Shown here one piece after another: positions 1-64,000 of a stretch of DNA of 64,000 nucleotides. A program made the translations under genes and the position numbers. The number at the start of each line of letters is the position of its first letter. Within the stretch, counting starts at the first letter, position 1. This stretch comes from Octopus vulgaris (taxonomy: Eukaryota). The notes beneath the pieces are model-generated. The model was not told the DNA's origin and did no database searches. It saw only the letters and a program-made list of their open reading frames with translations. The DNA lies in assembly GCA_951406725.2 (NCBI GenBank), contig OX597827.1, positions 80,166,001 through 80,230,000 on the forward strand, given 5' to 3'.

Positions 1-1989
1 ACTAACAGTCAGTGTCAAAGACACACTAGTTGTTGCTGACAGAACTGGAGTACCACTGTCTTTCACAACAAACTCAAGCTCATATGATCCGGCATCATTT
101 TGGTAAACTGTGCGTGAGTAAGATAACACACCAGTGAAAGAGTCCAGTTTAAATAACTGTCTCTCGTTACCTGAAACGATTTCATACCTGAGAAAAGCAT
201 TCATGTGACTGTCTATATCAGATGCTTTCAGAACTGTGATGTCGTTCTTACTTTGCGGATGATAGTGGACATTAAGAGTGAAATGGTCAACACTAGGAAA
301 TGTAAAATATGGAGCATTATCATTTCTATCCAATACTTCCACTTCAACATTCACTGTGTTATTCAGAGATGGGCTTCCATTGTCTTTCACAAAAACCTCA
401 AACTCATAGAAATCTCTGTGTTCTCTGTCTAAAGACTGGTTTGTTGAAATAAAGCCAGAGTTGATAATCTGGAATGGCAGACGATATTGCTGTTTATTTC
501 TCAGAGAATAAGACAATTCACCTCCCTTACCAATATCTGGGTCTGTAGCATTGATAAAGCCAATAGGGAAATTAGCTTTGTCATTCTCATAGGTAAGGAA
601 CTTGAATGTGTCTTTCGTAAAGTGTGGCTCTACATCATTCACATCCAACACTTGGATTGACAGATCTTTATCAGTTTTCAGAGCAGGTAATCCTTTATCT
701 TCACACGACACAGTAAAGTGATAATGTTCCTGTGTCTCTCTGTCTACTGCTTTCTTTAGAACTATTTTATATTCCTTCGATCCCATTGACTGTAGTTTGA
801 ATGTGTCATCTTTGATATGACAGTTCACCTCTCCATTGTGTCCAACATCATTGTCAGTGACCATCACATAAGCAATGAAACTACCAACTTTGATGTCTTC
901 CAGAATGGTGGCTGTGTTGTGATTCTGTGCAGAAATAAAGTTCACATCAATATTAGGGGGATTATTGTGTTGGTTGATGACATTTACCATAACAGTAGCT
1001 ACAGAACTTAGTGGGGGACTGCCTTCATCCCTTGCTTCAATGTATAATTTATATGATTCTTCCTTACCAATTTGTAATTGTTTAGCTAAATACAACATAC
1101 CAGTGTTTTCCTTTAATACAAAATTATTCCTAATTTTATCAGGAGTTTTTCTACTAAAATAATATGATATTTTACCATTCCTGCCAATATCTAAATCACT
1201 GGCAGATAATGTGACTACTGGAATATTCTTTTTATGTTTATGTTCAATGGAGACATTGTAGACATGTTGGGAAAATTCTGGTTTATTATCATTTTCATCT
1301 TCCACAGATATTTTCACATTTAAAACAGATTGTTTTGGTGGAGTTCCTCCATCTTTAGCAATGACCTCAATATTGTAGTTGTCTTTCTTTTCTCTGTCTA
1401 ATTTACCCTCTAATATAATTTCTAATGATGATAAACCATCAGCTTCTTTGGAGACTGATAAGGAAAAATATTTATCATCATTTCTTAGTTCATATGTAAT
1501 TAAGCTGTTCTGGTATCCAATATCTTTGTCAATAGCACCCGGTATAGTTTTCTTCATTCCATCACGGTCTCCTTCGCCAAAGATTACTGTTATTTCTTTC
1601 TGAGGAAACTCAGGTTGGTGGTCATTGATGTCTTCTATTATGACTTTAATCTTTAAGATCTTCATAAATGTCTTGGATTTGTGAACAGCAACTTTAACGA
1701 TTTCAAAACATTCTTTCTCATAACTACACACAGACTCAGCATCCAATGTCTCAACAGTGTACAGTTTACCTGTTCTCGTCACATTGAACAACTGTTCTCC
1801 CTTTTGTTGCAGTTGACTAAATGTAATTAAATCCTTATTCTTTAAGAAGGAGCTGTCTGATTTCTGTAAGTCAGTAGCAATGTCCCCTACATAGGTATAG
1901 GGACTATTCTCTTCTTTAACATGGAATGTGATATCTTCACTTAGATAACAATGGAAGAAAGTCAGCAAAACACACAGGTGTAACAACAT
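1..1989 (-). CDS. Pcdh: Protocadherin G1, large exon (signal peptide to EC6), 3' part runs off the window
   Basis: Manual translation of the minus strand from ATG at 1989 (MLLHLCVLLTFFHCYLSEDITFHVKEENSPYTYVGD...HQPEFPQKEITVIFGEGDRDGMKKTIPGAIDKD...VATVMVNVINQHNN...) is open through the parts checked and matches G2-G7. Splice acceptor ttttctgtttcag lies just before 2033. Absent from the ORF track because no stop lies in the window. Confidence 0.93.
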   Translation of the reverse strand, partial: MLLHLCVLLTFFHCYLSEDITFHVKEENSPYTYVGDIATDLQKSDSSFLKNKDLITFSQLQQKGEQLFNVTRTGKLYTVETLDAESVCSYEKECFEIVKVAVHKSKTFMKILKIKVIIEDINDHQPEFPQKEITVIFGEGDRDGMKKTIPGAIDKDIGYQNSLITYELRNDDKYFSLSVSKEADGLSSLEIILEGKLDREKKDNYNIEVIAKDGGTPPKQSVLNVKISVEDENDNKPEFSQHVYNVSIEHKHKKNIPVVTLSASDLDIGRNGKISYYFSRKTPDKIRNNFVLKENTGMLYLAKQLQIGKEESYKLYIEARDEGSPPLSSVATVMVNVINQHNNPPNIDVNFISAQNHNTATILEDIKVGSFIAYVMVTDNDVGHNGEVNCHIKDDTFKLQSMGSKEYKIVLKKAVDRETQEHYHFTVSCEDKGLPALKTDKDLSIQVLDVNDVEPHFTKDTFKFLTYENDKANFPIGFINATDPDIGKGGELSYSLRNKQQYRLPFQIINSGFISTNQSLDREHRDFYEFEVFVKDNGSPSLNNTVNVEVEVLDRNDNAPYFTFPSVDHFTLNVHYHPQSKNDITVLKASDIDSHMNAFLRYEIVSGNERQLFKLDSFTGVLSYSRTVYQNDAGSYELEFVVKDSGTPVLSATTSVSLTLTVS

Positions 1990-2851
1990 CTCTGCTTTTG
2001 ATGGTATTAAAGTGTTGATATTAAATTGTTGATCTGAAACAGAAAAATGTTTTGAAAGTGAGAAGATGCCTTAGAAATCATAATTATTGTTAGAAATCAC
2101 AGATTGTATGAATACACATTGATTACATGGATCTGTTAAGGATATACTAATTATATGTGGAAATAATAGTGTAATTAACAATTTCTATCATTTCAAAGTT
2201 AACATTAATTCTCTGAATGAACAATATCATAACCAAACTGTCAGATACATCTGTTCATTCGTTAAGAGCCAACAAAAGCTGGAAGTCTTGTCTTCAACAA
2301 GTTGTGTTGTCTCTATAAGAAACAACACAGCATATTGTTTCTTTTGTCTTCAACTCTCTAAATCCCATTTTCTAGACATCCCATCAGTAAATAATTCTCC
2401 TTTCTTAGCCAACAATTAAACTGCTTTCAAACCTGATTTAGTTGCAGCTACATTATTAACATTTATTTCTTTTGAAAAAGCATTAAAAGACTCTAATTCA
2501 GAAGTTTATATTTCTCATGACAGTTTTTCTCTTTGATGAGAATTGTAAGATGAATGCTTCAACTGCTAATGTTAATATTAGCACTGCATTTCAGAAATAT
2601 GGGGTAAAGGCTAAGAATGGGCACCTTTTCATATTGTGTAAGAAAAACTTTGTGTTTTGTTTTAAAGTCATCCCTCAAACTAAGGTAAATGTTCTTCCAG
2701 TGTGTGAATTTTGTCTACCTATTTGCAGATTCTGGATCTGTACAAATTTTCTTTCCAATTATAATTTTCAAAAACCTGAAGCTGAGAAAAAATTTAAAGT
2801 AGGTCTATTTTGTGAAGAAATACAAGTATTTTCCTTTCTACCACTTTGGAC

Positions 2852-3151
2852 TTAACCCTTTTCAGACATGGGGCTTTAGTATGTGTAGCCAAAAAGACCA
2901 AATTTTTTTTCTGTTAAGATTGAAATTGAAGGGTGCAAGTAGAAAACAAAGGATAAATTACCTAAAGCTACTTTATTAGTATGTAAAACTATATAAATTA
3001 TATAGTTTTATATCCACCGAAAGATGATCTCTGATTGGCTATTACACTTCAAAATGTTGGTTTCATAAGGCCAATGAATCAACTTCAAAGTCCTTTCAGC
3101 TGGTATCACACTTGGGCCAATCAATCAGCCTGGGTGTCACAAGAGGGTTAA
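2852..3151. mobile_element. Possible piggyBac-like MITE
   Basis: Ends read TTAA-CCCT... and ...AGGG-TTAA with imperfect terminal inverted repeats (ccctttt-cagaca vs ccctctt-gtgaca). Confidence 0.35.
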
Positions 3152-4427
3152 CAACCTGAATTGTATACTTGTTAATTATTTTGTTATTAATGGGGTAGTC
3201 AGGTAATTCAAAAATACTGTGTTAGGTTCTAATATCCATTATTCTTAATCCATAAATAAATTAAGTAATAGTTATGTTCTAGTTGTACTGATACAGTTAT
3301 TTGAACTTAATGTTTAAAAACTAGTTTTTTTTTTTAATTTCCTCTTTATCAGATAATTTACTACAGTGAAAGTAGAAATTCCAATTACTGAACGAAAAAG
3401 TACAGAGGTAAATTTACTTTCAAAATGTTGTCAGGAGGTAAATGGAATGAAAAAAAAACCTTGAAAGCTGCTGTTTTATATAATCAAAATAGTTACCAGA
3501 GGTAAGACACAGCCTGGCCTATTTGAAACTGGTAATAATATAAAAACGTCCCCTGATGCAATAATGTTGATATTACCTACACATTTAATGACATACAAAT
3601 GTCATTAACGACATAGCATCTGCCATAAATGACATTACATGCAATGGGAGGTTAAATTATTTTTAGTTAGAATGAATGGTAGATTTTGTGGCTCCAGGGA
3701 TAAACATGACATCAACCACTTTACTTGCTTTCCTCAATGTACAAGTAAAGGTTTCTTGCCACTCCCTGCTCGTATTGTCATAGATACATACAAACTATAT
3801 TGCAGCAGTGTATGGGATGTTGTTGATTTCTGTGGCTCCATCCATTTAGACGGGTGAAGATATACTGTTTGGAATTTCACACTTCAGGAAATTTTCACAT
3901 TTTAGCAAATAAAAATATCACACTTTTTTTTGTATTTTTTTCAAATAAAACATTGATTCAGTTGAGGTTACTACAGCAATAAGAGTTCTATTTTTTGAGG
4001 CTGAATTTTATTGCTCACTAACTAAAGATAAATAGGGAAACAAAATTTTTTGTGTGAATGTCATATACTCAATGAAGCTGACGGTTCAAATAAAATAAGA
4101 TCAGTAATTATAGTTTGTTAACTCCAGTGCATATGAACAAAAACATGGTTCCAACGGGGGAACAAATTGATTACTGGAGATAAAAACATAACAGAAAACA
4201 ACACAGTGTAACAAAACGGGATATAAAACATTTTTATACAGATTCAGTTCATAAAAAATTTAGAGTTAGTTCCCTTAGTTTAATTCACCATAATGAGACT
4301 ACAGTATTATTTTTACCATCTAGAGATTTGGAAAATAAAATTTCGAACTATCTTTATAGAATAAGTATAAATTTATGATACACGAAAGAAATTCTGCCAT
4401 GTATTTTGTAACAGAATTATTTTAACA

Positions 4428-4897
4428 TGACTTCCTGGAATCTGTCCAGAGACGTGCAACCAAACGCATACCCTCCATCAGACACCTACCATATTCTGAG
4501 CGCCTTGTTTCCCTAGGCATGGATTCACTGAAGCTCCGGCGTCTGGCGATGGACTTGATAAACACCCACAAAGTTATCAACCACCTCACCAACAACAACA
4601 CTGAACACCTTTTTGATCTCCATGTGTCTAACACACGTGGACATGCCTACAAAGTCAGAAAACAGCACAGCTCCCATGACTTTCGGAAACATTTTTTCAC
4701 GCTCAGAGTTGCTGAAGCATGGAATAAACTGCCTGCGTCAGTTGTTGACTGCCATGACACTGCATCCTTTAAGGCCCTCATGCTTTCCGAAATCCGCTGA
4801 AACTACACCTGATTATATATACACTTTAGATGAGTTGTAGTGCACCTGAGCACTGTACACAATTATTATTATTATTATTATTATGATGATGATGATG
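4428..4897 (+). mobile_element. 5'-truncated CR1/L2-group LINE 3' end
   Basis: Translates as LESVQRRATKRIPSIRHLPYSERL...LRRLAMDL...NTRGHAYKV...RKHFFTLRVAEAWNKLP, typical of the C-terminus of CR1/L2-group ORF2. Ends in an (ATT)n(ATG)n tail at 4861-4897. Confidence 0.85.
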
Positions 4898-5089
4898 AAT
4901 CCATATTATATACTGATTATATACAGAGAATTCAGGCTAAATTTGACAATTCTTTTTGTCTCCTTTTTTTAGGAACAGCTTAATGTATTGATGAACAGTC
5001 GGCAGTAGTGGAGATCAAAGAGATCAGAGTTTTACTTGAGATAAAGTTAGCTGACATGGAGGAACAGAAACCATCTGAATAAGGGAAGA

Positions 5090-5765
5090 GAGTTACCCAT
5101 ATCATGATGATTCATGCCAGGTGTCAAAATGCTAATGTCATCACTGCTATTCAATGCTCTGAAGAGTGTAAAGGCTGCAGACACAACATAGCAAGCTGCA
5201 ATGGAGGCTATGAAGCCAAGGCCAGCAGGAAGGTACACTGCAAGCGTTCTGACTGTGCGCACCTGCCAGAATTCATCCCCACAAATCTGAACAGGGCCTT
5301 AGACTCAATTCAGAAGGCTATGTGAAGCTTCTGCAGGCTGTGGTCAATACCTGGTTGGAGAGAGTTGCTGTTGAAAGGCCATGTGTGTAGCAGCAGGATT
5401 CGGATCCTTGCCGTACTTTCAGAAAGGGTCAGAAATGGTTGTCTGAGAATTTCTATGACTTCACCAGCCCCAATTTCTGGTCTCCTAATTCTCCTAATTG
5501 AAATCCCATGGATTAGTATGTGTGAGTCAAAATGAAGGAAGTGTCCAAAGATCTTCCCAGGACGCAATGAGGAACACATGGGCCAAGTTCCAGAGCCAAG
5601 GTGAAAGCTAAAGACAGCAGCTACTTCAAGTAAACTGTTATCTCTGAGCCATAAGCCAGGTTGATGTTTTTTGATTTTTAAAAAATACTTTTATTTTTGG
5701 AGGGGATATTGTTTTCTTTTCCTTTTATGCAAACTGTCGAATCTAGGCTGAATGTCCTCTGTGTG
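5090..5765 (+). mobile_element. Degenerate Tc1/mariner (maT/DD37D-like) transposon remnant
   Basis: Broken frames give WLERVA...QQDS...QKWLSENFYDFTSPNFWSPNSP.NPMD, resembling the WPPNSPDLNPLD motif. A related copy with the same 3' end lies at 51.6-52.2 kb. Confidence 0.7.
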
Positions 5766-6859
5766 TATGAGGAGGGACAGAGGTAGGAGGGAGATGATTT
5801 ATGATTGATACAGATTTAATTTCTTTCTACTTTAAATGACTCAAAACTTGAAATGTTCACCTTTCTACTACACAAGACAGAAATCAGATAACATTCTCTC
5901 CTCAATTGATAAAAAATTTCTATTATCTGTATCAGCTGAACTTACAAAATATGTCATTTGGATATCTGCTTTCATTTCAAGTTAATTAGAAACATATATT
6001 TTATTACTTGGTTCAGCCTTGATGACAGTAGTGTTATAAGAGATAGATCTCCAGTCATTAATATAGCACCATGATGCAGAAAAAACGTAATTTTTACACA
6101 GAAATTTGTTTTAAAATAACAAATTTACAGTGAAATAATAAATCTATAGGATATAAAGAGTAATTGCATTTGTTTATTTCAATTTAAATCTCTGTTATGC
6201 ACATAAAGAACATTTAATTTGCTAATTGTTATATGACTGCAACACTATGACAGACTTAGAATAACAGTTGAATAAATTATAAATATCTTATGAAGAAATT
6301 AAATTACCAAGCTATTGATATTAATGTTTTATATAGTTCGTCACTGCTAATATTTTAAATCAAATAAATATTTTAACAAATGTACTCATTTTTTCTATCC
6401 TTCTCAAGATGGAATAAAACTAACCTTTCTGAAAATAATGCTCAAGATGAAATTAACAACCAGATATATTTTATTCATTACACACAAAGACACAGATAAG
6501 AACACATAGTCAAGTAAAAACACAGATAGACACTAATACAGGAAGCAGCCAGAATTATTAATAACTGTATTATTATGTAATTTGTGAAATTTAATAGAGA
6601 AATGCTATACTACTAAATATAGTTAAATGATTATTATGTGCAATAATTTATAAATACAAAGACTAAATATCTAATGGCCTCATTTCCTAGGAACAGAATG
6701 AGATATAATACTCATAACTAGTGAATGAAAATAATAAGGATATATAATTATGAAGAAAATTAATTATGTAAGTTTGAACATATATTCTTCATATTAAATG
6801 TTGTTTCTATAAAGGAAATCCTTGATTGCCATGATGGAAAGGAAGACTAATGAGAACTA

Positions 6860-7505
6860 ACCCAAATCTAATATGGCCACCATTAGAATATTACATTTTG
6901 AGGCTACAATACAAGCAAACATGAAATCATTATTTCACATAATTTGAATAAATAATATGGAATAACAAACTTACCTTCATTGTGTGTAAAATCCTTTGTT
7001 GTATAAACTGTGACTTGGTCCCAATGTTCTGTTGTTAATGTTTGTCTGTGTCACTGCTGCTATGGTGTGACACTGGCTTCATGTTGATGGAATAGTGTTG
7101 GTGGTGAGTCAGTGGGAACCAGCAGTTCCCTCTCAAGTCTTCCTCTGTGGATGGGTGGTGTTTAGTGAGTGTGTGTGTATGCATGTAAGTGAGTGAGAGA
7201 GAGAGAGAGAGAAAGAGGGGAAGAGTGATGGGTGATGCTTACTCCAGCCTCACTCAGACTTGGTGTTGTGTTTTCCCTCCACAAAGAAAAGAGAGGGACA
7301 ACAAACTATCAGCTCCACTAACAGTCAGCCATGATAAGTCTATATAACACCAACATGTCTGATGTGGAGAGAGACTGACATAGAAATCCTTAGAACAGAG
7401 AGGTTATATTAACAAAATATGGCTGATGCTGTTAATGTGTGTGCAATTTAAAATATAAACAGAATATTGATGATAATAGTTAGTGTGTCTGACCTAATTC
7501 TAAAC
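6860..7505 (-). promoter_or_regulatory. Conserved promoter/first-exon block of G1 (exon ends 6975, ATG-AAG|gtaagt)
   Basis: One of six near-identical blocks, each upstream of a large exon. Strong donor; TATA-like ttatatag, TGACTCA and GCCATATT motifs. Confidence 0.75.
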
Positions 7506-7584
7506 TAACTCTCTCAATCAGGATTTGAAACTTTAAAGATGTACTGATATGTATAGTAAATAAATTATATTTCCTGAAATACTG

Positions 7585-7797
7585 GTCTCAAATTTTCGTA
7601 CAAGGCTAGCAATTTGGGGTGAGAGAGTAACTCAACTGCATGGACCCGAGTACTCCACTAGTACTTATTTTATCAACCCTGAAAGGATGAAAGGTAAAGT
7701 CGACCTGGATGAAATCTGAACTCAGTATGCAAAGATGGACAAAATGTTGCTAAACATTTCACCTGGTGTGCTAATAATTCTGCCAGCTCACTGTCTT
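7585..7797 (-). mobile_element. Octopus-type tRNA-derived SINE
   Basis: Minus strand gagctggcagaattattagcac...ctgagttcagatt...gtcgactttacctttcatcctttc...gataaaataagtac (A/B-box-like head). Related copies at 31.7, 48.3 and 62.9 kb. Confidence 0.75.
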
Positions 7798-8286
7798 ATT
7801 TATTTCCTAAAATATTACCATGTAATATAATCCTTATTCAAGATTTATATGGAATATACATGTAAACTGTCATCATCATCATCACTTAACATCTACTTTC
7901 CATGGTGGCATGGGCTGATATTTCCTCACATCCTAAAATTTAATTAATAACTCATTAATAACACATTTTCAAAAGCATTTTTACTTCTAAATTTTATTTT
8001 TACCAAGAGAAAAATTTATTTTAAAATTTCCAAAAATGTTTATCTTACCTAAGTTTATGTAATTACAGAGAGTTATATTTTGATTGAAACTTTTCATGCC
8101 TATAACTGATGGTTATTTTTTTCATCTGTAAAAACCTTCCAAAGATTTATTTATAACATGTAAAGTTTGAAATGCATAGAAAGGAATTCAGTCATATGAA
8201 AGCAATATCATGATGTAACTAATATATTTCTGTTGTTTTAAATGTTGTGTGAATGTTGAAGGTGATATTATTTCTGTTGTGTTAAC

Positions 8287-8408
8287 TTAACTGGCAACAA
8301 CATCTGGTGTTGAAGGTAACTGTCTCTCTGGAGGTTTCACATATCTGTCTTGGTAATGGTCTCTCTCACTGGTGCTTGATACATCGGGTGGGGCACCACC
8401 ATAGATTC
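8287..8408 (-). CDS. Pcdh: Protocadherin G2 terminal coding exon
   Basis: Acceptor tgtgtttcag; phase 1 reading (G)IYGGAPPDVSSTSERDHYQDRYVKPPERQLPSTPDVVAS*. Conserved in six copies. Confidence 0.88.
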
Positions 8409-9633
8409 CTGAAACACACACATATATCAAATAAATGTATTGCATAAGTCATGTAGTCAGTAGGTATTTTATGTCAGGGAAAAAAAACTATTTAGATGTG
8501 TTTTAATTGTACAATATATTATGTTGTTTACTGATTATAATTAAACAGTTCTGCTCCATTAGTTTCAAAAAGTATTAGAAATAACACCACAATTACCTGT
8601 ATATTGTGATGAACAACTAATTGTACATAATGAAAAACAAGGGACTAATGGTGAAAATACTGGACCAGGTTAAAATATATGAAATTAAGAACTTGACAAG
8701 GTGAGTAGATATGTATCTGACACTGAAGGAGACACATCACAAGGGATAAGTTACAAAACTTAGTGTAAATAATAAATAAATACATAAATAATAAATATAT
8801 AAATATAGTGTAAATATGTAAATGTAGTATAAATAATATACAAAGAAATGTCACTCACAACAAAACCCATATCCAAAATATTTTTGTATTCATATAGACT
8901 GATTTTATAAAAGTCATTTTATCAATTTGTATTTCCACAACAGTTTAATAATTTATGTCCCTAACACTTAGCTGAATGGAACAAACACCATATTTTGTAG
9001 AAAAAAGTGCAATACCTTTTTAGATTCCTGTAAACTGTGTACTTATAACTACCAGAATATGAATAAGAATTGAATACTCTTGTAAACGTTCCTAATGTTA
9101 GGTTCTTGAAGATATTTTGCGAAATACAAACATAGATCAGATCATGTAAATGTTTTCTGTTTTTTTCAGTGTTTAGAGTTAATTCTGGACAATACTGTGA
9201 TAACCACCTAATGACATTTTATATTATGCAAATTGTATTCACAATAACTTTTGAATAGATTACAGCCAAGTTGAGCAACAGGATATATGTTTAAGTCAAT
9301 GACAAAATGTAATATAGGAGAGGTCCTCTATACATCTTTGCTTTGTACAGGGAGATTTGGTGTGTATGTATAAAGTATTATATTGTCACTTTAAGTATAT
9401 ATTGGTATTTCTAAAAGTTTCCTTACAGCTTTCTATGTCGTGATTAGTTGATATATTTTTAGGAGAATACATTACATAATGTCATAAAAGCTGTTTCTAA
9501 AACATCATGATTATCATTCAGGATACGAATTTTATATTAATTAACAAATTAAAGAGTTTCAAGAAAGTGACGTCAGAATGAGAGACATGATAATGAAATT
9601 AGTAACAAATGCAAATGGCTGAGAGTGTTGTAC

Positions 9634-9787
9634 CTGACATTGCTGGTATTTCTTCATACTGTCTACTTGACCGCTCACTCCAGCACTGTCCACTACTCTT
9701 ACGACTGGTCAATGTGTCAGTGGGATAGTGAGAAGATGGTCTGTTGTCTCCATAAGATGTCACCTCAATGGGTTGACTGTATTTCTG
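9634..9787 (-). CDS. Pcdh: Protocadherin G2 cytoplasmic exon (154 nt)
   Basis: ttttccag|CAG...TCAG|gtacaa; phase 0 to 1, QKYSQPIEVTSYGDNRPSSHYPTDTLTSRKSSGQCWSERSSRQYEEIPAMS(G). Joins in frame to both flanking exons. Confidence 0.9.
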
Positions 9788-10417
9788 CTGGAAAATACAA
9801 TAGCAACAAAATATATTGTAATGGTATCATTTATAAATGTGAACCTGTTACATAGCTAATTCTTAAATATTGATGGGTACATGTATGTAATAATATACTA
9901 TCAACAAGCTATTCTTCCTAACTGCCCATATGAGCACCTAACTAGAACAAGTTAACTAAAATTAGACACATCTCAAATCATTATTTTATAGCTCCCTCTG
10001 AAAAAGCAAATAGTGTCCATGGAATTTTTAGATCTTCCTTTATTAGTTATACTACAAAAATTCATATTGTGCATGTGTCTGTATAATTGCCATACAAGCC
10101 TGGAGGCATCTGAACTGCTATATCAAGAGTTTTCATAAAATTAGCAAAGATTCTATTGACAAATGGTAAGAAAGCACAGTGGTTAATTAGGTCCCTGATG
10201 CTCTACAAGGTATGAATGAACTCTTCATACTCCTAATAGGGATTCTCTTGGATTTGAACAAGAAACAGAAGGCATTTGTCATCTCTGCACCATATTAGTA
10301 AATTCTTCATAGATAAAAAGCATTTGGACAGTAAACGGTATTCTTAAATTTCCAAAGAGAAAAGTAACTTTCATATAAGCATGGTGCCATCTAATAGTCA
10401 ATCAAAGCAAGGCTTAC

Positions 10418-12775
10418 CTTTGTAGACTTCTGAAGTGATCTGCTCATTGTCGATGTCTTCCAGTCTTCAGGATAGTAATGGCTCCTCGAATGACCATATC
10501 TGTCTGACATCTCTCCTCGATTACCTGACATCACAGGTACACTGTTGTTACCTTGATAGATCAACTGTCTCATCTCATTGCGACATTGGTATGCCTGTTT
10601 CTCTTCTGCTGTTCTTTCAGATGAGCTATTTCTCACATTGTTACATCTCACAATACACAGGGTTATAGAAACCACAATAGCTATAGATACTATCACAGCT
10701 GCTACTACAATGATAATCAACAATGTCGCATCTATTGTGTTATCACTTGGTAGGTGCACAGCTGTGAACATTGGTGACGTCTTGTTACTAACAGTCAGTG
10801 TCAAAGACACACTAGTTGTTGCTGACAGAACTGGAGTACCACTGTCTTTCACAACAAACTCAAGCTCATATGATCCGGCATCATTTTGGTAAACTGTGCG
10901 AGAGTAAGATAACACACCAGTGAACGAATCCAGTTTAAATAACTGTCTCTCGTTACCTGAAACGATTTCGTACCTGAGAAAAGCATTCATGTGACTGTCT
11001 ATATCAGATGCTTTCAGAACTGTGATGTCGTTCTTACTTTGCGGATGATAGTGGACATTAAGAGTGAAAGGGTCAACACTAGGAAATGTAAAATATGGAG
11101 CATTATCATTTCTATCCAATACTTCCACTTCAACATTCACTGTGTTATTCAGAGATGGGCTTCCATTGTCTTTCACAAAAACCTCAAACTCATAGAAATC
11201 TCTGTGTTCTCTGTCTAAAGACTGGTTTGTTGAAATAAAGCCAGAGTTGATAATCTGGAATGGCAGACGATATTGCTGTTTATTTCTCAGAGAATAAGAC
11301 AATTCACCTCCCTTACCAATATCTGGGTCTGTAGCATTGATAAAGCCAATAGGGAAATTAGCTTTGTCATTCTCATAGGTAAGGAACTTGAATGTGTCTT
11401 TCGTAAAGTGTGGTTCTACATCATTCACATCCAACACTTGGATTGACAGATCTTTATCAGTTTTCAGAGCAGGTAATCCTTTATCTTCACACGACACAGT
11501 AAAGTGATAATGTTCCTGTGTCTCTCTGTCTACTGCTTTCTTTAGAACTATTTTATATTCCTTCGATCCCATTGACTGTAGTTTGAATGTGTCATCTTTG
11601 ATATGACAGTTCACCTGTCCATTGTGTCCAACATCGTTGTCAGTGACCATCACATAAGCAATGAAACTACCAACTTTGATGTCTTCCAGAATGGTAGCTG
11701 TGTTGTGATTCTGTGTAGAAATAAAGTTCACATCAATATTTGGGGGATTGTTCTGCTGGTTGATGACATTTACCATAACAGTTGCTATGGAACTAAGCGG
11801 AGGACTGCCATCATCTCTGGCTTCGATGTATAATTTAAAAGACTCATCCTTATCCATTTTTGAAGATGTAGCTAAATATAATTTCCCAGTCCTTTCATGT
11901 AAATTAAAGTTTCTCTTCATTTTCTCAGCAGTTTTCCTAGCAAAATAATATGATATTTTACCATTCCTGCCAATATCTAAATCAGTGGCAGATATTGTGA
12001 CTACTGGAATATTCTTTTTATGTTTATGTTCGATAGAAACATTGTAGATACTTTGGGAAAATTGTGGTGGATTATCATTTTCATCTTCCACAGATATTTT
12101 AACATTTAAAACAGACTGCTTTGGTGGAGTTCCTCCATCTTTAGCAATGACTTCAATATCATAATCGTCCTTCTTTTCTCTGTCTAATTTCTCTTCTAAA
12201 ATAATTCCTAATGTTGATATTTCATCAGTCTGTTTTGCAACTGATAATGAAAAGTGTCCATTATCTTTTTTCAATTCATAAGTAATTAAGCTGTTTTCTG
12301 GACTCATATCTTTGTCAATAGCATTAGGTATGGGTTTCTTCATACCTTTACCATCACCTTCCCCAAAAATTAGTGTGATTTCTTTCTGAGGAAACTCAGG
12401 TTGGTGGTCATTGATGTCTTCTATTATGACTTTAATCTTTAAGATCTTCATAAATGTCTTGGATTTGTGAACAGCAACTTTAACGATTTCAAAACATTCT
12501 TTCTCATAACTACACACAGACTCAGCATCCAATGTCTCAACAGTGTACAGTTTACCTGTTCTCGTCACATTGAACAATTGTTCTCCCTTTTGTTGCAGTT
12601 GACTAAATGTAATTAAATCCTTATTCTTTAAGAAGGAGCTGTCTGATTTCTGTAAGTCAGTAGCAATGTCCCCTACATAGGTATGAGGAATATTCTCTTC
12701 TTTAACATGGTATGTGATATCTTCACTTAAATAACAGTGGAAGAAAGTCAGTAAAACACAGAGAAACAGCAACAT
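10418..12775 (-). CDS. Pcdh: Protocadherin G2 large exon (SP, EC1-EC6, TM, juxtamembrane)
   Basis: 794-aa ORF with cadherin motifs (DINDHQP, LDRE, DENDNPP, DVNDVEP, DRNDNAP), EC1 C-X5-C and TM LLIIIVVAAVIVSIAIVVSITLCIV. Donor AAG|gtaagc at 10418; acceptor before 12817. Confidence 0.97.
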
Positions 12776-13424
12776 TTCTGATCTTGTCCAGGAAAACGGT
12801 GGTTTGTAAAATTAAACCTGAAACAAAAAATATGTATCTCATATCAATAAGAAATGTATGGATTTGCAAACCAAGTTTCTTTTCTTTATTTCATTCATAA
12901 AAATATTTTCAATGAAGAACAGCAATGCTACTCTTCTTAATATCATGTACAAGTGGACAAGAATTATATGACCAATTCTTAGCAAACTTAATTATGTATA
13001 TTAAGATTCAATGATTCATAGAATTTCTGAAGACTTAAAGAGTAAAAGTGGCACTTATATCCAGATAAGTACTCTCAAACAAATATTAATCTGCCTAATT
13101 TTGAAGTAAATTAACTAAAGATGAGAAACGTGAATTGTGGGCAAGATCATAATTAATATTTTGACTCTCATTTTACGATGGAATCTAACTTCGCATCAAT
13201 ATTTTTACAGGTCAAAATACAAATATTTTATGGAACTTTGAGTTATTTCCCTTAAATATGACAAACAATTTTAAGTCGAGCAATTATCAATGAAAATATG
13301 CTTAGTTATGTACTTCACGTACGCACAGGTGTGTGTGTGTGTGTGTTTATGTGTGTGTGTGTGTGCTTGTGTGGGTGCTTGTGTATATATACATTTGTGA
13401 TAATGCTATATATATATATATATA

Positions 13425-13862
13425 AAAAGCAATAAAGATTCAAGTTAATTTAAATGAATTTACTTGAATATGGTACCTAACTTGGATGCACCAAAAAAAA
13501 CTATACTGATTTAACAATACAGTAATGTGGGGTGATTATAAGCGAGAATGAAGCAACAAGAATGGATAGGTTTTTAGTACAATCGTTTCATACAAGGACA
13601 GGTTTTATTAAAAGTTGCAAAAATTACAGCATATAAACGTGTCCCGTACTCATCAGCTAAAATACATGTGAGTTCTCTAGACATCCTAGTGGTTGAGGCT
13701 ATACTCATGAGGTAATGTAGATAATTAAGTAACATAAACAGATTTCAAAAGTTCATTAAAGTTCTTTAAAGATGATGTACAGTCTTATCACAGAATTTTA
13801 AAAAAGTCTTAATAGCATCACAGAGGAGGTGACCTAATCCATAGTGCACATATGAATTTCCA
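13425..13862 (-). mobile_element. Penelope-like retroelement fragment inserted in G2 intron 1
   Basis: ~440-bp segment absent from the otherwise near-identical G3 intron 1. Sits in a TA run and contains a minimal type I hammerhead motif characteristic of Penelope-like elements. Confidence 0.6.
13572..13662 (-). ncRNA. Minimal type I hammerhead ribozyme motif
   Basis: Minus strand: UUUUAG-CUGAUGA-GUACGGGACA...UGUCCUUGUAU-GAAA-C-GAUU-GUA-CUAAAA. Stem I UUUUAG/CUAAAA pairs perfectly, stem II pairs, and the conserved core boxes are intact. Confidence 0.75.
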
Positions 13863-14779
13863 TATAAATATATACAAAGCATTATCAAAATGTATTAACC
13901 AGTTTCAGAAAGTGCAATAATTATATATTCATGAATTTTAAAAAATACACGTGAAATCGGACAATGAAGTTTCTAAGATTATTAAATAGTAATGATATAC
14001 CACCTGGTGGTTAGTTATTGATCAGTTTAAGATACTAAGCCAAATCGCTTTAACTCAACTCCAAGAAATAATTCCTGTCAATAGCACTAAATTCTAAAGA
14101 AATTATAAACAAAAGAATTCTATAACATAATACTGTCCATTACTTGACTCATCTATTAAAGAAAAAAGTCTTCATACAAATTAGACCAGAAGTAAAGAAA
14201 ACGTTCGTTTAGTAAGGTGAGTAAGACTTAGCTGATTACTTTAAACTTGATAGGTATGAGAGAATGGCATATACCTGTTTAAACGTCAAACTAATAATTT
14301 TAAATAAAGCCACCTAATGTAAATCTGACAATAATTAAATAATCAACAGATTTACAGTTAATTGTGTCCTATAACTGAAAATGAAATAAAATTATGTAGA
14401 AAAAATCTAATATAAATACTTAATGAATGTATCTGTAATTAATTATTCTGAAATATGCATCAAACATTTGGAGACAACCTTTTTAGCGATCTGCAGGTGA
14501 ATGTTTGTTATCTGTAATAGACTAAATTATTTTTGTGTAAATCTATGTCAGCACTTCTTGAGCAAAATTATGATCAAAGCATTCCAACCATGACCATCCC
14601 ATAATTTTTCATATAATGGTACATTACCATCATAAAAAAAACAATCAACAGATAAAGATTCACACTGGAACAGATAACAAGGAATAATTACCAAATCAAT
14701 ACTCTTCATGTAGTTTTAATACCAGGTATTCCTAATGAATTTACTAAATTAACAAATTTTGATTAAAACAAGGTATAAG

Positions 14780-15185
14780 CTTGGTTGTATGATTAAGAAG
14801 TTTGCTTCCCAATCACATGGGTTTGGGTTCAGTCCCACTGCACGGCATCTTAGACAAGTGTCTTCTACTATAGCTCCAGTCTGACCAAATGCTTGCAAAT
14901 GGATTTGATGGACAGAAACTGAATGAAAGAAACCCATTGTGTGTGTGTATGTGTATGTGTCTTTCCCTCTCTTTGTAAAAAAGTGACACAGTTATACAAG
15001 CAGAGAGGTTCTTTCCAATCATCTATTAAAACATGTCTGGCCAACAGTAAATATTACCTTATTTGGAAATAGGTGAGGTTTGGCAACAGGAAGGGCAGTA
15101 GTCCATAGAAAATCTGACTCAATAAACATTTTCTGACCCATACAAACATGGAAAAGTGAATGTTAATAAAAACATGATGACAATG
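14780..15185 (+). mobile_element. Octopus-type tRNA-derived SINE with RTE-like tail
   Basis: aagaagtttgcttcccaatcacatgg...GGTTCAGTCCC (B box)...caagtgtcttctactatagc...(TG)n...ggcaacaggaagggc...atgatga. Paralogous copy at 23.0-23.4 kb. Confidence 0.75.
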
Positions 15186-15545
15186 ATCAAAGAACATACT
15201 AGAAAATGTTGGAAACACTTCTGGGTTATTACTGAAAACATATTAAGTATGTAAACTAAAAACAATCATTTACTGATCAACATTGGCCATATTTGTACAT
15301 TGAATTTGTTAAACACATTTCATAGACAACCAATATGAAATATTACATCATGAATACTGTTCAGTGACTGAACAAAGGAAGTGAATACAAAACTATACTC
15401 ATCAATAACTCACACAAAGCAATGAACATTTGCATCCACCCAAGACTAAACACACACACACACACACACACACACAATATACTATCACAAAAATGATAAT
15501 GGTTTCTAACTAAAATTTCTTATATGAACATGAATTGCAGTGAAA

Positions 15546-15590
<45 letters not shown>

Positions 15591-15828
15591 AAAGGCAGTC
15601 CCTTCTATATATGTAGGATGTTCTAAAGCCATACAATGTCTGAGTGATAGATGAAGTAAAAATGAAATAAAAAAGGCAGACAAGATAAACAGTGTGAAAA
15701 CACAAAAGATAAGAGAATATGCTTTGAGCAAAATGCTAGTGACTAGGATTGAACACACTCACTTCACTCTCTGTTTTTCACAATCTTTTCCATAACCAAC
15801 TCATAAAGACATTAAATGAGAACAAACA

Positions 15829-16450
15829 GATCTAATATGGCCACCATTAGAACGTTACATTTTGATAATGTATTATGGTTATATATGAAATCATTATTAC
15901 ACACAAGTGGATAAATAATATGGAATAACAAACTTACCTTCATTGTGTGTAAAATCCTTTGTTGTATAAAGTGTGACTTGGTCCCAATGTTCTGTTGTTA
16001 ATGGTTGTCTGTGTCACTGCTGCTATGGTGTGACAATGGCTTCATGTTGATGGAATAGTGTTGGTGGTGAGTCAGTGGGAACCAGCAGTTCCCTCTCAAG
16101 TCTTCCTTTGTGGATGTGTGGTGTTTAGTGAGTGTGTGCATGGGTGTGAGTGAGAGACAGAGAGAGGAGGAGAGATGGGTGATGCTCACTCCAGCCTCAC
16201 TCAGACTTGATGTGTTTTCCCTCACAATGAAAAGAGAGGGACAACAAACTATCAGCTCCACTAACAGTCAGCCATGATAAGTCTATATAACACCAACATG
16301 TCTGATGTAGAGAGAGACTGACATAGAAATCCTTAGAACAGAGAGGTTATATTAACTAAATATGGCTGATGTTGTTAATGTGTGTGTAATTTAAAATGTA
16401 AATATAACATTGATAATAACAGTTAGTGTCTGTCTGACCTAGTTCTAAAT
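15829..16450 (-). promoter_or_regulatory. Conserved promoter/first-exon block of G2 (exon ends 15938)
   Basis: Near-identical to the other five blocks; ATG-AAG|gtaagt donor. Confidence 0.75.
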
Positions 16451-16840
16451 TAATTCTCCTATTTAGAATGTAAAATGGAGAAATCAAAACTGTGAAATAA
16501 AGTATTATTCCTAAAATGTAATATAATCATTTTACTACTCAAATATATGTTATACAATTGTCTTATATTTGTTGCTTAAAATATTTTCAATTTTAAATTG
16601 TATTTCAAAAGTAAAAATGTCAATCTATAATTTCTTAGTCATTCCTTTATCTTTAGTTTACCTAACAGAGCTATAAATTTATTCCTCTTACCTAAGCTGT
16701 AAAATTATTGTCCGAAACACATACAAAGATATTCAGTCGTATGTAGGCAGTATTATTAACTAATTTGTTTTTGTTGTTTTAAATGTTGTGTGAATGTTGA
16801 AGGTGATATTATTTCTGTTGTGTTCCTTTCTCAGTCTCAC

Positions 16841-16962
16841 TTAACTGACAACAACATCTGGTGTTGAAGGTAACTGTCTCTCTGGAGGTTTCACATATCT
16901 GTCTTGGTAATGGTCTCTCTCACTGGTGCTTGATACATCGGGTGGGGCACCACCATAGATTC
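16841..16962 (-). CDS. Pcdh: Protocadherin G3 terminal coding exon
   Basis: tgtttcag acceptor; (G)IYGGAPP...RQLPSTPDVVVS*. Confidence 0.88.
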
Positions 16963-17301
16963 CTGAAACATATATATCAATGGGTATTCAACGAATGACT
17001 TTAGTCAACAGTTCCTTCTTTTATATTAAGTGCTCTACAAAATAACTATTATGAAGGGATTAATACCTCACTATACGATTAGACCTATACAATCTTGAGC
17101 ATATTACGTGACAATTAACTAATAAATAAAAAGAGATTTACTCTTTTAATTTATAAATTTAATTCATAGTGATAAAACTATTAGAAATAACATTTTGGAA
17201 GTCCTCAAAATCCTAGTGTTTGTTTAGACTTCAATCCCAGAGAGATCAATGGGATAAATGATAAACACACCAAATAACATAGGTAAATGTGAATGTTTTA
17301 C

Positions 17302-17455
17302 CTGCCATTGCTGGTATTTCTTCATACTGTCTGCTTGACCGCTCACTCCAGCACTGTCCACTGCTCTTACGACTGGCCAGTGTGTCAGTGGGATAGTGAG
17401 AAGATGGTCTGTTGTCTCCATAAGATGTCACCTCAATCGGTTGACTGTATTTCTG
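17302..17455 (-). CDS. Pcdh: Protocadherin G3 cytoplasmic exon (154 nt)
   Basis: aacag|CAG...GCAG|gtaaaa; matches ORF-track peptide TSYGDNRPSS...YEEIPAMAG. Confidence 0.9.
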
Positions 17456-19054
17456 CTGTTAGAGAAAACAAAAAACAACAATGACTTGATTTGTCCAAGA
17501 AAAACATTTGGAAATTCTGGATGCTTACTGTTTTGGGGTGTAAAGGTTAGGGTCTGTAGTTAGTGTGAGATATGGGAGAGGAGACCACAGTGGTAAGAGA
17601 AGAAGAAATGGGAAGGAACATCTCAGACGCAGAGGTTAGTGCATTGCTTAGTGAGTCTTCACTGATCACTGAAAGAAAAATTGTTTGAAAATTTTTCAAG
17701 TCAACACTAACATGCAGAAGGTAGCTCAGAGATTTTAGATAATTATAACTACACATCTATTGAAGAGAAGAAATCAGTACCATGATGATAAATTATTGCC
17801 AAGAAAGAAGGATACCTCATGAAATATTAACTATTTAACATTAATTAAAAATCAAGGATGTTTGTGTGTGAAGTAGATGTGATCACATTTCAGCTTTATA
17901 GAAGGTCAAGGCAGGTGAGATCATTAGATTCGAGGAATTTGATAAAAACTTCACACAAACACAACTCAAGAAGCTTCTATTCAACCTAAAACACTCACAA
18001 AATATTCTTTGTTTCCTTACAAGTAGTAGTAGTCTTAGATCCATTATTTTTAGAAAAAGGACAGGATAGCCACAATCTATAAATTCACGTTTCCAGTTAC
18101 GTTGCATCTCCATATATTGATGAACCATATCACTTTGACTCTGCTTTTCTACCTTCACTTACAGAGGCCTCGAATCTCAGAGGTCCCGCCCTGGGCGACT
18201 GAGCTTACTCATCTCTTCTCCTCTAGTCAATCATATTGCCAGCCTTTCTGTACCCTACAACAACCACTTAATCTTTCTGCCTCAGAACATCTTCCCCACT
18301 GAAATTCACTCTATTCCCATACTTCTCCAGCTGTTTTATACCAGTAATTACTCAAGAGAATATGCCACATTAACCTCAATTGTAACGGTCAAGGATACAG
18401 GCCCCACATCTGGACCAAACCCTTATGGAACAGAAAAAAAAACTTGTATATTTATATGCTAGTGTAATGATTTATTTAAATATTGAATGTTGTTACAGTC
18501 AAATAATAATAAAATATCGCAGACATTTGGTGTAGATGAGCAACATAACATACCAGAAATAACAATTTCTACTCTCAACTCATAATTCTAAAAGACTATG
18601 AAATAAACTAAAACTAAATTCTGAATTAGAAGCAGCTCGAATACTATAAACATAATTCAGGTCACAAACTTAATAAATGTGTTTTGTTTGAAGAGTTACA
18701 AGTCACAGGATTTCATCTATTGAAAGTTTCTTTAAGGCATACGTTGAAGAACACTGAATACTTCAAAACCAAACAAAACAGATGAAATACACAATTGATA
18801 ATGTTATACAAACATTGTTGGATAATAATTATGGAAATAATATCTAAATCTATATTTATGAAAATATAAAGATTACACTAAAAGTATAAATGAAGTTGTT
18901 CTCCAGAGGAGATTTAAGAGAATACCGAAATAGAAGATTAATACATATTTTCATGCTTTTTGGCAAACTTCAATTCACTGTCGATGTCTTCTATTCAAAT
19001 AATTCTTAATTAAACATTAATTACTAACAAACACTCAATCCAAATAAAGCTTAC

Positions 19055-21415
19055 CTTTGTAGACTTCTGAAGTGTCCGACTCATTGTTGACGTCTTCCAA
19101 TCTTCAGGATAGTAATGGCTTCTCGAATGACCATATCTGTCTGACATCTCTCCTCGATTACCTGACATCACAGGTACACTGTTGTTACCTTGATAGATCA
19201 ACTGTCTCATCTCATTGCGACATTGGTATGCCTGTTTCTCTTCTGCTGTTCTTTCAGATGAGCTATTTCTCACATTATTACATCTCACAATACACAGGGT
19301 TATAGAAACCACAATAGCTATAGATACTATCACAGCTGCTACTACAATGATAATCAACAATGTTGCATCTATTGTGTTATCACTTGGTAGGTGCACAGCT
19401 GTGAACATTGGTGACGTCTTGTTACTAACAGTCAGTGTCAAAGACACACTAGTTGTTGCTGACAGAACTGGAGTACCACTGTCTTTCACAACAAACTCAA
19501 GCTCATATGATCCGGCATCATTTTGGTAAACTGTGCGAGAGTAAGATAACACACCAGTGAACGAGTCCAGTTTAAATAACTGTCTCTCGTTACCTGAAAC
19601 GATTTCATACCTGAGAAAAGCATTCATGTGACTGTCTATATCAGATGCTTTCAGAACTGTGATGTCGTTCTTACTTTGCGGATGATAGTGGACATTAAGA
19701 GTGAAAGGGTCAACACTAGGAAATGTAAAATATGGAGCATTATCATTTCTATCCAATACTTCCACTTCAACATTCACTGTGTTATTCAGAGATGGGCTTC
19801 CATTGTCTTTCACAAAAACCTCAAACTCATAGAAATCTCTGTGTTCTCTGTCTAAAGACTGGTTTGTTGAAATAAAGCCAGAGTTGATAATCTGGAATGG
19901 CAGACGATATTGCTGTTTATTTCTCAGAGAATAAGACAATTCACCTCCCTTACCAATATCTGGGTCTGTAGCATTGATAAAGCCAATAGGGAAATTAGCT
20001 TTGTCATTCTCATAGGTAAGGAACTTGAATGTGTCTTTCGTAAAGTGTGGTTCTACATCATTCACATCCAACACTTGGATTGACAGATCTTTATCAGTTT
20101 TCAGAGCAGGTAATCCTTTATCTTCACACGACACAGTAAAGTGATAATGTTCCTGTGTCTCTCTGTCTACTGCTTTCTTTAGAACTATTTTATATTCCTT
20201 CGATCCCATTGATTGTAGTTTGAATGTGTCATCTTTGATATGACAGTTCACCTGTCCATTGTGTCCAACATCATTGTCAGTGACCATCACATAAGCAATG
20301 AAACTACCAACTTTGATGTCTTCCAGAATGGTGGCTGTGTTGTGATTCTGTGTAGAAATAAAGTTCACATCAATATTTGGGGGATTGTTGTGTTGGTTGA
20401 TGACATTTACCATAACGGTTGCTATGGAACTCAGAGGAGGAATTCCATTATCTTTAGCTTCAATATATAATTTTAAAGAATTTTTGGTGTCAACCTCTAA
20501 AGATTTTATTAAGAATATTTTCCCAGAGTTTTCATCAATATTAAAATACTGTTTCATTTGCATATCAGTCTTCGGACTGAAATAGAAAGATATTTTACCA
20601 TTCCTGCCAATATCTAAATCACTGGCAGATAATGTGACTACTGGAATATTCTTTTTATGTTTATGTTCTATAGAGACATTGTAGATACTTTGAGAAAACT
20701 GTGGTCTGTTGTCATTTTCGTCTTTTACAGATATTTTAACATTTAACACAGATTGTTTTGGTGGAGTTCCCCCATCTTTAGCAATGACTTCAACATTGTA
20801 ACTGTCTTTCGTTTCTCTGTCTAATTTCTTTTCTAAAATAATTTCTATTGATGATATTCCATCTGCACGTTTGACAACATGTAAAGAAAAGTGGCTTCTA
20901 TCATCTTTTCTCAGTTCATATGTAATTAAACTATTTTTATTACCCATATCTTTATCAACAGCATTGGGTATTGATAGTTTTGATCCTTTACTATCTCTCT
21001 CTGAAAACTGAATGTTGACTTCTTCAGTTGGAAACTCAGGTTGGTGGTCATTGATGTCTTCTATTATGACTTTAATCTTTAAGATCTTCATAAATGTCTT
21101 CGATTTGTGAACAGCAACTTTAACGATTTCAAAACATTCTTTCTCATAACTACACACAGACTCAGCATCCAATGTCTCAACAGTGTACAGTTTACCTGTT
21201 CTCGTCACATTGAACAATTGTTCTCCCTTTTGTTGGAGTTGACTAAATGTAATCAAATCCTTATTCTTTAAGAAGGAGCTGTCTGATTTCTGTAAGTCAG
21301 TAGCAATGTCCCCTACATAGGTATGAGGAATATTCTCTTCTTTAACATGGTATGTGATATCTTCACTTAAATAACAGTGGAAGAAAGTCAGTAAAACACA
21401 GAGAAACAGCAACAT
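19055..21415 (-). CDS. Pcdh: Protocadherin G3 large exon
   Basis: 801-aa ORF with six cadherin repeats and TM. Donor AAG|gtaagc at 19055; acceptor before 21471. Confidence 0.97.
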
Positions 21416-21997
21416 TCCTGATCTTGATATTAACGCAGTATCCAGAAGAAAGATGGTTTATAACATTAAACCTGAAACAAAAAATATGTATCTCATATCA
21501 ATAAGAAATGTATGGATTTGCAAACCAAGTTTGTTTTCTATATTTTATTCATAAAAATATTTTCAATGAAGAACAGCAATGCTACTCTTCTTAATATCAT
21601 GTACAAGTGGACAAGAATTATATGACCAATTCTTAGCAAACTTAATTATGTATATTAAGATTCAATGATTCATAGAATTTCTGAAGACTTAAAGAGTAAA
21701 AGTGGCACTTATATCCAGATAAGTACTCTCAAACAAATATTAATCTGCCTAATTTTGAAGTAAATTAATTAAAGATGAGAAACGTGAATTGTGGGCAAGA
21801 TCATAATTGATATTTTGACTCTCATTTTACGATGGAATCTAACTTCGCATCAATATTTTTACAGGTCAAAATACAAATATTTTATGGAACTTTGAGTTAT
21901 TTCCCTTAAATATGACAAACAATTTTAAGTCGAGCAATTATCAATGAAAATATGCTTAGTTATGTACTTTACGTACGCACAGGTGTGTGTGTGCTTG

Positions 21998-22043
<46 letters not shown>

Positions 22044-22046
<3 letters not shown>

Positions 22047-22137
22047 CACTTTCTGAATCTGGTTAATACATTTGTGATAATGGTGTATATATATAAAAAA
22101 CATTATCAAAATGTATTAACCAGTTTCAGAAAATGCT
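22044..22137. repeat. Near-perfect hairpin/inverted repeat (~38-bp arms)
   Basis: ttgcactttctgaatctggttaatacatttgtgataatg is the reverse complement (few mismatches) of cattatcaaaatgtattaaccagtttcagaaaatgc, around an 18-nt TA-rich loop. Confidence 0.85.
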
Positions 22138-22994
22138 ATAATTTTATATTCATGAATTTAAAAAAATACACGTGAAATCAGACAATGAAGTTTCTAAGAT
22201 TATTAAATAGTAATGATATACTACCTGGTGATTAGTTATTGATCAGTTTAAGATACTAAGCCAAATCACTTTAACTCAACTCCAAGAAATAATTCTTGTC
22301 AATAGCACTAAATTCTAAAGAAATTATAAACAAAATAATTCTATAACATAATACTGTCCATTACTTGACTCATCTGTTTATTGAAGAAAAAAGTCTTCAT
22401 ACAAATTAGACCAGAAGTAATGAAAACATTCATATAGCAGGTTAGCTGATTACTTTAAACTTAATAATTATGAAAGAATGGCGCTTAGCCGTTTAAACGT
22501 CAAACTAATAATTTTAAATAAAGCCATCTAATGTAAATCTGACAATAATTAAATAATCAACAGATATACAGTTAATTGTGTCCTATAACTGAAAATGAAA
22601 TAAAATTATGTAGAAAAAATCTAATATAAATACTTAATGAATGCATCTGTAATTAATTATTCTGAAATATGCATCAAACATTTGGAGACAACCTTTTTAG
22701 CGATCTGCAGGTGAATGTTTGTTATCTGTGATAGACTAAATTATTTTTGTGTAAATCTATGTCAGCACTTCTTGAGCAAAATTATGATCAAAGCATTCCA
22801 ACCATGACCATCCCATAATTTTTCATATAATGGTACATTACCATCATAAGAAAAACAATCAACAGATAAAGATTCACACTGGAACAGATAACAAGGAATA
22901 ATTACCAAATCAATACTCTTCATGCAGTTTTAATACCAGGTATTCCTAATGAATTTACTAAATTAACAAATTTTGATTAAAACAAGGTATAAGT

Positions 22995-23405
22995 TTGGTT
23001 GTGTGATTAAGAAGTTTGCTTCCCAATCACATGGGTTTGGGTTCAGTCCCACTGCACGGCATCTTAGACAAGTGTCTTCTATTATAGCTCCAGTCTGACA
23101 AAATGCTTGCAAATGGATTTAGTAGATAGAAACTGAATGAAAGAAACCCATCGTGTGTGTAAGTGTCTCTCCCTCTCTTCGTATTACGTGACAGTTGTAA
23201 AAGAGTGACACTATTATACAAGCAGTGAGGTTCTTTCCAATCATCAATTAAAACATGTCTGGCCAACAGTAAATATTACCTTATTTGGAAATAGGTGAGG
23301 TTTGGCAACAGGAAGGGCAGTAGTCCATAGAAAATCTGACTCAATAAACATTTTCTGACCCATACAAACATGGAAAAGTGAATGTTAATAAAAACATGAT
23401 GACAA
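22995..23405 (+). mobile_element. Octopus-type SINE (paralogous to 14780-15185)
   Basis: Same sequence in the same intronic context; duplicated with the gene unit. Confidence 0.75.
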
Positions 23406-23765
23406 TGATCAAAGAACATACTAGAAAATGTTGGAAACACTTCTGGGTTATTACTGAAAACATATTAAGTATGTAAACTAAAAACAATCATTTACTGATC
23501 AACATTGGCCATATTTGTACATTGAATTTGTTAAACACATTTCATAGACAACCAATATGAAAGATTACATCATGAATACTGTTCAGTGACTGAACAAAGG
23601 AAGTGAATACAAAACTATACTCATCAATAACTCACACAAAGCAATGAACATTTGCATCCACCCAAGACTAAACACACACACAATATACTATCACAAAAGT
23701 AATAATGGTTTTTAACTAATATTCTTTTTCTTAATTAAAATTTCTTATATGAACATGAATTGCAA

Positions 23766-23825
<60 letters not shown>

Positions 23826-24057
23826 GCAGTCCCTTCTATATATGTAGGATGTTCTAAAGCCATACAATGTCTGAGTGATAGATGAAGTAAAAATGAAATA
23901 AAAAAGGCAGACAAGATAAAAAGTGTGAAAACACAAAAGATAAGAGAATATGCTTTGAGCAGAATGCTAGTGACTAGGATTGAACACACTCACTTCACTC
24001 TTTGTTTTTCACAATCTTTTCCATAACCAACTCATAAAGACATTAAATGAGAACAAA

Positions 24058-24685
24058 CAGATCTAATATGGCCACCATTAGAACGTTACATTTTGATAAT
24101 ATAATATGGTTATATATGAAATCATTATTTCACATAATTTGAATAAATAATATGGAATAACAAACTTACCTTCATTGTGTGTAAAATCCTTTGTTGTATA
24201 AACTGTGACTTGGTCCCAATGTTCTGTTGTTAATGGTTGTCTGTGTCACTGCTGCTATGGTGTGACAATGGCTTCATGTTGATGGAATAGTGTTGGTGGT
24301 GAGTCAGTGGGAACCAGCAGTTCCCTCTCAGTCTTCCTTTGTGGATGTGTAGTGTTTAGTGAGTGTGTGCATGGGTGTGAGTGAGAGACAGAGAGAGGAG
24401 AGATGGGTGATGCTTACTCCAGCCTCACTCAGACTTGATGTGTTTTCCCTCACAATGAAAAGTGAGGGACAACAAACTATCAGCTCCACTAACAGTCAGC
24501 CATGATAAGTCTATATAACACCAACATGTCTGATGTGGAGAGAGACTGACATAGAAATACTTAGAACAGAGAGGTTATATTAACTAAATATGGCTGATGT
24601 TGTTAATGTGTGTGTAATTTAAAATGTAAATACAATATTGACAATAAGAGTTAGTGTGTGTGTGTGTGTCTGACCTAATTCTAAA
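24058..24685 (-). promoter_or_regulatory. Conserved promoter/first-exon block of G3 (exon ends 24170)
   Basis: Near-identical block; ATG-AAG|gtaagt. Confidence 0.75.
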
Positions 24686-25080
24686 TTAATTCTCCCATTT
24701 AGAATGTAAAATGGAGAAATCAAAACTGTGAAATAAAGTATTATTTCTAAAATGTAATATAATCATTTTACTACTCAAATATATGTTATACAATTGTCTT
24801 ATATATGTTGCTTAAAATATTTTCAATTTTAAATTGTATTTCACAAGTAAAAATGTCAATCTATAATTTCTTAGTCATTCCTTTATCTTTAGTTTACCTA
24901 ACAGAGCTATAAATTTATTCCTCTTACCTAAGCTGTAAAATTATTGTCTGAAACACATACAAAGATATTCAGTCATATGTGGGCAATATCATTGTCTAGC
25001 TAATATATTTGTGTTGTTTTAAATGTTGTGTGAATGTTGAAGGTGATATTATTTCTGTTGTGTTCCTTTCTCAGTCTCAC

Positions 25081-25202
25081 TTAACTGACAACAACATCTG
25101 GTGTTGAAGGTAACTGTCTCTCTGGAGGTTTCACATATCTGTCTTGGTAATGGTCTCTCTCACTGGTGCTTGATACATCGGGTGGGGCACCACCATAGAT
25201 TC
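25081..25202 (-). CDS. Pcdh: Protocadherin G4 terminal coding exon
   Basis: Intact copy, ends DVVVS*. Confidence 0.82.
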
Positions 25203-25541
25203 CTGAAACATATATATCAATGGGTATTCAACGATTGACTTTAGTCAACAGTTCCTTCTTTTATATTAAGTGCTCTACAAAATAACTATTATAAAGAGAT
25301 TAATACCTCACTATACGATTAGACCTATACAATCTTGAGCATATTACGTGACAATTAACTAATAAATAAAAATAGATTTACACTTTTAATTTATAAATTT
25401 AATTCATAGTGATAAAACTATTAGAAATAACATTTTCGAAGTCCTCAAAATCCTAGTGTTTGTTTAGACTTCACTCCCAGATATATCAATGGGATAAATG
25501 ATAAACACACCAAATAACATAGGTAAATGTGAATGTTTTAC

Positions 25542-25695
25542 CTGACATTGCTGGTATTTCTTCATACTGTCTGCTTGACCGCTCACTCCAGCACTGTCCA
25601 CTGCTCTTACGACTGGTCAATGTGTCAGTGGGATAGTTAGAAGATGGTCTGTTGTCTCCATAAGATGTTACTTCAATGGGTTGACTGTATTTCTG
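25542..25695 (-). CDS. Pcdh: Protocadherin G4 cytoplasmic exon (154 nt)
   Basis: Intact splice sites and open frame. Confidence 0.82.
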
Positions 25696-27354
25696 CTGTT
25701 AGAGAAAACAAAAAACAACAATGACTTGATTTGTCCAAGAAAAACATTTGGGAATTCTGGATGCTTACTGTTGTGGAGTGTAAAGGTTAGGGTCTGTGGT
25801 TAGTGTGAGATATGGGAGAGGAGACCATGGTAAAAGTTTTGAGACTGGAATGAGTTTTCAGCAAGCTATTCATAGAAAGAGTCCATGGCAGTGGTAAGAG
25901 AAGAAGAAATGAGAAGGAACATCTCAGACGCAGAAGTTAGTGCATTGCTTAGTGAGTATTCACTGATCACTGAAAGAAAAATTGTTTGAAAATTTTCAAG
26001 TCAACACTAACATGCAGAAGGTAGCTAAGAGATTTTAGATAATTATAACTACACATCTATTGACGAGAAGAAATAAGTGCCATAATGATAAATTATTGCC
26101 AAGAAAGAAGGATACCTCATGAAATATTAACTATTTAACATTAATTAAAAATCAAGGATGTTTGTGTGTGAAGTAGCAGTGATCACATTTCAGCTTTATA
26201 GAAGGTCAAGGCAGGTGAGATCATTAGATTCGAGGATTTTGATAAAAACTTCACACAAACAAAATTCAAGAAGCTTCTATTCAACCTAAAACACTCACAA
26301 AATATTCTTTGTTTCCTTACAAGTAGTAGTAGTCTTAGATCCATTATTTTTAGAAAAAGAACAGGATAGCCACAATCTATACGTTCATGTTTCCAGTTAT
26401 GTTGCATCTCCATATATTGATGGACCATATCACTTTGACTCTGCTTTTCTACTTTCACTTACAGAAGCCTCGACTCTCAGAGGTCCCACCCTGGGCGACT
26501 CATCTTACTCATCTCTTCTCCTCTAGTCAATCGTATTGCCAGCCTTTCTGCACCCTACAACGACCACTTAATCTTTCTGCCTCAGAACATCTTCCCCACT
26601 GAAATTTACTCTATTCCCATACTTCTCCAGCTGTTTTATACTAGTAATTACTCAAGAGAATAAGCTACATTAACCTCAATTGTGAGGGTCAAGGACACAG
26701 GCCCCACATCGGGACCAAACCCTTATGCAACAGAAAAAAAAACTTGTATATTAATATGCTAGTGTAATGATTTATTTAAATATTGAATGTTGTTACAGTC
26801 AAATAATAATAAAATATTGCAGACATTTGGTGTAGATGAGCAACATAACATACCAGAAATAACAATTTCTACTCTTAACTCATAATTCTAAAAGAGTACA
26901 AAATAAACTAAAACTAAATTCTGAATTAGAAGCAGCTCTAATACTATAAACATAATTCAGGTCACAAACTTAATAAGTGTGTTTTGTTTGAAGAGTTACA
27001 AGTCACAGGATTTCATCCATGGAAAGTTTCTTTAAGACATACGTTGAAGAACACTGAATACTTCAAAACCAAACAAAACAGATGAAATACACAATTGATA
27101 ATGTTATACAAACATTGTTTGATAATAATTATGGAAATAATATCTAAAACTATATTTATGAAAATATAAAGATTACACTAAAAGTATAAATGAAGTTGTT
27201 CTCCAGAGGAGATTTAAGAGAATACCGAAATAGAAGATTAATAGATATTTTCATGCTTTCTGGCAAACTTCAATTCACTGTCGGTGTCTTTTATTCAAAT
27301 AGTTCTTAATTAAACATTAACTACTAACAAACACTCAATCCAAATATATCTTAC

Positions 27355-29750
27355 CTTTGTAGACTTCTGAAGTGATCTGCTCATTGTCGATGTCTTCCAG
27401 TCTTCAGGATAGTAATGGCTCCTCGAATGACCATATCTATCTGACATCTCTCCTCGATTACCTGACATCACAGGTACACTGTTGTTACCTTGATAGATCA
27501 ACTGTCTCATCTCATTGCGACATTGGTATGCCTGTTTCTCTTCTGCTGTTCTTTCAGATGAGCTATTTCTCACATTGTTACATCTCACAATACACAGGGT
27601 TATAGAAACCACAATAGCTATAGATACTATCACAGCTGCTACTACAATGATAATCAACAATGTCGCATCTATTGTGTTATCACTTGGTAGGTGCACAGCT
27701 GTGAACATTGGTGACGTCTTGTTACTAACAGTCAGTGTCAAAGACACACTAGTTGTTGCTGACAGAACTGGAGTACCACTGTCTTTCACAACAAACTCAA
27801 GCTCATATGATCCGGCATCATTTTGGTAAACTGTGCGAGAGTAAGATAACACACCAGTGAACGAATCCAGTTTAAATAACTGTCTCTCGTTACCTGAAAC
27901 GATTTCATACCTGAGAAAAGCATTCATGTGACTGTCTATATCAGATGCTTTCAGAACTGTGATGTCGTTCTTACTTTGCGGATGATAGTGGACATTAAGA
28001 GTGAAAGGGTCAACACTAGGAAATGTAAAATATGGAGCATTATCATTTCTATCCAATACTTCCACTTCAACATTCACTGTGTTATTCAGAGATGGGCTTC
28101 CATTGTCTTTCACAAAAACCTCAAACTCATAGAAATCTCTGTGTTCTCTGTCTAAAGACTGGTTTGTTGAAATAAAGCCAGAGTTGATAATCTGGAATGG
28201 CAGACGATATTGCTGTTTATTTCTCAGAGAATAAGACAATTCACCTCCCTTACCAATATCTGGGTCTGTAGCATTGATAAAGCCAATAGGGAAATTAGCT
28301 TTGTCATTCTCATAGGTAAGGAACTTGAATGTGTCTTTCGTAAAGTGTGGTTCTACATCATTCACATCCAACACTTGGATTGACAGATCTTTATCAGTTT
28401 TCAGAGCAGGTAATCCTTTATCTTCACACGACACAGTAAAGTGATAATGTTCCTGTGTCTCTCGATCTACTGCTTTCTTTAGAACTATTTTATATTCCTT
28501 CGATCCCATTGACTGTAGTTTGAATGTGTCATCTTTGATATGACAGTTCACCTCTCCATTGTGTCCAACATCATTGTCAGTGACCATCACATAAGCAATG
28601 AAACTACCAACTTTGATGTCTTCCAGAATGGTAGCTGTGTTGTGATTCTGTGTAGAAATAAAGTTACATCAATATTTGGGGGATTGTTGTGTTCATTGAT
28701 GACATTTATTTGAATGATTGCCAGGGAACTGAGAGGGGAAATACCATTATCCCTGGCTTCCACATATAATTTAAAATTCTCTTCTTTTCCAAATTCTATT
28801 GATTTAGCTAAATATAACACTCCTGTATTTTCATTCAAGTGAAAATATTTTCTCATCTTCACATCAGTTTTCTGACTGAAATAGAAAGATATTTTACCAT
28901 TCCTGCCAATGTCTAAATCACTGGCAGATAATGTGACTACTGGAATATTCTTTTTATGTTTATGTTCAATAGAGACATTGTAGATACTTTGAGAAAATTG
29001 TGGTTTATTATCATTTTCATCTTCCACAGATATTTTAACATTTAAAACAGATTCTTTTGGTGGAGTTCCTCCATCTTTAGCAATGACTTCAATATTGTAA
29101 CTGTCCTTCTTTTCTCTGTCTAATTTCTCTTCTAAAATAATTTCTAAAGTTGATATTTCATCAGCTATTTTTGATTGGGATAAGGAAAAATGTCCATCAC
29201 CATGTAATACATATTTGATTAAACTGTTCTGATATCCAACATCCTTATCAACTGCATTAGGTATAGCCTTCTTCATACCTTTACCATCACTTTCCCTAAA
29301 ATGTAGAGTAATTTCTTTCTCAGGAAACTCAGGTTGGTGGTCATTGATGTCTTCTATTATGACTTTAATCTTTAAGATCTTCATAAATGTCTTGGATTTG
29401 TGAACAGCAACTTTAACGATTTCAAAACATTCTTTCTCATAACTACACACAGACTCAGCATCCAATGTCTCAACAGTGTACAGTTTACCTGTTCTCGTCA
29501 CATTGAACAACTGTTCTCCCTTTTGTTGCAGTTGACTAAATGTAATTGAATCCTTATTCTTTAAGGAGCTGTCTGATTTCTGTAGGTCAGTAGCTATGTC
29601 CCCTACATAAGTGTAGGAATTCTTCTCTTCTTCAACATGATATGAGATATCTTCACTTGAATAACAATGAGAAAAAGTCAATAAAATACAGAGACACAAC
29701 AGCATCTCTGGTCGTGATGTCCAGGAATTTGGTAGATTCACATTATTAAT
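27355..29750 (-). pseudogene. Pcdh: Protocadherin G4 large exon with a 1-bp frameshift (pseudogene, null allele or assembly error)
   Basis: Split into 384-aa and 426-aa ORFs. Plus strand reads aagttacatc at 28661-28670 where all paralogs have aagttcacatc. Signal-peptide ATG at 29705, acceptor before 29750, donor at 27355. Confidence 0.85.
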
Positions 29751-30525
29751 CTGTAAAATAAATAGATAGCTTGTAGTGGGAAGAAATAAAAAATATTTTG
29801 TGAAAGACTATTTTAGTAATGAATAAATAATCTCCTTCTTATAAGAAAACATACCAAAAGTAGGACTGAAGTAAAGTATCCCAGGGGGAACTTACTGCTC
29901 ACTAAATATACATTGTCTGCCATATATTTTATGGCAAGTTGAAGATCTTTACTTATCTGGAATTGTTTTTGCAATAATAATGAGAAGGCAATAATTTGGA
30001 CAATTAATTCATATGATTTAACAGGTTCTTCTCATAAGTCAGATAACTTGAGACTACTTAAACAGCCCAGTTTCTTATTCTAATAATTTATTGTAATTAA
30101 TCTTATAAAACATTGTTCAAAGTGACATTCATTATAAAACTGCTCCAATTTACCAAACTTCATAAAGATAATAACCACCACATTCCCATACTCTCAAAGT
30201 ATTAAAAAAAAATTTTACAAGTTGCTGACACTTGAATATAGACATTACAGCCTAATGGGAAAATAATGTTTCCTTCTGTTATACAGCCTAAATTGAGTTC
30301 GCTCCCTTGAACAGGATTACCACCAGCAAACGAAATTATTTTGCATTGAGTTTCTCTTATTTTTTTGATCCCCGAATGAAAATGTAAATATATGTAAAAT
30401 AATTATCGGTAACGCTTTTCTGCAAATAACTCAATGTAATTCACAAGAACACAGTAGAATACATAAGTGGGCAAGAGTGTATTTGTGCATGTGTGCAATA
30501 AATTCAATGTTGTTCTGTTGTTAAC

Positions 30526-31414
30526 TTATACCTTAATTACTGATAAACTATATTTGTTGATGTGACATTGTTTAAAAAATATTAGTATACTACAAATAAT
30601 GTAATAGTCAGGAAACCATTGTGAGACATGGAAAGGGTAAAGTTTAAGGCAGGAATATGTGGTGACAACAATTCTGCTAGAACAGAAGAGATGAAAAACA
30701 AAATATAAATTCAAACCACAGACAAGTTGTCTGACGGTTATAATGGCACCAAAGATGGACATCTGGTCATCATTTACAAAACACTATGATAATATTAAGA
30801 AGCAGATATTCCAGAAAAGAGAAGATATAAACTAGAAGCTATTTAAATGACAAATTTAGAAAAGTCATTTAGTGAAATGAAGTTATGGATACCAAACAAA
30901 TATTCACTTTTCAACCATAAAATTAAATCATTATCAATCAATATGGCCTTTTTATATTACAATATCTATCATTCAGTTCCAGTTATATTGCAATAACATA
31001 GTAATGGCAAGGATAATATCATCATCATCCTCATCATCATCATCGTTTATAACGTCCATCTTCCATTCTAGCACGGGTGGGACGGTATCACAAGAGCCTG
31101 CACCAGACTTCTGTGACTGTTTAGGCAGAATTTTTACAGCTGGATGCCCTTCCTAACATCAACCACTTGTAATTTTTTTGGAAGTTACATTCTACACTAA
31201 TTCCTGATAAAACTATATTTAATGATGTGACATATTCCTGTCTTAACCTTTACCTGTTCCATGTCCCAATGCTACATGACATTGATGCTTCTGTCTGACA
31301 ATGCTTTTTCATGGATGTAACATTATGTCATCATCATCTATATGTGTTGTATACTAATATTTTTTAAACAATGTCATGTCAACAAATATGGTTCTACAAG
31401 TAATTAGTGTATAA
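30526..31414. repeat. Inverted repeat pair (~75-bp arms; possible MITE ends) in G4 intron 1
   Basis: 30526-30598 (…atatttgttgatgtgacattgtttaaaaaatattagtatac) is the reverse complement of 31341-31414. A partial third copy lies near 31193-31233. Confidence 0.7.
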
Positions 31415-31649
31415 TATAACTTCACAAAAAATTACAAGTGACTATTTTTTTTAAATTTTGTAAAACAACTCTACACTAAATTAATAGAGGACATGATTGA
31501 GATGACATTTTTTAAAATATTCGATTATGATGAATATCATACCAATAATTTTTTAGGTTTCACACATCAAGTATGGTTCAATAGCTTAGAAAGAATCCTA
31601 GGTAGATGAATTTTAAATTTATAAATGGAAGGACTAATAATCTTTACTA

Positions 31650-31857
31650 TTGTAGGCACAAGGTCTGAAATATGGGGATAGGGAGCTAGTCATTTACATC
31701 AACCCCAGTGTTCAAGTGGCAGTTGTATAACTGACCCCAAAAAGATGAAGGGTAATGTTGGCCTTGGTGGAATTTGAACTCAGAATGTAAAGACAGCCAA
31801 AATGCCACAAAGCATTTCATCTGGCATGCTAATGATTCAGCCAGTTCCCTGCCTTAA
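31650..31857 (-). mobile_element. Octopus-type tRNA-derived SINE
   Basis: Same family as 7585-7797 (ctgagttcaaattccaccaagg...). Confidence 0.7.
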
Positions 31858-32334
31858 ATGAAAGAAGTAATAATGAAAGAAGACGAGATATACAGAAATT
31901 AACCAATTAATGTATTTAGACTCACAAACACACACACACTTAAACATCACAAAACACATAAAAATACATACAACAATATCGATATCAATTTTTATTCATA
32001 CTTTTCTTTCTTGTAACTACACAGTCAAATGTTAGTTTTATAATATATTTTATTATATTATTACTATAATTTCATAACATATGTAAATAGTCTGTCACTG
32101 AGATATTTCAGAGAAATTCCTATAAAATGTCTGTATCAATTTATCAATATACAATCATTTAGAAGAAACTAGATAAGAATAAGGAAACAAGTACATGAAA
32201 ACCTGGGAACATTAAAAATATATTATATTGAAATAATGGACATTATATTCCTAAACAGTTTTTCTTTTCCTAGAGCTGTTCTCAAAATATTCAACAGCCA
32301 ACGTCTGAAAAGAAGACATTCAATATGAACTGAC

Positions 32335-32960
32335 ACAGATCTAATATGGCCACCATCAGAATATTACATTTTCATATTACAGGAAGGCTACATATGAAAT
32401 CATTATTTCACGTAATTTGAATAAATAATATTGAACAATAGACTTACCTTCATTGTGTGTAAAATCCTTTGTTGTATAAACTGTGACTTGGTCCCAATGT
32501 TCTGTTGTTAATGGTTGTCTGTGTCACTGCTGCTATGGTGTGACAATGGCTTCATGTTGATGGAATAGTGTTGGTGGTGAGTCAGTGGGAACCAGCAGTT
32601 CCCTCTCAGTCTTCCTCTGTGGATGGGTGGTGTTTAGTGAGTGTGTGCATGGGTGTGAGTGAGAGACAGAGAGAGGAAGAGATGGGTGATGCTCACTCCA
32701 GCCTCACTCAGACTTGATGTGTTTTCCCTCACAATGAAAAGAGAGGGACAACAAACTATCAGCTCCACTAACAGTCAGCCATGATAAGTCTATATAACAC
32801 CAACATATCTGATGTGGAGAGAGACTGACATAGAAATCCTTAGAACAGAGAGGTTATATTAACAAAATATGGCTGATGTTGTTAATGTGTGTGTAATTTA
32901 AAATGTAAATACAATATTGACAATAACAGTTAGTGTGTGTGTGTCTGACCTAATTCTAAA
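32335..32960 (-). promoter_or_regulatory. Conserved promoter/first-exon block of G4 (exon ends 32448)
   Basis: Near-identical block; ATG-AAG|gtaagt. Confidence 0.75.
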
Positions 32961-33390
32961 CTAAATCTCCTTTTTAGCAAATTTAAGGCTGCCATGTAAA
33001 CTATATTTATATTTAAAATGTAATGGAGGCATTTTACATCATAAAGTTGTTGATATTAATTGCTTGAAAACATTTTTTTAATGTCAAACTTTACTTCACT
33101 GGGAGGAATACAAATCAATGATTTCTTCCAATATTGCATTTACCTTTCGTTTACCTAACAATAGGGTGTTGTGAATTGATTAATCAGAACAATTGATGCT
33201 ATATCAGTTTTTATCTGCAGAAACCTACCCCAGATGTACACATTTCAAATACTTTGTCTGAAGCACATACAAAGATATTCAGTCATATGTTGGCAATATT
33301 ATTATCTAACTAATATATTTCTGTTGTTTTAAATGTTGTGTGAATGTTGAAGGTGATATTATTTCTGTTGTGTTCCTTTCTCAGCCTCAC

Positions 33391-33512
33391 TTAACTGACA
33401 ACAACATCTGGTGTTGAAGGTAACTGTCTCTCTGGAGGTTTCACATATCTGTCTTGGTAATGGTCTCTCTCACTGGTGCTTGATACATCGGGTGGGGCAC
33501 CACCATAGATTC
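33391..33512 (-). CDS. Pcdh: Protocadherin G5 terminal coding exon
   Basis: Intact copy, ends DVVVS*. Confidence 0.88.
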
Positions 33513-33851
33513 CTGAAACATATATATCAATGGGTATTCAACGATTGACTTTAGTCAACTATTCCTTCTTTTGTATTAAGTGCTCTATAAAATAACTATT
33601 TTAAAGGGATTAATACCTCACTATACGATTAGACCTAGACAATCTTGAGCATATTAAGTGACAATTAACTAATAAATAAAAATAGATTTACTCTTTTAAT
33701 TTATAAATTTAATTCATAGTGATAAAACTATTAGAAATAATATTTTGGAAGTCCTCAAAATCCTAGTGTTTGTTTAGACTTCACTCCCAGACATATCAAT
33801 GGGATAAATGATAAACACACCAAATAACATAGGTAAATGTGAATGTTTTAC

Positions 33852-34005
33852 CTGACATTGCTGGTATTTCTTCATACTGTCTGCTTGACCGCTCACTCCA
33901 GCACTGTCCACTACTCTTATGACTGGTCAGTGTGTCAGTGGGATAGTGAGAAGATGGTCTGTTGTCTCCATAAGATGTCACCTCAATCGGTTGACTGTAT
34001 TTCTG
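33852..34005 (-). CDS. Pcdh: Protocadherin G5 cytoplasmic exon (154 nt)
   Basis: Matches ORF-track peptide ...YEEIPAMSG; canonical splice sites. Confidence 0.9.
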
Positions 34006-35664
34006 CTGTTAGAGAAAACAAAAAACAACAATGACTTGATTTGTCCAAGAAAAACATTTGGGAATTCTGGATGCTTACTGTTGTGGGGTGTAAAGGTTAG
34101 GGTCTGTGGTTAGTGTGAGATATGGGAGAGGAGACCATGGTAAAAGTTTTGAGACTGGAATGAGTTTTCAGCAAGCTATTCATAGAAAGAGTCCATGGCA
34201 GTGGTAAGAGAAGAAGAAATGAGAAAGAACATCTCAGACGCAGAGGTTAGTGCATTGCTTAGTGAGTATTCACTGATCACTGAAAGAAAAATTGTTTGAA
34301 AATTTTTCAAGTCACACTAAGATACAAAAGGTAGCTAAGAGATTTTAGATAATTATAACTACACATCTATTGAAGAGAAGAAATAAGTGCCATAATGATA
34401 AATTATTGCCAAGAAATAAGGATACCTCATGAAATATTAACTATTTAACATTAATTAAAAATCATGGATGTTTGTGTGTGAAGTAGCAGTGATCACATTT
34501 CAGCTTTATAGAAGGTCAAGGCAGGTGAGATCATTAGATTCGAGGATTTTGATAAAAACTTCACACAAACAAAATTCAAGAAGCTTCTATTCAACCTAAA
34601 ACACTCACAAAATATTCTTTGTTTCCTTACAAGTAGTAGTAGTCTTAGATCCATTATTTTTAGAAAAAGGACAGGATAGCCACAATCTATAAATTCATGT
34701 TTCCAGTTATGTTGCATCTCCATATATTGATGGACCATATCACTTTGACTCTGCTTTTCTACCTTCACTTACAGAAGCCTCGACTCCCAGAGGTCCCACC
34801 CTGGGCGACACATCTTACTCATCTCTTCTCCTCTAGTCAATTGTATTGCCAGCCTTTCTGCACCCTACAACGACCACTTAATCTTTCTGCCACAGCACAT
34901 CTTCCCCACTGAAATTCACTCTATTCCCATACTTCTCCAGCTGTTTTATACTAGTAATTACTCAAGAGAATAAGCTACATTAACCTCAATTGTGAGGGTC
35001 AAGGACACAGGCCCCACATCGGGACCAAACCCTTATGCAACAGAAAAAAAAACTTGTATATTAATATGCTAGTGTAATGATTTATTTAAATATTGAATGT
35101 TGTTACAGTCAAATAATAATAAAATATTGCAGACATTTGGTGTAGATGAGCAACATAACATACCAGAAATAACAATTTCTACTCTTAACTCATAATTCTA
35201 AAAGAGTACAAAATAAACTAAAACTAAATTTTGAATTAGAAGCAGCTCTAATACTATAAACATAATTCAGGTCACAAACTTAATAAATGTGTTTTGTTAG
35301 AAGAGTTACAAGTCACAGGATTTCATCCATGGAAAGTTTCTTTAAGACATACGTTGAAGAACACTGAATACTTCAAAACCAAACAAAACAGATGAAATAC
35401 ACAATTGATAATGTTATACAAACATTGTTTGATAATAATTATGGAAATAATATCTAAAACTATATTTATGAAAATATAAAGATTACACTAAAAGTATAAA
35501 TGAAGTTGTTCTCCAGAGGAGATTTAAGAGAATACCGAAATAGAAGATTAATAGATATTTTCATGCTTTCTGGCAAACTTCAATTCACTGTCGGTGTCTT
35601 TTATTCAAATAGTTCTTAATTAAACATTAACTACTAACAAACACTCAATCCAAATATATCTTAC

Positions 35665-38067
35665 CTTTGTAGACTTTTGAAGACTTCTGCTCATTGTCGA
35701 TGTCTTCCAGTCTTCAGGATAGTAATGGCTTCTCGAATGACCATATCTGTCTGACATCTCTCCTCGATTACCTGACATCACAGGTACACTGTTGTTACCT
35801 TGATAGATCAACTGTCTCATCTCATTGCGACATTGGTATGCCTGTTTCTCTTCTGCTGTTCTTTCAGATGAGCTATTTCTCACATTGTTACATCTCACAA
35901 TACACAGGGTTATAGAAACCACAATAGCTATAGATACTATCACAGCTGCTACTACAATGATAATCAACAATGTCGCATCTATTGTGTTATCACTTGGTAG
36001 GTGCACAGCTGTGAACATTGGTGACGTCTTGTTACTAACAGTCAGTGTCAAAGACACACTAGTTGTTGCCGACAGAACTGGAGTACCACTGTCTTTCACA
36101 ACAAACTCAAGCTCATATGATCCGGCATCATTTTGGTAAACTGTGCGAGAGTAAGATAACACACCAGTGAACGAATCCAGTTTAAATAACTGTCTCTCGT
36201 TACCTGAAACGATTTCATACCTGAGAAAAGCATTCATGTGACTGTCTATATCAGATGCTTTCAGAACTGTGATGTCGTTCTTACTTTGCGGATGATAGTG
36301 GACATTAAGAGTGAAAGGGTCAACACTAGGAAATGTAAAATATGGAGCATTATCATTTCTATCCAATACTTCCACTTCAACATTCACTGTGTTATTCAGA
36401 GATGGGCTTCCATTGTCTTTCACAAAAACCTCAAACTCATAGAAATCTCTGTGTTCTCTGTCTAAAGACTGGTTTGTTGAAATAAAGCCAGAGTTGATAA
36501 TCTGGAATGGCAGACGATATTGCTGTTTATTTCTCAGAGAATAAGACAATTCACCTCCCTTACCAATATCTGGGTCTGTAGCATTGATAAAGCCAATAGG
36601 GAAATTAGCTTTGTCATTCTCATAGGTAAGGAACTTGAATGTGTCTTTCGTAAAGTGTGGTTCTACATCATTCACATCCAACACTTGGATTGACAGATCT
36701 TTATCAGTTTTCAGAGCAGGTAATCCTTTATCTTCACACGACACAGTAAAGTGATAATGTTCCTGTGTCTCTCTGTCTACTGCTTTCTTTAGAACTATTT
36801 TATATTCCTTCGATCCCATTGACTGTAGTTTGAATGTGTCGTCTTTGATATGACAGTTCACCTGTCCATTGTGTCCAACATCATTGTCAGTGACCATCAC
36901 ATAAGCAATGAAACTACCAACTTTGATGTCTTCCAGAATGGTAGCTGTGTTGTGATTCTGTGTAGAAATAAAGTTCACATCAATATTTGGAGGATTGTTG
37001 TGTTCATTGATAACATTTATCTGAATTATTGCTACGGAGCTCAGTGGAGGACTGCCATCATCTCTGGCTTCAATGTATAATTTTAAAGACTCTTCTTTAT
37101 CAATTTCTGAAGATGTAGCTAAATATAATTTCCCAGTATTTTCATCTAAATTAAAATGTCTCTTCATTTTCTCAGCAGTTTTCCTGGCAAAGTAATATGA
37201 TATTTTACCATTCCTGCCAATATCTAAATCACTGGCAGATAATGTGACTACTGGAATATTCTTTTTATGTTTATGTTCAATGGAGACATTGTAAATACTT
37301 TGAGAAAACAGAGGTGTATTATCATTTTGATCTTGTACAGATATTTTAACATTTAAAACAGATTGTTTTGGTGGAGATCCTCCATCTTTGGCAATGACCT
37401 GAATACTATAACTATCTTTCTTTTCTCTATCTAATTTCTCTTCTAAAATAATTCCCAATGTTAATATTCCATTAGTATGTTTGGCAACTACTAAAGAGAA
37501 ATACTGATTATCCTTTTTTAATTCATATGTAATTAAACTGTTCTCATATCCCACATCTTTATCAATAGCATTTTCTATTGATCTCTTCGTGCCTTTGCCA
37601 TCTGTTTCAGAAAATTGAATATTGACTTCTTCAGTTGGAAACTCAGGTTGGTGGTCATTGATGTCTTCTATTATGACTTTAATCTTTAAGATCTTCATAA
37701 ATGTCTTGGATTTGTGAACAGCAACTTTAACGATTTCAAAACATTCTTTCTCATAACTACACACAGACTCAGCATCCAATGTCTCAACAGTGTACAGTTT
37801 ACCTGTTCTCGTCACATTGAACAATTGTTCCCCTTTTTGTTGTAGTTGACTAAATGTAATTAAATCCTTATTCTTTAGGAAGGAACTGTCTGATTTCTGT
37901 AGGTCAGTAGCAATGTCCCCTACATAGGTATAGGGACTATTCTCTTCTTCAACATGGTATGTGATATCTTCACTTAGGGAAAAGTGAAAGAAAGTCAGTA
38001 ATACATACAGACATAACATTTCTGTTCTTGACAGTATCCAGGGATAAGGAGAACACAATTTGTTCAT
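35665..38067 (-). CDS. Pcdh: Protocadherin G5 large exon
   Basis: 818-aa ORF. Acceptor ttttgtttcag before 38067 (exon begins ATG AAC AAA), signal-peptide Met at 38019, donor at 35665. Confidence 0.97.
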
Positions 38068-38164
38068 CTGAAACAAAATTATTTAGGAGATTAACAAAAA
38101 GGGAATAGACTCCAGTAAACTTAATAATTTTTTTTTTTTTTACCTTTACATTCATGAAAACAAT

Positions 38165-38480
38165 ATCATTTAACATCCACATTTCATGTTGGTATAGATT
38201 GGGTGACTTGACAGTAGGTGGCAAGGCAGAAGACTGCACCAAGCTGAACCATCTGCTCTGACATAGTTCCAATAGCTAGATGCCCTTCCTAACACCAACC
38301 ATTTTAGAGCATACTGGGTGGTTCTTAGATGTCACCAAGTACCCAGTAAGACAAGACCCCTCAACTGAGTTGGAGAAGTAGTATTGATGGAAGTGGCTTT
38401 GTTCCATGTGGTGAGAGGTTAGAGAATGACAGAGGGACAAAAACAGGTGTCTTACAGTAGAGGAAGTACATGTCAACTTT
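38165..38480 (-). mobile_element. RTE-tail SINE/LINE remnant
   Basis: catttaacatccacatttcatgttgg...gatgcccttcctaacaccaacc motif, shared with fragments at 7.9, 31.0 and 59.7 kb. Confidence 0.55.
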
Positions 38481-39914
38481 AGCTAGGAAAAGAGAAGAGA
38501 GGGAGAGGAGATGATGAAGTTGTGTCAGGAAGTAAAGCTACAGGGAGGAGTATATAAGTGGTACAGAGGATTGGGTACAGTGGGTAGGACACATCAATTT
38601 GTTTGTACTGTAACAGACACTTGAAAAGAACAAAGCTTACACAATTTATAATACGATGTATTTGTAGAATTGTTTTTTGAAATGATCTATTTACATTAGC
38701 ACATTTATTTTAACTTTCTTTTTATACATTTTAGCATTCATTTTAGCTCGCAGAAGAAATTCTAGTATTTATATTTTGGTCAACTGACGAGATTTAACAT
38801 AGCAGAGGCCAGTAATTTCAGATAAATGTCTGAAGTAAGCACGCTCATATCTAGTACTAAGATAGATGACATAAATTGTAACTGCAAATGAGATAGTAGT
38901 TACCAATTTTAGATGGATTTCTACGGAAAACTGAAGCAAACCACAACATGTATGATATGTATTTTATGTGAAAACTTAAAACTATAACTATTGAATTAGG
39001 ATCAGATTTTAATTTTTTTTTAAATGCCAAAACAAGGAATTACTGAAACAGAAATGATTACATCGGAAATAGTGGAGTTTAGAATTGTCTCCCTTCAACA
39101 CACACACACACACACATTCTCACTCACACACAACACACTCACTCACACACACACAACACACTCACACACACTTCATAGAAATTACATAATTTATTGCAGA
39201 AAAAAGTTTAATTCTACTGTATACACCTAATATCTTATCAAGACAATGTTGAAAGCAATATCACAACTAGGGTATTAAACGAAGAATAGTAAAAATTTCA
39301 TAATTTTAATGAGTCCCATTCTGTTAATAAAATTAGAGATTTAAATCTGTTCAATATTATAATCCATATTATACAGTAATGACACCATATCATAGGCTTA
39401 ATGCTAAGCAATTCAGATTTATATATTCTACACAGATCATAAAATATGTGTGTGACATTTTCAATTCAATAAATCTCCTCTCAAAAATAATATATGCCAT
39501 TTTTCATAACATCTATGTCAAGTCTCACTACAATTTCAATATTTTGCAAACATGCTTACACAATAAGAATTCACTAAAACAATGATTATTCATAACTTCA
39601 CTCATTTATTTAATACATGAACAATTAATCCACTTAGAATAAACAAGTGTATAGTTAAGCAAATAATAAACTATAGAAAGGAAACCTGTTCTTCTTTATA
39701 GTTGTGCATGATTCCATTAAAATGAGACAACGTTAAAGGTGAATACTTTAGACTTTAACGAATGTAACAGAGTATATTTTGCTTGAGTATTAAGTAACAT
39801 TAAATAAAATCACCTATTATACAGTATCTTACAATAAATAAGTTATTTACAGTTAACGGTTATTAAACTCAAAAATAAGAACTTAATGAATTTACTTCTA
39901 AGAGAGAACAAAGA

Positions 39915-40540
39915 CAGATCTAATATGGCCACCATCAGAATATTACTTTTGGCTTTACAATATAGCTGTATATGACATGATTCATTTCACATCATTGGAC
40001 AAATAATAGGGAATAATAGACTTACCCTCATTGTGTGTAAAATCCTTTGTTGTATAAACTGTGACTTGGTCCCAATGTTCTGTTGTTAATGGTTGTCTGT
40101 GTCACTGCTGCTATGGTGTGACAATGGCTTCATGTTGATGGAATAGTGTTGGTGGTGAGTCAGTGGGAACCAGCAGTTCCCTCTCAAGTCTTCCTCTGTG
40201 GATGGGTGGTGTTTAGTGAGTGTGTGCATGGGTGTGAGTGAGAGACAGAGAGAGGAAGAGAGATGGGTGATGCTCACTCCAGCCTCACTCAGACTTGATG
40301 TGTTTTCCCTCACAATGAAAAGAGAGGGACAACAAACTATCAGCTCCACTAACAGTCAGCCATGATAAGTCTATATAACACCAACATGTCTGATGTGGAG
40401 AGAGACTGACATAGAAATCCTTAGAACAGAGAGGTTATATTAACAAAATATGGCTGATGTTGTTAATGTGTGTGTAATTTAAAATGTAAATACAATATTG
40501 ACAATAACAGTTAGTGTGTGTGTGTCTGACCTAATTCTAA
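39915..40540 (-). promoter_or_regulatory. Conserved promoter/first-exon block of G5 (exon ends 40026, ATG-AGG|gtaagt)
   Basis: Near-identical block; second codon is AGG rather than AAG. Confidence 0.75.
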
Positions 40541-40978
40541 ACCAACTCTCTCAATTAGGATATACACTGAAAATTTGAAAATGATATGTAATCCATGTAT
40601 AATATACTTTCCGAGTGTAAAGATTTATAATTTGATTTAGTACGTTATTATAGATATACAGAACAATTCAATTTATATTTTCAATCTGAATTGTCCTTCA
40701 ACAAGGGAGTCATCTAATTATAATTGATCAAAATATTTTTCTTAACTTTGGTTTGCCTTACTATACAGTGTTATACATTGATTTTTCATATCTAAAGTTG
40801 TGAAATTTTTCAACCCAAAATATATATACATCATATATTGTGTGACACACATACGAAAAATTTTCAGTCATATGTGGGGAAATATTATTTACTAACTAAT
40901 ATATTTCTGTTGTTTTAAATGTTGTGTGAATGTTGAAGGTGAGATATTATTTCTGTTGTGTTCCTTTCTCAGTCTCAC

Positions 40979-41100
40979 TTAACTGACAACAACATCTGGT
41001 GTTGAAGGTAACTGTCTCTCTGGAGGTTTCACATATCTGTCTTGGTAATGGTCTCTCTCACTGGTGCTTGATACATCGGGTGGGGCACCACCATAGATTC
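40979..41100 (-). CDS. Pcdh: Protocadherin G6 terminal coding exon
   Basis: Intact copy, ends DVVVS*. Confidence 0.88.
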
Positions 41101-41239
41101 CTGAAACACACATATCAAATAAACTTACTACATAGTTCATACAGACAATAGGTATTCTATGACATTAGTAACAAATCTCTTTTTGTTACAATAATTTGAT
41201 TAAGCTATAAAATAACAATTAACAAAGAAAAGTTTACTA

Positions 41240-41665
41240 TTATTATTATGGCCGAGTTCCAACCCAGGCCATAGCAACAAAGTCCATCAGCCACACTTCT
41301 CGGTCCATCTTCATTGTCTCATGGTCCTGGGTATATTCCAGGCCAGTGTCTGCAATCAAGTTGTCAAAGAAAATGTGACAATGTTTTCCTCCTCTTACAT
41401 CACCATGAAAAGGGTTCTACAAGACTAATTTGGATGCTTCCACTTTAGTGTGGCACAAACGTTGATCAAATAGTCACAGCTGTCTTTGCCTGATCTTCTC
41501 GCTAACTTTTCGCAGGTCTCCATAAAAGCATTCATTTGTCATCTATTGCTGCCATTTCACATTTAGGGCTATTCATAGCATTCTTGTATAGCACCCATTT
41601 ATCCACTTGGATCATTTCTTTGTCAGCACCCATGTTTCACTGCCATATAATATATGTTGTGTTTT
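41240..41665 (-). mobile_element. Degenerate RTE-group LINE 3' end
   Basis: Minus strand reads approximately GCYTRML.IALNVKWQQ.MTNE..YGDLRKVSEKIRQRQL, with an (ATA)n tail at ~41240. Confidence 0.6.
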
Positions 41666-42147
41666 ACTGTCCCTAAGATCCTTTCAGATCATAATCAGAT
41701 CAGTGACCCAATAATTATATGCAGGATCAGAGTGAATGAATACACTGATTACTCCCAGCCATTCTTGTATGATGTGAGCAGCCATGTATCTCCTCTGCAG
41801 CAAGAAATCTGTTTCACTGTCTTCCCTCATATGCTCACCTTTCACCACTGAGCGTAGAGCTGCCTTCACCTCTTCTGTGGGCTCACTCAGTCAATGGGAA
41901 CCTTAGTCTTGCAAGCTACATGGAAACCTCACTGGTGCCAAAAAAAGGCATCCAATACACATTGCAAAGCGAGTGGCAATAGGAAGGGCATTCAAACAAG
42001 AAGATGATAACAAGGATTACAAGAGTGATGATGCTAATGATGATCAATAATGAAAAAGTATTTCAGAATAGTTAAAATTAGATATTCTAGAAATAAAATT
42101 ATAATAAAATTAATGACGAACAAGAATGAATGAGATTGTTATCCTAC

Positions 42148-42301
42148 CTGACATTGCTGGTATTTCTTCATACTGTCTACTTGACCGCTCACTCCAGCAC
42201 TGTCCACTACTCTTACGACTGGTCAATGTGTCAGTGGGATAGTTAGAAGATGGTCTGCTGTCTCCATAAGATGTCACCTCAATGGGTTGACTGTATTTCT
42301 G
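42148..42301 (-). CDS. Pcdh: Protocadherin G6 cytoplasmic exon (154 nt)
   Basis: ctaacag|CAG...TCAG|gtagga; open frame with YEEI. Confidence 0.9.
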
Positions 42302-42534
42302 CTGTTAGAGTAAAAAATTGTTTCATCTCTCATCGTAATTTTGAAAAATATATTACCTTAAAAATTTTATAAAATCTGTGCATTCTATAACAAAAATCAC
42401 CATTTGGGTTATTGAACTAAAATAAATATGAAGAAAGAAACAACCTAACAAGTTACAGATGAAGACTATAAATAACATTTATTGTTATTCAGTAAATAAT
42501 TAAAGAATTATCAACAGAGAATCTTAAAACATAC

Positions 42535-44889
42535 CTTCATACTTTTTGGTAAACTTCTGCTCATTGTTGATGTCTTCCAGTCTTCAGGATAGTAATGGCT
42601 CCTCGAATGACCATATCTGTCTGACATCTCTCCTCGATTACCTGACATCACAGGTACACTGTTGTTACCTTGATAGATCAACTGTCTCATCTCATTGCGA
42701 CATTGGTATGCCTGTTTCTCTTCTGCTGTTCTTTCAGATGAGCTATTTCTCACATTGTTACATCTCACAATACACAGGGTTATAGAAACCACAATAGCTA
42801 TAGATACTATCACAGCTGCTACTACAATGATAATCAACAATGTCGCATCTATTGTGTTATCACTTGGTAGGTGCACAGCTGTGAACATTGGTGACGTCTT
42901 GTTACTAACAGTCAGTGTCAAAGACACACTAGTTGTTGCTGACAGAACTGGAGTACCACTGTCTTTCACAACAAACTCAAGCTCATATGATCCGGCATCA
43001 TTTTGGTAAACTGTGCGAGAGTAAGATAACACACCAGTGAACGAGTCCAGTTTAAATAACTGTCTCTCGTTACCTGAAACGATTTCATACCTGAGAAAAG
43101 CATTCATGTGACTGTCTATATCAGATGCTTTCAGAACTGTGATGTCGTTCTTACTTTGCGGATGATAGTGGACATTAAGAGTGAAAGGGTCAACACTAGG
43201 AAATGTAAAATATGGAGCATTATCATTTCTATCCAATACTTCCACTTCAACATTCACTGTGTTATTCAGAGATGGGCTTCCATTGTCTTTCACAAAAACC
43301 TCAAACTCATAGAAATCTCTGTGTTCTCTGTCTAAAGACTGGTTTGTTGAAATAAAGCCAGAGTTGATAATCTGGAATGGCAGACGATATTGCTGTTTAT
43401 TTCTCAGAGAATAAGACAATTCACCTCCCTTACCAATATCTGGGTCTGTAGCATTGATAAAGCCAATAGGGAAATTAGCTTTGTCATTCTCATAGGTAAG
43501 GAACTTGAATGTGTCTTTCGTAAAGTGTGGTTCTACATCATTCACATCCAACACTTGGATTGACAGATCTTTATCAGTTTTCAGAGCAGGTAATCCTTTA
43601 TCTTCACACGACACAGTAAAGTGATAATGTTCCTGTGTCTCTCTGTCTACTGCTTTCTTTAGAACTATTTTATATTCCTTCGATCCCATTGACTGTAGTT
43701 TGAATGTGTCGTCTTTGATATGACAGTTCACCTGTCCATTGTGTCCAACATCATTGTCAGTGACCATCACATAAGCAATGAAACTACCAACTTTGATGTC
43801 TTCCAGAATGGTAGCTGTGTTGTGATTCTGTGTAGAAATAAAGTTCACATCAATATTTGGAGGATTGTTGTGTTGGTTGATAACATTTATCTGAATTATT
43901 GCAATGGAACTGAGAGGAGGAATTCCATTATCTTTGGCTTTCACATATAATTTTAAAATATCTTCCTTACCACTTCCTAAAGATTTTGATAAAAATAACT
44001 TTCCAGTATCTTCTTCCAACATGAAATTTTTCCTCGTTTGTTCAGCTGTTTTTCTACTAAAATAGAAAGATATTTTACCATTCCTGCCAATGTCTAAATC
44101 ACTGGCAGATAATGTGACTACTGGAATATTCTTTTTATGTTTATGTTCAATAGAGACATTGTAGATACTTTGAGAAAATTGTGGTTTATTATCATTTTCA
44201 TCTTTTACAGATATTTTCACATTTAAAACAGATTGTTTTGGTGGAGTTCCTCCATCTTTAGCAATGACTTCAATATTGTAGTTGTCTTTTTTTTCTCTAT
44301 CTAATTTCTCTTCTAAAATAATTGTTAAGGTTGATAATCCATCAGCTTGTTTAGAGACAAATAATGAAAAAAGATTTGTATGACCATGTAACTCATATCT
44401 AATTAAACTATTTTGATAACCTATATCTTTGTCAATAGCATTAGGTACAGGATTTTTTTTTCCTTTCCCATATTCTTCTTCAAATTGTATATTAATTTCT
44501 TTCTGAGGAAACTCAGGTTGGTGGTCATTGATGTCTTCTATTATGACTTTAATCTTTAAGATCTTCATAAATGTCTTGGATTTGTGAACAGCAACTTTAA
44601 CGATTTCAAAACATTCTTTCTCATAACTACACACAGACTCAGCATCCAATGTCTCAACAGTGTACAGTTTACCTGTTCTCGTCACATTGAACAACTGTTC
44701 TCCCTTTTGTTGCAGTTGACTAAATGTAATTAAATCCTTATTCTTTAAGAAGGAGCTGTCTGATTTCTGTAAGTCAGTAGCAATGTCCCCTACATAGGTA
44801 TAGGGACTATTCTCTTCTTCAACATGGTATGTGATATCTTCACTTGCATAACAGTCAAAGAGAGTCAGTAAAACATATAGCAATAACAT
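42535..44889 (-). CDS. Pcdh: Protocadherin G6 large exon
   Basis: 792-aa ORF. Donor AAG|gtatgt at 42535; acceptor ttttctgtttcag before 44937. Confidence 0.97.
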
Positions 44890-47379
44890 TTCTGTCCTTG
44901 GCAGTATGCAGGGATAATGGGAAATATATCTTTTTATCTGAAACAGAAAATTATTTAGATTAAGAAATAATGAATATAGTGCAGTAAACTCAGTAATTGC
45001 TTTCCTTTCATGAAAACAAAATACTACAATATCAAATTGTTCATATTGTAAGAGTCACTTAAAAAGAACATAGGTATAACACAATTTTTTAATATGAGGT
45101 ATGGACTTGATCTTTGTGACCAATTAACAGTATCATGCAATATTATTATAAGTCTGTTTTTCGTTTTGTTTCACATTCATTTTAGCTTAGATATTCATAT
45201 TATGGCCAACTGATTCAAAACTGCACTATTTATATATTATGATGCTTAAGATTGCAGTGGCAATACATTCTGTGAAGTGAACACATTAATATCTAGTACT
45301 AAGATAGATCACTTAAATTGTAACTACATACAAGATAGTAGTTACTAAATTTTGATGCATTTCTACAAGTAATTTTAACCAAACCACATGTAAGTTTTGT
45401 ATTTTATGTAGGAACAAATGATTGTAACTATCCAATTTCTATAAGATTTTAATGGAAAATACTAAAGTAGGTAATTATTGGAACAGAAATGATTCAATTG
45501 AAATAGTATGGCTTTGTAAAATTATTTTTCAAACTTTTAAATAATGTGCTTATTGCATCAGAATAGAGTAAAAGAGGGGACAGAAAGCAGTAAAAAGTCA
45601 AGTAAAGAAAGATAGTAATAAGAGCTTAGTACACAGGATGAAACATAAGGTGTAGCATGAGCAAATTTATGAATTTTCCTAAGTTGCAGTGTCCTGACAG
45701 CTAACAACTGATGTCATTAGTTTAACCCAAGCAACGTACTTTGCAGCTATGATGCTCAGTCTCGCATCCGTATCCTTAGTTCATTAGACATAGGATACAA
45801 CTTTAGTAATTTCTGAAAGAAAAAAGCCACTTCTTACACACCAGTAAATACACTACATAATATTTAACAAATCCTAAGTTATACTGTCATCATCATTTTG
45901 CATTCATCTTTCCCGGGTTTGTGTGGTTAGAAGAACCTTCACCAGCACAGTGTCTCACCATCTCTTTCATTCCATTCTTACTCTGGCTTACCATACTTTC
46001 AGAACACGATCCTCCACAGCTTGTTAAGTCATCTAGGTACAAAAAGCTATGAGCAACTTCTAAAATCTCCAACCATCTGAAAGAGTATATTTTATGGTTG
46101 CTCTTAACGCTAACTACTCCCATACATCTGCTGTATACTGAGTCCTACTCTATAACTCTGATGCTGTCTCAATACATCGTTTGTGCACCCATAAATAACA
46201 CCATTCCTGCATCCTCCTTTTCTGTATATGGAGAATATGACCAATTCCAAGATGGTTCTGTTTCCTGTTAATAAAATTTTAGTCTTTTCTAGATTTACTT
46301 TAAAACTTCATAATTCTAGGCTTTGCATCTGCATTATGAACATTTTATGTAATTCTTTGGCAGATTCAACTAAAACAACTATGCCATTGTCTTGCAACAA
46401 TTCCTACAGACAACTCATGTTGAACACTTCTGTTATGATTAAGGGAACCAAAGGACACTAAACTTTCCTCATTGAACTTACAGCAAAAAACTCACCTGCT
46501 GGTATTTTAGCTGTTTTGGTGTCTATTTTCTGCATGTTCCTATGTGGCCACCCTATTACCATACACAGCATAAACATATTAAGTCTCAGCCCTATGTATA
46601 TGAATTTAGGTTGATGGTCATGTTTTTACAGATGGCTATCCTTCCTATCACAAACAACTAGAGTGTGGACCAAATGAAATATATTGTGCCAGCCACACTA
46701 ATGAGGTTCTCTGACAGGACTGAAGTGTCTCCATCATATCAGTTTTTATACAGAGTTGCCTTTCTCTGAGACAAGTCATTTTAGCTGCAGATATGGAGTT
46801 TACATTTCCTCTCTTCAGATTATTATTCTAACTTATCTCCATCCTAGAGGGTTACCTTCTGTGCAGCTTGTGAAACCCATGTCACCCCTACAGAATTTTT
46901 AATTTAGAGTTTAAATGGGTTACCTAGTTTGCAGCTTAGTTAAATCCACATCTTAGTTTCTTGGTGTAAAGTATTTAACAACCAACTAGTAGGAAAATAT
47001 TGAAGTTTGCCCCAGTCTGGTGCAGATGATTGGAACGAGTCCATCTTCATAGTACTAATGGAGCAGGGAGTCTCCATGGCAGTGGTATGAGTGGTTAGCT
47101 AACAAAGTGAGTGAATGGGTTTCATTGTTTCTAAGATACTTGGAGTAATGGCTAATTTTAACATGTCCCGAGAAGGAGCAGAGCAGAAAGATAAGAACAT
47201 CAATTCCTGTGATGAGAACTGCAACTTCTTGAAAAGATGAAGTGGAAAATAGCATAATAACCAAGATGGTGACTAAGAAGAGAATTAAACAGTTCACAAG
47301 CATTCATATTAAACACTAATGACATTTCGTTTGCTGACTTATTATAGTTCCTTAGGGTTCTTCACGTCATAATAAAAAG

Positions 47380-48020
47380 GTTCAAAACTGGATGCTTCTG
47401 GGAACTGTATGGACAGTTTCTCATAGCTGAAATAGTCAAAAAATTCAAGGAGAAATTCCAAACATAGAAGCAGAGCTTAGTATCTAGAGGTTTGAAAATA
47501 AAACTAGCACAGACAAAAATCCTAGTTAACAGGGAAAAATATAGAACTCAACTGTCATCTGAAAAGTGGCCAGGCTACAATTCTTTACTATACACCCGAT
47601 GTAAATTATGGATGCACAAGGTCAATAATATTAAAGAGAACTTAACAGAGAAGGACTGTATATGGCAAATGCACAAGAGTAGTTAGTAGTAATGATATCC
47701 ATGAAAAGAAATCTTTCAAATGATTGGAAGAGTCCCGACAAGTAGCCAATAGCTTCTGTTACCTGGACAAATTAATCAGCAATGAAGGTAAAAGTTCCAA
47801 AAGTATAGAAGCTAGGGTACAACAGAGTGTAAGAAAAGTTCAGAGATATTAACTTTTCAGGCAGTAAAGGGTCTCTCTGTCCGAGAAAAAGGTAAATTAT
47901 ATGTTGCTTGTGTACAAAGTATGATATTGCCAAGTAATAAAACATAAGCATTAAATGCAGAGGAAAGATCAGAAAGAAAAGAGGTGGATGTGTAATGCAT
48001 GAGTGAGACACCACAAATGA
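47380..48020 (+). mobile_element. Highly degenerate RTE-like reverse transcriptase remnant
   Basis: Fragments resembling GC.WEL.Y, GLKIKLAQTKIL and KGKLYVACVQS, interrupted by stops and frameshifts. Confidence 0.45.
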
Positions 48021-49252
48021 ATTGACAGAAAAACTGTACAGAAGGGGACCATATACAAATAAATGTATAAGTCTGAAACAAATCCATGATAAATTCGTAA
48101 TTAGTAATTCTTAAATAAGAATCAAATATTTGACAACATTACCAATGGCACTTTTACTTGGTTGCCAGTAGCAATATTTGTCATCTAAGATCTATTAAAA
48201 GTGACAAACACACTGAGTTATTCAAGTGTTACATAGAATGCTTTGCAGGATTTGTCACAGATCTTTATGAGTTCAAACCACACTAAAGTTACCTTTACCT
48301 TTCATCCTTCTATAATCAATAACATATCAGTCAAGCACTGAGACCACTTCTCCTTGTAGAATTGGCTACATTGCACCGAATAAAGGATCATGATGGACCA
48401 TTCACAGAATTTGATTCTCCAGAAATGGAAAAGATTTGAGCAAATGCCTACCAACATCTTCTCATAGAAAGCCTAAAGAACTACTACAACCATCCATCCA
48501 AGGATAGCCTGATATGCAGTACAGCCTAGAACAGAAACAAAGAGCATCAACAAGATCGATCAAATTTAGATCTATATCAGGTCTTATCCATCAGACATAT
48601 GTTGAAAGGTATTTTAATTATGAAAGCCTCACATTTTTCATACATAGACACCACTTGGTGCTACAAAACTAATAAGCAAATGATTAAGACTTCATAATAG
48701 ACAGAAGGCCACTATATCACTATTCTTCATGTAGCCTTGAGGCCAGATTCCTCATTCTCTGTTAAAATAATATATCTAAATAATTTCAATGTAAATTATA
48801 GAAATATCATAAATGTGTCTATTATGATAGTTAAATAGGTAAGTTTAATACAATCTTTAACTCTTCAAAATTCGTACATATTTGGCAAATTTAGTCTCAT
48901 TTATAAAATTCATAGAAATCAAATTATTAAGACATTTCAACATGAAACTAGTCATCAATATATCTATACACAGAAGTATATAATAAACTCACAGATTAAT
49001 ACTACTTTGCTTCTGTAAGACCAAACAATGGCTGACTGAGTGGACAGCTAAAACTAAAATGATGCACAGTTTTAAAATATAATAAACAACAACATTAATA
49101 TTGTGAATATATCAAAGATAACAGCAAATAACACAATACATTATATAAAAGTAGAACTGCACATACATTTCCTTCTCCAACTGTTTCTCAAAATTAACTA
49201 AATGCATGACAGCCATATTAGAAAAGATTTTCACCATTGGATTAAAATTAAC

Positions 49253-49866
49253 ACAGATCTAATATGGCTACCATCAGAATATTACATTTTTGATGTTACA
49301 ATAGAGCTATATATGAAATCATTATTTCACAGAATAGCACAAATAATATTGAACAATAAACTTACCTTCATTGTGTGTAAAATCCTTTGTTGTATAAACT
49401 GTGACTTGGTCCCAATGTTCTGTTGTTAATGGTTGTCTGTGTCACTGCTGCTATGGTGTGACAATGGCTTCATGTTGATGGAATAGTGTTGGTGGTGAGT
49501 CAGTGGGAACCAGCAGTTCCCTCTCAGTCTTCCTCTGTGGATGTATGGTATTTAGTGAGTGTGTGTGCGTGAGAGTGAGAGATGGGTGATGCTCACTCCA
49601 GCCTCACTCAGATTAGATGTTATGTTTCCCCTCACACACAAAGACAGAGTAGTGAGAGAACACACACAATCAGCTCCACTAACAGTCAGCCATGATAAGT
49701 CTATATAACACCAACATGTCTGATGTGGAGAGAGACTGACATAGAAATCCTTAGAACAGAGAGGTTATATTAACAAAATATGGCTGATGTTGTTAATGTG
49801 TGTGTAATTTAAAATGTAAATATATTATTGACAATAACTGTTAGTGTGTGTCTGACCTAATTCTAA
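49253..49866 (-). promoter_or_regulatory. Conserved promoter/first-exon block of G6 (exon ends 49366)
   Basis: Near-identical block with a locally divergent middle (49560-49670); ATG-AAG|gtaagt. Confidence 0.75.
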
Positions 49867-50307
49867 ACTAAATCTCTTATATCAGGATATATAAATGGGA
49901 AATTTAAAGATGATATTCAAACTCTGTGAAATAAATTTTCTCAAATCTTAACAATTTATTTATTTATTTTCTAATTATGTATGTAAAGTAAAATTCAATT
50001 TACATTTTCAGTTTTAAATTGTATTGCACCAAGAAAAATCTCTGACTATAATTTCTTATCATTCCTTAACTTTGCCTTATCTAACTGCAAGATTTTATAA
50101 TTCATCTCTAAAGCTCCTCTTTTGTTTTACATTTGTGCAAACTTTTCCAAAGCATTTATAAAATGAATATTCTCTCAGACACATAGAAAGATATACAGTC
50201 ACATGTGGGGAAATATTGTTAACTAACTAATATATTTCTGCTGTTTTAAATGTTGTGTGAATGTTGAAGGTGATATTATTTCTGTTGTGTTCCTTTCTCA
50301 GTCTCAC

Positions 50308-50429
50308 TTAACTGACAACAACATCTGATGTTGAAGGTAACTGTCTCTCTGGAGGTTTCACATATCTGTCTTGGTAATGGTCTCTCTCACTGGTGCTTGA
50401 TACATCGGGTGGGGCACCACCATAGATTC
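50308..50429 (-). CDS. Pcdh: Protocadherin G7 terminal coding exon
   Basis: Intact; ends RQLPSTSDVVVS* (P>S relative to paralogs). Confidence 0.88.
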
Positions 50430-51599
50430 CTGAAACACACACATATATCAACTACATTTATCACACAGTTTATATAATAAATAGGTATTTACTGATGTTA
50501 GTAATCAATTCCTAGTCTGCTACAATGACTGGGCTATAATATAAAATAAAGATCAAGTTTTAAGTGTCCTTATCTAAGAAGCTTATTTCAATTAAATGCA
50601 CACCATATCGTTTCCTAATACAGTTCTGCTCTATTTGTTCCAAACACACTAGAAACCACACTACAATTACATATTTATTCAGATGAACAACTAATTGTGT
50701 ATGTTTTCCCAAAGGAAATGGAACCTGTGGAAAAGAGAGAGAGAAAGATACAAGAAAGGTGAAATGGTGAAGACAGATCAGAAACTATAACACACCACAG
50801 AGACGATGACAAAGGCCTGCAGTGACCAGTTACACAGTGTGAGAGAAGATCTGCTTTCTCATCTAGGCGTGGCAAAACGCACTAAAACAATGTTAGCTAT
50901 ATTTGTATACATACACACATGTATCATTAAACATATGTATATGTATGTGTACACATCTGCTTACTGATAAGTCTCTTTGATAGTCTCTCACCCAATATTA
51001 CTCACTTTCTTTGTCACTCACACCTCTGTCTCTCATCCCTTGCATTACACTTCTCTATAACTCATCAGTCTACTGTCACCCATATCTCTTTCACCCTAGC
51101 TTCCTGCATCATGCCCCTAATGTTCATCTCTTAATCACTTCCTCTTCTTCTTCTCAATCTCCCAATCTCACTATACTATGCACTCAGTGTGACTGACGAT
51201 AGCAGCACACCTCTTCTGTTCATCACATATTGCACTCTCCCCTCTATGCTTTTATTTTTCATCTTCTTTTCACCATACATTGCACTCTTTCACCCATGCC
51301 TATTGCTATCTTTCAACCATTCACTCCTCTTCCCAATGTGAGTGAGGATAGCAGTATATTCCTTCACTTTGCTGTACATGGCTTCCATTGTAACTACAGA
51401 CATCACTGCACCTATTCTGACTCTGCCCCAAACATTCCTTTGTGCCATTCACAGAACCCACCTGTTTTCCATTTCCTCTGACACCATTCTGATCATTTGA
51501 CACTTTTGGTTGGTCTTTTAGCCAATGTATACGAAGACTAATTGAACCATTCATACCCAGTTCACTCTACCTTCACCTTCACCTCTTTTACTTCCTGCT

Positions 51600-52235
51600 A
51601 TCACCCCCATCACTCCTGCCAGTATCCTCTTGTTCCTTATCTTCCACACATCCTAAGCTGCAATGGAGACTACGTAGCTGTGGTTAGCAGGAAGGGACAC
51701 AGCAGGTGTTCTCCCAACAACTGATGAACAGGGCCTTAGGTTTAATTCAGATGGTTATGTGAAGCTGCTCAAGACTGTGGTCAAACCCTGGTTGGAGAGG
51801 GTTGCTGCTGGAAAGCCTGTGTGTGTTGCCAGGATTGGGCTCTTTTCCATACCTCCAGAAAGAATCAGAGATGGTTGTCTGAGAATTTCTTTGACTTCAC
51901 CAGCCCCAATTTTTGGTCTTCTAATTCCTTTGGATTACTGTGTACAGGGCACAATTGAGGAAAGCACCAACCACTCTGCTTGCAACACCAAGGCCGAGCT
52001 GGTAGCCATAGTAAAGGAAGCATTTGAAGATCTTACCAGGACACAGTGAGGGACACATACACCAAGTTCCAGAGCCAAGGTGGAAGCTGAGGGCAGCTAC
52101 TTTGAGCAAACTGATATTTTCCAGCCATAATCTACTTGATATTTTTTGATTTTTTTGAAAGAAAATACTTTATTTTTAATGTGGTTTCTTTTCCTTTTAT
52201 GCAACCTGTCAAATTCAGCCCAGACACTTTGTATA
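51600..52235 (+). mobile_element. Degenerate Tc1/mariner (maT-like) remnant, second copy
   Basis: KLLKTVVKPWLERVAAGKP..., WLSENFFDFTSPNFW; 3' end matches 5580-5765. Confidence 0.7.
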
Positions 52236-52736
52236 CCTATCTCAGAATACAAAGCACTGCTACCACATCACCTGTTATCAGACATCCTTCATATCACTAT
52301 CATTTAAGCCTCTGACTCATGCTTCTCGTTCTGTGAAGTGGCTGGTGAGGTTGAAGAAATAGCTACTTCTTTAGGGATGGTATCATAAAAAGTATACCCC
52401 GTACACTTTGTGAAGGGCATAACACCTCTCTAGTGCTGGTGGCACAAAAAAGGCACCCAGTACATTCTGTAAAGTGGTTAGTGTTATGAAGGGCATCCAG
52501 CCAAGAATGAAATGCAAGTGTGATAAAGTAACCCTACCCATCTAGGTTGGCAGCATATCTATATTTGTGCTGACTTCCATCATGATAACATAGCAAAAGC
52601 AACTTTTAACATCTCCTAAAGATGATTCATGTTGCTTAAAGCATTAGTAAATTAGAGATTTAGAGCTGATTAATCTCTCAAGTAAAAACTATGAACAGAA
52701 TTAATGACAAAACATGAATAAATGAAATTGTTTTAC

Positions 52737-52890
52737 CTGACATTGCTGGTATTTCTTCATACTGTCTACTTGACCGCTCACTCCAGCACTGTCCACTGCT
52801 CTTACGACTGGTCAGTGTGTCAGTAGGATAGTTGGAAGATGGTCTGTTGTCTCCATAAGATGTCACCTCTATTGGTTGGCTGTATTTCTG
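52737..52890 (-). CDS. Pcdh: Protocadherin G7 cytoplasmic exon (154 nt)
   Basis: ttttaaag|CAG...TCAG|gtaaaa; matches ORF-track peptide. Confidence 0.88.
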
Positions 52891-53229
52891 CTTTAAAATA
52901 CAGTAACAACATGGTACAGTATAGAGATATCATTTATGACTGACGGTGATACACCTGATACGAAATACATTAGTTCTTGTTTAATGGATTACCAATTTTG
53001 GCTCATTACGACTGGTAAAACAGCTGCTTATATATTATATCAACTGACTAAGAACAATATAACACACAAGCACACACATGGAAATTAATTTGAAATATCA
53101 ACAGATAATATATCCAATTAAAAGTTAATAAATTGTAACACTAATAAGTTCTTAATGAAACAAGATGTCACTCTTATAAAAGAAGTTGACATTAAAAGAT
53201 AGTAATATACTGCTTACAAAATATATATT

Positions 53230-54277
53230 TTTGAGCCAATGCGAAATTCTGAACAAGCTTTGGAAAGCTTATGGCGATGAGGCAATGGGTTGTACGTAAT
53301 GTTTCAAGTGGCATGGGTGCTTCAAAAGCAGAAGAATGTCCCTGGAAGACAAGCAATCTGGAAGACCTGCTAAGAGCATCACACCCAGAAATGTGGAGAA
53401 AATACATCAGCATGAAGATCATCAGAGGGCAATCAATAACATTGCTGAGGTCGTATGGGCCTGAGCAGGTAATTCTAACATCTAAATTGAATATACAGTG
53501 TGTCTCTGCTAAGTTTGTCCCCCACTTGTTGACCACTGAGCAGATAGGCCATTGTATCAATATCTGTCAAAATCTCTGTCAATGTGCCACTGATGACCCA
53601 TCCAAGGATCATCACTGGTAACAAGTGTTGGGTCGACAGATACGACCCTGAGATGAAACAGTTGTCACAATGGAGAAACTCTTCATCTTCACAACCAAAG
53701 ATGGCACAACAGAACTGCAGCTAAATCAAGAGCATGCTCATCGTTTTTTTTCAACGTTGGCCTCATTGTGCATCAAGAATTCATCCCCTGGGGCCAGACC
53801 ATCAATCAAGAGTTCTACTGCAACATTTTGAAGCATTTAAGCAAGGATGTTTGGCAAAAGTGACCATATCTGTGGAGTACATAGAACTGGATTCTTCATG
53901 ACGACAATGCACCCTGTCACAAAGCTCTCCTTACTTGTGAATTTCTCATCAAAAACAATATGGTATCGCTTCTGCACCTGCCCTATTCACCAGATTTAGT
54001 CACCTGTGGATTTCCATCTCTTCCCCCAAGATGAAAAAGCAGCTCAAAGGCTACCATTTTAATACTGTTCTCAAGATCCACAATGAATTGCAGAAGGTCC
54101 TCGACTCGTTCATTGAAAACAACTTCCAGGCCGGATTCCAAAAGCGGCAGGAATGCTGGGACTGATGTATTCCTGTGCAAAATGACTACTTTGAAGGAGA
54201 CGGTGTTAAAACTTAGGTAAATAAGTTATATTTTATTAAACATAATCAGTGCAAGAGTTTTTTGATACCACCTCATA
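53230..54277 (+). mobile_element. Mariner (DD34D-type) transposase pseudogene
   Basis: AKFVPHLLTTEQ (WVPHEL-like), IITG..CWV.RYDPE.KQ, WILHDDNAPCH, PYSPDL, LFPKMKKQLKG, with stops and frameshifts. 3' TIR-like ttttgataccacctcaTA. Confidence 0.9.
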
Positions 54278-54495
54278 GATATATGAATAATAGTTCCTCC
54301 CAACAAATCTGACCAATGTCCATGAAAGCATTAATCTTATAGATCCTTCATGACTGATGATTTTCCATCATATTCTGGAAGAGTTATCCAGTAAAACTTA
54401 AATAAAAATAGCTTTTTTTCTAAGAGAAGAGCCATACCTTTTCTTGGGGAAAATAAATGTTTTAACTGTGTGTTTGTAGTGCAATGTGGGGTAGA

Positions 54496-54892
54496 AAAGA
54501 AATAAAAAATTTGGCAGTTTGTCTTAAAGAGTAGAGCTCAGAGAACAATCAGAATTCTTGCTAAGAAAGGGTTTCCACAATTTTGCCTGGAATCTGAGAA
54601 ATGGTAGAAATGCCTGATGGCAATGTATGACTTGGCATTTTAGAGGCTTTTGTGGAAGGATAAGGCAAGTTGGGACTCCATGTGTTGGTACACACACACA
54701 AACACACACACACACACATGCATATTTTTAGACTGCAATGCTTGATTCAAAAGAAATAAAGAATTCGGCAGTTTGTCATAAAGTGTAGAGCTTACAGAAC
54801 AATCTAAATTCTTGTTAAGTAGGGGATTCTACAAATTTGTCTTAAATTCCATTTGACAAATGGTAGAAATGCCTGATGGCATTGCATGACTT
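54496..54892 (+). repeat. Local direct duplication (~140 bp x2)
   Basis: 54496-54633 and 54749-54892 share aaagaaataaa...ggcagtttgtc...gtagagct...aaatggtagaaatgcctgatggca. Confidence 0.75.
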
Positions 54893-55036
54893 CATGTTAG
54901 ATGTTCCTGGTAGAATCTTCTCAGATTATCATTTGCCATCAAATAACTTACAAGTAACTGTAAAATATAAAACATTCAGCTAAAACATTCTCAGTTGAAC
55001 ATAATTTAATAGTTTATTCATTGAAATAAAGCTTAC

Positions 55037-57397
55037 CTTTGTGGACTTTTGAAGACTTCTGCTCATTGTCGATGTCTTCCAGTCTTCAGGATAGTAATGG
55101 CTCCTCGAATGACCATATCTCTCTGACATCTCTCCTCGATTACCTGACATCACAGGTACACTGTTGTTACCTTGATAGATCAACTGTCTCATCTCATTGC
55201 GACATTGGTATGCCTGTTTCTCTTCTGCTGTTCTTTCAGATGAGCTATTTCTCACATTGTTACATCTCACAATACACAGGGTTATAGAAACCACAATAGC
55301 TATAGATACTATCACAGCTGCTACTACAATGATAATCAACAATGTCGCATCTATTGTGTTATCACTTGGTAGGTGCACAGCTGTGAACATTGGTGACGTC
55401 TTGTTACTAACAGTCAGTGTCAAAGACACACTAGTTGTTGCTGACAGAACTGGAGTACCACTGTCTTTCACAACAAACTCAAGCTCATATGATCCGGCAT
55501 CATTTTGGTAAACTGTGCGAGAGTAAGATAACACACCAGTGAACGAATCCAGTTTAAATAACTGTCTCTCGTTACCTGAAACGATTTCATACCTGAGAAA
55601 AGCATTCATGTGACTGTCTATATCAGATGCTTTCAGAACTGTGATGTCGTTCTTACTTTGCGGATGATAGTGGACATTAAGAGTGAAAGGGTCAACACTA
55701 GGAAATGTAAAATATGGAGCATTATCATTTCTATCCAATACTTCCACTTCAACATTCACTGTGTTATTCAGAGATGGGCTTCCATTGTCTTTCACAAAAA
55801 CCTCAAACTCATAGAAATCTCTGTGTTCTCTGTCTAAAGACTGGTTTGTTGAAATAAAGCCAGAGTTGATAATCTGGAATGGCAGACGATATTGCTGTTT
55901 ATTTCTCAGAGAATAAGACAATTCACCTCCCTTACCAATATCTGGGTCTGTAGCATTGATAAAGCCAATAGGGAAATTAGCTTTGTCATTCTCATAGGTA
56001 AGGAACTTGAATGTGTCTTTCGTAAAGTGTGGTTCTACATCATTCACATCCAACACTTGGATTGACAGATCTTTATCAGTTTTCAGAGCAGGTAATCCTT
56101 TATCTTCACACGACACAGTAAAGTGATAATGTTCCTGTGTCTCTCTGTCTACTGCTTTCTTTAGAACTATTTTATATTCCTTCGATCCCATTGACTGTAG
56201 TTTGAATGTGTCATCTTTGATATGACACTTCACCTCTCCATTGTGTCCAACATCGTTGTCAGTGACCATCACATAAGCAATGAAACTACCAACTTTGATG
56301 TCTTCCAGAATGGTAGCTGTGTTGTGATTCTGTGTAGAAATAAAGTTCACATCAATATTTGGAGGATTGTTGTGTTGGTTGATGACATTTACCATAACCG
56401 TTGCTATGGAACTGAGAGGAGGGTTGCCCCCATCTCTGGCTTCAATGTATAATGTATAAACTTCATTGTCAATGATAGCATCAATTTTATCAATCAAAAA
56501 TATCTCACCACTTTTCTTAACGAGTCTAAAATGTTTGCTATCAAGATCTGACGTTTTGGGACTAAAATAATAATTTATTTTCCCATTATTGCCAATATCG
56601 GAATCTGTAGCAGACAAAGTGACAACAGGTACATCATTTTGAAAATAACTTTTTATGGTAACATTATAAATATTCTGTGAGAATACTGGTAAGTTATCAT
56701 TCTCATCTTCTACTAATATTTTCACATCTAATACACTCTTTTTAGAAGGGGAACCTCCATCTTCAGCCTCAACTTGTACACTGTACATATCTTTCACTTC
56801 TCTATTTAATTTACTTTCTAGAACAATCTCTAGTCGAGATATTCCATCAGCTCTTTTAGAAACTAACAATGAAAACATTTCTTCATTGTTCTTTAAATGA
56901 TAATTAATTACACTATTTAAAACTCCAACATCTTTGTCAATGGCATTTGGAATGGACTTTTTCATTCCTTCTCTGTCTCCTTCTCTGAACTGTAAAGTTA
57001 TTTCTTTCTCTGGAAACTCAGGTTGGTGGTCATTGATGTCTTCTATAACTACTTTAATTTTCAAGATTTTCAAGAAGTTTTTTCCTTTGTGAACAGCAAC
57101 TTTCACAGTTTTATAACATTCTGTATTATATCTACATAGCGACTCAGCATCCACTGTCCGAACCGTGTACAGTTTCCCTGACTGGGTGACATTGAATAAT
57201 TTTGTCTCCTTTTGTTGGAGTTGATTAAATGTAATCTGACTGAGATCTTCTTTGTCCAGGAGCCACTTTTGTGAATTAGCAGTGATGTCCCCCACATAGC
57301 TTTTGGGACTATTTTCTTCTTTTAAACGAACTGTAATGTCTATACATGCCCCAGGGAGGAGGAAAGATATTATTACCATCAGAATTAGTAATGTCAT
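55037..57397 (-). CDS. Pcdh: Protocadherin G7 large exon (divergent SP/EC1-EC3, shared EC4 onward)
   Basis: 805-aa ORF. Donor AAG|gtaagc at 55037; acceptor ttttctttccag before 57438. Confidence 0.97.
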
Positions 57398-59460
57398 TGT
57401 AGATGTTATCGTTCAAATGATTACAAATGACCAAGATCCTGGAAAGAAAAACAGCAATTATCAATGTAAAAAGAAAAGGTATTATGGAACAATGATAATT
57501 TAATTTTCCAGCAATACCCAACACACTAATCGTTATCACAAGCGATACTATCATTTTAATCTGATTCTAACTTACCTGGAGCATTTTATCAGGTATTTGG
57601 ACTGTTACCGACTTTTAAACGTCTAATTTTTATTTTAAAAATGAAATTCTGGAATTTGTTTCCATAAATAAATAAAAGTCTTACATTCGTATTGGTTCGC
57701 ACCTTTAATTAGTAAAAACCACCTAAGCCTTCCCCGCCGGCCATTACGAGGTAACCCCACATGTAGTCGTCTTCCACTGTAAAAATAACAGCCCAACAGT
57801 CATCGAATCCTTCCCTAACATCTCAAATAAGGAAAGGGCCTAACATAATGTAACCCTTTACACCTCTAAACAGGCGAAATGCTCACCAACGGGATACCTT
57901 TAATCAGAGGGTCGGCGAAGACGGGGTCAACTCGGGGTTAAACAACAATAACATTTATTTTAACTATTCAACTAATTCAAACCTGAATTAAATTACATTA
58001 GTAATATAAAAATATTACATACACATGTATATTTGGTAAAACAGAACACTTTTTCTCCATTTTTTCGGATTGAGTTTGAGTTTTTCCACAAAATTCCGGC
58101 CAGAAATGTTCCGTTCTGCAAATTGCCGCCGAAGTTGATTTGAACGAAGGAAGCAAGTTACCTCCCTTTGAATGGGGATCGTCTGTCAGTTGATTTATCC
58201 CGCCTCAACGTCTGCTTTATCTTAAAACAAGTCTTCCAATAAACAATACTTTATTTAACTCTACCACCGACTAATACAAATCAAAGGAATTTTCTCTGAT
58301 TTATGAATATTAGTTAAATCTGACGAAATTTGTTACTAAAAACACCCAAAACTTAGTTTATTTTCTTTGTTTTGTTTTTTTTTTGTTGGTGCATGAAAGT
58401 TTCTTTCAATGTTCTTTGAAATAAAATATAAGTTGAAGTAAAACTGCCAGATTATTTGTGAAGCAATTATTACTGTGTCCGTTTTGTGCGCTTTCTTCTA
58501 TTCTCTCGGTGTTAATAGCGATAAAATGGAGAATAACGTTTTAATCTCACGGAGAGAAAAAGAAAGCCGTAGAATACTAAAACAATTATATTTCGAAACA
58601 TGAGCAATTAATCGATGAGTGAAAGAAAAATTTATACAGACTACCTAGACAAATGGAAATTATTACGCATTTCAAAAAATTGTCTTTTTATTTTGATGTA
58701 TAAATTTATTGATCTCCATAACATTATTTCATTCTCTTTAAATTTTTTTCCCTTTTCGAAGATGATTGAAAGTGTAAACCACGAACTAGTTCTATGTCAA
58801 ATATTTCGTGCCTTTCATTTCGTTACGTAACTAAAGTTCTTAAAAGCGTAACACAGATTCACGTCCTGACAAGCAAATAATAACATTATCCACTATATTT
58901 TTATCTACCATCACTATTATTTGCAGCCATTAGTTTGTGTAGCTTCCTTTATTTACTTTTAAATGATACCTCTCTATCATAAATATCATAAATAAGAACA
59001 GTATGTAAGGTGAGATGACCAAATTTCGAAACAAGGTTTTATGAGTATCTGACATGAGATTGACAACAAAGTACAAATGCCTAACACATTAGTTGTACAA
59101 TAAAGTTTAAAAGGGAAATTAAACAACCACCTTTGCGACTACGTTTTTTATTTGCATGTCTTTGAGATTGAAAATTAATTCTATCTGCTTCAGTTCAACC
59201 ACATTTGGAACAAATGTCAATTGTGTGGAAATATAAACTGCAAGAAACAGTCTTGTATTCTATCTGAGGGAAGACACTGCTCCCATCCCTACAATGTTAC
59301 CAATTCAAAATATCCACTTCAGCATCAGTTTTATGAATTTTCACTCTGTAAAACTCATGCATTTCTGCTTTTTCTAGATTCCTTTCATAAGTGCTAACAG
59401 AATCACTGAAAATTACCTAAATCATAGGCTAGGCAAAATTTATTGCCAATGCTTTTGTTG

Positions 59461-60650
59461 TCAGTATATTTGAAGTATCCTTCAACTAGTTGATGTAAAT
59501 ACAATAGGCTTTGGTAACAATGATCTTTAGTCAGAGTTTCAAATTTATTTCTAAAAAATCTGCTCATTTCTAACAGAAACATCTCAGATAATTTGATGTG
59601 GTAATTAAATGCTAGTTGATAATTAATTAAAATACTCTCATTTATCAAAAATACCTCCATAAGATTATAAGAAATTTCATCATCATCATCATTTAATGTC
59701 TGTTTTCCATGTTGGCATGGGTTGGACAGTTTGATAGGGGCTGGCTAGGCAGAAGACTGCACCAGGCTTTACTGTCTGTTGTGGTAGGGTATCTATGGTT
59801 GGATGCCCTTCCTAACACCAGTCACCTTACAGAAATTAATTTTAAGGAATAATTGTTTCCATTATTAAATCCCTTTTCTGAGACATTTATCTGGAGACCA
59901 CTCAATGCAATCTCTAGTAAATGCATTATTAAAATAAGAATAAATTACTGTGAATGGACATGATTAGATTTACTGAGTTTCATGCAACAGCCATTATAGA
60001 TTCATCAGAACATGAAAAAATTAAATAAACTTTATAATCTCCCATTGAATTGTTAAACAGAAAGGCTATAAGTGAAACATTAAAACCTAAGAGGATTAAT
60101 AGTTGTCTATATTAGCCAGAAATTAATTGACTAAAGATTTCATTTTACTGAATTGTTAAACAAAATTGAATTATTCCTTAAACTTAATATCAAATAATAA
60201 ATAGCTTATAATCTTACAAATGGGGATATTTTTAACAAATAGAAATATTTTAATTAATTATCAACTAGCATTTAATTACCACATCAAACTATCTGAGATG
60301 TTTCTGTTAGAAATGAGCAGACTTTTTAGAAATAAATTTGAAACTCTGACTAAAGAATGTTAATAAGACAAGGTGTGTTGTTATTAAGAAAAGCAAGTGA
60401 ACTTCAGTTAAACATTACACTCTAACAAAAACAACACCAGATATCAAATATTTGACATTTGTCACAGTATATTGCTTACACTGTTTCTACTGAAAGAGCC
60501 TGGACTGAGGTATAGTTGATAAACAAACTTATTATTTGCTAACCCCTAACAAACTCAGTACTACAAATACAGTCAAACATTTGATTGATCAGTTACCAAT
60601 GCCTTTTGTATTTACATCAACTAGTTGTAGGATACTACAAATCTACACTG
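59461..60650. repeat. Long inverted repeat
   Basis: 59523-59634 is the reverse complement of 60245-60356 (about 2 mismatches). 59461-59524 pairs with 60587-60650. Confidence 0.85.
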
Positions 60651-61851
60651 TAACATTAAAAATAAACAAAGGAGTAAAAGGAGACATTATCAAAATGAAA
60701 GATAGTTAAGACTAAGGTTGGACTTTAATATGTGATAATGAGTATTGCTGTCAGATACTACATATGTTAAAAATCAAAATGTCTTTTTCAGGAAACATCT
60801 GCACTAACATGAAACATGTTAAAACATTCTGAAAATTACAAACTTACATGGAAGTAGTTGTATTTTTATATACAATAATGTACTGATGATTGCAATTCCT
60901 TGAAATATGATTATATTCCTTGCTATATTTAGTAGTAGTACAGACAGTTGTGCATAAGCACCATCTTGATTTAATAGGGTGTTTGTCTCAGTAAAAGAAC
61001 ATATTTTGTTTTAAATTCAAGATATATGTGGAAAATTATTTGAAAACCTTTCAGGCATTATTAAATTAAATGCTACAGATGTTAATATTCTCTTTTTAAT
61101 CACTGTTAAATTTTTAATTCTTAATTTTCTGAGAGTTAATAATATTTTGAGTTAAAATGGATGTCCTTGTGGCTTCATAATCATTTTGATGATTTTTCTT
61201 TGTTAATGTTATAAAAAATTTTCAATAAAAATGTTCAAGTTAACAATACTTTAATTTATTATTGATTAATTTCAAATATCTCTTTATTTCAAAGAACCTA
61301 CCATTAAGTGATGTCTTTTACCTAATAATTATAGTTATAACATTATTATGATATTCATTAACATAAAAGAATTTTAAGAAAATAATTTCAACAGCATTAT
61401 AAGCTTTGTAATTGATGAAAGTTGATTTGTTAGATTTTCAACAATACCAAAAAATTTGGTACCAAACTACAAATATGAAAGAAACAAATCATTCATAAAA
61501 ATACCAAAGTGAAATCAAAATTTTTGAAGAGTGAAAACATCGAATTGCTATGATAATAATTCTTCTTGTATACTATGTTGCAGAAACAATATGGCTTCAA
61601 AATGCATGTGACAAATGGATAATTTTCGCTATGAAAATAATCACTAGACACAATTTGTCCTTAAAAATCAGTGAAAACATTAGATACTTACTTTCATTAT
61701 TTGAACTCTCTTATCATAAGCTATAATATATTTTCTCATCAGATTTCATTGCTTGTCTGCTGCTTAAGGTTGCTATGAGCTTCATATACAAGGAGTAGTT
61801 TTCTGAATGAGTCAGTTAAACTGGCTGTTCTTCATATTAAACTGGCCGTTC

Positions 61852-61884
<33 letters not shown>

Positions 61885-62479
61885 TTTACATATATTTTAC
61901 AAAATAATTCAGCTAGCAAAATTTATACCACAGGCAATTTCATCTGTTACATATCCAGAACATTGAAGATGAAATAAAATCCAAATTAAAGATATCAGAA
62001 AACAAATTAGGTTTGTAAATAGAATAGCTATGGCCAGGACTGAAATTTCCTGTGACCTATTTCTTCAGTATTTCTCTAATGGAAGTGGATACATGCTAAA
62101 TGTTAGTAAAAATTTATTCATCATTTTCACTTAAAAAATTAGAAAAATAAATGGAATAGAAAAGTTCCATTCATTTAATTAAAATGTAATTATATATAAT
62201 AACGCATAATTGCAAAAGAAACAGTTTTGTTTATTAACATTGTTATTCCTTCTTATTTATTTTTTATATACTTTTGTTATTTTAAAAACAAATATAAATT
62301 GTACTTGAAAATGAAAGAAAAACACTACTAGATGCAAGAGCCACGTTTTCAAATGAAAATTTATCATGAAATAGTAAATTTCTTTACTATGTGATGTTTA
62401 TATATGCTTAGATGTAATTATGCATTTATGATATCAGGCTGTTTTACATATCTCCCATGGTTTCATTACTGTTCAGTGC

Positions 62480-62572
62480 TTGTGTGTGTGTGCATGCATG
62501 TATACATACATACATATATATATGTATGTATATATACATATATGTATGTATATATGTATATATATATATATG

Positions 62573-62654
<82 letters not shown>

Positions 62655-62870
62655 TATTACATATACATACTCATATATATGTATACATGCATACATATAA
62701 TATACATACTCACACACACACACATACTTACATACATGCATAGATTCACATACATGCATATACACAAACATATATATAGATATAAATACATATATGGATA
62801 CACACACACACACACATACCTATCTATTTGTATGTGTGTGTGTGTATGCATGTATATAGTGTATATAAGG
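62480..62870. repeat. Compound microsatellite (TG/TA/TATG/TAGA/CA)
   Basis: Directly visible low-complexity tract. Confidence 0.95.
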
Positions 62871-62879
62871 TATATTATA

Positions 62880-63080
62880 TGGTAGAAACATCGGGTGCCA
62901 GGAAAAATTTTACAGTAACTTTTCCATCTCATGTTTTGAGTTCAAATTTTGCTGTGGTCAATTTTGCCTTTTTATCTTTTCAGGGTGAATGAAATAAGAA
63001 TCAGTTGAGCATTGGTGTTGGTGTAGTTGAACAGCTCCCTACCCCAAAATTTCAGGCCTTGTGTCTACAGAAGAAAGAAT
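62880..63080 (+). mobile_element. Octopus-type tRNA-derived SINE
   Basis: ttttgagttcaaattttgctgtggtcaattttgcctttt...cagttgagcattgg...ccccaaaatttcaggccttgtg; same family as 7585-7797. Confidence 0.65.
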
Positions 63081-63085
63081 TATCA

Positions 63086-63280
63086 TTGACTCTGCCTTAG
63101 TGAAGGCGGGGGTATTGTTTTCAGTGTTGCTTGTTTGTTTGTTTGTCCGTGGACAAGATATCTCAAGAACCACTGGATGGATTCTGATGAAACTCTCAGG
63201 GATGTTTGGCCTCACGACTGGCACAAACTGATTAGATTTTGGGATCAATCCAGTACCAGACAAGGATTCTGGATTATTTG
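63086..63280 (+). mobile_element. Helentron/DINE-like non-autonomous element fragment
   Basis: ctctgccttagtgaaggcggggg hairpin, (gttt)n tract, then caagatatctcaagaaccactggatggattctgatgaaact, a pattern typical of HINE/DINE-like elements. Confidence 0.5.
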
Positions 63281-63285
63281 TTATA

Positions 63286-63682
63286 TCTTTATATATAAAA
63301 CTGTAGTTGTGTGGTGTCTGTCTCCTACGATTTAGATTCCTAACTACTCCCACATTTTGCGGTGCAGTTTAACCAAAACCGGGTATCTTATAGTCGTGAT
63401 TCATATCGAGCCCTTTTGGGTATTAGCGCGCATCTACGATGAGTCTACGATTTAAAAGAAAATTTACCATCAATTTTTCCCATTTTTAATGCATTTTTGG
63501 CATATATAAGGGAAGTAACTCTCTAAAAATGTATTATTAAATCTCAGAATGTAAAAAGCCACAGTAACCCCCCATCCTTTGTGGTTAGCCATATTGAGAT
63601 GGCTATTATACTTTACATCTCTAAAAATGCTTATATAGTTATTTCCCTTACAAACCTGAGCAACGCCAGGCGATACTGCTAG
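63286..63682 (+). mobile_element. Non-autonomous Helitron
   Basis: Begins A|TCtttatatataaaa and ends with a GC-rich hairpin (cctgagcaacgccagg) ~10 nt before CTAG|T. AT target site, no TSD. Confidence 0.8.
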
Positions 63683-64000
63683 TTTACTATACATGATTAT
63701 GATCTCACACTCACTTTCAATTCTTTCTCAATTATATTCCTTTAGGATGTTTCCAAAGTTGTATTTTCGTTTCTCTATTATTGATTTTACTCACATCTCT
63801 ATCTTAGTAGAAACTGATGGATTAAGAAATTTGGCTTTTATTAGATAAGAATAAACCATTTATGACTGTGACTAAATTTTCTACACCCACCTTCACATTC
63901 CATGACTACCATTGTGATCGATCAGGTACTGGACGACGATTCGGGATTATTTCTCCATTTTTTTTTTTACTTAATTTTTAATATTCTCATTTGTGAGAGC

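Follow-up and report, generated by a model that had tools for sequence, protein, structure and literature searches.

Near-identical blocks before six tandem octopus protocadherin genes: likely promoters with non-coding first exons, probably homogenised by gene conversion

The window, i.e. the whole 64-kb stretch of Octopus vulgaris DNA analysed here, is a head-to-tail array of seven octopus protocadherin genes (G1-G7), all on the minus strand. From 5′ to 3′, each gene consists of a block described below, a donor, an intron of 2.0-4.9 kb, a large exon encoding EC1-6 and TM, and two private 3′ exons. The exons are as follows.

1..2033, minus strand: G1 large exon; signal-peptide ATG at 1989; extends beyond the window edge
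10418..12817, minus strand: G2 large exon (EC1-6, TM); ATG at 12775
9634-9787 and 8287-8408, minus strand: G2 exon 3 and coding part of exon 4; 877 aa
19055..21471, minus strand: G3 large exon; ATG at 21415
17302-17455 and 16841-16962, minus strand: G3 exons 3 and 4; 878 aa
27355..29750, minus strand: G4 large exon; ATG at 29705; frameshift with a 1-nt gap near 28666
25542-25695 and 25081-25202, minus strand: G4 exons 3 and 4
35665..38067, minus strand: G5 large exon; ATG at 38019
33852-34005 and 33391-33512, minus strand: G5 exons 3 and 4; 876 aa
42535..44937, minus strand: G6 large exon; ATG at 44889
42148-42301 and 40979-41100, minus strand: G6 exons 3 and 4; 876 aa
55037..57438, minus strand: G7 large exon; ATG at 57397
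52737-52890 and 50308-50429, minus strand: G7 exons 3 and 4; 878 aa

All five intact genes tested encode 876-878 aa without an internal stop, and the 1-nt frameshift in G4 may be an assembly error. Two of the seven genes (G5 and G7) were scanned against Pfam, each giving Cadherin_2 plus five Cadherin stretches. Exons 3 and 4 are each present in the window as six separate copies, none of which is common to several genes.

The first-pass annotation had described six near-identical ~520-bp blocks before G1-G6, each beginning ~400-800 bp past the stop codon of the upstream gene. This description holds: the blocks span 502-530 nt from start to donor on the minus strand and begin 391-782 nt past the upstream stop, which lies ~760-810 nt before TGACTCA in five of the six copies.

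6975..7504, minus strand: block B1, before G1; donor after 6975; TATAA at 7408; TGACTCA at 7111; Inr-like TCAGTC with its A at 7376; GCCATATT at 7423
15938..16449, minus strand: block B2, before G2; Inr-like A at 16319
24170..24685, minus strand: block B3, before G3; Inr-like A at 24547
32448..32960, minus strand: block B4, before G4; Inr-like A at 32826
40026..40541, minus strand: block B5, before G5; Inr-like A at 40407; ends in ATG AGG
49366..49867, minus strand: block B6, before G6; Inr-like A at 49737
6860..6974, minus strand: start of G1 intron 1; GCCATATT 97-98 nt past the donor
15841, 24072, 32350, 39929 and 49268, minus strand: intronic GCCATATT of the other five copies

Gap-free pairwise differences among B1-B6 range from 2/514 to 38/493 sites (0.4-7.7%, mean 4.4%, 15/15 pairs). 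The start of intron 1 is ~83% alike across the six copies, and BLAST of block plus intron start gave 80-89% identity. The flanks had been called unrelated or weakly related, which agrees with a median likeness of 60-62% over 300 nt on each side (non-homologous baseline 55%, maximum 59%). The exception is B2 and B3, a recent pair whose flanks are 96-98% alike.

The motifs listed for the blocks, namely TTATATAG, TGACTCA, two GCCATATT, a CT/CA tract and a G/GTAAGT donor, were found in 6/6 cases. Their chance levels were computed per single block, because the six copies are not independent. The donor, which had been called strong, exceeds chance by this measure (P 0.011, 2000 shuffles). So do the two proposed YY1-like sites flanking the exon: GCCATNTT, which resembles the YY1 consensus, occurs twice in 6/3000 shuffles. 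It is found on both sides of the exon, the intronic one being fixed in position in 7/7 copies. The AP-1-type TGACTCA and the TATA-like element are indeed present, the former in 6/6 blocks, but both are at chance level, with P 0.24 for TGACTCA in a single block and P 0.19 for sense TATATA (2000 shuffles each), and canonical TATAWAWR is absent. These two motifs were therefore rejected as stand-alone evidence, and there is probably a better candidate for the core promoter than the TATA-like element. A pairing of TATAA at -32 with TCAGTC was found in 6/6 blocks and in 0.6% of 3000 shuffles, this geometry being a post hoc observation with 8 further occurrences in the window. The intronic motif exists in six copies, with the exact 18-mer in 4/6, and had been quoted on the plus strand while the other motifs were given on the minus strand. 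The statement that no convincing CTCF site is visible was confirmed by consensus scan (as opposed to weight matrix or ChIP), in which CGCT was absent from 6/6 blocks and the best match to the CTCF core had 3 mismatches. CpG is absent from five blocks and occurs once in B6 (o/e 0.04 for B4).

A diverged seventh copy, which the first-pass annotation had missed, was found before G7, and a further 5′ exon is predicted for this gene.

61588..61830, minus strand: B7, diverged seventh copy (3′ half), before G7; nhmmer E 0.0023
57576..57776, minus strand: predicted second 5′ non-coding exon of G7; donor CAG/GTAAGT; 137-nt intron

B7 scores 10.1 bits, whereas the top score among 40 shuffled windows was 6.0, and it matches B4 at 95/137 aligned bases (~30% diverged). 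It retains TGACTCA (61814), ATGAAGC, the donor after 61692 and GCCATATT at +97 (61595), which the other copies have at +97/98. The retention of motifs in B7 suggests that purifying selection also contributes to the likeness of the blocks. No homologues of exon 3 or exon 4 were found upstream of B7 within the window. The predicted 5′ exon of G7 lies inside a CpG-rich stretch (57500-59000, CpG o/e 0.84-1.78, compared with 0.26 for the window). All 7 block copies inside the window precede a protocadherin gene; a candidate eighth on the plus strand near 63588 was rejected, as it gave no profile match.

Each block is likely to serve the gene that follows as its promoter and non-coding first exon, as the first-pass annotation had proposed. 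At the level of sequence, this is supported by the donor, by two gene models, by the position of B7 and by the TATAA/TCAGTC geometry. The seven minus-strand [AG]GGTAAGT sites in the window are the six block ends and the 5′ exon of G7. Moreover, two public gene models open with MK, the last two codons of the block, exactly at the genomic acceptor. In P0009, M-K is followed by G4 from the predicted acceptor; 335/338 residues match, and two of the three mismatches are the M and K themselves. This model also bridges the G4 frameshift and takes its exon 3 from G3 and its exon 4 from G2. P0006, from another contig, has M-K before the acceptor in a G2/G3-type intron 1 and relies on a weak donor. Both models may be partly ab initio, and a targeted region search for short, transcript-derived N-termini found two proteins, neither with M-K. 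The terminal ATG-AAG is open and in frame in G4-G6 and stopped or out of frame in G1-G3; therefore, it is not a required start. Transcription would begin inside the 98%-conserved core, the best candidate being TATAA at -32 with TCAGTC, and the resulting leader of 370-400 nt, with upstream ATGs, would be spliced from the block donor to the large exon.

Two other roles for the block were rejected. As a coding exon it has only short upstream ORFs, a 1-nt indel divides the copies 3 to 3, and tblastn returned 2/120 homologues that were weak, stop-containing or short (E 0.007-0.03). As a structured RNA, the hairpin formed by the first GCCATATT arm and the TTATATAG arm gave z of -1.3 to -1.5 (3/6 copies folded), and the best 24-nt inverted repeat was matched by 17/200 shuffles, which is not significant. 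No Rfam family reached its gathering score in the window, with 3 sub-threshold matches around B4.

The near-identity of the six blocks is likely to be best explained by gene conversion. The blocks are mosaics (30/55 informative-site pairs incompatible), and B4 and B5 differ at 2/514 sites, yet their flanks are only 57-59% alike, i.e. at baseline. Homogenised segments are the block, EC1, EC4-6, TM and the 3′ exons, whereas EC2-EC3, the signal peptide and the introns are not homogenised. At four-fold sites, G1-G6 differ by 6.4% in EC1, 35% in EC2-3 and 1.2% in EC4-6, with dS of 0.09, 0.62, 0.54 and 0.02 for EC1, EC2, EC3 and EC4-6, respectively. One of 15 short windows (residues 256-270) is itself homogenised, and positive selection on EC2-EC3 as a whole was rejected (dN/dS 0.28-0.29). 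The corresponding four-fold values for G7 are 43%, 60% and 0.7%; its EC1-3 is divergent (55-64% aa), while its EC4-6 is 99% like that of G1-G6. G7 groups with Argonauta P0032 in the EC1 (99/96) and EC2-3 (100/100) trees, yet its EC4-6 is 99% like the window paralogues and 95% like this orthologue. Across EC4-6, the genes of the window are 99.4% identical to one another and 9 Argonauta paralogues 98.6%, compared with 95.0% between the two sets. EC4-6 has been homogenised in a lineage-specific manner, an argument that rests on these identities, the EC4-6 tree having no supported branch. RNA-templated conversion is unlikely, since the likeness extends ~110 nt into intron 1 and decays within the large exon at both ends (third-position difference 27.5% in the signal peptide and 16% in the last 35 codons).

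We favour, with some confidence, a joint reading in which the block would be a promoter and first exon, conversion would act by segment, and G1-G6 would receive the same proximal regulatory input, being switched on together or independently and not by an exclusive choice of the vertebrate type. Conversion may then take over the function that the variable/constant design has in vertebrates, such that an interchangeable promoter, EC1, EC4-6 and tail would surround a private EC2-EC3. The first-pass annotation had instead raised stochastic promoter choice among G1-G6, which the sequence tests neither show nor exclude, and to which they give no support. The equivalence of the blocks would follow from gene conversion, which homogenises the coding exons of the same genes too, and promoter identity requires no special mechanism besides it. 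From equivalent promoters, co-expression is to be expected just as much as choice and, as each gene has private last exons, the sequence offers no reason why the use of one promoter should exclude that of another.

A rather improbable alternative is that the blocks are first exons and promoters competing for a limiting shared enhancer, with each neuron stably picking a random subset of G1-G6 independently of CTCF and CpG. Diversity is indeed confined, by four-fold sites and dS, to EC2-EC3, the specificity domains of vertebrate Pcdhs (PMC4978886). GCCATNTT flanks the exon on both sides, fixed within the intron in 7/7 copies, and the different, CpG-rich 5′ region of G7 is reminiscent of a C-type gene. 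However, no enhancer was identified, the blocks lack a CGCT box and have 0-1 CpG each, every match to the CTCF core has at least 3 mismatches, and shared constant exons are absent. Octopus neurons, moreover, express ~21 protocadherins each, several of them cell-type specific, according to excerpts of PMC9712504, with the limit that the 10x dataset may not separate these paralogues. It is similarly doubtful that a neuronal barcode like that of vertebrates has been re-created in the octopus with neither CTCF sites nor CpG switches nor constant exons. In such a system, conversion would keep promoters, EC1, EC4-6 and tails interchangeable around a private EC2-EC3, a factor bound to the paired GCCATATT would randomly bring one block or a few into a loop with a shared enhancer, and G7, given its CpG-rich 5′ region, would be a C-type-like constitutive member.

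It is less probable still that the block is mainly distal 3′ UTR or read-through of the upstream gene, its donor serving fusion transcripts that continue into the following gene. Read-through could extend into the block: the block begins only 391-782 nt past the upstream stop, and AATAAA is missing from 2/6 of the intervening gaps, one having ATTAAA alone and one neither signal. PCDH read-through fusions were reported during annotation (excerpts of PMC9712504), and P0005 and P0009 are cross-gene models. However, 3′ UTR similarity is down to a median of 61.5% at 101-300 nt past the stop and is regained only where the block starts, no AATAAA lies inside the block, B7 is not preceded by a last exon in the window, and the P0005 fusion bypasses the block. 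Least probable, by our estimate very unlikely, is a transposon or dispersed repeat spread by tandem duplication, or identity produced by the assembly: the octopus genome is repeat-rich and the G4 frameshift is a possible error, but there is one copy per gene in fixed place and orientation, 6/6 blocks lack a B box and an A8/T8 run, no tRNA and no Rfam family at gathering score was found, and Argonauta paralogues with their own residues are homogenised in EC4-6 too, which assembly collapse does not explain.

The block, as a likely promoter and first exon, provides a defined element for the question of per-neuron random protocadherin expression in cephalopods, with G7 as an internal control in whose diverged copy GCCATATT and TGACTCA survive. 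Reads from EC2-EC3, the signal-peptide leader or the 3′ UTR past ~100 nt separate the genes (except G3 vs G4 in the 3′ UTR, 96%), whereas reads from exon 1, EC1, EC4-6 or exon 4 cannot. Excerpts of PMC9795677 date a 'recent' protocadherin burst to 8-14 Ma from whole-gene distances. Such distances can be lowered by conversion: in EC4-6, G7 is 99% like the neighbouring genes even though its orthologue is present in Argonauta.

Cephalopod tandem protocadherin sub-arrays arise by whole-gene duplication and not by splicing to shared exons, and their homogenisation by gene conversion has been suggested (excerpts of Albertin et al. 2022, PMC9068888). Both processes are already published, and the window is one such array, with head-to-tail multi-exon genes in both. 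In contrast, the excerpts of that paper make no mention of promoters or a non-coding first exon, while here conversion is mapped by segment and reaches the 5′ block. The authors' reply (PMC9712504, in part) terms the large exon the first exon, and a homogenised first exon of cephalopod protocadherins was not found in the literature searched. The vertebrate Pcdh alpha and gamma clusters, as excerpted from PMC7811963, PMC4978886 and PMC8787164, share with the array one large EC1-6/TM exon, a promoter per isoform (which in octopus would follow from our reading), a conserved element upstream, and a pattern of conversion from which EC2-EC3 is exempt (for the vertebrate pattern, PMC4978886). They differ in having a CSE with CGCT box, a CTCF site and a CpG methylation switch, all absent from the octopus blocks with their near-lack of CpG, and in splicing variable exons to shared constant exons, which the octopus genes do not have. 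Moreover, the vertebrate element is a short motif ~200 bp before the ATG, whereas the octopus element is ~520 nt of near-identity lying 2.0-4.9 kb upstream behind an intron. Vertebrate Pcdh beta genes similarly encode a full-length protein, each from its own promoter (excerpts of PMC7811963). They are single variable exons with a CSE, whereas the octopus genes have a 5′ non-coding exon, two 3′ exons and no CSE. Chelicerate sDscam 5′ cassettes splice to common exons. They too form an invertebrate tandem array of neuronal recognition genes with alternative promoters (excerpts of PMC4835542), but belong to the immunoglobulin family, whereas the octopus genes are cadherins, each of them complete.

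Seven protocadherin genes (G1-G7) lie head-to-tail in the window, all on the minus strand. G5 and G7, the two genes scanned, each have a Cadherin_2 stretch at the N-terminus along with five Cadherin stretches, and the closest named relatives among the 120 matches listed, of 2268, are Octopus and Argonauta protocadherins. Every gene from G2 to G7 comes with a private exon 3 (154 nt) and exon 4, and five of these genes are intact, giving products of 876-878 aa with no internal stop. A 1-nt gap near 28666 (minus strand) puts G4 out of frame where its fourth cadherin repeat (EC4) begins, leaving block and 3′ exons intact; this is either a pseudogene or an assembly error, and the public protein model P0009 bridges the same frameshift. 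P0009 (aligned to 29750-8287) combines the large exon of G4 with a G3 exon 3 and a G2 exon 4, matching exactly only those copies, through either a mapping artefact or cross-gene splicing. All six genes have a tandem NAGCAG as the acceptor of exon 3 (9787-9790 and equivalents, minus strand), allowing one residue more or less.

Near-identical blocks (B1-B6) precede G1-G6 and a diverged copy (B7) precedes G7. The blocks are real, and the most likely interpretation is that each is a promoter with first exon, homogenised by conversion.

Blocks and predicted G7 exon
6975, 15938, 24170, 32448, 40026, 49366, minus strand: donor-side ends of the six blocks (length 502-530 nt)
61830-61588, minus strand: B7, the diverged copy before G7
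57776-57576, minus strand: predicted G7 5′ exon, with a further donor-like site at 58162

The six blocks begin 391-782 nt after the stop codon of the upstream gene. Pairwise differences at gap-free sites are 0.4-7.7% (mean 4.4%, 15 pairs), while the 300 nt outside either block end have a median similarity of 60-62% against a baseline of 55%, confirming the first-pass annotation of near-identical blocks with unrelated or weakly related flanks. Similarity is 99% over the final 140 nt of the block and 83% over the initial 110 nt of the intron. All the motifs originally listed were recovered in 6/6 blocks. Because the copies are not independent, significance was tested in a single block: chance occurrence was P = 0.24 for TGACTCA, P = 0.19 for TATATA and P = 0.011 for the donor (2000 shuffles), and two GCCATNTT per block were reached in 6 of 3000 shuffles. 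All six blocks also carry a 15-codon upstream ORF with an ATG-AAG start (7082 and equivalents); B7 retains ATGAAGC at the equivalent place (61785), heading a 23-codon ORF. Translational control is possible. Interspersed repeats bordered by (GAT)n occur at about 7590-7900, 31029-31044 and 59690 (minus strand), and the one between the G2 3′ UTR and B1 may explain the longer gap there.

The block is probably a first exon. All seven minus-strand [AG]GGTAAGT sites in the window fall at the six block ends and the end of the G7 5′ exon (57576), with one on the plus strand. P0009 starts with M-K and then tracks G4 from the acceptor at 29750; P0006, a model from another contig, has its M-K start before the acceptor at 14664/22878. 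In both, the genomic acceptor sits where the model has M-K. P0006 also uses a possible cassette exon with a weak donor in intron 1 of G2 and G3 (14664-14589 and 22878-22803, minus strand). A TATAA lies 32 nt before TCAGTC in 6/6 blocks, inside a core conserved at 98%; this geometry, reached by 0.6% of 3000 shuffles, was noticed post hoc and has eight other such sites in the window. As a core promoter it is a better candidate than the TTATATAG previously proposed as TATA, which lies 29 nt downstream of the initiator-like site. Upstream of B7, neither exon 3 nor exon 4 has a homologue within the window, which ends 2.2 kb above it (blastn; tblastn with divergent paralogues). The proposal of a promoter with first exon is supported by the donors, the M-K models, B7 and TATAA/TCAGTC. 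Against it, P0009 mixes exons of three genes and both models are of uncertain basis; a targeted search for short N-termini derived from transcripts gave two short proteins, neither with M-K; AATAAA is absent from 2/6 stop-to-block gaps; and PMC9712504 mentions PCDH read-through fusions. The ATG at the end of the block opens an in-frame, uninterrupted reading frame in only 3/6 genes. The exon is therefore most simply taken as a leader, which would be non-coding and carry upstream ORFs.

B7 was recovered by a block-profile search (E 0.0023), its score being reached by 0/40 shuffled windows. Of its 137 bases aligned with B4, 95 are identical, and B7 retains TGACTCA, ATGAAGC, the donor and, at +97, GCCATATT (+97/98 in other copies), anchors that partly drive its alignment. 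Their constant spacing points to selection on them. The G7 5′ region (57500-59000, minus strand) holds the window's three most CpG-rich 500-nt bins (CpG o/e 0.84-1.78), a possible second promoter besides B7. Upstream of G7 is a MITE-like inverted repeat (59524-59677/60199-60356; arms 137-158 nt, 90-93%, about 560 nt apart). A GC-richer intronic repeat occurs in two copies, 72% alike (5276-5742 and 51712-52214), and a LINE-like fragment lies in G1 intron 1 (about 4440-4870).

Gene conversion very probably homogenises these copies, as the coding exons have the same patchwork of likeness as the blocks at sites without protein constraint. Four-fold site differences among G1-G6 are 6.4% in EC1, 35% in EC2-3, 1.2% in EC4-6 and 1.1% in the TM-tail; for G7 they are 43%, 60%, 0.7% and 0.5%. 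Likewise, dS is 0.09 in EC1, 0.62 in EC2, 0.54 in EC3 and 0.02 in EC4-6. In trees of 32 proteins (six window genes, P0009 standing in for G4, and 26 hand-picked from 120 homologues), G7 clusters with Argonauta P0032 in EC1 (99/96) and EC2-3 (100/100), and G1 pairs with P0008 in EC2-3 (98/98), not in EC1. No branch of the EC4-6 tree has support and the argument there rests on identities: 99% between G7 and its neighbours, 95% between G7 and P0032. Argonauta paralogues are likewise homogenised within species (98.6%), which argues against assembly collapse. In Argonauta hians this subfamily forms a larger array (P0007-P0035), all on one contig and homogenised in EC4-6 in the same way. The block follows the EC1 pattern, alike across G1-G6 and diverged in G7, and is itself mosaic, 30/55 pairs among 11 informative sites being incompatible. 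Between B4 and B5, whose flanks are at baseline, 2 of 514 sites differ, and B3 is equally near B4/B5 (9/513) and its flank twin B2 (12/509). Selection on some motifs would supplement conversion. Tracts 93-94% alike (13865-17599 with 22086-25836; 17588-21428 with 25889-29718 and 34199-38031; 24037-29728 with 32313-38045) reflect either recent duplication or long conversion; they cross gene boundaries, introns included, so that 3′ introns are common to G3, G4 and G5 and intron 1 to B2/B3.

The blocks would give G1-G6 a shared proximal input, leading to co-activation or independent firing, and on balance we favour this explanation, conversion-homogenised first exons included. Dedicated choice among the G1-G6 promoters appears unlikely; none of the tests showed exclusive choice, and none spoke decisively against it. 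Mammalian choice involves CSE/CGCT CTCF sites, oriented enhancer sites, methylation and antisense RNA (PMC7811963), with near-identical promoters competing for an enhancer (PMC8787164). As anticipated, a motif scan revealed no convincing CTCF site: CGCT is absent from 6/6 blocks and no sequence comes closer to the CTCF core than 3 mismatches. Octopus methylation is reportedly mostly gene-body and alike across compared tissues (PMC9476566). About 21 PCDH are expressed per neuron in O. vulgaris, some of them widely and others in particular cell types, in data that may not separate members of this subfamily (PMC9712504).

Tandem duplication and conversion of cephalopod protocadherins are already in print (PMC9068888, PMC9795677). 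For cephalopod protocadherins, no description of homogenised promoters or non-coding first exons came up in literature searches or in the available text of PMC9068888, PMC9712504, PMC9795677, PMC13218726 and PMC6339937; Albertin et al. 2015, Wang and Ragsdale 2017, supplements or public annotations may already include the exon. The array agrees with the published cephalopod picture, in which diversity arises by whole-gene duplication and gene conversion is suggested as homogeniser (PMC9068888). Unlike mammalian clusters, the blocks have no CGCT, no close CTCF-core match and 0-1 CpG each, and the genes share no exons. In common with vertebrate clusters, EC2-EC3 is spared (PMC4978886).

What the first reader, a model, noticed from the sequence alone, without database searches (positions are those of the whole stretch)
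8287..52890. Every gene carries its own private, homogenised copy of two 'constant' cytoplasmic exons
Seen: six copies each of a 154-nt exon and a terminal exon with 122 coding nt plus ~90 nt of conserved 3' UTR. They are near-identical even where the flanking introns (G2, G6, G7) look unrelated within a few bases of the splice sites. Established: vertebrate Pcdh-alpha/gamma obtain a common tail by splicing variable exons to one shared set of constant exons. Inference: the same variable-ectodomain/constant-tail output is achieved here by exon-limited concerted evolution. Identical phases would also permit splicing of any large exon to a downstream gene's tail.
Basis: partly seen in the sequence, partly recalled or inferred. 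Interest (0 to 1): 0.7.

Follow-up and report, generated by a model that had tools for sequence, protein, structure and literature searches.

The report
Octopus protocadherins: private, homogenised tails
Each of 24 side-by-side octopus nerve-cell adhesion genes has its own copy of the two tail exons and a near-identical inner half, most likely kept alike by DNA copying between neighbouring genes, a pattern already described for fish genes of this family.

Summary
Observation confirmed. The window is the 5' end of a minus-strand array of 24 octopus protocadherin genes; each has its own exon 2 and terminal exon 3, and RNA-type contigs join them. Exon 2 is 93-99% identical in 23 of 24 genes while intron flanks are near shuffled level. 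Concerted evolution is supported: EC1-EC3 group across Octopus and Argonauta, but EC4-to-tail groups by genus. The most uniform part lies inside exon 1 (synonymous difference EC5 0.001, exon 2 0.125, EC2 0.55; 330 nt identical in all 24) and starts mid-exon, as in fugu protocadherins. Exon 3 falls into classes (14, 7, three singletons). Nothing supports mRNA-templated conversion; swapped intron flanks and kept introns favour DNA-level exchange. Cross-gene splicing is untested, and DVVAS is not private to G2. Full-gene duplication plus gene conversion is already in print for cephalopods (PMC9068888); I found no domain-level description for them, but could not read two key papers. The scan noted homogenised EC5-tail before in another genome (e1-9545755). 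Side findings: a near-invariant probable leader exon, and probable A-to-I editing in EC5.

The parts
52737..52890 (-). G7 exon 2 (154 nt)
   Evidence: joints
50308..50429 (-). G7 exon 3 coding part, class A (PSTSD variant)
42148..42301 (-). G6 exon 2
40979..41100 (-). G6 exon 3 coding part
33852..34005 (-). G5 exon 2
33391..33512 (-). G5 exon 3 coding part
25542..25695 (-). G4 exon 2; 7 of 154 nt differ from G5 although intron 1 differs at 22 of 1658
25081..25202 (-). G4 exon 3 coding part
17302..17455 (-). G3 exon 2 (PAMAG variant)
16841..16962 (-). G3 exon 3 coding part
9634..9787 (-). G2 exon 2
8287..8408 (-). G2 exon 3 coding part (DVVAS, shared with U10)
55037..57438 (-). G7 large exon (signal peptide, EC1-EC6, TM, start of tail); acceptor position is a motif-based candidate
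55147..56365 (-). G7 homogenised block EC4 to proximal tail (codons 345-750); 55703-56032 is identical in all 24 genes
42535..44937 (-). G6 large exon; homogenised block 42645-43863
35665..38067 (-). G5 large exon; homogenised block 35775-36993
27355..29750 (-). G4 large exon, 1-nt frameshift near 28665; homogenised block 27465-28682
19055..21471 (-). G3 large exon; homogenised block 19165-20383
10418..12817 (-). G2 large exon; homogenised block 10528-11746
1..2033 (-). G1 large exon, cut by the window edge; its tail exons lie in L019
49366..49533 (-). near-invariant non-coding block ending at a GTAAG donor; likely 5' leader exon of G6
40026..40193 (-). same block, likely leader of G5
32448..32615 (-). 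same block, likely leader of G4
24170..24337 (-). same block, likely leader of G3
15938..16105 (-). same block, likely leader of G2
6975..7142 (-). same block, likely leader of G1

Best explanation
This is a tandem array of complete octopus protocadherin genes, each with its own tail exons, whose EC4-to-tail half is most likely kept alike by repeated DNA-level gene conversion between neighbours while EC1-EC3 stay distinct. Shown: private exons in 24 of 24 genes, their splicing, very low synonymous divergence in EC4-TM and exon 2, genus-wise grouping of those parts against cross-genus grouping of EC1-EC3, and patchwork alleles. Inferred: purifying selection keeps these stretches similar enough to go on pairing, so conversion continues there and stops where introns have drifted, which gives the sharp steps at splice sites without any RNA template. 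Inferred from vertebrate structure work: EC2-EC3 would carry cell-to-cell specificity, identical EC5-EC6 would let any two isoforms pair on the same cell, and the common tail would give one shared signal; its kept YEEIP and RxLPxxP motifs resemble SH2 and SH3 docking sites (resemblance recalled from memory, binding untested).
For: (23 genes, U09 left out because its exon 2 is diverged): uncorrected pS EC1 0.46, EC2 0.55, EC3 0.54, EC4 0.035, EC5 0.001, EC6 0.030, TM 0.011, proximal tail 0.017, exon 2 0.125; codons 456-565 identical in 24 of 24, and 99-100% in two further flanking genes. (24 own + 24 Argonauta proteins): the genus label changes 8 times on the EC1-3 tree with cross-genus pairs (U09-P0031, U11-P0025, G7-P0028, G1-P0017, G4-P0019; support 97-100), once on the EC4-proximal-tail tree (support 98); on the exon 2 tree 21 of 24 Argonauta rows group (93); 20 near-fixed genus-specific residues from EC4 to exon 2, two of them in exon 2; 18 of 45 informative site pairs in exon 2 show four gametes (at least 5 exchanges); 19 gene pairs share one intron flank of exon 2 but not the other. 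G4/G5 differ at 7 of 154 nt in exon 2 but 22 of 1658 in intron 1 (Fisher p 0.009), and 6 of the 7 allele pairs occur in other paralogs; exon 2, EC4 and EC6 distances are unrelated to gene order (r -0.08 to 0.10), EC2-3 is related (0.51). YE[ET][IL]P in 48 of 48 and [RK]xLPxxP in 46 of 48 tails; none and under 0.1 expected in shuffles.
Against: Exon 2 is also under strong protein constraint (pN 0.009; two near-fixed residues against Argonauta), so selection explains much of its identity and its pS of 0.125 is not near zero. The cross-genus test is on proteins only; no synonymous comparison between species was obtained. Zero near-fixed differences in EC1-3 is partly by construction, as those columns vary within each genus. 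The EC1-3 tree is the quick search, not the careful one. The excess in exon over intron was not significant for U05/U03 (6 of 154 against 15 of 768, p 0.14) and absent for U14/U12. GC3 is only mildly higher in the uniform parts (0.34-0.43 against 0.25-0.37), and minor-allele direction shows no GC bias. U09 escaped in exon 2 (78%). Function of the domains and motifs is carried over from vertebrates and untested.
Confidence: 0.82

Rival explanations
1. Purifying selection plus recent whole-gene duplication, with no exchange between copies.
For: pN is very low in exon 2 and exon 3; G3/G4/G5 and U05/U03 are recent duplicates; tail proteins are nearly the same in O. bimaculoides (P0128).
Against: The same gene pairs have pS about 0.55 in EC2-3 and shuffled-level introns but 0.001 in EC5; EC1-3 lineages predate the Octopus-Argonauta split while EC4-tail groups by genus; G4/G5 exon 2 is more different than their intron.
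Confidence: 0.04
2. Homogenisation is templated by reverse-transcribed mRNA, which is why tracts stop at splice sites.
For: Identity steps down within a few bases of the exon 2 and exon 3 splice sites; a non-coding probable leader exon is also homogenised (0.006 mean difference over 148 nt); exchange in exon 2 does not fall with distance along the array.
Against: Both coding-region introns are kept in 24 of 24 genes; intron flanks are swapped around exon 2 in 19 pairs, which a cDNA cannot do; the main tract starts mid-exon and fades 37 codons before the donor; no co-variation across the exon 1-2 or exon 2-3 junction (Mantel r about 0; a weak test, since the two halves of exon 2 are also uncorrelated); the off-cluster copy on C10 is unspliced.
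Confidence: 0.06
3. Nucleotide-level selection for RNA structure (A-to-I editing) freezes the synonymous sites.
For: A-to-G differences on the mRNA strand at 55960, 55933, 55932 and 55333 in runs X12/X14 that are absent from all 24 genomic copies; editing is reported as enriched in octopus protocadherins (10.1101/714394, passages).
Against: The local fold of 55800-56050 is not unusual (z -1.18); EC5 carries five near-fixed amino-acid differences from Argonauta, so the sequence changes but in all paralogs together.
Confidence: 0.04
4. The identity is an assembly or polishing artefact.
For: Near-identical tandem copies are prone to such errors; three large exons carry frameshifts.
Against: Independent run contigs cross EC4-TM unbranched at high depth (X1: 339 and 424 nt with no difference; X12: 556 and 571 nt); Argonauta and O. 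sinensis proteins show the same pattern; copies keep distinct patchwork alleles.
Confidence: 0.02
5. Add-on, not exclusive: large exons are regularly spliced to a downstream gene's tail.
For: Phases match in all genes; public gene models P0008 and P0150 combine one gene's large exon with another's tail exons; read-through fusions of octopus PCDH annotations are mentioned in PMC9712504 (passage).
Against: Those models can arise from short reads that cannot be placed uniquely; every gene has its own tail and AATAAA/ATTAAA candidates follow the stop in 7 of 8 genes examined; the tail swapped in would be almost the same protein; PMC9068888 states that cephalopods do not use shared final exons.
Confidence: 0.1

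Closest known systems
Coleoid cephalopod clustered protocadherin sub-arrays (Albertin et al. 2022, PMC9068888; Styfhals et al. 2019, PMC6339937; passages read)
   Same: Head-to-tail multi-exon full genes on one chromosome; diversity by full-gene duplication and not by shared final exons; homogenisation by gene conversion suggested.
   Different: The passages read give no domain-level or exon-level map. Here the converted part is mapped to EC4-TM, exon 2, exon 3 classes and a probable leader exon, and tested across two genera.
Fugu Pcdh2 alpha/gamma subclusters, regional gene conversion (Yu et al. 2007, PMC1852091; passages read); also zebrafish and mouse (PMC4978886, PMC2764143; passages read)
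   Same: 3' half of the large exon over 99% identical among neighbours, discrete boundary at EC4/EC5, EC2-EC3 left diverse.
   Different: Vertebrate alpha/gamma tails come from one shared set of constant exons; the octopus expansion is independent and each gene keeps private tail exons. Fugu converted parts have GC3 above 50%; here 0.34-0.43.
Vertebrate Pcdh-beta subcluster
   Same: No shared constant exons; each gene is a complete unit (PMC2764143, passage).
   Different: Beta genes lack the tail exons altogether; these genes each have two, with a conserved tyrosine and proline motif pair.

Membership tests
Cephalopod clustered protocadherins | Six cadherin repeats, TM and start of tail in one large exon | tested here: met
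   Pfam Cadherin_2 plus Cadherin repeats in single ORFs of about 790 aa
Cephalopod clustered protocadherins | Tandem head-to-tail array of complete multi-exon genes | tested here: met
   24 of 24 genes with own exons 1-3 on one strand
Cephalopod clustered protocadherins | Closest relatives are octopod protocadherins | tested here: met
   All named proteins among the best 120 hits are Octopus or Argonauta proteins
Cephalopod clustered protocadherins | Neural-enriched expression | not testable with these tools
   Runs carry no tissue record; only spliced contigs seen
Vertebrate Pcdh alpha/gamma (variable plus constant exons) | One shared set of constant exons at the cluster end | tested here: not met
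   24 copies of exon 2 and exon 3, one per gene
Vertebrate Pcdh alpha/gamma (variable plus constant exons) | Large exons spliced over neighbours to a distant tail | tested here: inconclusive
   Contigs cannot phase across the 1.2-kb uniform block; cross-gene models exist only in automated annotation
Regional gene conversion of clustered protocadherins (fugu type) | Near-zero synonymous divergence in EC4/5-onward against high divergence in EC2-3 | tested here: met
   pS 0.001-0.035 against 0.54-0.55
Regional gene conversion of clustered protocadherins (fugu type) | Paralogs closer than orthologs in the converted part only | tested here: met
   Protein trees, 1 against 8 genus changes; DNA level not obtained
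Regional gene conversion of clustered protocadherins (fugu type) | Raised GC3 in the converted part | tested here: inconclusive
   0.34-0.43 against 0.25-0.37; no GC bias among segregating sites
mRNA-templated gene conversion | Intron loss, or co-conversion across splice junctions | tested here: not met
   No intron lost in 24 genes; no linkage across junctions, low power

The most novel reading that the evidence does not exclude
Octopods rebuilt the vertebrate variable/constant protocadherin design without shared exons: array-wide conversion makes leader, EC4-TM and exon 2 one virtual constant region for about 25 genes, large exons are also spliced to neighbours' tails, and A-to-I editing of the identical EC5 recodes the pairing surface of all isoforms at once.
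Probability: 0.1. Interest if true: 0.7.

Novelty: new member of a known kind. Interest (0 to 1): 0.36.

Why it matters
It gives a second, independent origin of the vertebrate pattern in which EC2-EC3 vary and the membrane-near half is uniform, which suggests that octopus protocadherins use the same logic of specific pairing between cells and promiscuous pairing on one cell, and says which domains to test. It also warns that whole-gene distances used to date the octopus expansion (8-14 Ma burst, PMC9795677) and short-read expression or editing calls for these genes are distorted by the uniform half. The core idea (full-gene copies plus conversion) is already in print.

Tried and rejected
No RNA holder on record was listed for the stretch; the four runs laid are guessed to be RNA. 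No DNA-level comparison with other species was obtained, so synonymous fixed differences between species stay open. The C10 copy of the leader block looked like a possible retrocopy but is an unspliced 2.3-kb genomic fragment 98% like U04's flank. Local RNA fold around the probable editing sites is ordinary. Junction-linkage tests were null and weak. GC bias not shown. The conserved block after each exon 3 was first read as 3' UTR and then as leader exon; no copy was found upstream of G7 within about 57 kb, so this is not settled. The careful EC1-3 tree did not finish; the quick tree was used. My exact-match test of EC2-3 in public models failed for most rows because insertions relative to G7 had been dropped; N-terminal sequence was used instead. 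Albertin 2015 (PMC4795812) and Noonan 2004 (PMC353213) are not held; Wang and Ragsdale 2017 was not looked up; only one short supplementary file of PMC9068888 is held and had no hit. These may already describe the domain pattern.
Full report
What the window is. Seven large minus-strand ORFs of about 800 aa carry six cadherin repeats and a TM segment; the best relatives are Octopus and Argonauta protocadherins. The window is G000:C14:80,166,001-80,230,000. With 190 kb to the left the array holds 24 genes (G7 to G1 in the window, U01 to U17 beyond), each with a large exon, an exon 2 and a terminal exon 3, one to one. Two more genes further out share EC5 at 99-100% but have other tails.

The observation. 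All twelve exons are at the stated places with the stated lengths and phases. Over 23 genes (U09 left out, its exon 2 is 136 nt and about 78% alike) exon 2 averages 0.97 identity; its 60-nt intron flanks average 0.56 and 0.60 against 0.53 and 0.55 for shuffles. Exon 3 has only four variable sites in 122 nt among 14 class A genes, but seven genes (U11-U17) have a second class and three have their own. The exon 2-3 joint appears in 4 of 4 runs laid; one 1474-nt contig in X2 covers exons 1, 2 and 3; X1 shows the exon 1-2 joint 3 nt further in, an alternative acceptor. The runs are guessed to be RNA.

Where the constant part really lies. Uncorrected synonymous difference over all pairs of 23 genes: EC1 0.46, EC2 0.55, EC3 0.54, EC4 0.035, EC5 0.001, EC6 0.030, linker and TM 0.011, proximal tail 0.017, last 37 codons of exon 1 0.24, exon 2 0.125; in the six window genes exon 2 is 0.145 and EC2 0.50. 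Codons 456-565 are identical in 24 of 24 genes, including U09 and the three frameshifted ones. So the main uniform tract is about 1.2 kb inside exon 1, beginning near the EC3/EC4 border. Unbranched high-depth contigs across it in X1 and X12 argue against an assembly artefact.

Conversion or selection. I took the 24 Argonauta hians proteins with 85% or more identity to G7's EC4-onward part among the 120 listed (cluster representatives; two may be orthologs of outer genes). EC1-3 tree: the genus label changes 8 times and five single cross-genus pairs have support 97-100 (quick tree), so these lineages are older than the two genera. EC4-to-proximal-tail tree: one change, support 98; exon 2 tree: 21 of 24 Argonauta rows group, 3 changes; exon 3 tree: 6 changes, few columns. 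Twenty residues from EC4 to exon 2 are near-fixed for different letters in the two genera, two in exon 2, none in exon 3 or EC1-3 (the EC1-3 zero is partly by construction). Inside G000, exon 2 alleles are patchworks (18 of 45 site pairs with four gametes). The recent duplicates G4 and G5 differ more in exon 2 (7 of 154) than in intron 1 (22 of 1658; p 0.009), with 6 of 7 allele pairs seen elsewhere; U05/U03 leans the same way (p 0.14) and U14/U12 does not. Selection also acts: pN in exon 2 is 0.009. The reading is that selection keeps the stretches alike enough for conversion to continue.

DNA or RNA template. Identity falls within a few bases of the splice sites, which both models predict once introns have drifted. 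For DNA exchange: 19 pairs share one flank of exon 2 but not the other, no coding-region intron is lost in 24 genes, and the main tract starts mid-exon. Variation in exon 2 is unlinked to the end of exon 1 or to exon 3 class (r about 0), but its own halves are unlinked too, so this test is weak. An RNA template is not excluded, only unsupported.

Cross-gene splicing. Phases allow it. Public models P0008 (G4 start, G3 exon 2, G2/U10 exon 3) and P0150 (G1 start, exon 3 of the U02/U04/U05 type) do it, and PMC9712504 mentions read-through fusions of PCDH annotations, but short reads cannot be placed across uniform blocks.

Likely function (inferred). In vertebrates EC2-EC3 set trans specificity and EC5-EC6 make promiscuous cis dimers (PMC7811963, passages). 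The same split of diversity here suggests the same logic. YE[ET][IL]P is in 48 of 48 and [RK]xLPxxP in 46 of 48 Octopus and Argonauta tails, and in 46 and 17 of 86 more distant hits; their likeness to Src-type SH2 and SH3 ligands is recalled from memory and untested.

What is known. PMC9068888 (passages) states that cephalopods do not splice first exons to shared final exons but duplicate whole genes, with homogenisation by gene conversion; PMC6339937 (passages) says much the same. PMC1852091 (passages) describes fugu paralogs over 99% identical from a discrete boundary at EC4 or EC5; PMC4978886 and PMC2764143 (passages) give the vertebrate dS pattern. PMC9795677, PMC13218726, PMC9712504 and 10.1101/714394 were read as passages and give no domain map. 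Eight searches found no domain- or exon-level account for cephalopods, but Albertin 2015 and Noonan 2004 were not held, Wang and Ragsdale 2017 was not looked up, and most supplements of PMC9068888 were not visible. Earlier scan notes report homogenised EC5-EC6, TM and tail in another genome (e1-9545755).

Verdict. Real, and concerted evolution is well supported, but it is a known mechanism in a known family; the new detail is the map of the uniform parts and the convergence with fish. New member of a known kind, interest 0.36.

Noticed in passing
window 49366-49533 and five more copies (40026, 32448, 24170, 15938, 6975); 24 copies in the array: Non-coding block 0.8-1.5 kb after each stop, mean difference 0.006 over 148 nt, followed by a GTAAG donor in 24 of 24 and mostly ending in ATGAAG; every large exon has an acceptor-like site upstream of its ATG and public model P0008 starts MK then G4's exon. 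Likely the leader exon of the next gene. No copy found upstream of G7; one contig (X14) runs from exon 3 to 49706, close to the block.
   Followed up: partly
window 55960, 55933, 55932, 55333 (G7 coordinates): A-to-G on the mRNA strand in runs X12 (whole depth of one contig) and X14 (9-31% at three of the sites), absent in all 24 genomic copies; would recode I480V, K489 and I689V. Probable A-to-I editing in the invariant EC5 and TM; needs matched DNA.
   Followed up: partly
window about 28665 (G4); U01 codon 61; U10 codon 105: Frameshifts in three of 24 large exons; U01 and U10 lie in A runs and may be sequencing errors, G4's does not. All three keep intact uniform blocks and tails.
   Followed up: partly
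window 52888-52893 and all exon 2 acceptors: Tandem acceptor (AG CAG) giving forms with and without one Gln; seen as a joint in X1 and in public proteins; U08 has only the inner acceptor.
   Followed up: partly
L021:7043-9301 (G000:C10 about 63.175-63.177 Mb): Unspliced 2.3-kb copy, 98% like the leader block and intron after U04, on another chromosome next to a repeat.
   Followed up: yes
G000:C14 about 79.94 Mb (P0030) and 80.26 Mb (P0034): Outer genes share EC5 at 99-100% but have diverged or different tails; P0030's tail exons lie about 26 kb from its large exon.
   Followed up: partly
L001, about 176-186 kb left of the window: Orphan fragments of a large-exon end and an exon 3, probably remains of a lost gene.
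   Followed up: no
window 5276-5742 and 51712-52214; 62481-62814: A 72%-alike interspersed repeat pair and a long AT-rich microsatellite.
   Followed up: no

Follow-up and report, generated by a model that had tools for sequence, protein, structure and literature searches.

EC2-EC3 of tandem octopus protocadherin genes are mutual mosaics, most likely reassorted by germline exchange between paralogs

We analysed a 64,000-nucleotide stretch of Octopus vulgaris DNA (the window), which holds seven tandem six-domain protocadherin genes (G1-G7); the surrounding array has at least 26 genes. Judged from the sequence, the EC2-EC3 regions of these genes form mosaics of each other, most likely (probability roughly 0.78) because germline gene conversion together with unequal crossing-over reassorted an old set of variants. 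The features are listed below, with segments S1-S5 in G5 numbering.

1..1989, minus strand: G1 large first exon (EC2-EC3 at 949-1605), truncated by the window edge
10418..12775, minus strand: G2 large exon, with signal peptide, EC1-6, TM and part of the tail; EC2-EC3 at 11735-12391
about 9632-9787 and 8290-8418, minus strand: G2 own exons 2 and 3
19055..21415, minus strand: G3 large exon, with EC2-EC3 in 20372-21031; further exons of G3 lie at about 17300-17455 and 16844-16969
27355..29705, minus strand: G4 large exon, with EC2-EC3 in 28671-29324; further exons of G4 lie at about 25540-25695 and 25084-25209
35665..38019, minus strand: G5 large exon, to which the numbering refers; further exons of G5 lie at about 33850-34005 and 33394-33519
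42535..44889, minus strand: G6 large exon, with EC2-EC3 in 43852-44508; further exons of G6 lie at about 42146-42301 and 40982-41110
55037..57397, minus strand: G7 large exon, EC1-EC3 divergent; EC2-EC3 at 56354-57013
about 52735-52890 and 50335-50439, minus strand: G7 own exons
37546..37638, minus strand: S1, EC2 start, aa 128-158; the piece swapped most freely
37405..37545, minus strand: S2, aa 159-205, including a variable hairpin (aa 180-187) coupled to EC3 core type
37198..37404, minus strand: S3, aa 206-274; both conserved islands around the EC2-EC3 junction
37066..37197, minus strand: S4, EC3 core, aa 275-318; variant also in G2 and U02-U06
36982..37065, minus strand: S5, EC3 end, aa 319-346; AIIQ variant also in G4 and G6
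35665..36981, minus strand: EC4-EC6, TM and tail of the G5 copy, homogenised and near-identical array-wide
56789..57103, minus strand: tract in G7 common to the paralog U10, aa 98-202, bracketed by divergent flanks

In both G2 and G7, Pfam found an N-terminal Cadherin_2 domain (PF08266) plus five stretches of PF00028; the six cadherin repeats are followed by a TM segment and tail, and the top PDB matches were protocadherins. As in cephalopod clustered protocadherins, the genes are head-to-tail full-gene duplicates with their own 3' exons, and their closest relatives are octopod. We counted 24 exon-2 copies across 304 kb, with separate exons 2 and 3 below the genes. The shared constant exons of vertebrate alpha/gamma clusters were absent, the downstream exons belonging to each octopus gene. 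G4 has a 1-base deletion (frameshift) near 28,667, at the EC4 start.

Divergence differed strongly between domains. Among G1-G6, differences were 0-1% in EC4-EC6, 3% in EC1 and about 20% in EC2-EC3, and in a 14-gene subfamily the p-distance was 0.027 in EC1, 0.195 in EC2, 0.171 in EC3, 0.009 in EC4 and 0.000 in EC5. The dS of 13 genes was 0.60 in EC2 versus 0.00 in EC5, and GC3 was 0.35-0.38 in the homogenised domains versus 0.19-0.27 in EC2-EC3. Homogenisation is domain-restricted and spares EC2-EC3, as in vertebrate clustered protocadherins. Pairwise counting gave dN/dS values of 0.25 (EC2) and 0.28 (EC3), or 0.14-0.34 by segment; by this method no positive selection was seen in EC2-EC3, and no segment reached the dN/dS > 1 of MHC-like recognition regions. 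Thus, adaptive diversification is not demonstrated. In contigs from public runs, which are short and whose variant letters were assigned by depth and may be paralogous, the summed depth over EC4-5 was roughly 26-36x that of the upstream flank contigs, a ratio that is not a copy number.

The initial annotation had described EC2-EC3 as a patchwork of segments shared between non-adjacent paralogs, and every motif it quoted was found in the genes it named. One EC2 start is common to G3 and G5 and another to G1 and G2 (4/33 nt differ in each case), the DEISTL..KKD tract to G2 and G4 (2/57), KDNG..SIA to G3 and G6 (3/39), and the AIIQ end of EC3 to G5 and G6 (1/27). The EC3 stretch common to G2 and G5 differs at 17/165 nt, versus 41-72/165 in the other 20 pairs. 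The S-type S1 variant of G5 also occurs in G3, U03, U05 and U07. However, some sharers are adjacent (G4/G5/G6, G1/G2). The EC2-start match of G4 and G7 is present but old, with 24/93 nt and 13 of 23 same-residue codons differing, and is thus not a recent transfer. The conserved islands were confirmed in G1-G6 (4-20/207 nt differ) but not in G7 (66-67/207).

With 14 paralogs, one tree for EC2-EC3 is rejected, synonymous sites included. In the seven window genes, PHI was significant (p = 0.0005), and so was an exact ILD test with segments drawn by eye on the viewed alignment (32 versus 16.0 ± 3.4, p = 0.0002). Synonymous-only PHI (p about 0.5) and ILD (0.82) gave no significant signal in these seven genes. 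Only 1/210 synonymous triplets passed Bonferroni correction there, and 0/2184 did so in the 14-gene set. In the 14-gene subfamily, synonymous PHI was significant (p = 0.001 and 0.005 at window 100), and the synonymous ILD value (34 versus 23.5 ± 3.5) exceeded all 117 permutations. Over all codons the Z for triplet runs was −1.44, and over synonymous codons it was −0.33; 0/200 single-tree codon simulations matched these values. One synonymous statistic, the fraction of strong triplets, was matched by 2/200. Within 20 codons of S1 there are eleven bases that are perfectly diagnostic, 3 of them silent; the simulated maximum was 6. In AU tests every segment rejected the trees of the other four, with the caveat that its own tree was fitted to its own data, and the whole-region tree remained compatible with S2 (p = 0.11). 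A GENECONV-like permutation gave many matches, but it was not relied on because the conserved islands confound it.

The cleanest tract is the 315-base stretch common to G7 and its paralog U10, which lies about 150 kb off. Inside it 7/312 nt and 6/101 same-residue codons differ, versus 101/234 and 134/345 nt (about 40%) and 18/36 and 31/59 codons in the flanks; divergent flanks around shared synonymous states mark a non-allelic gene-conversion mosaic. A similar tract of G2 and U05 (5/144 nt differ) is bracketed by divergent sequence, and in both pairs the flanks and first introns are unrelated. Together with the 14-gene single-tree and synonymous tests, the G7/U10 tract bears out the earlier proposal that recombination between paralogs yields new EC2/EC3 combinations. 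The outcome set beforehand as fatal to it, one tree with no excess of synonymous sharing, was found neither in the 14-gene subfamily nor in the G7 tract.

Flanks and introns are chimeric as well as EC2-EC3. The 1.95 kb upstream of G3 is 95% like G2, its EC2 start resembles U03/U05, and its introns are 96% like G4/G5; intron 1 is common to G3/G4/G5 at 96-99%. The short-tract exchange first proposed is therefore not the sole process, because kilobase flanks and introns are chimeric too. The suggested anchoring on the two islands is not shown: they have no excess of inferred donor switches (about 1-7 per 10 codons, versus 5-13 in the variable parts), although they carry little signal.

We then compared other species as predicted proteins, several of them from fused gene models; segments and motif classes were set after inspection of the data, and pooled units are not independent. 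Motif variants of the window genes turn up in different combinations in Argonauta and in further octopus assemblies, which indicates that the exchange is old and germline. Between eight synteny-anchored ortholog pairs, residue differences were 25/248 in S1, 13/376 in S2, 13/552 in S3, 7/351 in S4 and 13/224 in S5 (p = 1e-6). Turnover between positional orthologs therefore peaks beside EC1 (S1) and EC4 (S5), and 59 of the 71 foreign residues occur in another paralog of the window genome. S4 was the steadiest lineage marker between species. P0157 joins a G4-type EC3 to a G5-type S1 (1 versus 13 differences), and the G3-type EC3 pairs with all five S1 classes; the S1-S4 association was weak, not nil (p = 0.048). 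A second subcluster (12 genes, Z −1.06) and Argonauta (20 units, Z −1.07) gave the same triplet-run clustering. Reassortment of the EC2 start is almost free, while the EC2 hairpin remains tied to the EC3 core. New combinations do arise, as had been claimed, but the shuffling is not freely combinatorial, because hairpin type follows EC3 core type in four octopod sets.

Tracts may originate within EC1 and EC4, whose blocks are near-identical, and spill over into the adjoining EC2 start and EC3 end. They would seldom reach the hairpin and EC3 core, which would therefore stay coupled. By analogy with vertebrate structures, the swapped segments may form the EC2:EC3 recognition surface. A swap would then yield a new binding specificity, and EC2-EC3 would escape homogenisation through selection against identical isoforms. 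The trans dimer of vertebrate clustered protocadherins is strictly homophilic and antiparallel and involves EC1-EC4. In one haplotype, conversion and double crossover are indistinguishable. A predicted G5 EC1-EC4 homodimer scored 0.01 with the alignment not used, and is evidence neither for nor against a dimer. A tentative extension is that interface modules form an ancient library retained by octopods, in which the EC2 start serves as a specificity module that swaps freely, and selection holds the hairpin and EC3 core together because the two must match across the trans dimer. Germline shuffling would then mint new neuronal recognition codes, so that individuals would differ in protocadherin repertoire, an MHC-like diversity of wiring. 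Such a germline route would be set apart from Dscam splicing and from vertebrate promoter choice, which is stochastic and works via CTCF/cohesin.

It is also possible, though we doubt it, that the mosaics are a neutral by-product, in which a repetitive array drives conversion and crossing-over and the combinations are irrelevant to recognition. The dN/dS well under 1 in all segments and the 3/26 large exons frameshifted in the assembly agree with this, and a spill-over gradient alone explains the freedom of S1 and the S2-S4 coupling. However, under free homogenisation it is hard to explain how EC2-EC3 stay about 20% divergent between blocks of 0-3%, or how motif variants last from Argonauta to Octopus; the variable segments also align with vertebrate specificity residues (PMC5106212). 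A model in which whole genes are born and lost through unequal crossing-over only, with no short conversion tracts, would account for the chimeric kilobase flanks and introns and for a mid-array unit order that varies between species in fused models, but it is improbable given the bracketed G7/U10 and G2/U05 tracts and the AIIQ tract of just 27 bases.

Three other explanations seem very unlikely. The null synonymous tests in the seven window genes and the synonymous divergence of the G4/G7 match would suit a single gene tree with parallel amino-acid change and uneven rates, whereas no simulation reproduced the observed clustering, synonymous codons included, or the diagnostic bases near S1. 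For the subfamily, a single tree is refuted by the bracketed G7/U10 tract. That the chimeras are assembly artefacts of near-identical repeats might be suspected, since the array is highly repetitive and 0/20 public runs contained half of the G5 EC2-EC3 words (best 0.49). However, G5 EC2 is spanned (37361-37672) by a 312-base contig of run X1 that differs in 2 letters, the full G5 S1-S2-S4-S5 class combination recurs in P0124 of another assembly, and the shared tracts have accumulated differences of their own. Chicken immunoglobulin gene conversion is a programmed somatic cassette exchange, and a similar process in neurons is suggested by the modular look alone; against it, the tracts are aged and common to several species, and each donor is a complete gene that has downstream exons of its own (23/26 large exons free of frameshift), not part of a silent archive feeding one expressed locus.

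The available parts of the vertebrate literature describe clustered protocadherins with domain-restricted homogenisation, raised GC3 and divergent EC2-EC3, in which EC2/EC3 are seldom or not converted, judged mainly via dS or identity (PMC1852091, PMC4978886, PMC2764143, PMC3966226). The octopus genes share the domain-restricted homogenisation, the raised GC3 and the divergent EC2-EC3 and, as in teleost Pcdh2 alpha/gamma and mammalian Pcdh alpha, tandem large exons encode six EC domains and TM. They differ in having their own downstream exons and in an EC2-EC3 that is internally mosaic rather than spared. As a vertebrate control, 21 teleost units from fused models of many species gave Z −0.25 (permutations 0.02 ± 0.10), and eight small same-species sets (4-6 units) gave Z −0.70 to +0.52; neither is like for like. 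Since the control is of this kind and its signal weak, the contrast may be partly methodological. Homogenisation by gene conversion has already been suggested for coleoid arrays, likewise head-to-tail full-gene duplicates on one chromosome (PMC9068888, PMC6339937). The available text of those papers treats whole-gene similarity, with no domain map, sub-domain mosaic or cross-species motif reassortment, although supplements of the octopus-genome and vertebrate-conversion papers may map domains.

In MHC class I/II, short gene conversion moves segments between backgrounds and creates new recognition surfaces, according to the part available of PMC3966226. The octopus segments move similarly, and their role in recognition would follow by analogy. 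Most MHC exchange takes place between alleles, with balancing selection acting on it, whereas that of octopus is between paralogs with dN/dS near 0.25. Motif variants of MHC class I/II are long-lived.

Domain-restricted conversion is thus known in vertebrate protocadherins, as far as the cited parts go, and the octopus variant is a mosaic inside EC2-EC3. The same domains are homogenised (EC1, EC4-6) and the same are diverse (EC2-3), which is a convergence with vertebrates, and the mosaic may offer a further way to diversify within the domains that are likely to set specificity. Natural chimeras single out S1, the hairpin, the EC3 core and the AIIQ end as modules to use in aggregation assays, so that the question of whether cephalopod protocadherins encode self-recognition becomes directly testable. 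Whole-gene trees and one-to-one orthology calls are unreliable in such arrays. Physical distance between genes predicted divergence in S5 only (p = 0.008; 1/7 segments).

We examined the 304 kb surrounding the window together with 15 further loci. By Pfam, the window (80166001-80230000 in a 2.8-Gb genome) holds seven protocadherin genes, G1 to G7, all on the minus strand, and their best matches in a protein search carry Octopus and Argonauta names. They belong to a group of 26 closely related paralogs located at 79.94-80.26 Mb (U18-U01, G1-G7 and D1), of which 14 (U07-U01, G1-G6 and D1) make up subfamily A. Every gene consists of one large exon followed by downstream exons of its own; exon 2 was detected in 24 copies in the 304-kb region. 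G4 is one base short at the start of EC4 (window 28657-28682), and the resulting frame shift may reflect a pseudogene or an assembly error; U10 and U01 also carry frameshifts. A lone fragment at 79979668-79979922 (L002) matches no part of the genes beyond TM and tail (aa 690-774, 94%). A very high-copy repeat (extreme depth, many loose ends), likely a short mobile element, occupies window 38204-38345, some 200-300 bases upstream of where G5 starts. Residues are numbered on G5, and EC2-EC3 was divided as follows:

aa 128-158, minus strand: S1, start of EC2
aa 159-205, minus strand: S2, containing the hairpin (aa 180-187)
aa 206-274, minus strand: S3, islands
aa 275-318, minus strand: S4, core of EC3
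aa 319-346, minus strand: S5, end of EC3

The mean nucleotide distance within subfamily A was 0.027 in EC1, 0.195 in EC2, 0.171 in EC3, 0.009 in EC4 and 0.000 in EC5. Because dS follows the same course (0.07, 0.60, 0.46, 0.03 and 0.00; 13 genes, without D1), homogenisation, and not protein constraint alone, accounts for the identity of EC1 and EC4-6. GC3 was higher in the homogenised parts (0.35-0.38) than in EC2-EC3 (0.19-0.27). The dN/dS values per segment (0.14-0.34) gave no sign of positive selection.

The initial annotation described EC2-EC3 as a patchwork shared among paralogs. All the motifs that it quoted were located, and the patchwork was upheld by recombination tests, single-tree simulations and a bracketed tract. 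In the seven window genes, both PHI (p = 0.0005) and the exact ILD test (p = 0.0002) were significant, and 16 of 210 triplets passed Bonferroni correction, with G7 part of all eight best. Restricted to synonymous changes (26-45 informative sites), PHI and ILD were null in these seven genes (p about 0.5 and 0.82). Once the set was enlarged to 14 genes, most synonymous tests became positive (at a PHI window of 100, p = 0.001 and 0.005; at 50, 0.0005 and 0.064), and ILD lay above all 117 permutations. Codon-model simulations (200 alignments on the best single tree) never attained the clustering seen in the data, whether over all codons (mean runs Z -1.44) or over synonymous ones (-0.33). The observed 11 diagnostic bases inside 63 exceeded the simulated maximum of 6, and a fifth clustering statistic was reached in 2 of 200.

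Within the window, the S-type EC2 start and the L-type EC3 core are found in every possible pairing: both in G5, the start alone in G3, the core alone in G2, and neither in G1, G4 or G6. The clearest tract joins G7 and U10, about 150 kb apart, whose flanks and first introns are unrelated. Over aa 98-202, 7/312 bases separate the two genes, compared with 101/234 and 134/345 in the adjoining stretches; among codons that encode the same residue, 6/101 differ inside the tract and 18/36 and 31/59 outside. An assembly artefact as the source of the mosaic is countered by a contig from public run X1, which covers 312 bases of G5 EC2 with 2 letters differing, and by a protein from another assembly (P0124) with the complete class combination of G5.

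In a contig of X1, a run taken by guess to be RNA, coding A is read as G at window 36560, 36561 and 36588 (EC5; K487, I478), where 0/26 paralogs carry G. Three other runs lack two of these sites, and a contig of run X5 has one; the sites are candidates for A-to-I recoding.

Exchange also reaches the flanks and introns. G2 and G3 are 95% identical over the upstream 1.95 kb, with 3/381 base differences across EC1 but 36/93 in S1. Intron 1 is common to G3, G4 and G5 at 96-99%, and that of G1 matches U10 at 95%. Such chimeric flanks and introns indicate that unequal crossovers or long tracts operate besides short tracts. Introns 1 and 2 of G3, G4 and G5 are 96-99% identical although EC2-EC3 differ by about 20% (G4 and G5 introns, window 25084-35665).

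We also took EC2-EC3 units from proteins of other octopods. Once exact duplicates had been dropped, along with five orthologs of U08, U09, U10 or G7, 61 units remained: 14 from the genome of the window, 22 from another octopus set (some labelled Octopus sinensis, others from small contigs), 5 labelled O. bimaculoides and 20 labelled Argonauta hians. Each of the four sets contains the same variants of S1, hairpin and EC3 core; 30 combinations were counted, and 15 of these were shared between sets. With classes set by eye and related units not independent, S1 showed almost no association with the hairpin (p = 0.10) or the EC3 core (p = 0.048), and the hairpin-core association was tight despite the islands between them (mutual information 1.05 vs 0.29, p = 0.0003). 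Gene order anchored eight ortholog pairs, the doubtful D1 pair being excluded. These pairs differed by 10% in S1, 3.5% in S2, 2.4% in S3, 2.0% in S4 and 5.8% in S5; of the 71 foreign residues, 59 were present in another paralog of the window genome. The Argonauta units likewise gave the mosaic signal, as did 12 second-subcluster genes (12 of the 14 loci L026-L039). In that subcluster (about 59% protein identity), L029, L031 and L028 again carry the S1 variants SETDGKGTK.S and REGDG.GMKKS; L029 and U07 differ at 10/57 nt at the S1 motif and 47/141 in S2. These common S1 variants may be an old transfer or a retained variant.

In this array EC1 and EC4-to-tail are homogenised, EC2-EC3 is mosaic, the flanks are chimeric, variants are reassorted from species to species and turnover is quicker at the edges. 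A copying model required 141 donor switches, against 78 ± 7 in 25 single-tree simulations, and the islands showed no excess of switches, so the proposed anchoring of exchange on conserved islands was not demonstrated. Germline tracts would start within the identical blocks and extend into S1 and S5, seldom getting as far as the hairpin and core.

In vertebrates, protocadherin specificity has been assigned to the pairs 111:294, 125:253 and 128:257 (PMC5106212) and to the EC2 beta4-beta5 loop (bioRxiv 10.1101/493106), as far as the accessible text goes. Hand reading of gamma-B4 and gamma-A9 alignments placed these approximately at G5 135:323, 149:279, 150:282 and 181-187. The mapped positions lie in S1, S5, S4 and the hairpin, which by analogy would have a role in binding in octopus.

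According to the accessible parts of the vertebrate reports, domain-restricted conversion is established and EC2-EC3 are seldom or not converted (PMC1852091, PMC4978886, PMC2764143, PMC3966226), whereas in the octopus array EC2-EC3 is mosaic. Our vertebrate control gave a weak mosaic signal from material that was not directly comparable, so this contrast may partly be one of method. For cephalopod arrays, conversion has been suggested at the whole-gene level (PMC9068888, PMC6339937); the available portions of PMC13218726 and PMC10084454 held nothing further on conversion, and a literature search covering a minority of subscription papers turned up no description of mosaicism below the domain level in EC2-EC3 of cephalopods. 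The germline mosaic is well supported as real; gene family and process are known, and its location is where the vertebrate literature, as far as accessible, calls conversion rare. The module set that persists across species and the coupling of hairpin and core lend themselves to direct testing. In teleost units, the EC2 start switches between ESVA.GT and ENAA.GT motifs from one species or paralog to another, a hint of comparable exchange in fish.

Follow-up and report, generated by a model that had tools for sequence, protein, structure and literature searches.

Results

Organization of the protocadherin array

The 64-kb window, the whole stretch of Octopus vulgaris DNA analysed here, carries seven genes (G1 to G7) for protocadherins, adhesion proteins of nerve cells, on its minus strand (Table 1). 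They are part of a longer array, which we followed through 264 kb around the window and which holds 25 genes (G8 to G1, then H1 to H17, in the order of transcription); among named sequences, proteins of Octopus and Argonauta are the nearest relatives of these genes. In every gene a single large exon encodes a signal peptide, six cadherin repeats (EC1 to EC6), a transmembrane segment (TM), and the start of the cytoplasmic region, and two tail exons belong to that gene alone; the genes are tandem, same-strand duplicates of the full gene. Variable exons spliced to shared constant exons were not found in the array. Exon limits were taken from the DNA and annotated proteins, and the splice frames of G2 to G7 were checked on the DNA. 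In 23 of the 24 spacers, the tail exons are accompanied by a conserved block with a splice donor at its end, which we infer to be the promoter and 5' exon of the next gene.

Table 1. Positions of the array features discussed in the text, numbered within the window
Feature	Position	Strand	Remarks
G2 large coding exon (signal peptide, EC1-EC6, TM, cytoplasmic start)	10418..12775	-
G2 EC2-EC3 cassette	11747..12403	-	EC2 nearest H6 (8%), EC3 nearest H5 (6%)
Unit S': G3 EC4-tail, G2 promoter block, intron 1, signal peptide, EC1	12404..20383	-
Putative G2 intron 1	12818..15937	-	GT-AG ends
High-copy insertion, ~510 bp, unit S' only	13356..13865 (approximate)	.
SINE-like repeat, in both units	14790..15170	.	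Counterpart near 23005-23390
Putative G2 promoter and 5' non-coding exon	15938..16458	-	Conserved block, splice donor at end
G3 last coding exon with stop	16841..16962	-	Matches tail of O. bimaculoides P0001
G3 second coding exon (cytoplasmic tail)	17302..17455	-
G3 large coding exon	19055..21415	-
G3 EC2-EC3 cassette	20384..21043	-
Unit S: G4 EC4-tail, G3 promoter block, intron 1, signal peptide, EC1	21044..28682	-
Putative G3 promoter and 5' non-coding exon	24170..24694	-
G4 tail exons	25081..25695 (25542-25695 and 25081-25202)	-
G4 large coding exon	27355..29705	-	1-nt frameshift near 28666, either genuine or an assembly error
G4 EC2-EC3 cassette	28683..29336	-
G4 promoter block	32448..32969	-	2.1-2.5% from G2 and G3 blocks
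G5 EC4-tail with introns A and B (third copy of downstream half-unit)	33264..36993	-
G5 EC2-EC3 cassette	36994..37650	-

Two spacer units are alike between divergent cassettes

The earlier note on this DNA had described two units of ~8 kb that align almost end to end, contain the same SINE and microsatellites, share their downstream introns with G5, and are bounded by EC2-EC3 segments far more divergent than the non-coding DNA between them; all four observations were borne out. S' and S are 91-100% identical per 200 columns from end to end, with the insertion in S' and its edge as the sole exception, and both carry, at equivalent places, a SINE-like element (a label assigned from high read depth) and GT/AT and AC/AT microsatellites whose repeat lengths differ. 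Substitutions between the units amount to 62/1598 in intron A (3.9%), 9/339 in intron B (2.7%), 13/381 in the 3' UTR and intergenic DNA (3.4%), 12/517 in the promoter block (2.3%), and 126/2702 in intron 1 (4.7%). Introns A and B of G5 are common to both units (1.7-4.1%), as is the next promoter block; however, the 3' UTR between them is not shared (25-27% different), and intron 1 of G4 gave no alignment with that of G3 (53%). The units have sharp edges. Before codon 129, only three coding sites distinguish G2 from G3, and from there on they diverge abruptly; G3 and G4 converge past codon 341.

Over the 264 kb, the 5' flank is common to 3 of 276 gene pairs and the 3' flank to 5 of 253, a rarity that excludes chance likeness of the units. 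Most of the 24 spacers are mutually unrelated, and partial sharing occurs also at H2-H6 and H11-H17. Three of the seven flank-sharing pairs (H3/H5, H12/H13, and H12/H14) have young cassettes (3.8-6.7%) and are ordinary whole-gene duplicates; in two of the three, divergence is highest in the first EC2 patch (11-12% versus 1-5%).

The cassettes of G2 to G5 differ at 19.6-21.4% of all sites, and their dS is 0.48-0.64 in all six pairs, compared to 0.017-0.053 for the region from EC4 to the cytoplasmic start (EC4-cytoplasmic) of the same genes. Equal divergence in introns and cassettes, which the earlier note named as grounds for rejecting its reading, is not seen; the EC2-EC3 dS is more than tenfold higher than the intronic value. 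In age, the shared introns lie between the ~8% divergence that separates O. vulgaris from O. bimaculoides and the lower heterozygosity of O. vulgaris, which the available text of PMC6472339 puts at >1.1%.

Constant domains are homogenized

Along the genes, dS peaks in EC2/EC3 and is lowest in EC5/EC6. EC5, with a dS of 0.002 across 25 genes, is more uniform than the introns, and one of its 45-mers occurs in 26 exact copies. This uniformity is not a polishing artefact, since each of four public runs contains one zero-mismatch EC5 contig of very high depth. We also compared 24 of the genes (G8, which is truncated, was excluded) with 19 Argonauta proteins picked for sharing the C-terminal type, and found that 16 columns of EC4-cytoplasmic are diagnostic of species, compared to no column of EC2-3. 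EC4-cytoplasmic identity is 97.6-100% within species and 94-95% between species, and GC3 is 0.34-0.39 in the homogenized domains versus 0.20-0.28 in EC2/EC3. The EC4-cytoplasmic pattern is one of concerted evolution, and the array contains DNA of three ages, namely near-invariant EC5, young shared introns, and older cassettes.

EC2-EC3 cassettes are composed of old blocks

In the 14 closest genes, distance matrices for the start of EC2 and for EC3 are uncorrelated (r = -0.03, compared to 0.69-0.75 in an odd/even control). For example, H5 resembles H3 in EC2 (4%) and G2 in EC3 (6%), although EC2 of G2 and H5 differ by 22%. A run test was positive for 9 of 91 pairs at p<=0.001, or 3 of 91 at third positions, counts that are inflated by the conserved middle segment and by rate variation.

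Comparisons across species drew on 49 of 120 listed matches (of 416) together with cluster members. Within this set, the variable EC3 of G3 is 99-100% identical to two cassettes of a sister species (a contig with O. sinensis-labelled proteins), 97% to O. bimaculoides P0001, and 82% to an Argonauta protein, compared to 76% for its nearest own paralogue. The G4 cassette likewise has higher identity with an Argonauta protein (80%) than with its best-matching own paralogue (76%); EC2 motifs, those of G3, G4, G6, and H7 among them, are found in Argonauta too, and EC3 types recur there. In the sister species, EC3 of G3 is joined to two different EC2s, neither of them that of G3, EC3 of G4 to three other EC2s, and EC3 of G5 to two, counts that may include duplicate models or uncollapsed haplotypes. 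The leaders give conflicting signals on the direction of copying: the sister-species G3-type protein carries the signal peptide of G3, but in O. bimaculoides the leader of G3 stands before a G1-type cassette. The gene models of O. bimaculoides keep the order seen here, with a G2-like EC3 type coming after a G3-type cassette, under another leader. Taken together, these results show that EC2-EC3 is a patchwork of old blocks that predate the species splits and have been exchanged in short patches, rather than a segment spared from conversion.

Variable stretches fall on putative interface faces

We mapped the variation on an AlphaFold model (mean pLDDT 85; the strand letters are our own assignment). 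Strands A-E of EC2 and C-G of EC3 are encoded by the variable DNA; the conserved gap encodes EC2 F-G and EC3 A-B. In vertebrate dimers, the EC2 A-B-E-D face pairs with the EC3 C-F-G face (PMC7082078, in the text available), and the accessible part of bioRxiv 493106 assigns more of the specificity to EC2/EC3. On the model, the variable stretches span the faces in contact in vertebrate dimers; the EC3 D-E strands, which lie off the vertebrate interface face, are also among the most variable. The EC2 D-E patch co-varies with the EC3 C-loop and E-F patches in three species (r = 0.24-0.44), a pattern that shared ancestry could also yield, and the EC2 A-B patch shows no co-variation with the EC3 patches. 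One EC2 D-E/EC3 correlation (r = 0.55) was known before the finer patch test. No site-average positive selection was found in EC2-3 (dN/dS 0.28, 0.22-0.37 in the variable patches, and no value >1). A homodimer prediction for G3 EC1-EC4 scored 0.15 against a mark of 0.32 and counts neither for nor against a dimer.

Discussion

As read from the sequences, the array combines a young shared spacer, old patchwork cassettes, and species-specific homogenization of EC4-cytoplasmic. The reading that we favor, and hold to be reasonably probable, is that the ~8-kb units S and S' are recent copies of a single spacer, placed between old EC2-EC3 cassettes by an out-of-register tract, with selection keeping the cassettes distinct. 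With the array misaligned by one gene, a tract whose ends are anchored in EC4-cytoplasmic and EC1, coding blocks that are nearly identical between genes, would overwrite the next spacer, in either direction; these blocks are the only long near-identical stretches of the array, and the unit ends fall within them. The event may have been one long conversion or a double crossover; duplication followed by deletion of the redundant cassette would be another route to the same product. A single unequal crossover was ruled out on geometry, as it would duplicate the full period including the cassette; each unit is a period minus the cassette, which would call for a two-ended tract or two crossovers. 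The order of cassettes in O. bimaculoides, where another leader precedes them, also favors spacer replacement. Short tracts would meanwhile keep re-assorting EC2 and EC3 blocks, creating new combinations in duplicates, and the constant region would be maintained by conversion instead of by shared exons.

These results modify three proposals of the earlier note. Its appeal to unequal crossover or long conversion holds insofar as ectopic recombination has apparently homogenized spacer and constant region, but one crossover would not suffice. Its claim that everything except EC2-EC3 is homogenized fits the S/S' spacer and the constant region, yet most spacers are unrelated and EC2-EC3 itself is exchanged in patches. 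Its suggestion that selection keeps the specificity segment distinct gains from the match to the interface faces and loses from the dN/dS of 0.28 and from the three flank-sharing pairs in which the cassette was copied too; on balance, selection likely keeps each recognition cassette distinct.

The same recombination could have left the cassettes standing without selection on them, if EC2-3 mismatches block tracts and old blocks persist passively. The low dN/dS and the young cassette duplicates agree with this, shared ancestry could account for EC2 and EC3 patches that travel jointly, and tracts ending in the long identical EC4-cytoplasmic block would give 3'-flank sharing without cassette sharing by default. 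However, a 660-bp cassette between near-identical anchors should be replaced more easily than an 8-kb spacer, the limits of the variable DNA coincide with the vertebrate interface faces, and EC2 motifs and EC3 types recur in Argonauta, so we regard passive persistence as unlikely. Plain tandem duplication of a whole gene, whose EC2-3 was then overwritten by a donor now lost or on another haplotype, would draw on the patch exchange into cassettes that is common here and on EC5 depth, which is ~1.5-2x a rough single-copy yardstick (contig depth is not a copy number) and hints at EC5-type genes in the array beyond the 26 assembled. We consider it quite unlikely: no donor of the whole G3 cassette above 87% was found among the 40 of 116 candidates scored in the assembly, and O. 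bimaculoides models have the G3-type and G2-like types in the same order.

It is very unlikely, in our judgment, that S and S' are alleles misplaced in tandem and the G2 and G3 cassettes ancient balanced alleles, even though no record spans both units and assembly errors could account for the frameshifts in three of the 25 genes. There are three versions of introns A and B, impossible for one diploid locus, and at least one pair must be truly paralogous; the 2.7-4.7% divergence exceeds the heterozygosity cited above, the 264 kb contain no N, and flanks and cassettes are reshuffled between species too. Type-specific intron contigs lie near half the rough single-copy depth, and intron-1 depth per assembled copy is ~0.45-0.8 of that yardstick in four runs (again no copy number, and in AT-rich introns). 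Such depth is below the prediction for two fixed copies, so S and S' may not be fixed in all animals. In contigs of the four runs, in which bubbles are collapsed, 16 of 28 listed intron and UTR variants carry the letter of the other unit, so both kinds of letter are present in the public data.

Vertebrate conversion events have been reported as restricted to coding sequence, and the converted domains show raised GC3. The octopus array is similar in its raised GC3 and in that paralogues are closer within than between species in the converted domains; in contrast, its tracts take in kilobases of intron and promoter. It also differs from vertebrate clusters in its independent origin, in an EC5 close to invariant over 25 genes, and in that the tail exons belong to individual genes and are kept alike by conversion, with no constant exons in common. 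MHC-type recognition genes have patchwork alleles with trans-species motifs; the cassettes resemble them in that old motifs appear to be re-assorted via short conversion, and differ in being paralogues in an array with no dN/dS above 1 found.

Two elements of this account have precedents. It is established that regional gene conversion in vertebrate clustered protocadherins spares EC2-EC3 (Noonan 2004, via the available text of PMC4978886); the same text reports the highest dS in EC2/EC3 and the lowest in EC5/EC6, as in octopus, and proposes selection on EC2/EC3. Homogenization of coleoid protocadherins by conversion has been suggested from gene trees (Albertin 2022, PMC9068888; Styfhals 2019, PMC6339937). 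As far as the accessible portions of these two papers go, coleoid genes have their own tail exons, not shared constant exons (PMC9068888), and the sub-arrays consist of tandem, same-orientation, multi-exon full-gene duplicates like those described here, whereas the domain- and intron-level analysis, the offset spacer unit, and the trans-species EC2/EC3 patches go beyond them. A search of the titles and abstracts of freely accessible papers found none pointing to a domain- or intron-level analysis of cephalopod protocadherins. The window adds to these precedents a kilobase spacer replacement between old cassettes.

The available parts of the coleoid accounts make no functional claim for cephalopod protocadherins. 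By analogy with vertebrates, we infer that the EC2/EC3 blocks set homophilic binding specificity in cephalopods. More tentatively, octopods may have built a neuronal barcode generator independently and from recombination alone, in which EC1 and EC4-tail form a virtual constant region held by conversion, promoter-spacer modules and two interface blocks (EC2 A-E and EC3 C-G) are shuffled separately, and the motif vocabulary predates the split of Octopus from Argonauta; promoter-cassette combinations and gene numbers would then differ between sister species, and perhaps between individuals. Spacer copying would give the promoter of one gene to another cassette, and whole-gene trees mislead on age and orthology in such arrays. 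With the diversity on the same EC2:EC3 faces as in vertebrates, convergent self-recognition becomes testable with a few natural chimeras, e.g., G3 and its two sister-species forms.

Copy number and reading frame in the protocadherin array

The assembly holds 26 copies of an identical stretch of EC5, the near-invariant fifth cadherin repeat. The depth of the matching contig in four public sequencing runs, an indirect guide to copy number, suggests roughly 36-48 copies, and the excess is possibly due to collapse or copy-number variation. Frameshifts of -1, +1 and -2 nt were found in three of the 25 array genes; they may mark pseudogenes or be assembly errors. G8 (locus L020) stops within EC6, and neither tail exons nor a promoter block was found in the 38 kb before G7. 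The exon end of G6 was observed to be unlike that of the other genes.

Features of the array
Feature	Location	Detail
Identical EC5 contig	window 11214-11593 and paralogues	
Frameshift, G4	window ~28666	25 genes checked
Frameshift, H1	G000:C14 (contig carrying the window), locus L001	25 genes checked
Frameshift, H10	G000:C14, locus L008	25 genes checked
G6 intron A	window 42302-42534	only 233 bp
Tract in G7 EC2	window ~56880-56980	103 bp, shared with H10
Inverted repeat	window 59524-59677 and 60199-60356	~155 bp, 90%; upstream of G7

Variation and order of the EC2-EC3 cassettes

G7 and H10, which lie 150 kb apart, are identical over the 103-bp tract, and outside it their EC2-EC3 segments are 73% alike in protein. 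In a by-eye reading of 54 cassettes, which are related and non-independent, Arg183 (EC2 D-E loop; G3 codon numbering and homologues) was paired with Glu319 (EC3 strand F) in eight of eight cases, and Lys319 occurred only alongside Glu or Gln at 183 (8/8). In O. bimaculoides, the fused gene model P0149 carries, in order, G7-like, G6-like, G1-like and G3-like cassettes and then an EC3 of the G2-like type, whereby the G1-like cassette precedes the G3-like one, the opposite of the order in the window.
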